From Seison nebaliae (Eukaryota), in contig JALJEE010002645.1 of NCBI GenBank assembly GCA_023231475.1, forward strand, positions 1 to 43,528: 43,528 nt of DNA, written 5' to 3'. A program made the position numbers and the translations under genes. Position 1 is the stretch's first letter. Every line of letters begins with the position of its first letter. Positions 1 to 43,528 of this stretch are shown here, piece by piece. Below the pieces are notes generated by a model. That model did no database searches and was not told the origin of the DNA. It was given only the letters and a program-made list of their open reading frames with translations.

Positions 1-349
1 TCAATTCCATAGCTAAATAATTTCCAGCAAACGTTTCTGGTAGTTTCGTCTTAATATCTGGTCGACTGATCACTTGATCGACAACATCGATAATTTCATT
101 CCAATTATCATTTTTATGATGATAATGAACATCAAGCAGAAAATATGGTGCTGATTGAATTAAGACACCTAAAACCACTAACAAACATGAACCCACATAA
201 TTAGTGGAACTCTTTTGTATGGGACAACGATTATCAACAATTATCTGTGATTCAGGATAGAAACAGGTCCATACTTTCCGACTTAATTTATAATAAGGAA
301 ATAATACAGAATCTACTTCATATTCCCTTGGACCAAATAACCAATCCAT
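1..349 (-). CDS. Partial ORF/exon of unknown function running off the left edge (MDWLFGPREYEVDSVLFPYYK...FAGNYLAMEL)
   Basis: Stop-free frame of 116 codons from ATG at 349 to the window edge in very AT-rich DNA. No family recognised. Confidence 0.45.
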   Translation of the reverse strand, partial: MDWLFGPREYEVDSVLFPYYKLSRKVWTCFYPESQIIVDNRCPIQKSSTNYVGSCLLVVLGVLIQSAPYFLLDVHYHHKNDNWNEIIDVVDQVISRPDIKTKLPETFAGNYLAMEL

Positions 350-755
350 TAAAAGAGAAAAAAAATAAAACTTAAAACTTCAATTTTCACCAACCATTTT
401 GACAAATGTGAAGTATTAAACGTACTCTAACAAACTGAAATTCCATTACACTAAAAAACCACATATCATCCATATTCCCCATCAAAAATTGGAAATGATT
501 ATCTCGCAACCAAATGAAGATGCTCGTAATTTATATTTATGTCATCCGTATAAAATTCTTACATAAGATAATACAATTTAAATGAATTTATTTTTTGCAA
601 AAATTATCTATTTATCTCTAATTAACCAAAATAACGATGATGTGAATGTTAGAATGTGAAAGAAAGGAATAAAAATAAGAACAATGTTTGTTATTCGACT
701 GAAAATTTCGACGGAATTTGAATGGGAAAAAACAACTTTTTGATAAATTATATAA

Positions 756-2150
756 TCAGTCTAAATAGTTCTTTAAATTTGAATGAAGTTTGCGGTTGAT
801 CTCAAAAATGTCTAATGCCAAGACGGAGCTAGTATATAACTCGAGACCAGTAAAATCTGAACGAGTAGTATTGGACGGTTCTCTGAACAATATCCAAAAC
901 ATTTTAGGAATTCCATTTCGGATATGCACTTTCTCTTTTTCCATATTATTCTTTAATTGCTTCCCAAAAGTTTTCGAGTCCACATTCATTGGAGGTAGTA
1001 TGTAGGCACTACTATACGAATAAACTTTAAGATGTTCAATCATTACTCTCATGACTGCGTAAAGTAATTCAGCGAATGATTCATTATAATTCTCTGCCAT
1101 AACAATAATTTCTCTGTCTTTCTTTGGCGTAATATAAGTGAGAGCGAATGTGTCTTTATGTTGATAAACAAGACCAAGAGATTGATGAATGAGTAACAGA
1201 TCTCTCCAATAAATATTGGCAGGAATCAATTGACGTTTTGATAATAATGATTTAACTTCCTTATGATACAACCAAGCGGCTGATATTTGTTTCTCGATCG
1301 TTCCATAATAACTGTAATGAGTTACACTTGATTGAAGATGAGTATGGATTTGACTGGCACCAGAACGAGGCATCGCATCCCAAATGGCTTGAGGATAAAC
1401 GAAGTCTTTATTATCTTCATATACTAAATTGAACCAGGTTTGAGTTAATGCCAACATATCTTCCAAATCTTTCAATTTCAATGATAACGGATCATGATGA
1501 CGTGATACTATCAATGCATGATACTTATCGTATTTAAATGAATTAGAAGCTGTATAACTCCGAGTAGTTTTAATACGACGATAATTCTTCAAATTGTCTT
1601 CGGCTGTATTGGTGAGATAATGATCGTCGCAGAAATCACATGATTTCGCACTTTCTTTCAATCTCTCTTGAACAAATTCATAATCGTTCTGTCCTTTAAA
1701 TGAATTGGGACGTAATCCTCTCAACTCATTATAAATGATTTCTTCGTTCGTAAAATAATTGCGTAGTTTCACAATCTTCTGCACTTTCAAACGTTGAATG
1801 AAAGACTCGTCGTGGAACCAACTCAAAATTTTCTTTTCAAAATTATTCGGATAAAATATTTCAGCTGATAACATTTCTTTTAGGTACATTCGATCAAACA
1901 CATTTTTGATTGTCTTACATTTCTCCTCTTTCTTAAGTTTCTCATAGAAATTTAGCAGTGTCAGAATATTCCCGTCCAATCGACAAGAATTCTCTTCGAA
2001 TTCACTTTTTAAATTGAAATTTCCATCCACCATATTGAATTGTTGTACTTTCGGGTAATGGTAAACGATGTAAATAATGAGAGCGAATATGAAAAAAGAA
2101 AGAAAGAATTGAGTCTTTCTCTGTCGCATAATCGTCAATGGTGATTGCAT
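756..2150 (-). CDS. Intronless type II membrane protein with a GalT/Apa-branch HIT (nucleotidyltransferase/phosphorylase) fold
   Basis: 464-aa ORF. Basic N-terminus followed by a hydrophobic anchor (FFLSFFIFALIIYIVY). GalT-like motifs in GalT order: RNYFTNEEIIYNELRGLRP (cf. R.NPLTG.W......RAKRP), CDFC, and GASQIHTHLQ (HxHxQ). Confidence 0.75.
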   Translation of the reverse strand: MQSPLTIMRQRKTQFFLSFFIFALIIYIVYHYPKVQQFNMVDGNFNLKSEFEENSCRLDGNILTLLNFYEKLKKEEKCKTIKNVFDRMYLKEMLSAEIFYPNNFEKKILSWFHDESFIQRLKVQKIVKLRNYFTNEEIIYNELRGLRPNSFKGQNDYEFVQERLKESAKSCDFCDDHYLTNTAEDNLKNYRRIKTTRSYTASNSFKYDKYHALIVSRHHDPLSLKLKDLEDMLALTQTWFNLVYEDNKDFVYPQAIWDAMPRSGASQIHTHLQSSVTHYSYYGTIEKQISAAWLYHKEVKSLLSKRQLIPANIYWRDLLLIHQSLGLVYQHKDTFALTYITPKKDREIIVMAENYNESFAELLYAVMRVMIEHLKVYSYSSAYILPPMNVDSKTFGKQLKNNMEKEKVHIRNGIPKMFWILFREPSNTTRSDFTGLELYTSSVLALDIFEINRKLHSNLKNYLD

Positions 2151-3987
2151 GAGAATTCAACGTTCTTTGAAAGGACCAATAAATTTACAGTGAAGTGAAA
2201 ATTAGATAAAATTACAATATAGGTTTTCTTTAAAATATTGTTGTTGAAATGTTTATATCATTCTTTCCTGTTATGCTATTCTCCAATTCCATAAAACAAT
2301 TGAAATTCGTTAATAAAATCGTCTATAAAATCGACAAATTTTACACTATAATCCTTTCCCAATAGACTGACACAGTTGAGAGGAGATTGAACGTGTTCTT
2401 TTCTTCACGTATGTTTTTTTGTTTTGTTTTTTTTGCAAAATGCTTTTTCTTTTCCCCTAGAACATATATAACTGATATAATCATAATATTATACGGATGA
2501 AATTTTTTAGGAATAAATTAAATAGAGATGAATGATACTCAAATGAATTATAAGCATTTCTCATTTTAATTTTCCATTATCTCATTTTCAATGAATCAAT
2601 TAAAAATAAATTTAAATGAAAATATAAGAATGTAAATGTTATGACATAAGTTGTCCTCATCTTATCTTATTCATTCAATTCATTCATAGAGAGAGAAGAG
2701 GAAAAACCTTAAGAATTCTCATTTCATCTCATTGGACAGATATAAAATTTATGTAGGAAAATTTTTTCGGTTAATTGATAGAAATCTTTCGATGTGTCAT
2801 TATATCATCGATTCACAATTGGTTTTCTTTCAATTCGATATAGCATGAATTTGTCATTTACGAAATGATCTCGTTGAGAATGAAGAAAATGTGGGAGAGA
2901 AATTATTTGGAGAATTTCCATCAGATATCGGTGGTGATGAGAGAGAGTGTCGAGAAAATTGTTGGCTTACAACATTAATAATGAATGAGAATATCTGATG
3001 ATTCTTTGCAGAATAAGTGCAAATATTAACGATATATCTCCTTCTCATGTAATGCAGCTATCTGGGAAGGTGAGAGATGGTAAAGAGTCCGGGAAATGTT
3101 TCCTTAGAAAATAATAAAAATTTGTCGTGTTTCTTACTATTTCTTTTTCTTGCTGTTCTATTCGATCTTTCCACTTACTCAATTCTACACTTTCTTTTCA
3201 TCATCCTACTCCAAACTTTCTTCTCATTTCATACGAATTCTTTTTCGAGCCACAATTAATTCTATCCCATTTGTTTTTTTGTTTGTATAAAGATACTGAC
3301 TTGTCAGTATGTCGATTGATGTATTGATTAAGAGATGAGAAACTTTAGAAAAAATAAATGAGATATGCTGATAAAGTATGTACGGATGGAAGTAGTAACT
3401 GCACAAGAATGTTCTCCTTTCATCTTTTTGATGGGGAAATGGATGCAAAATGATTGCATCATTCCCTTAATGTTATCGACTTATTTCTTCCAATGTTTTA
3501 TGTGAATTTATATGAAATTATTTCATCGAACCTCTAATAGAGACCACACACAGACTTGATATTGTAGAATATTGTGCAGGAGAAAAGATGTATGTATTAG
3601 AACTAGAATTCTTATATTAAATTAGTTGATCATTCTTCGCAAGCGATGAATCATTTTTTTTTAAAACAGAATGAACATGTCACAGATGAAATGTTTTCCA
3701 CATTTCCTCCAATTTGTTTATTTGAGTTTTATCTCTTCTCTCTTTTCACAAGTTAACATTGAAACGTTAAATTTCTCAATGTCAAGTGTTTTATTTGAAA
3801 ATTTCCCTTTTTTTTCAAATTTCACGATCTCATTATCTGTCTGATGAATTTTTATTGATTTAGATTATTAGTTAATCCACTCATTGACATACATGAGTGA
3901 TAGTAGAAACATTCAAAAAAATTTCATTTTGTACAGAATAAATGCTTCTCCTCAAAACATCTTCATCCATCATCTCGTCAAGGAATT

Positions 3988-6900
3988 ATGAGTAGCCTAA
4001 TTAAAAATCAAATCGTCAAAGTTTTATCAAGGTTCCTTAAATTTCCTTTCTCTGCCATTTTAAACAATGAAAATCTTTTTTATGTTATTTGAAGATTTAC
4101 AAAAAATCTCTCAAATGATAATATCAATTTGTCGACAATTAAAGGCGAGGGTGTCCTCAACAATCTGGAATTGAATGAAGAAGTTCTTATGCACCTCATC
4201 GAATTACCGTTATGGTTGAGGATATCGAAAGCCGTTTGCAATAAAATTAATATAAAAGTTTCATCTTTTCAATAAAATTTCAATTGATTTCCAATCCCAT
4301 TAAAAGATCCAATGGTCTAAAGTTCATATTGTTCCAATTCAAATAGTTTTCTTTTTCTTTTACTTCTTTCTTCATTCCTTCCGGATTATTTAAGGGATTA
4401 GACGAAGTCACAATATTAATGGAGACATGTGACGATGAATTAAGGAAAGCTGATATCGATAAAACTTTAGAAGAATTGAAAAAGAATGCCCAAGAACCTC
4501 AGTTCATATAATCTTTATAATTATCATAATTTTATGCTTTCCATCAGTGCATATGCAATGGCTGACAGAATCGTAGATGGTATTCGTGTTTCCATCAATT
4601 CGGTTATCGTCAAATTGACAGCACTTTCATTCAGAGCATCCGTTGAAGTTTAAACAAAAAAATTTTAAGTTTAATTAATAAAAATATAAATTTTAAAGTT
4701 TAATCGAATTAATGTGGTGAGCACATTGCCAAATTGGACGACGACGGATGATATCAGAAAATCTCGATTGAAGAACTCACAATTGGAACAAGTTCTTCTC
4801 TTTAAGGTTGCCAATTACCAATATTTATTTTCAATTCAATTAAATTTCATTAATTTTAGGAGATCACATGGCAGACATGTCGAGTTGAAGCGAAATTGAC
4901 GAATAATGATATGAAGGAAGCGTCGTCATTTGGTGGGACGGCCCCGTTGAAACTGATAATGAACAGTTGTCGCATTCGAATAACGATGAAGAAAAGTTTA
5001 ACAAACTGTTCACTTTTGGGTAGTCGAGTAGCATTTCTATTCGATGATCTACTTTGGGTGATCACTGATTCTCAATTGAATTCTGTCGTCCTCGCATATG
5101 ACTCTCTCTTCTCATTGATAAAGAAAGCTGCGCCAGTAAAACAGAAAGCTGCCAAACAAAAACTCACACAAACATTACCACAATCGTCGAAGAAGAATCA
5201 ATCATCAAATCTTGATATTAATAATGTGATTTGTGACTTCGCCCGAAATCGATCATTTTTATCCTGGAGAAATAATTCCACGTTAAATTCAGCAGCAAAT
5301 TCTTCATCTTCATTGAAGAATGGAACGAATATCTCTCCAACAACTGGAGGAAAGAAGAATATGTCAACACAACAGGAAATGTTAATCTTATTCGAGAAAT
5401 ATAATGTTAAAGAAATCTCTGTTCATTTACTATTTAACACGATCGAACTTCATATTTGTGCAGATCAACGAGCATCAAGTTCATTTTTCATTCACATGAA
5501 AATCACTCTCAATTTAATAGATAATAATTTAATTGAAGGTGGTTCCATTCAAATCGTCATTAAAGAATTATGTGTAGATTATTATCCATATCATATTACC
5601 GGTTTTTATTCCAATTATATTATTCTCTAAGAAAATATTTATTTAAAATTTCTTCCAAAATTTCTTCCAAAATTTCTATTTTATTTAGGTCAATCTAAAT
5701 TACATTGGAATGATTATTGCGATTTATTCGATATGAGAGACGACTGGACAACGAAACTATTCAAAGATTTCCAACAACAAGTCCAATCGTCAATTCTTCA
5801 TTGTGAATCATTAGGTTTAACTTCTTAATGAAAATGAGAAGATCAACTGGTTTTCAGGAATGAAAATCGATCCGATTTTGAAATTATATTTCAATTACGA
5901 TCAAATACATCGAGATATTATCAAAGATCCAATGAGAAAAGAAGAGTCTGATAAGAATAATACAAATTTTTTCACTTATCTCGATATTCCTTCATTGGAA
6001 AGAACGTTGAGATCCATTCAATTGATGGAATCGTCAGTCGTCTGTCGAATGGATAATGTGATTGTTTATGAAGTGTCCACTGCTCAACGAAATATTGAAA
6101 GTCAACCAAAATGTTTATTTGAAGTGAATAGTGGTAAATATAATTTACCGAAAGCTTTCAACCAAATGTATATTCATTATACTGACTACTATTTCCCAGA
6201 AGGTGTCAATAATATTTCCAGTTTTATTATCTTTTTCGTCTCCTCTTCATCAATTCTATTCAATTCCATTAGCACCATCATCTGATATTTACGTCCATAT
6301 TAATCCGGTGAAAATAACATTCGATTATCTCTCCATTATTTGGTTGAATGCTTTCATTCATTCCACTATTCATCTTCTGGTTAGATTGATTCATTTATTC
6401 TAACTCTTTTACTCCCAATACGAATCTCATCAATATGTTCTGATGAATTTCCTCAATTTTCATTGTCATACTTTTTTTATTGCTTTTATTATGTTTGTTG
6501 CAAAGAAAAAATTTTCATGATAAAGATATTGAATAGGATCATATGTCGGAAAAGATCATGGATCTGTATGAAGATGAACTGAAAAACGATTTATCGCATG
6601 TAAGAATCATTTCTTCCTCATTTAATCTCTTTGATTTTGATAACCAAATTAATTTTATTAAAATTAACAAAATTTTTTTTCCTGCTAAAAATTTTTATTT
6701 TTTTAAATAATTTTCATATTATTTCTCAATTGTCAGGATAATTTATCGGTTGGAGAGGAACATTTGAAGAAATTGCCAAAAAAATATTTGGATCATGTTC
6801 ATATGAGATTGGAAGCAATTATGCCAAAAGTTTTCCTTTTTTATTCCATTCGTCTAATCGAAAAATTAGTTAATATTTTATGTGATCGATGGGAATTCGA

Positions 6901-9900
6901 ATGAGAAGGAATCGTCTAAGAAATCATCTTTCATTAAATATGCAGGAAGCGATATCGTTTCACCACCGATCGAAGGTGATCGTCCGACTGCTATGGAAAT
7001 CTCGATGTCTCGTTTAGTCTTGACAAATAATCTGAATGATTCAATGACATCCTGTGATCGTATATCTTTATTAAAAGCGATTCAATCAGTAACTAATTCT
7101 CAGACGATAATACCAAGTTCGCAGAATGAATGTGGATTGAAGAAGATGTCACCACATGTGTCGAGAGTAATTGCTCAATTATTCAAGAGAATCAATCGAT
7201 CTGATGTTGGTCTCTATCTGGCAAATGATTGTTTGATTGATGATTATTGGATGATATTTGATGAGATGTCAATCGATCAATTTAATTTATCTACAAATTA
7301 TCCGACTGATCTCGAACATTTCCAACAAATGGGATTCTCAGAAATTGATCGTGGAAAGGAATCGGTTCCCTTAATACTCTCACCATTCCTATTACAATTG
7401 AATTATGGTGAATTGAAATATATTCATGAAAATCCGTTGACGGAAGCGAGTTCGTTTCTGACAGGAATTCGTCATAATCTCCATATTCAAATGGATAAAC
7501 GTCAGGAGAATGCGAAAAATCAAACATTTCCATGGTTATTGCCTTCGTGTGAGAAGAAGGAATTGAGTGGAACAGTATGTGAATTTCCATCACTTTATTC
7601 TGTTCAATCATTTAACGATAATCAAGAATTAATTGCTAATAACATTGTCGCTTCTCCCGTCACTATTGCTAGTTATACATTCCCCTCATCATCCAACAAA
7701 CAGAAAGCCAATCTCTTCTCCGTCAAATTACATTATACAATCGGAACTAAATATCAAAAAAATGAACAAAAAAATTTCTATTATTCTTTCCATCCTCATC
7801 TTTTTCGGACGGATGGAAATAAAGATCTATGGTCCATTCATGCCGAACAATTCTGGATCGATTTCACTGGAGTTAAATTCATTCTACAACTTTTATGCTG
7901 AATTTCATTATTCGATTTTAGATTCAATCATCAATGTCAACAGTATTTGAGAGTTCATATCATTCGAAAAAGACGACTGTTCCATTCATGGAACCGGTCA
8001 ATTGTACTCTTTGGTCATTGACAATGACGAAAAGTATAAAAAATGAAAATCAAAAAATTATTTCAACATCTCCTCATACTAATGTAATGTTGATTCACGT
8101 TCATCCATAATTTTTCTCATAATTTCCATATTATTTCTATTTTTCATAAATAGTTTGATGAGAAAGAACAAGTATTGCAACCAAATAATTTGAATGATAA
8201 TGAAACGGATAAACATCAGTATGTTCCGTTGAAGAAGCCAATCCAATTAATTATTAATCATTTTGAGATGTTGTTCTTCAATCGACTAATGGAACATTTC
8301 GATCTATTGAAAAGTCAATTGGTAATCGACACGAATCATATTAATGAACATTATCAATCTACTAGGATAAATTTGAAAAATAAAAATAATGATAGTTTAG
8401 AATTTTATTTTAAATTGATAATTTCTTAAATTTTTTTCAGCTCAGAAATCCACAACTTCAAATTCTATGGTTATCACACAAATTCCTGATATTGATCTAA
8501 CGATATTATTCGGTCAATCGAATCCGAATGAACAAGTGGACATAAATGATCATGGCGATTGTCTCTCGAATAATTCGACAATGAAAAATCTAGTTAAAGT
8601 TGATGATACGACAACACTTTCAGTTGTCCCAATAAGAGGTTCACAATTTGATTTCGTTTAATTTCGTTTACGAACATTTCATAAAAAGAATGTAAAGAAC
8701 AATTGAATATTGTTACACGTGCGACATCCGAAGATAATTCGACAGCTATCCAAGCAGAAGAAAATGAGGAGGAAGATTTCGATGATATATTCGAACATAT
8801 CTCTCCCACACAACCAACAAACGAAGCGACTGCTGCTTGGGTACAAACAACAACGAATTATACAAAGAGAAGTGAAGTAGAGACGAAACAATTGACGGAC
8901 TTCGAATCAGATCCTCCTGATTTGTTGATTGACGATTCATGCAGTATGATCAGTGACTTTCCGATGATCATCGATATTGATGATAATGTATCGTTGTTAG
9001 GCCGAAGGAAAACAATGGAAAATCAGAATCTCATGTCGAACAATAGTTCCAATGCAAGGAATTTGAAAGACAGTGCCAAATTGGAAGTTCCAATTAGTAA
9101 TTGTGGAAAGGTGAAATCGGATTTTGAAAAAGTTTTATTTTCTTCTTTTTTCTATAATGATACTTAATACAATACTTTTATTTAACCATTTTTCATTAAT
9201 TTTTCTACAAAACAAAAGTTTCAATCAGTAACATTTCATGTTCGTTTATTGAAATGTCTAATCGTTGGAAATGAATATTTGAGTCGAATTAACATCCGAA
9301 TTGGCGATGTCTCCTCCGAAGAAGTTATCGACCGGAATTTATTCACCGATCTGAAAACACTAAATAAAAGTTTTTTTTCTATTTTTTTCATAAACTCAAA
9401 TACATTTTTTGGAAAAGATTTACGAACAAAAATTCGTTTGTTCGATAAGGAAGTTAATTTAGATGACGCGGGAATTATTATCGATATGTTCTCGCCGATC
9501 GACAAAGAATTATTGGAGAAGAAATTTCCTTATGCTCCAAATCCATTGATTGAGAGTGGAAGTATTATCGTCAATTTAGACCATTTGTCACTCCATTCTA
9601 TGAGAATGTCAACATTATTAGCTCTCTCCGATTTTGTGGAGGATGATAGAATTACCAAAGTTTCTCCAATGTTGTGTTCTCTCCAACAATTGCATATTAA
9701 GATGATTGTTTAATTTTCATTTATATATTTATATTTAATTAACTTTCTCTTCATTTTAGCCTGATACACAATCATCAAATACGATTAAATTGATGAAGAA
9801 AATGTGTCAATTTAAGAACCAGTTTATTCCGCTCATATATCCAGATCTCGTTTGTCATGTTCAATCGTTACAAGTGAAACGAAATGAAAATGGCGAATTA

Positions 9901-10233
9901 TTCATCACTCCATTGAGGAAGACGCCAAAATACATCCAGAATGTCGATGGATTTCTTACCGAATCTCTTAATTATCGATTAACACAAATGATGGAAATTA
10001 GTGGATTGAGAAGAAGTTCTCTCTTCAATCTCACTTCTAATATCAACAGAAATAATTCGAATCGTGCCAACTTATTAGAAATTGATAATGAAACAATCAA
10101 TGATTTATTCAATGATAAAACTGAAAAGATTAACAAAGAAATTATTAATTATCTTTTAAATCGATTGTTGAATGAAAGGGATGAAGCACGAAATGATTTG
10201 AAACAATTGAAGAATCTGATAAAGAAAAGATGA
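3988..10233 (+). CDS. BLTP3: Bridge-like lipid transfer protein 3 (UHRF1BP1/UHRF1BP1L family, chorein-N domain); 21 exons, ~1,660 aa
   Basis: Spliced N-terminus MSSLIKNQIVKVLSRFTKNLSNDNINLSTIKGEGVLNNLELNEEVL...VLLFKEITWQTCRVEA matches UHRF1BP1L (MAGIIKKQILKHLSRFTKNLSPDKINLSTLKGEG). Inferred introns: 4032-4094, 4258-4306, 4346-4394, 4502-4547, 4648-4698, 4807-4859, 5479-5520, 5602-5688, 5815-5857, 6221-6272, 6380-6536, 6600-6736, 6830-6869, 7872-7921, 8099-8153, 8395-8440, 8639-8688 (or 8697), 9132-9218, 9370-9417, 9708-9759. Exons sum to 4989 nt (in frame). Junctions in the 3' half are less certain. Confidence 0.9.
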
Positions 10234-10598
10234 TAATGAATATATCTCACTCTAAATAAACTTATCTACTGATAAAACAAACAAAAATTGAGAAAATAAT
10301 TTCTATAAAAAAAATTCTCAAAAAATTTATTTATTCCTCTTTTTGTGTCAATTTAATTTAACAGTAATCATAATTTTAATCTGAAATTAATAAAAATACG
10401 TTTATTGAAAAAAAACCTTTTCTTTCTCTATAAACTAAATTGAAATGGATATTGAATAAAAATTGAATTCCTTTTTTTATTTAATGATAATAATTTTTAT
10501 TTATGATAATTCGACTCGATCAATTGAAGAAATTTATTTTAACTGAATTTTATTGAATAAATTGAATTCAAATAAAACTGATAATAATTCATAAGATT

Positions 10599-11375
10599 TT
10601 AAGCGAAAGTGATAGCTTGTTGTTTCAACACATCAGCATACTGATCAAACAACGGTGGAACATATGTCGTTTCTGTCCACAAATCAGGAGTGAGATACGA
10701 ATATGTTTTTCCAATTGCCGCGTAAGTTGCTTTAGCGAAGTTTCCTAATGTGGCTGTGCAGCCACGAGTCGATGTATAAACATCTTCAATTCCTGCCATG
10801 GATAACAATTTTTTTGGAACTGGTGCCGATACGATTCCGGTACCACGAGGTGCTGGAATCAATCTCATCATTACTGAACCGCAATTACCGGTGACCTTAC
10901 AGGGAACTGTATGAGGATCTCCAATCTTATTTCCCCAATATCCTCGTCGGACGGGAATAATCGATAATTTCGCTAAAAGAATCGCTCCCTGAATTGCAGT
11001 GGCGACTTCTTTGGCACATTTAACTCCGAGTCCAACATGTCCTTTTCCATCACCAATGGCGACGAATGCCTTAAAACGAGTACGCTGACCGGCTCTCGTT
11101 TGTTTCTGGACGGGCATCACTTTGAGTACTTTGTCTGTCAATGTATCTCCCAAAAGTGTCTCGACAATTTTATCCTCTTTAATTGGAATCGAATAAAGAT
11201 ATATATCTTCAATCTTTCTAATCTTGTCTTCTTTCACCAAACGTCCCAATTTGGTAACGGGAACCCATTCTTTTTTCGTTTCACCACCTCGACGTCCACG
11301 TCGTCCTCGTCGACCATCACGTCCTCGACCACGACCGCGACCGAATCCTTCTCTTGCTCTACTTGGTTCAGACAT
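10599..11375 (-). CDS. RPS2: 40S ribosomal protein S2 (uS5), intronless CDS
   Basis: RG-rich N-terminus; [72 protein letters not shown]. Confidence 0.99.
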
Positions 11376-11439
11376 TTTATTAGAAAAGCCAATTCAAATG
11401 AATCTTTTTTATGTAACACGTGAAATTTTGTTGTTGAAA

Positions 11440-11453
11440 ATTTGAGAGAGAGC
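11440..11453 (-). promoter_or_regulatory. Candidate TCT initiator / 5' TOP pyrimidine tract of RPS2
   Basis: CTCTCTCTC on the minus strand ~70 nt upstream of the RPS2 ATG, as typical for ribosomal protein genes. Transcription start not verified. Confidence 0.4.
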
Positions 11454-12745
11454 ATTAAAATAGTTATTCATTTTTTAGTTATTAGAATTTTTGATACTTA
11501 AATTATAAGCTCAAATATAATATGTCAATATATAAATATTAAGCTTATCTGGTCTAGAGAGAGTGTTTTGTATATATCGTTTTTAGAACTAGATAAAAAA
11601 CTGAATATTAAACATTATAATTACGATTCTTAATATTATCCAAATAAAAAAAAATCATGATAATTAAAGTTCAATAAGAGATTTCACTTCTGATGAAAAA
11701 TGAATGGTTTAATAATTAATGATAGTTGAAGAATGTTGTTTAATCATTTATTTATTTTTAGTCAGTTTTATGTTCAGTTTAGGTGCGATGAATGATCATT
11801 TATAATATTATTATTGAAGAAATTTCTTCTATTGCATATTAATTTTGATTCACCATTCAGAAAGGAAATTTTTCTTGTAATCACCTTTCACTTTTTGAAG
11901 AGAAACAAAATTGATGAGTCTAGGGAATGGAATTGTTAAACGAACATATTATCAAAACTTGCTGTCTTATAATCAGTAGATAGTGGGGAAATGGTTATAT
12001 TTGTTAGTTAATTGCAAATATTTAACAAACTAGTAATAGGAGGCTTAATCAAAGCAATACGTTGGAAAGATGAACGTTCGTCGTAGAGGATAGATTCTCT
12101 TTTGTGCATCAGATTTATTTCCATTTAACCAAACAGATGGTTCACTCCATGATGGAAAGAAGATTGAAGAGGAGGAATAAATTTGTAGCTATATGCAGTT
12201 TTATCAGATTATTGTGTTGAAAGAATCTAATTCGATTTGAGATGACGGGTAATAATGATCCGTTAAATAGTAGGATTCTTTCTCTCTAATGGAATGAGAC
12301 TTCGCCAATTCTCTTGCAAGGTCGAATTGGAGTGTTGTGTTATTTAAGTTGTATATATAGAGCAAACGTTGTTAATACTCACTTCTTGAATAGTGGAAAA
12401 TGTGTAGGGAGAGTGCTCCATAAATTAAAAGGAAACTCCTAATGTTATTATTGTTGTTATTGTTGTTCTTCTAAGAATGATTGTTATTCTTATCTCTTTA
12501 TGCTGATTCATCTTGTCATGAATCAGAAGAATGATGGGAAAAATAATAAAAATAATTTTGGCTCTTTCCTTTTTCCTAAAGAATTTTAACTAATTCATTC
12601 CATATTTATCAATAGTATAATAAAAATAATTAACTATACAAGATCTTCCGTTCACTGTGTTCAAATCAATAAACATCTCGGTTCAGATAAAGTGAATTAG
12701 AGAGCACGTGAAAAAACTGTTTGTATATTAATCGAAGAAAAGGTA

Positions 12746-26323: not shown

Positions 26324-27500
26324 CTAGTTGGGAAGAGTTGGTGGTTAAGTTGGTCGATAGCTTCGTTGCCGATATTTATAAACTTTTTCATTTAATTCAA
26401 CAACTCAGCTCGAATTCATAAGTAACATGCGTTATCACCATAAATCCTAATTGATCAGTTCACGAAATTGAATAGAAGGCAAAATTCAGTTCGGAAAAGA
26501 ATCGTCAAGAAAATCTATAGTTGAAGGAAGAGAAGTAAATAAAAAAGTTTAAATGAAATTTGAAATCGATTACATCATGTACATATATCATACTATTATT
26601 ATCATTAGTCTATCAATACATCATCGATACAAATGAAATGAACAAAATGTATTCCATCTTTTCAGTATTATTCATCCCACACACTCTTCTTACTTATGAG
26701 ACAAAAAGTGAATTAGAGAATGTTGAAGAAAAGATTATTAATTTGGGTTGAACTTAATAAAATTTTGATTCTGATACTTATTCAATTGATATGACCATCG
26801 TTAGTCACTTCTTCTCGCATTCACCGTCACTTTCATTGTCAAGGAGAATAATTGAGATAGAGAAGAACTTATCACTACCCAGTTCATTCATATTCAATTA
26901 GAGATGAAGAATAAAAATAAGAATTTTCTATGACATCCTTTTTACAATAACGTTACGTTGTCACAGTAACATGCAGTAACATTTCATCAATGAAGGGAAC
27001 GATACTTTCTCCTTATTTTTTTTAGCTCGACATCGCGTCGACAACTGTTACAATAGCGAAGAAATGAAACATCATCTAAATGACATAATTCCTTTCGAAA
27101 AAAGAAAGAAAAAGAAATCAGATGAAAATATTAAAAGAAAAAGAGGTAAGGTATTATGGTCGCCTAATGCTGAAGACCATAGATGAGACAGATAGACAGA
27201 TACATATACACATATTCGAATACATTGAGAAGAGCCTCCTTGCTATATCGCCATACAGAGAATTAGGTTCCCTACAATTAAATAAGTAAAATTGCTATGT
27301 ATGAAGACCTCTTCCTATTACACTACTATCACTATTACTACTACTACTCTTCTATAAGTTATACATATCATACGTTCGGTTCGATTCAAATCAACTCCAT
27401 TCTTTCCCACATTATTTATCTTTTCATTCTTATTTGCTCATATGTATATAATTCTCTTTTTATTATTCTTCTCGTTTTATATCTATCCCAATCGTCCCCA

Positions 27501-27533
27501 ACACTCACACTCACACACACACACACACACACA
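27501..27533. repeat. (CA)n microsatellite
   Basis: Directly visible. Confidence 0.9.
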
Positions 27534-30110
27534 TGCATGTAGACTCATGAACATACGTACCTTAACATACATCCATCTAAACGTAGCTAGCTAGCAATGG
27601 CTATGTAGCCAAATAATAAGTTTCTTCTCTTTACTCAAAGAAAAGAATTTTTTTCTATTTTTTATTGCTGAAAGTGTATTATCATCCACATACTTCCACA
27701 TATACATACACGCTGACACACACACACATCACATATTAATACCCTCATCATCACCATCATCCCCACCACCACTACAATTATTAATGAATTGAGATGCAAG
27801 ATGAAAAAATGAAAAAAATTGAATTAAACAAAAAAGAACATAGCAGACCCTCAGACATGTATCGTTCACTTCGACTCGAAGAGAGAACAATTTGTTTTTC
27901 TCTCGTAATTTTCAACTAAAGATTTCTCTTCACATTCCACATTCATTTAACTAGGAACATCAAACTACATATACATTAACATACAAGCACATCCCCTAAT
28001 AATTGTAAGTGAATAGATATATGTAATTCTTCAACCTCCTACAGGGCAACTCTTAGGACTTATAAATAACTCTAGAGATGTATATCATTATTTACTGATA
28101 TTACTGGCAGATCGGTGGAGAGGGAAAAACTCGGAGAACACTGAACATCTATAACGATATCAAATAAGTAGATCGAGACGGTCTCTCTCAATGCACGGAT
28201 ACTTGTACCATTGTGACAGTGTCTGAATGGAGTTTCCTTTTGTTTAGGACTTTTCTTAATTGAAATTGATCGGGAAATTAAAGAAAGTTCTTAAACAATT
28301 CTCACCTGAACATAATCCTTCTAATCAATATTCACTTTATCACACAATAAAATATCACTCGACTTATTTGATGAAAGTTGACCAACATTTTATGTGCAAT
28401 TATTACTCAACATTCCTTGTTTGGTACAATTACCTAAATTAATTGGCAAAGAAATATGTTAATTAATTAAAATTCAAACTTTATTTGAATTATTTCTAAA
28501 CATAAATCATTTATAATATCTAAAACGATAAAAAAACTTGTAAAGTCAACTATCATTTGTAAATTATCAATTAAGTAAATTGAACAATATAATAATTATG
28601 ATCAAGAATTATCTATTTTAAAATAAGAGCAAGAACAACACCATCTATGACACCATCTTATCCTTGAATATATAAAATTTCCGTTTGTATCGAAACGTAA
28701 TTAAATATCTGTTCTTTAGAAAACTAGTAAGAATCATATTACTGTTTTTTTTTCAATTGTAACAACATGGTTTTTAACGTAACAACTATTAACAGTCCAC
28801 GAAAATTAATTGTTGTCCTTAAATTTATTTTTTTCGATAAATTATAATTTTGGAAGATCAATCTTCATACCTATCTTCGTAGATCATTATAAAACATAAC
28901 AGAGTTATACATTTAGTTGATAACATTTTATCAAATTAAATTCCGACAATAACATTGCATTCGAACACCCACATGACTCATCTATTGATTAACAATTCAT
29001 AACAAAGCAGAAAATTTCTGGTAGATGAAATAATCTTGACACAGCAGAGAGAAAGACATCATGATTATAAAAAAGTTTTTGTTAAAAAAAAATTGAAATG
29101 TTGTCAATTTTTTTTCAATAACATTTTCGACTATTCAAAATTACGACATTATCTTGCCATCATCATACTTCAATACCAGACCATTCTTTTCCGTTTTATT
29201 ATAAGTAACTTAATTTTTAAGATTTTTTTCATGGAAACTTATTTCTAATAATTTTGCATTGGAGTTTAAAACATCCTAAAAAATTCTTGTCTTCGTTGCA
29301 CATCAATTTCTCTTTCTAGGAGGTAAAGAAATTTATTAAGTATTAGTTAATGAAGAGAAGAAAATATAAACAAAGTCGTGTGAAGTCTAAGGTTTAGTTT
29401 ATTATCATCAGAAAAGGTGAAGAAACATATCTAAAATCTTAAAATTTGGGAGGTATTTTAAATTTTGGCTGAAAGAATAAAATATTTCACTTATCTTCTA
29501 TTGGTAATATGTGAAAGAACTTCGTGCTGTTTTTCTTAAGAACAGTTTCTTACGCGCTATGCACATAATGATTAACACATTTCTTTTGCGTTCCATTAAA
29601 AGAAAGTAGAACAAATATTGAACAGTATCCAAAAAAATATTCTTGGATAATTTAGAATACATTTCAGACGATTAAGAATTACCTAAGTTTCAATTGGGAA
29701 TTTAACGAGGAATTTCTATTTCAGAAAGAAACGAAAAAATAGAAATTCGACGATTGATGGAATATATTTCGAAATTTATAAGTGAAAATTAGAAAGAATG
29801 TAGAAGAACAAATCATTACTCATATGATTATGATTGTCAAAGTAAGCAGTCTAAAAAAATAAAGACTAAAATCGAAAATTAGTTGAAGAGAATAATTAAA
29901 TATTTTTCCTTACTTGGACGGACAGTGATAAAATACATTGAATTTACAGTATTTTTATATTTACACATATTCACACGGAGGTTTTCCACACTCAGTTCAC
30001 ATAGGATATCAGGGCATATAAGAAATTTTACTTATTCCCTTCGATATTAATGTATCGTCGAAAGAGATACAAGTGCAACACCCATATACATACATCCATA
30101 TTACATATTT

Positions 30111-30210
30111 TCACATACACACATATATATATATATATATATACACAAGAACACTCACACACACACACACACACACACGCACACACGCACACATACACGC
30201 ACGCACACAC
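30111..30210. repeat. Compound (TA)n/(CA)n/(CACG)n microsatellite
   Basis: Directly visible. Confidence 0.9.
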
Positions 30211-33200
30211 ATCAATCTGAAGGTACGGAGATAACTATAGTTCGTTTCTTGTTTATATGTCGATGACGATTATTTTGAGTCGGTACATCAGACAGAAAGA
30301 TACCGTAATAGCAACAATACTATTTGTGGGTCGTAGAGAGTTATAGGTAACAATGAAGAGAAGATGGTGGCGTGTGCAAGAGTTTCTTTTTTCTTTTTTG
30401 AAAATAAATAGAGAGAGATGATAAAGATGGGTCGATTTTTCCAATTCGTTTCACTTTCTTCAATCTGCTATGAATATTTTACGTTTAATTATTCCTCTTC
30501 CTATTAATTTGTATGTTCCTTACTGATCCTCTTATTTTAATGGTAGAGATTTATATGATGAATTTGAGTCAATTCCAAAATTTGAACGTCCAATGTACAC
30601 TGAAAGAATAATTGTTTTCGATATGCTACAATGTGATGGGTTTCTATTAGAATTCTCGTGTACGATAATGACTGATAGGAGACATTAAAAAAGAAACAAA
30701 CAAAACAGGGAAATTGAATTGTTCAAAAAAAAATGTCGTCCAATTTAAGTAAGACTGTGTTAAATTTACTTAATATAACAATTAATTTTTATGCAAAATA
30801 AATACTTTTTCTTACATAACATTGCATTTTCCTTCTTGTTTGGTAGTAAGTAATGAGGCAAATTCATAAAATAGAGTTAAATAATTTGTCTAATAATTTG
30901 TTATTTGAAAAGAAATTGTAGAAGATATTACTTCGTCGAAGAGAATAATGTGAAGGATGGCGTAACATTTAATAAACTTAATTTTATTATGATAACCCCT
31001 TATTGCCATCTTTTAAACTATTCGACGTACAAGAAGCACATAATAAACAATGGAATATTAATAAAAGATAATAAAATAAAATTTAAAACTTGAAAAAAAT
31101 TGTTATAAAATGAATTGCAATAATATCCGACTGTACCTGATTCTTTAATGTGTGAAATTAACCGGTGAAATCATTAAATTTTATCCAATCTTCTCTGTTT
31201 GTTATAATGTTACTTAGGAACTTCTTCATTAGCATCTTCTCTTCAAATGCATTATTCTACACAGGATAATAGACGGAGAGTGTTTGATATTTAGTCAATA
31301 AAAATTGTTTTCGGTAAAATGAAAACATTCTCTAATTAATTGACTAATAAATTAATTATCATTAGATCAATAAAGTTCATTAAGAAAAATTTTAGGTAGA
31401 TTTGAAAACAACAAACATCATATTGTTAATGATTTGGAAAGTATTATCAAAAAAAATCGATTTCCATTTCGTTTTGGATTAAAAAACTTTTAAGACTTTC
31501 GTTCGAAATGACGAATAAAATAAGAGAACAAACAAGTAATAAGAGCGTCGTAGCAACAGCACGAATTGTTATTATTTAGAAAGTTGTTGATGTTAAAGTT
31601 TAGTCTATTATATCCGTTACCAAACTGTCCTGTTTGTTATTCATACGCTCTTCCATTCTTTGTCTGAACTAACCAGACTGGAAACGTTAAAATGCATTTT
31701 TTGAAGGAAAAAAACTCAACAAATAAAATTTCTGTGGTTCCAATTAATGAAAATATCTGTTCAAAAGACCTTAATATTACATAATCGAATGGAATATGAC
31801 TAACTGTAACGCCCAAACTATGTTTATGGCATTTACGATAATTATCGAATATTTGCGGTACAATTAATGAGATGTCAATGAAAAGTGCACAAGAGATAGA
31901 AGGAAAAGGTGTTGAGAAAGAATTTGCTTTCGTAAAACTTAAAATAAGTTGAAAGATAATTATTTTTTAGATTTGTGGTATGAGAAAGGAGAATCTAACG
32001 ATTATAATTTCTAAACCAGAATTTCTAAAGTAATTTGATAAGAAAGGAAGCAAGTAAATAATAAGTAGAAATATGGACATATATGTACAGTGATGTAAAC
32101 TTAAATAATCGAACAACACGAATAAATAATAGTCACTATGGAATGATGATGATGAATAAGTGAAGCAGATAAATTCTCTATTCTCTTCTTTGAGTTGACG
32201 TACAAGTATCTTCTCTTTACCGCTTTTGTTTCCTTTCAGCAATTCGTCGTCATCGTCATCATGACCATCATCTCACGTAGATTATGTTATTATTCCGTTT
32301 ATTTATATGATATTGCAATGAATGAAATGATTCATCTCTTCACTTCATTTCAGTTCATTCATTTTTTTATTTTTGCTCTCTTCGTCCTCGTTAATCAATT
32401 CCACAATTACTCTCCTGGAATGTATATTTCCCCGTCACGCAGTTACTGGAGCTACCGCAAGCTTCGATTTTTCCTTAAAAATTTCTTAACAGAAATACAG
32501 AAGACGTGTGACGTAATGAACATAGATAACTCACACACGTATGTCCAAACTGGAGAACACATAGACTCCACGACTTATGCGAATGTATAACTGATGAAGA
32601 AACTCAAAAGAAGGAGAGATCTCTATAGGCCATAATTAAAAGTAAATATCTGTATAGAATAATAAGTAACATTTGAAGGAAAGAACTTACAGTTAGTCAG
32701 ACAGTCAGTATATTGTGCAATCGACCGACTTGTACAGCTAATAAATTCATCCACAGGAAACATACACTAAACATATACCAATTGTACTATTTTGATATCT
32801 ATGAACCTTTCTTCCCAACTCCCAACCAACACAACAGCTCATAGAGTTACATAAACGATATGTTAATTTTTCTCCACTTGTACAAACATCGTCTCACCTC
32901 AATTCATCAACAATGAAAGCGTTACACTGATAAAATTAACATTGTCACATAAGTATAATATTCTTGTTCAAACGAAATTGTACTTCTTATTCATTAATAT
33001 CGATATTTTACTTATTCGAAGTGAAAAATGAAGAAAACTCCACTAGTATTTACTTACAAGAAAACTTGTTAGTCATTGTTCATATATGGTATAGAGCTGA
33101 GATGCATTATTATTATGAAAGTGGTTTCTTATAGAATGAGACTGATAGAACTGTATTTAACTTAAATGGAACAATTTGGAAAGTAGTATGTTGAATTCCT

Positions 33201-34799
33201 GGAAATGATATAATAAATAGTATTTGTTCAAAATGGCAATGTGACAATTTCCCGTGAGTGGTTCCATTTTATTGCCAAACTTACATAACTACGATAGATG
33301 GGAAAGTTATAGTTTCTTTGGGTGGAAGATAATTTCTGTTTTCGACTTGCACAAGTACCATTGGATGTCTTTGGACAGTCACTATAGATGAACTAACACC
33401 TTCGATATTTGTTTTACTTTCCTCTTTTTTTATGAGGAGGGTTAATAGAGATATTTTTGTAATATTTCTATTTATTTGAGTGATCGATGTGTGGAATCGT
33501 CTAATATTAAATGAAGTTCCATGACTTTGGGTGATATGGACAACTAAAATAAATAATAGTAAATACGTATGTGATTATGCAACTAATTTCATTGGAAACA
33601 AACTTTATGATGAACTACATATGAAATAGACGTGAATAGATAGATATATTCCTCCACATATGTGTACATTCGTTAATATAATCATTTCCCACAAAACTCT
33701 TGTGCATTATATAGATATAAGCTATATGGGAAGACTCTAATCTTCCCTCTTTTCATGAATTTGTTCAATATTTTTAATTGTTGTTTTCATCAATGTTCAT
33801 GCGTGCCTTACCGTTTATTTCTTATTAACATTTTCCCCTTCTCTCTTTCATTTAAATGGTGTTCGATCTTCTCAAATGAAAAACAAAAATGGAATAGAAC
33901 GATTTTCTAGTTCATTCAAATGACAAACAATTATGGTTGTTTCTACGAAAATATTTTTACTATGATCAAACATGCTAAATCATGTGTTTACTCGTTCATT
34001 ATCAAACTACATATTAATATATATATATTCTACTCGAAAAATAAATCTGCGGCATTATGTATACACGTGTAAGTTTGACTTATTAATTAACAATATTTAA
34101 TACTTATATATATAAATTCGATCATCTAGTTTCAATTCAAATTCTTACGATTAATAATCATTTAAAGTCATAAGGATTCCTGATTGTTACTCAATTTTTC
34201 CAGTTATGCAAAAATCTAAATTTTGAATTTTATCGATAATTAAACAGCACTTCATCAAACATTAATGCGACTAACCAGAGATCCGAATGCAAAAACTTAT
34301 CGATGATAAGTTATGATGCTTGTAATTGTAATCGGTGTCCTTCCAATTTTATCGTTCAACCTCATAATAAGATGAGTTGGGACACAGAATTTAAATTTCA
34401 ACGGTGACAAGTTTGTTAATCGCAATAAGGGGTTGGTTTGAACTCGAGATAGATAATGATTATTTTGAGTTAGAATGATAAGATAGTTTAAAGATCTTGT
34501 TTCAAAATACAATTAACCAATACGCCACAGAAATGAGACAAATTCAAGGTTGATATAAAGTACTTAATAAGTGCTATTTATTGACTGAATGGAATTCAAA
34601 AATTTACTCCCATTAACTTCATTTAAATCAAATTTTTATTGAACCACTTATTACAAGTGTTTGAACATCTTTCTTGCTTTTTGTTCTCTAACATTTTAAA
34701 GTCCAAATTTTTTAAAACTTTCATACGTTAAACATGTATAAATATTTATAGTAGCAATGGGGATTACTAATACTAACAATTAGATTGTGAGATTCCAGT

Positions 34800-36309
34800 G
34801 ATTTCACACAACATTATCGAAAAGTGTTAAATAAACCTAAGCCTATTACAACAGAAGGTTAATCCCATTTCATATTCATTCAACTATCATTTATCCATTA
34901 TAGACGGTTTTAATGATACAACAAGTGAGTTAGAAAATACACCAATGGAAACTGAAAATAATTTTCAACCGTTGGAAGTCTGTACAAACTCAGTTACCGA
35001 GAGTCATTCCGAACTAAATCGACCTGCAATGAATTTGACATTAAGAAATTTAGTTGTCGACGGTATGTCCATCTTCGAAGCAATGAGTTTATACCAAGAT
35101 AACACAAAATTGATAACAGTTAATAACCTAATAAAAATACAATAATTAAAGAAATTTTTCGTAGTTTCTGAAAGATTTCGGTATGCTGAAAGAGGACTTC
35201 TGCGAAGAACATAATATCCAAATGAAATTTCAAGTTCATTCTGGAAATCGGTTGATTTATAGATGTCCCAACGATAGGAAGACTCGTAGTTTGTTTACAG
35301 GTTAAGTCGTATAATAATAAAATGGATAATAAGATTTCTCGTATTTTTTAGGAAGTATATTCGAAAGGTTTAGAAATCTTTGGGGGACAATTTCTTATAC
35401 ATGTATTCTTGGTGTTGGAACATCAACCAATATTGTCTAAAGTTAAATTTCCAAAAAGAATATTGCGCCGATTGGAACAACTATTTCCTAGAACTATGCA
35501 CTGAATATGTGTTAAGAAAGTCAGACAAACAAATAGGTTTTTTGACAGTATTTTGATCATTATATTTCAGGCGGACTCGGATCTGTGGTAGAAATTGATG
35601 AAACTTTAGCAGTTAGAGCAAAACGATCAAAAAATGGAAAATATCGCCACCCAAAACAACATTGGTTATTCGGTGGAATAGATCGGGAAACAAAGGAAAT
35701 TTTTGTAGAATTTGTTCCGAATAGAACTACGGAAACATTGAGAGAAGTAATGTATCGGAAGATTAGAAAGGTTAACAAAATTTTCTTAAAAATGTTAGGA
35801 ATATTAACAATTTTCTTTTTAGGGAACTATTATAAATTCTGATCAATTTTCATCTTATCACTGGCTTCGTAATTCTACCGATTTTTCTTATAAAGTTTAT
35901 TTTTTTTTACTTAATGTTGCCTTACATTGTTAGGTAATAAATTATTCACAGAGGTTTGTTGATAAAGAAGATAAATCAAACCACACGCAGAATACAGAGA
36001 ATCTTTGGAGATGGCTAAAGAGAGATATGAGGAAAACTGGTTTATTTGAATATATAATATTTCAGAATTAACTTTCCTTATATAATGTAGGAGGCATCAG
36101 CATTAAAAAAAATTTTCAAGGCTCTGTAAAGCAATTGCGCGACGGGAAGTAAAGATACAAAAAATGGATTTTTTTCTAAGTTCATAGCAATTATGAAAAC
36201 TTGTTATCCTCCTTCATTTCAATTAACAGAAGAAGAAAATGAAATTTCGGAACATGAAATTTCCGAAAATGAAATAAATTACAATATTTCAGACCATGAA
36301 TATGTATAA
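34800..36309 (+). mobile_element. Merlin (IS1016/IS1595/ISXO2-like) DDE transposase, intron-containing and frameshifted (probable pseudogene)
   Basis: Spliced motifs: CADWNNYFLELC...IG|GLGSVVEIDET; WLFGGIDRETK; FVPNRTTETL; RK|GTIINSDQFSSY; VINYSQRFVD...HTQNTENLWRWLK (D, D, E present). Introns 34858-34903, 35119-35164, 35301-35351, 35537-35570, 35771-35822, 35895-35933, 36040-36090. Frameshifts near 35372 and ~36110-36150. TIRs not found by eye; 5' limit uncertain. Confidence 0.85.
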
Positions 36310-36974
36310 TTTATATATAAAATAAAAATTTCTTTAATTCGAGTCAATTTATCTTGAAGTTCTCGTAATAGCACCTTTTAAAATATGTTTTACTTTTTTA
36401 ACAATGCAGAAAATGTAAGCTCAAAATTTTTAATTATAAAATCGAATATCTTTTTTCTTAAGCCGAAATTTAACATTCTGAGCACACGATGATGTTCAGA
36501 ATTGAAAACTGGTCTAGTAAGATAAATTTCAAAAGAAAATACGACCAAGAAAACCATCGCGTTTTTGACCACTTATTCCAAACCTTTACCTTCTTTCTTC
36601 TACATGAAAGTCTATGACGTTGGATGGTAAATTTCCTTTGATTCTTAAATGTTCATTATAAAATCCTCAAAACTTTCGTTCTCCATATTTATTTTATTGG
36701 AAAAATAATTGAGCTAAAACTTTCAATACTTAACTTGCATTAAAATGTTCTTTGCTAAAAGTTCTTCTCCTCGGCAAAGTGTGAAAAAATGCGAAAATTA
36801 GATAGGAGAAAATACATGTATTTTCACAATGTGCCCAGGACTGTTCTGTACTACTAAAATTTCAAGTTCGTACAATAGCAGAGGATTAGAAAAGCATGCT
36901 CAAGTGCCTCGTGAGAAAAAGGAAAAGCAAGAGTTGAAGTGATAAATATTAAATAAAAAAAAAACAATAAAATT

Positions 36975-39380
36975 TTATTCTTTATTTGTTTGTATCTTTG
37001 TTCCGAATCTTCTTCAATGATTAATGGACTCTGTCAATCTCAACGGAACTTTCTTCGATGATGAACAAGAGCCATAACATGGCGACCACGCAGGCAATCA
37101 AGTGATACTTCCATTTGATGAAATAATGTCATTGATGATGTAGAACCGATCTATGATTCAGAAAGAAATAAGTTTATTGGTCAACGCAACTAACAAAAAA
37201 TTCGAAAAAGTTTCATACGAACGAAAGAACACAAGCGGAAAATACAATTTTACGATCGATTATAGAACAATAAGAAAGCAGAAGGAAGTAAGTCATCTTA
37301 AGAACGTTAGATCATATTGATTATAGTCAAAATTGGAATTGATTAAATTAAGTGCGGAATCGAGGGCAAGTCCGAAGAGCCACGGTCCAAGAATCGAACC
37401 CTGACGGACTCCACGATTAACTTGAAAAAGAGAGGATTGGACATTTTTTATTGAAACGGAACATAACGACTGCAAACACAACGTTTTTATGAATGACACT
37501 ATCGAATGGTGAACCCCACGAGAACTCAGGCAAAGGAGGGCCGGAAGTACATCGATGGAGTCGAACGCCCTCGATGCGTCTAGGAAGGATATATGAAGGA
37601 GGCGGTTCATTTGCCTATGATAATATATCAACGACCTCACGATGGCCAGACACGGATGTACTCCCCGATCATATCTTCTGTAGGCACATTGAGCTGTGGA
37701 CGAATAGACTGGGACTGAAATCTCTTTATAATTGCACGTTCAAAGACTCGAAGAAGGAAAGATGGGACACAAATGGGACGAAAAGAACTCACTAGAGAAG
37801 AATCCATTAACCGATTTTTAAGGATTGGAACAATTTTAAAATGGAATATGTCACAAGGAAATTCATTATTGATGAAACAATTATTGATGAAAGAAGAAAT
37901 TGTCGGTAGAAGACTGTCAATCGAGAACTGGGCTAACATGGGACAAACATTATCACAACCATGTGCTGTTGAACTCTTCAGTGACATTATGGCCGATCTA
38001 ATTTCATCATCTGAGAAAGAGAAGAGAGAAATATGAGAAGAAATTGGAGAAAGAGAAATAGAGAAGTTAGATGAGTATATGTAAGAAGCATAATGTTCAG
38101 TAAACTCATGAACAGTCGGAAAATTCGACTCATTCAGAATGGAAGTCGGTTTTCTCAAAAGCTTCCATAACGAGGAGTCCTTCGAAGTCCTATGAATTCG
38201 ATTGTATGTATCCCGTCTTCGTTTTCTCCGGATGGCTCTCCTAAAGTCGCGACGAGCCGACGATAGTTGAGCGAGGACCTCCAGAGATTTTTCGGAATAA
38301 TACTTGAGAAGTAGTCTTTTACATCTACGCCTCATTGGAAGAATATCGTGGAAGTTTGGAAGGGGTCTAGCCTTGAACCTAATACTAGTTCCCAACGAGG
38401 ATGGAAGTGACGAGAATGAAGAAAGGGAAAATGAAATTGAGAAAGAGGTATCATAGATAGAAGCAAGAACGTTCGACATCATATTAGACAACCAGTATTT
38501 CACAACTTCAGGAAGTCTGCAAAACGGACGAAAAATTCGAGTGCTTTTTCCACTAAGCGATCGATCGTGACCAGTCACCTCTTCCCGAGAAGTTTCTGGG
38601 TTCTGGAGTACGAAGTCTAATGTGAGTGGGAGATGATCCGAGATAGAAGCAGAGATACCGTCGTGAAGCAGAGAACATCCTATGGTGTCGATGGATACGG
38701 ATTCAGTAAAACCGCGGACGATCACCGAACGTTTCTTAGGAGCGATTGTCATCCCATCGATAACCTCAGAAGAGTTGCCTAAAATTGGAGGAAGACCGGA
38801 TGATTTCACGTTGCGGGAGCGAGGAGTATGTTTCGATATAGTTTGTAGATGAGAGGGAACTTCGGTCGAAGATTTCGTCTTTACGTTCTTCTTTTTACGA
38901 TTCCTCCTGATGTTCGACGGCACAAGATCACCAGTTTTAGTAGACTTGATGGGACCGAGACCAGACGGAACGGAATTGAGACTAGAAATATGTTGTGAAT
39001 TGGGGACGACCTCATCCTCTTGATGCATCGAAGAATCCGGAAGAATGGACGACACAATAGGAGGAGAGAGAGAGGTTGGATTAGAAGAATTATTCGAGCG
39101 AGAAATCTTCAGCGGGATATAATTCCACCCATCACCAGAAATAGCGTCAATCTTGCGCTCAATTTGACATAATTTCAACATTATTTGACCCAACGTACAA
39201 GAGGAAATAATGCTGGAACTCGTTGATGCATCCAAGATCGACGTTGAATTTGCTCGAGAACGTTTTAATGATGTTGTGACCGGAGGAGAACCACCGAGTG
39301 AACGAAGATCAACGTCCTGGGAATTGATAACTGAGGAGTTGGCAGAAGCCATTTGGTCAATTTGAATCAGCGAAAATGTA
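36975..39380 (-). mobile_element. Decayed non-LTR retrotransposon (LINE), copy A: ORF1-like region, APE endonuclease remnant and partial RT
   Basis: ORF 37637-39352 contains KKRSVIVRGF, ISDHLPLTLDF (APE C-terminal SDHxP), EIRSAIMSLKSSTAHGCD, KIVPILK and FRPICVPSFLLRVFE. The frameshifted ORF 37293-37640 contains FLDASRAFDSI and GVRQGSILGPWLF. No YADD found. AATAAA-rich 3' end near 36975-36990. Boundaries approximate. Confidence 0.88.
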
Positions 39381-39399
39381 AAAAAAAGTTGGAAATAAA

Positions 39400-40850
39400 A
39401 TTATTCACGTTTATTCAAATAATTCAAAAATATATATATAATTATTATAGAAAATATTCCAAAGAAGTATTTTGGAAGTTAAATACTAACGTTTATTTGC
39501 AACGATTGAAGATGGATCTACTGATTTCAAAACGGAATTCGTTCCAACTTATTGAACGACCTTTGAAATCATGTTGACAAGTGTCGTAGTGTCCCCATTG
39601 AGAATAGAAGTGAACATTGCTTGCATTGCTGCTTGTAGATTCACAATGAACTTCATTGGAATTTTGAATGACGATTGCTTCATGCTACTACACGGTCCAT
39701 TAGTTTTTCCGTCAACACCGAACTGAGCAACACCGAGCAATATAACATTATCAAGAGTAAAATCCCATGACCATGAGCAAAAGAGTAAACGAAATTAATT
39801 TTTTTAATAATTAATTATTCCATTAAGATATATTCTATGAATCGAAGGAATATTTCTTAATAATACTTGTTCTGGAACAGGGACATTTTTAAAATTATTT
39901 ATCTAATTTATGAATTTACCAATTTTCCGAAAAATCATAATTTACAACACCAGAAGCGTTATGATATGTAAGTCGCGAAGCGAGAGGAATGTTGGAGAAC
40001 GAACGAACGTCAGCATTTCGATTCGTTTATAGTAATTCCTCTTTCAGCAAGAAGACGAGATGTACGTAGATAGGATTTCTTCGAATAGCGAAGGGAACGA
40101 TGCATGATCATGCAATCGTCAGCACATGCCATAACATGTGGAAATAAGAAATTGCCAAAGGCGATACTATTACCTTCGTTAAGTTCGCGGAGGACGCCCT
40201 CAATAGCCAATCCAAATAACCAGGGACGTAGAATCGTACCTTGACGGACTCCTGAATTAATTTGGAAGGGTAGCGATCACCGTGAACAACGCATCCAGAG
40301 GAATTGCAGGAGAGATGTGCGAGAAAAATTGAGGATAGAATATGGGACGTGTGGACGCACAAGGTAATCAAAAACATAAGAAATGTTAACGGAATCGAAT
40401 GTCTTTGTAACATCAAGGAAGAGAAAAATGTAAGGAAAATTTCATTTCCTTGGCAATACTTATAGCCCAACGGAGAATAGAGGATAGGTGACATGACATG
40501 ATGATCGATAAGCGAATTGGTAGGATGACGAAAAGAGTACATTCCGATATCGGATCAAAATGAGGTTCTCGAATACATTCAGTAGGAACGAAAGAGTGCA
40601 GATCGGTCTATATGAAATTAGCGAGGTTTGATCAATATTCGGTTTCTTCAGAATTGGAATAATTTTGAAGAGGAGCGAGATGGAAAAGAACTGATGATGA
40701 GAAAGAATCAAATTTACGGAATCAGTAAGGCCGGTTACGAGAGATGGAAGTAAGTGTTGCACTAATTTAATGCAAACATTATCGAAACCGTGAGCCTTAG
40801 TACCGTCGAGTGCACCAAGAATCTGTGCACTTTTAAGTCCGCTCAAATAC
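39400..40850 (-). mobile_element. Decayed, 5'-truncated LINE, copy B (RT fragments), related to but diverged from copy A
   Basis: KAHGFDNVC; KIIPILKK; SYRPICTLSFLLNVFE; YQFAYR; GVRQGTILRPWLFGLAI; MACADD; GITINESKC, spread over several frames. The 3' limit is approximate. Confidence 0.85.
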
Positions 40851-41228
40851 CTGCATATTTTGCGCTATAAATTGCATGAAAAGTATTGGTTCAGTATTTC
40901 CAAAATCGTTGAAAATTTACACATGGGGGTTTTCGATGGTGACGATTTTAAAAAATCAAACCACGATTTAAAATAGTTTTTTGAATAAATCGACTTTGAA
41001 TAAATTTTGTTTAATTATAAATGAAAATTTTTTAAATTCTCAATTTAAATATTCGTTGTGGATGTTGCAAAATAAATAATGAAACCGTGTATAAAGCTTT
41101 CATAAAAATGAAACAAATAATAAATAAATTGAGTTATCAGGAAAAAATTTGGAGAACCATAGTCGATATTAATGAAAGTATAATTATCAAATTCAGTTTA
41201 TAATCCATTTCTTTCAATGCAATTATTC

Positions 41229-43336
41229 CTAATTTGCTAGTTGTTCTGTAAGGTCGTCGACTTCAGCATTCAATTTCCTTATTTGTTTCCTTAGCGCTTT
41301 GTTATCGTTTTCATAGTCTTCGAAAATTACTGCATGATCTTCTATATGAGATATCGCCTTCCTCTTTTTTTTCTTGAACTTTCCTGTAGCGTTTCTTATG
41401 CTTTCATTAAGTGTTTCTATTATATTTACTTTTTTAGTTATTTTTTCAGTTTTCGCTTGTGCAGTAATTTCCAAACCGATGATTTCACCTTCAATATCAA
41501 GAATATCGCTAAGTAAATTTCCATTTACAAATATTAGGTTTGTATTTTCAGAAATTAGTCGTTTTTCTTCTTCATCTTCTTCGGTTTCTGTGTTTTGGAG
41601 TGTTATTATACTTTTCTCTTGTTCATTTATTGTTGATCGTTTTTCGATTAACTCTGTACTTTGGCTGTCTACTGTTGCTTTTAATCCTTTTAGTTTCACA
41701 ACCTCTTCGTTGTTCTCCATGGCTAATGATTCTATTCTTTTCTGTTCTTCATTTACTTCGGCTTCTTTTTGTGATAGTTTCGTAGATAACTCATTATCTG
41801 TTTCGTTATGTGATTGTTGTTCTTCACTTAACTCGTTTTGTACAGCGTTCAAAGCTCTTTCTTGATCATCTTTTAATTCAGCTTCCTCATCTTCCAATGA
41901 TTGTACTTGTTCTTCCAGTTGCCTAAAAAAAGAAAGGTGTAAAATATAATTACAGGTTTCCTTCACAAAATTCTATGTCGGCTTAGTAAATGTTATGTAT
42001 TGCTAATACGTATAATTTTTTTGTTTTACATATAAAAGCCAAATATGAGAAAAGATATTCAACCTGATAAATTCAGAATAATCGGATACCGTTTGTGTCG
42101 ATGGTTTTAAGGTACTACTAGTACTTGTTGCTTTCTTTATAGATGAGGTGGAAGTGGATAGAGATGTAGATGTTGAAGTAGTTGTGGATGTTGAAGTAGT
42201 TGTGGATGTTGAAGTAGATGTGGATGTTGAAGTAGATGTGGATGTTGAAGTGGATGTAGACGTAGAACCAGATGTGGAAGTGGATGTTGAAGTAGATGTA
42301 GATGTGGAACTAGACGTGGATGTAGAAGTAGACGTGGAAGTAGAGGTGGAAGTAGATGTAGAGGTGAAAGTAGATGTGGATGTTGAATTAGACCGAATAG
42401 AACCAGAAGTGTACGATATGGAGATAGGCGAATTGGTAGATATAGAAATGCCAATAGAAGAAGAATCTAAAAATTATTTTAAAATTTAAATATTTTACGA
42501 ATAAACAACTAACCAAGAGAAGTTTCGTCAAATTCTATTTCTGGCATGCTTGTTGACGCTATTTCATCCGTTTTAAAATCCATCGTGCTCGGAATCGTTT
42601 CAATTTCACTCGTTGATAATTCAGAATTAATCGACGATGGTAGAGGTGAAGTTAAACCTAATTTCAAATAAACACAATATTACTCTCATATCAATCGGAA
42701 AAATTTCCCTAACTTAAGAGATTTGTACAATATTCAAATGGATCTATAGTCGAAGAAATTTTGGTCGAACTATCTGCCATTATAGAAGTTGATTCTTTTG
42801 GTATGTCAACTGGTTCTTCATCTGCTGGTGCTTCGATTATAAAGTTGTCTGTAGTTGCTGGTGGTGATGTCGTGTCTGTAGACAATTTTGGATGTTTCGA
42901 TATGGTAAAAATAGAAAAATTTGTAGAATTTGACGTCTGATTTATTGATGTTAATGTTACATCTATGCTGAATATTGAGAATAATTACTTAATTCTTATG
43001 TAATTAATCAAATAAATTTGTAACGTTGATTGTATTGTAGATTTGCCAGTAGTCGTTGTATTAGTTGAATTAACCGGAATAGTAGTTTTGGTTCTAAAAA
43101 GAATATCGAAAATTGGAAATTTAGTTCTTCATATAATATTAACATGCTAGCTGGCTCATTTGCATCACTGGAGAATAAGCCAGTTGTTAGAGCTACGGTT
43201 GGTGCTATAATGATTGTAGCCAAAATTAGAAAACCGATTATGATCCAAACAACAGGAAGAATTTGTTTCTGTCTGAAAAACAAAATCTCATTTTTTATTC
43301 TTATAAAAGTAATAACTTTTTTTCCTGAGACGCCAT
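41229..43336 (-). CDS. Orphan type II membrane protein: short cytosolic tail, TM helix, Ser/Thr mucin-like stalk, C-terminal coiled coil; 7 exons, 570 aa
   Basis: MASQEKK|QKQILPVVWIIIGFLILATIIIAPTVAL..., then S/T-rich exons, an (ST)n repeat and an acidic heptad-rich last exon. Introns 43273-43316, 43094-43143, 42968-43024, 42658-42713, 42467-42513, 41923-42063. Exons sum to 1713 nt, in frame without stops. Confidence 0.8.
42140..42390 (-). repeat. Degenerate hexamer coding repeat (TCN ACN)n encoding (Ser-Thr)n
   Basis: The + strand shows gatgttgaagta/gatgtg units. The minus-strand frame reads STSTSTST with free third-position variation. Confidence 0.9.
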
Positions 43337-43528
43337 CGGAAAATCGTAAATGAAATTAATGACGGTAACAAATTTTTGGGATAATCCAATTGAAATTTAG
43401 TGTTGCACTATTCAAATATTCTTTTTATAATGAACAAGCAAAATATTAGGCGAACGTTGATATAGGGAGGAGAAGAGCTCCATTGTCCATAACTTACATC
43501 CTATCATTTATCATTAATGACATTGTTA

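Follow-up and report, generated by a model that had tools for sequence, protein, structure and literature searches.

Few RNA contacts in eukaryotes are as conserved as the pairing between the 5' arm of U1 RNA and the intron donor, since a change in it should harm thousands of introns together. Animal donors usually start with GTA or GTG, and minor (U12-type) introns carry a fixed RTATCCT donor. The closest described departure is that of Entamoeba, in which, according to the accessible part of the preprint, GUUUGN occupies 96.9-98.5% of donors and the U1 arm reads ACAAAC (bioRxiv 10.1101/2022.06.08.495308). The same part describes a separate U1 change in Mastigamoeba, and a standard U1 arm retained in Thecamonas and Mamiellales. 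Two further systems concern single positions or one side of the donor. In Saccharomycotina, A/U switches at +4, associated with METTL16 and SNRNP27K, are described with U1 and U6 invariant throughout, at least in the sections available (PMC10581693). In animals and plants, one of two donor classes is known as left-handed (exon-side, U5-type), with the information upstream of GU, +5 usually not G, and G at -1 (in humans -2A/-1G), as set out in the available portion of the source (PMC11842720).

Here we examine the donors of the marine rotifer Seison nebaliae on the whole contig JALJEE010002645.1 (GCA_023231475.1; 43,528 nt), hereafter the window, which is contig k141_3344 in Additional file 2 of PMC8351084, with identical coordinates. 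Transcript evidence consists of the Trinity transcripts aligned to the genome by GMAP in that file; none of the 28 GMAP rows listed for the contig belongs to BLTP3, PDZ-LIM or Merlin. The 47 donors considered, all on this one contig, comprise 44 from the original prediction and three added from the GMAP rows. Gaps in assembled transcripts define 14 of them, and deposited proteins or models the other 33 (Table 1). The seven Merlin donors come from our own models built from motifs.

Table 1. Genes, introns and donors in the window (positions of the contig, forward-strand numbering).
Feature	Position	Strand	Details
BLTP3 (UHRF1BP1-type) gene	3988..10233	+	20 distinct donors; exact spliced mapping of two deposited isoforms, KAI3379990.1 and KAI3379989.1 (P0121, P0122)
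BLTP3 GTT donors	4032, 4258, 4346, 4502, 4648, 4807, 5479, 5602, 5815, 6221	+	protein mapping
BLTP3 GTT donors, remainder	6380, 6830, 7872, 8099, 8395, 8639, 9132, 9370, 9708	+	protein mapping
BLTP3 cassette exon, 63 nt	6537..6599	+	in one deposited isoform, skipped in the other
Sole non-GTT donor, cat|GTAAGA	6600	+	closes the BLTP3 63-nt cassette exon
PDZ-LIM gene, KAI3379992.1 (P0123)	12746..14563	+	GTT donors 13051, 13387, 13972, 14146, 14437; deposited protein
SLC7 amino-acid transporter gene	15436..17032	+	one 43-nt intron, 15959-16001, donor GTTCTT; open frame
Intron of transcript antisense to SLC7, 50 nt	17010..17059	-	donor 17059 tta|GTTACC; TRINITY_GG_3704_c0_g1_i1; absent from original prediction
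ZMIZ gene	18794..26323	-	GTT donors 23003, 22758, 22586, 22390, 22264; transcript gaps D50, D58, D50, D51, D49
Merlin/IS1595-like transposase copy	34790..36150 (outer ends approximate)	+	frameshifted near 35377; modelled donors
Merlin modelled GTT donors	34858, 35119, 35301, 35537, 35771, 35895, 36040	+	own motif models
Mucin-like membrane protein gene	41229..43336	-	GTT donors 43316, 43143, 43024, 42713, 42513, 42063; 6/6 introns are transcript gaps
Intron upstream of long ORF 756-2156	2457..2707	-	donor 2707 aag|GTTTTT; two acceptors, 2472 and 2457; GMAP rows TRINITY_GG_3700_c0_g1_i1 and i2; absent from original prediction
Intron of transcript 32897-33891, 60 nt	33544..33603	-	donor 33603 aaa|GTTTGT; TRINITY_GG_3702_c0_g1_i1; no gene assigned to the transcript; absent from original prediction

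GTT starts 46 of the 47 introns, over both strands, with A at +3 in the remaining one and C or G in none. All 44 donors of the original prediction are present on the contig, 43 of them GTT, and the bases given for its eight example sites are found at all eight; its counts per locus also stand, from deposited proteins for BLTP3 (19/20) and PDZ-LIM (5/5), and from transcript gaps for ZMIZ (5/5) and the mucin-like gene (6/6). It had further held that the pattern does not come from selection bias, and this is borne out by the deposited protein models of BLTP3 and PDZ-LIM (GTT at 24/25 donors) and by the published transcript-to-genome alignments (14/14, three of them new to the list). Of the RNA junctions at GTA or GTG that it had named as evidence against itself, the published alignments show none among their 14 donors. 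T follows 41.5% of GT dinucleotides on the plus strand and 37.6% on the minus strand; at a background probability of 0.42, the chance of 24/25 is p ~1e-8, of 14/14 ~5e-6, and of 46/47 ~1e-16. In the two genes with annotation, splicing uses 24 of 137 GTT sites versus 1 of 191 other GT sites (Fisher p 4e-9). In a separate count, R|GTT is used at 37 of 139 sites, R|GTA and R|GTG together at 0 of 168.

Such uniformity could in principle be a local or technical artefact, arising from AT-rich composition, gene-model bias, or an oddity of one contig: T makes up 45% of intron interiors, a gene finder that learns from its own predictions may amplify bias, and the data are a single contig. We consider this very improbable, as the transcript-derived donors, three of which lie outside coding models, are uniformly GTT and each has one possible GT..AG placement, and as nine transcription units agree across both strands. 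Four donors are, moreover, pinned by profile continuity or collinearity. The Pfam BLTP3A_B profile runs continuously over the first BLTP3 junction (4032), and the LIM profile over 13972; zf-MIZ spans the ZMIZ junction at 22390 as positions 1-24 and then 26-47; and at 15959 in SLC7, model residues 170 and 177 line up with residues 169 and 176 in an SLC7 chain of solved structure. Exact mapping leaves each BLTP3 donor a single GT/GC..AG placement, the ZMIZ and mucin-like introns agree with GMAP gaps in both place and length, and the only GT..AG placement of the SLC7-antisense intron is on the minus strand. No SLC7 sense transcript is among the 28 GMAP rows listed. An in-frame alternative GT lies within 30 nt of 19 of the 44 originally listed donors. 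The transposase copy, which we take to be Merlin, matches DDE_Tnp_IS1595 weakly (E 0.006, below cut-off); its junctions at 34858 and 35119 are common to the annotated paralogue P0124, and the five without a paralogue match, chiefly 35301 and 35771, may have a non-GTT alternative. The GTT donor pattern is confirmed, on stronger evidence than that of the original prediction.

The donor consensus is (A)R|GUU. On the exon side, A stands at -2 in 31/47 and a purine at -1 in 40/47, with A (24/47) more frequent than G (16/47). On the intron side, A is found at +4 in 19/47, and +4 and +6 are at background (enrichment p 0.20 and 0.11); G at +5 is weak but enriched (9/47 vs 7% intron G, p 0.005), with T at +6 in six of those nine, and in BLTP3 it occurs at 2/20 donors only. 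The 14 transcript-derived donors have +4A in 9, +5G in 6 and +6T in 9, giving the modal form GUUAGU. Compensation between -1 and +5 is a trend only (3/9 v 4/38, p 0.12). In keeping with U2-type introns, GT opens all 47, AG closes 44/44 and the three added introns (AAG at 9/47), and 14 are removed from RNA, being gaps in assembled transcripts; the U12-type motif is at none of the 47 donors. The standard animal consensus GTRAGT is not followed, with a +3 purine at 1/47 and the +4A and +5G frequencies given above. The branch-point motif YTRAY occurs in 13/47 introns vs 14.3 in shuffles, which is no excess, and median intron length is ~50 nt. The proposal that +3U is the fixed determinant holds insofar as +3U is near-fixed on the contig, but the change reaches beyond +3, with -1 and +4 to +6 altered too.

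Comparison with the described systems places Seison nearest to Entamoeba, with which it shares near-fixed +3U in GT-AG introns and loss of the usual +3 purine. Entamoeba already provides a described case of fixed +3U and of a U1 that co-evolved with it, so the Seison code is not unprecedented in eukaryotes. Entamoeba, however, is intron-poor and has a strict GUUUGU(U) hexamer (+4U, +5G and +6U fixed) with co-evolved U1, whereas in Seison, an intron-rich animal that uses alternative splicing, +4 to +6 are nearly free and A prevails over G at -1. GTTTGT is present at 3/47 donors (14146, 22758, 33603), and intron density is not low, with 19-20 introns in BLTP3 and 47 donors in 43.5 kb. The left-handed class resembles Seison in its exon-side information and its +5, but is one of two classes and has -1G, while nearly all Seison donors are of this kind, with mostly A at -1 and +3U (PMC11842720, available portion). 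The Saccharomycotina switches likewise alter a single donor position throughout a lineage, but lie at +4, in fungi, with U1/U6 unchanged (PMC10581693, sections available); in Seison it is +3 that is fixed, with +4 free. No report of a GTT donor consensus in Seison, rotifers or other animals was among the top results listed by broad literature searches that covered few subscription journals.

Near-fixed +3U on the contig suggests that the splicing machinery, most likely U1 RNA, reads intron starts differently. It is reasonable to suspect a changed U1 5' end, for which Entamoeba is a direct precedent. We give about an even chance to the explanation that (A)R|GUU donors are genome-wide and stem from a predicted A in place of U at position 6 of the U1 5' arm, which faces intron +3. 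Adenine opposite +3 selects U alone. A U1 of this kind would have A(-2), G(+1), U(+2) and U(+3) as the core of its pairing; to explain why A is preferred to G at -1, U1 would have to carry C9>U or the U-rich loop 1 of U5 would have to make the selection; from +4 to +6 only a faint canonical remnant, +5G, would be kept; and intron definition over short introns could offset the low donor information. A GTA donor would be weak under a changed U1, consistent, at one site, with the skipped cassette exon. Besides +3T without +3C or +3G, a changed U1 is favoured by textbook-like donors left unused in exons, namely 14480 cag|GTATGT, with which the last PDZ-LIM exon opens, 34925 caa|GTGAGT and 21511 aat|GTGAGT, as well as by the unused R|GTA and R|GTG sites. 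At 9132, an unused aag|GTGAAA sits in frame 21 nt upstream of the used aaa|GTTTTA. Also in its favour is a second Seison lineage, ~85% alike and thinly covered in the DNA runs, whose reads align through +4 at donor 9132 and through +3 at 14146 and then diverge.

The leftover donor signal is canonical in register, which also speaks for a changed U1. A +1-shifted register (GTTNNG) was rejected (+6G 3/47, not enriched, p 0.65), and a register four bases into the exon is unsupported (no enrichment of -3T, p 0.90, or of -4G, p 0.83), although the pairing of used donors is slightly better than that of unused GTT both there (5.36 v 4.70) and in the normal register (5.64 v 4.86). Persisting +5G enrichment makes a fully truncated U1 arm less likely. 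On the other side, U6>A alone does not account for the weak +4 to +6 or for -1A, and most known donor shifts occur without U1 change. An Rfam scan of the 43.5-kb contig gave no snRNA, and among U1-like matches in metagenome contigs 0/134 have A at position 6 (14/64 parts scanned, organisms unknown).

The exon-side weight of the signal at -2A and -1R would also suit a standard U1 with altered proteins (U1C, the LUC7 family, PRP8 or others) that favour left-handed donors and impose +3U. In the available portion of one study, LUC7 subfamilies set the left- and right-handed classes and co-vary with donor composition between lineages (PMC11842720); in that of another, the presence of METTL16 and SNRNP27K follows +4 preference with snRNAs unchanged (PMC10581693). 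Entamoeba U1C is described as strongly diverged (bioRxiv 10.1101/2022.06.08.495308, accessible part), and ~35% of metazoan BUSCO genes are absent from Seison (PMC8351084). Yet the factor effects described in the available parts of PMC11842720 and PMC10581693 are at -1, +4 and +5, not +3, and under a standard U1, to which +3U is mismatched, R|GTA should win but is used at 0/83 sites. We regard altered proteins as unlikely.

A U-rich U5 loop may fit the preference for A over G at -1 better than C9 of U1 does, and with +4 and +6 unenriched this raises the alternative of a U1 that pairs loosely, over fewer bases or not at all, with the donor picked at a later step: loop 1 of U5 would read A(-2) and R(-1), and +3U would be fixed by U6, through G-U wobble at ACAGA G or a changed base. 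Cyanidioschyzon merolae lacks U1, but that loss is described in an intron-poor alga, and the Seison contig is intron-rich and alternatively spliced. GUUUGU can pair with an unchanged U6 ACAGA at +2 to +6, according to the accessible text of Roy and Bowser (bioRxiv 10.1101/2022.06.08.495308); a G partner, however, is expected to admit +3C, seen at 0/47, and U6 selection should strengthen +5G, which is weak. Selection by U5 and U6 appears quite unlikely.

Under a changed U1, it is conceivable, at somewhat below even chances, that an intron-rich animal has swapped its 5' splice-site code genome-wide: an arm with A opposite +3, and perhaps U opposite -1, would read a minimal AR|GUU, ancestral introns would have been kept and converted where they stand, and GUAAG would now be a weak regulated class. 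Several ZMIZ and BLTP3 intron positions may be shared with other animals. The described case of compensated +3U is an intron-poor amoeba, whereas in Seison near-fixed +3U occurs in an intron-rich animal, which makes it testable whether splice codes are replaced across a genome through the loss of introns or through co-evolution with the introns retained. The public Seison genome, mRNA reads deposited under ENA PRJEB43415 according to PMC8351084, and two diverged lineages are resources for this, and acanthocephalans, bdelloids and monogononts could date the switch. Seison genes would be mis-scored by splice predictors whose training data come from other animals. If a genome-wide swap with a changed U1 is true, Seison would amount to a suppressor-U1 genome that arose in nature and, within the literature searched, the first case of U1-donor co-evolution in Metazoa.

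Introns in the window of Seison nebaliae, a seisonid rotifer that is hosted by Nebalia crustaceans and has a genome of about 46 Mb with 31.9% GC (available part of PMC8351084), begin almost without exception with GTT. Donors (5' splice sites) were counted on this one contig throughout, and of the 47 in total, deposited proteins supply 25, transcripts 14, and models alone 8 (SLC7 and seven in Merlin). The base at intron position +3 is T in 46 donors and A in one; once the 8 model-only donors are excluded, the share is 38/39 (p ~1e-13), the background being that GT is followed by T in 42% of window cases. The one-sided 95% lower bound on the +3T share is 0.90, provided that the introns of one contig fairly sample the genome. 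Across the six gene bodies, R/GTT sites (purine at -1; slash, exon–intron boundary) are used in 37 of 139 cases, Y/GTT sites in 6 of 169, and the remaining GT sites in 1 of 492.

The two deposited isoforms of the BLTP3 gene (SNEBB_000231) were mapped on the window without presupposed splice dinucleotides, and every protein-yielding placement was enumerated. Exactly one GT/GC..AG placement was found per intron, giving 20 distinct donors, of which 19 are GTT and one, GTAAGA, ends a 63-nt exon found in only one isoform. The deposited PDZ-LIM protein yields GTT at 5/5 donors; these deposited models are the work of others. Independently, profile continuity fixes one junction each in the BLTP3A_B, LIM, and zf-MIZ domains, a solved SLC7 chain fixes another, and all four have GTT donors.

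Transcript evidence comes from GMAP alignments of Trinity transcripts in Additional file 2 of PMC8351084, the available part of which holds at least 28 rows for this contig (there named k141_3344, with coordinates identical to those of the window). These rows reproduce all 5 ZMIZ and all 6 mucin-like modelled introns, so that RNA now matches the GTT junctions proposed for both genes, and they add three GTT donors that were absent from the earlier list. Among the matches listed, transcript-derived donors are 14/14 GTT, and each transcript gap, when slid, allows a single GT..AG placement; no row among those matches belongs to BLTP3, PDZ-LIM, or Merlin. The original observation of near-universal GTT (43 of 44 inferred introns) is real, with more support than could be shown at the time, and an artefact is very improbable.

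The SLC7 intron is unspliced in both available GMAP rows that span it, one of which is spliced on the opposite strand, and we read both as antisense transcripts. The spliced transcript is antisense to the entire SLC7 gene and may be a long 3' extension of ZMIZ, as it lies directly downstream of ZMIZ transcript pieces extending to 17453. Elsewhere, two acceptors 15 nt apart serve one donor upstream of a 466-codon open frame, in which no Pfam family scored above cut-off. Transcripts of the mucin-like gene exceed the assembly by 36 bases within the Ser/Thr repeat (GMAP I36), which fits either a repeat collapsed in the assembly or alleles of different length.

Coordinates of features in the window and on metagenome contigs
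Feature	Contig	Position	Strand	Detail
BLTP3A_B profile junction	window	4032		GTT
LIM profile junction	window	13972		GTT
Solved SLC7 chain junction	window	15959		GTT
zf-MIZ profile junction	window	22390		GTT
BLTP3 donor	window	6600		GTAAGA
Added donor (GMAP row)	window	2707	-	GTTTTT
Added donor (GMAP row)	window	17059	-	GTTACC
Added donor (GMAP row)	window	33603	-	GTTTGT
Low-depth alignment end	window	9135		GTTT
Low-depth alignment end	window	14148		GTT
Unused exonic site	window	14480		cag/GTATGT
Unused exonic site	window	34925		caa/GTGAGT
Paired acceptors	window	2457-2707	-	
Open frame	window	756-2156		
SLC7-antisense transcript	window	15369-17256	-	
Mucin-like Ser/Thr repeat	window	42064-42466	-	
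uS5/RPS2 coding region	window	10599-11372	-	
ZMIZ model	window	18794-26323	-	~2,420 residues
DDE transposase copy	window	34790-36150	+	frameshift near 35377
Broken open frames	window	37293-40864		
U1-like gene	L053	1402-1571	-	position 5 A
U1-like gene	L089	301-470	+	position 5 A
U1-like gene	L091	301-470	+	position 5 G
snRNA gene cluster	L073	514-2492		U5, U1, U2
snRNA gene cluster	L034	1-2614		U2, U5, U1, U3, 5S

The DNA runs also contain low-depth contigs whose exons are about 85% alike to the window. These fit a second Seison lineage, and the sampled animals comprised two distinct lineages (available part of PMC8351084). Two of four low-depth joints start at annotated donors, where the alignment extends into GTTT or GTT and then breaks, which hints, at these two sites only, that GTT is common to both lineages.

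The donor signal is (A)R/GUU plus a faint +5 G, because the 47 donors have A at -2 in 31 and A or G at -1 in 24 and 16, respectively, while +4 is mixed (A19 T18 C8 G2), +5G occurs in 9/47 (p 0.005 vs 7%), and +6T in 26/47 (p 0.11). The +5G share varies by gene, from 2/20 in BLTP3 to 6/14 in the transcript-derived set. A GTT class shifted by one base (GTTNNG) does not describe these donors, G at +6 being present in 3/47 (p 0.65). Textbook-like donors lie unused within exons. Acceptors are TAG (25), CAG (13), and AAG (9), no branch motif exceeds shuffles in the 47 introns of the window, and the median intron length is 50.5 nt in the 44 introns first inferred.

Several genes show further features of their own. 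The DDE transposase copy has seven short modelled introns, all with host-type GTT donors, and two of its junctions recur in KAI3383566.1, a relative annotated on a different contig. ZMIZ has five closely spaced introns flanked by two exons of >3.3 kb of Q/N/S/T-rich low-complexity sequence, and the ribosomal protein uS5/RPS2 region is intronless, though the contig is otherwise intron-rich. Several broken open frames resemble, by eye, non-LTR retroelement reverse transcriptase.

Since U1 position 5 opposes intron +4 (PMC10581693), +3 opposes position 6, and as +3 admits U alone, an adenine partner would suit. In Entamoeba, GUUUGN makes up 96.9-98.5% of donors, with a U1 arm of ACAAAC and an unchanged U6 (bioRxiv 10.1101/2022.06.08.495308). 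Given the restriction of +3 to U and this precedent, we favour a predicted Seison U1 that would bear A at position 6, opposite intron +3, and consider its chances about even. Against it, several lineages shifted donors under standard U1 and U6 (available parts of bioRxiv 10.1101/2022.06.08.495308 and PMC10581693), nor would one substitution explain the -1 A and the weak +4 to +6. Changed proteins, for example U1C or members of the LUC7 family (PMC11842720), are a rather unlikely cause of the Seison donors. It is unlikely that the donor is selected at the U5/U6 stage with U1 pairing relaxed or lost. As for the favoured U1, A at position 6 occurs in 0 of 134 U1-like matches from 129 metagenome loci (14 of 64 parts scanned). 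Three U1-like genes on GC-rich metagenome contigs have a change at position 5 that would fit them to GUAUGU and GUACGU donors, and they may be additional examples of U1 compensation among eukaryotes. Two other metagenome contigs carry snRNA gene clusters.

No report of a Seison donor consensus, or of near-fixed +3U in any animal, appeared in the literature searched, which left most subscription journals out of reach; the available text of PMC8351084 has a single instance of 'splice', in a different context, and none of 'snRNA'. Large intron databases may contain the GTT pattern unremarked. The Seison donor works like that of Entamoeba at +3, but it belongs to an animal and comes without a strict hexamer and without intron loss; despite the likeness at +3, the GTT donors of Seison are not of the Entamoeba type.
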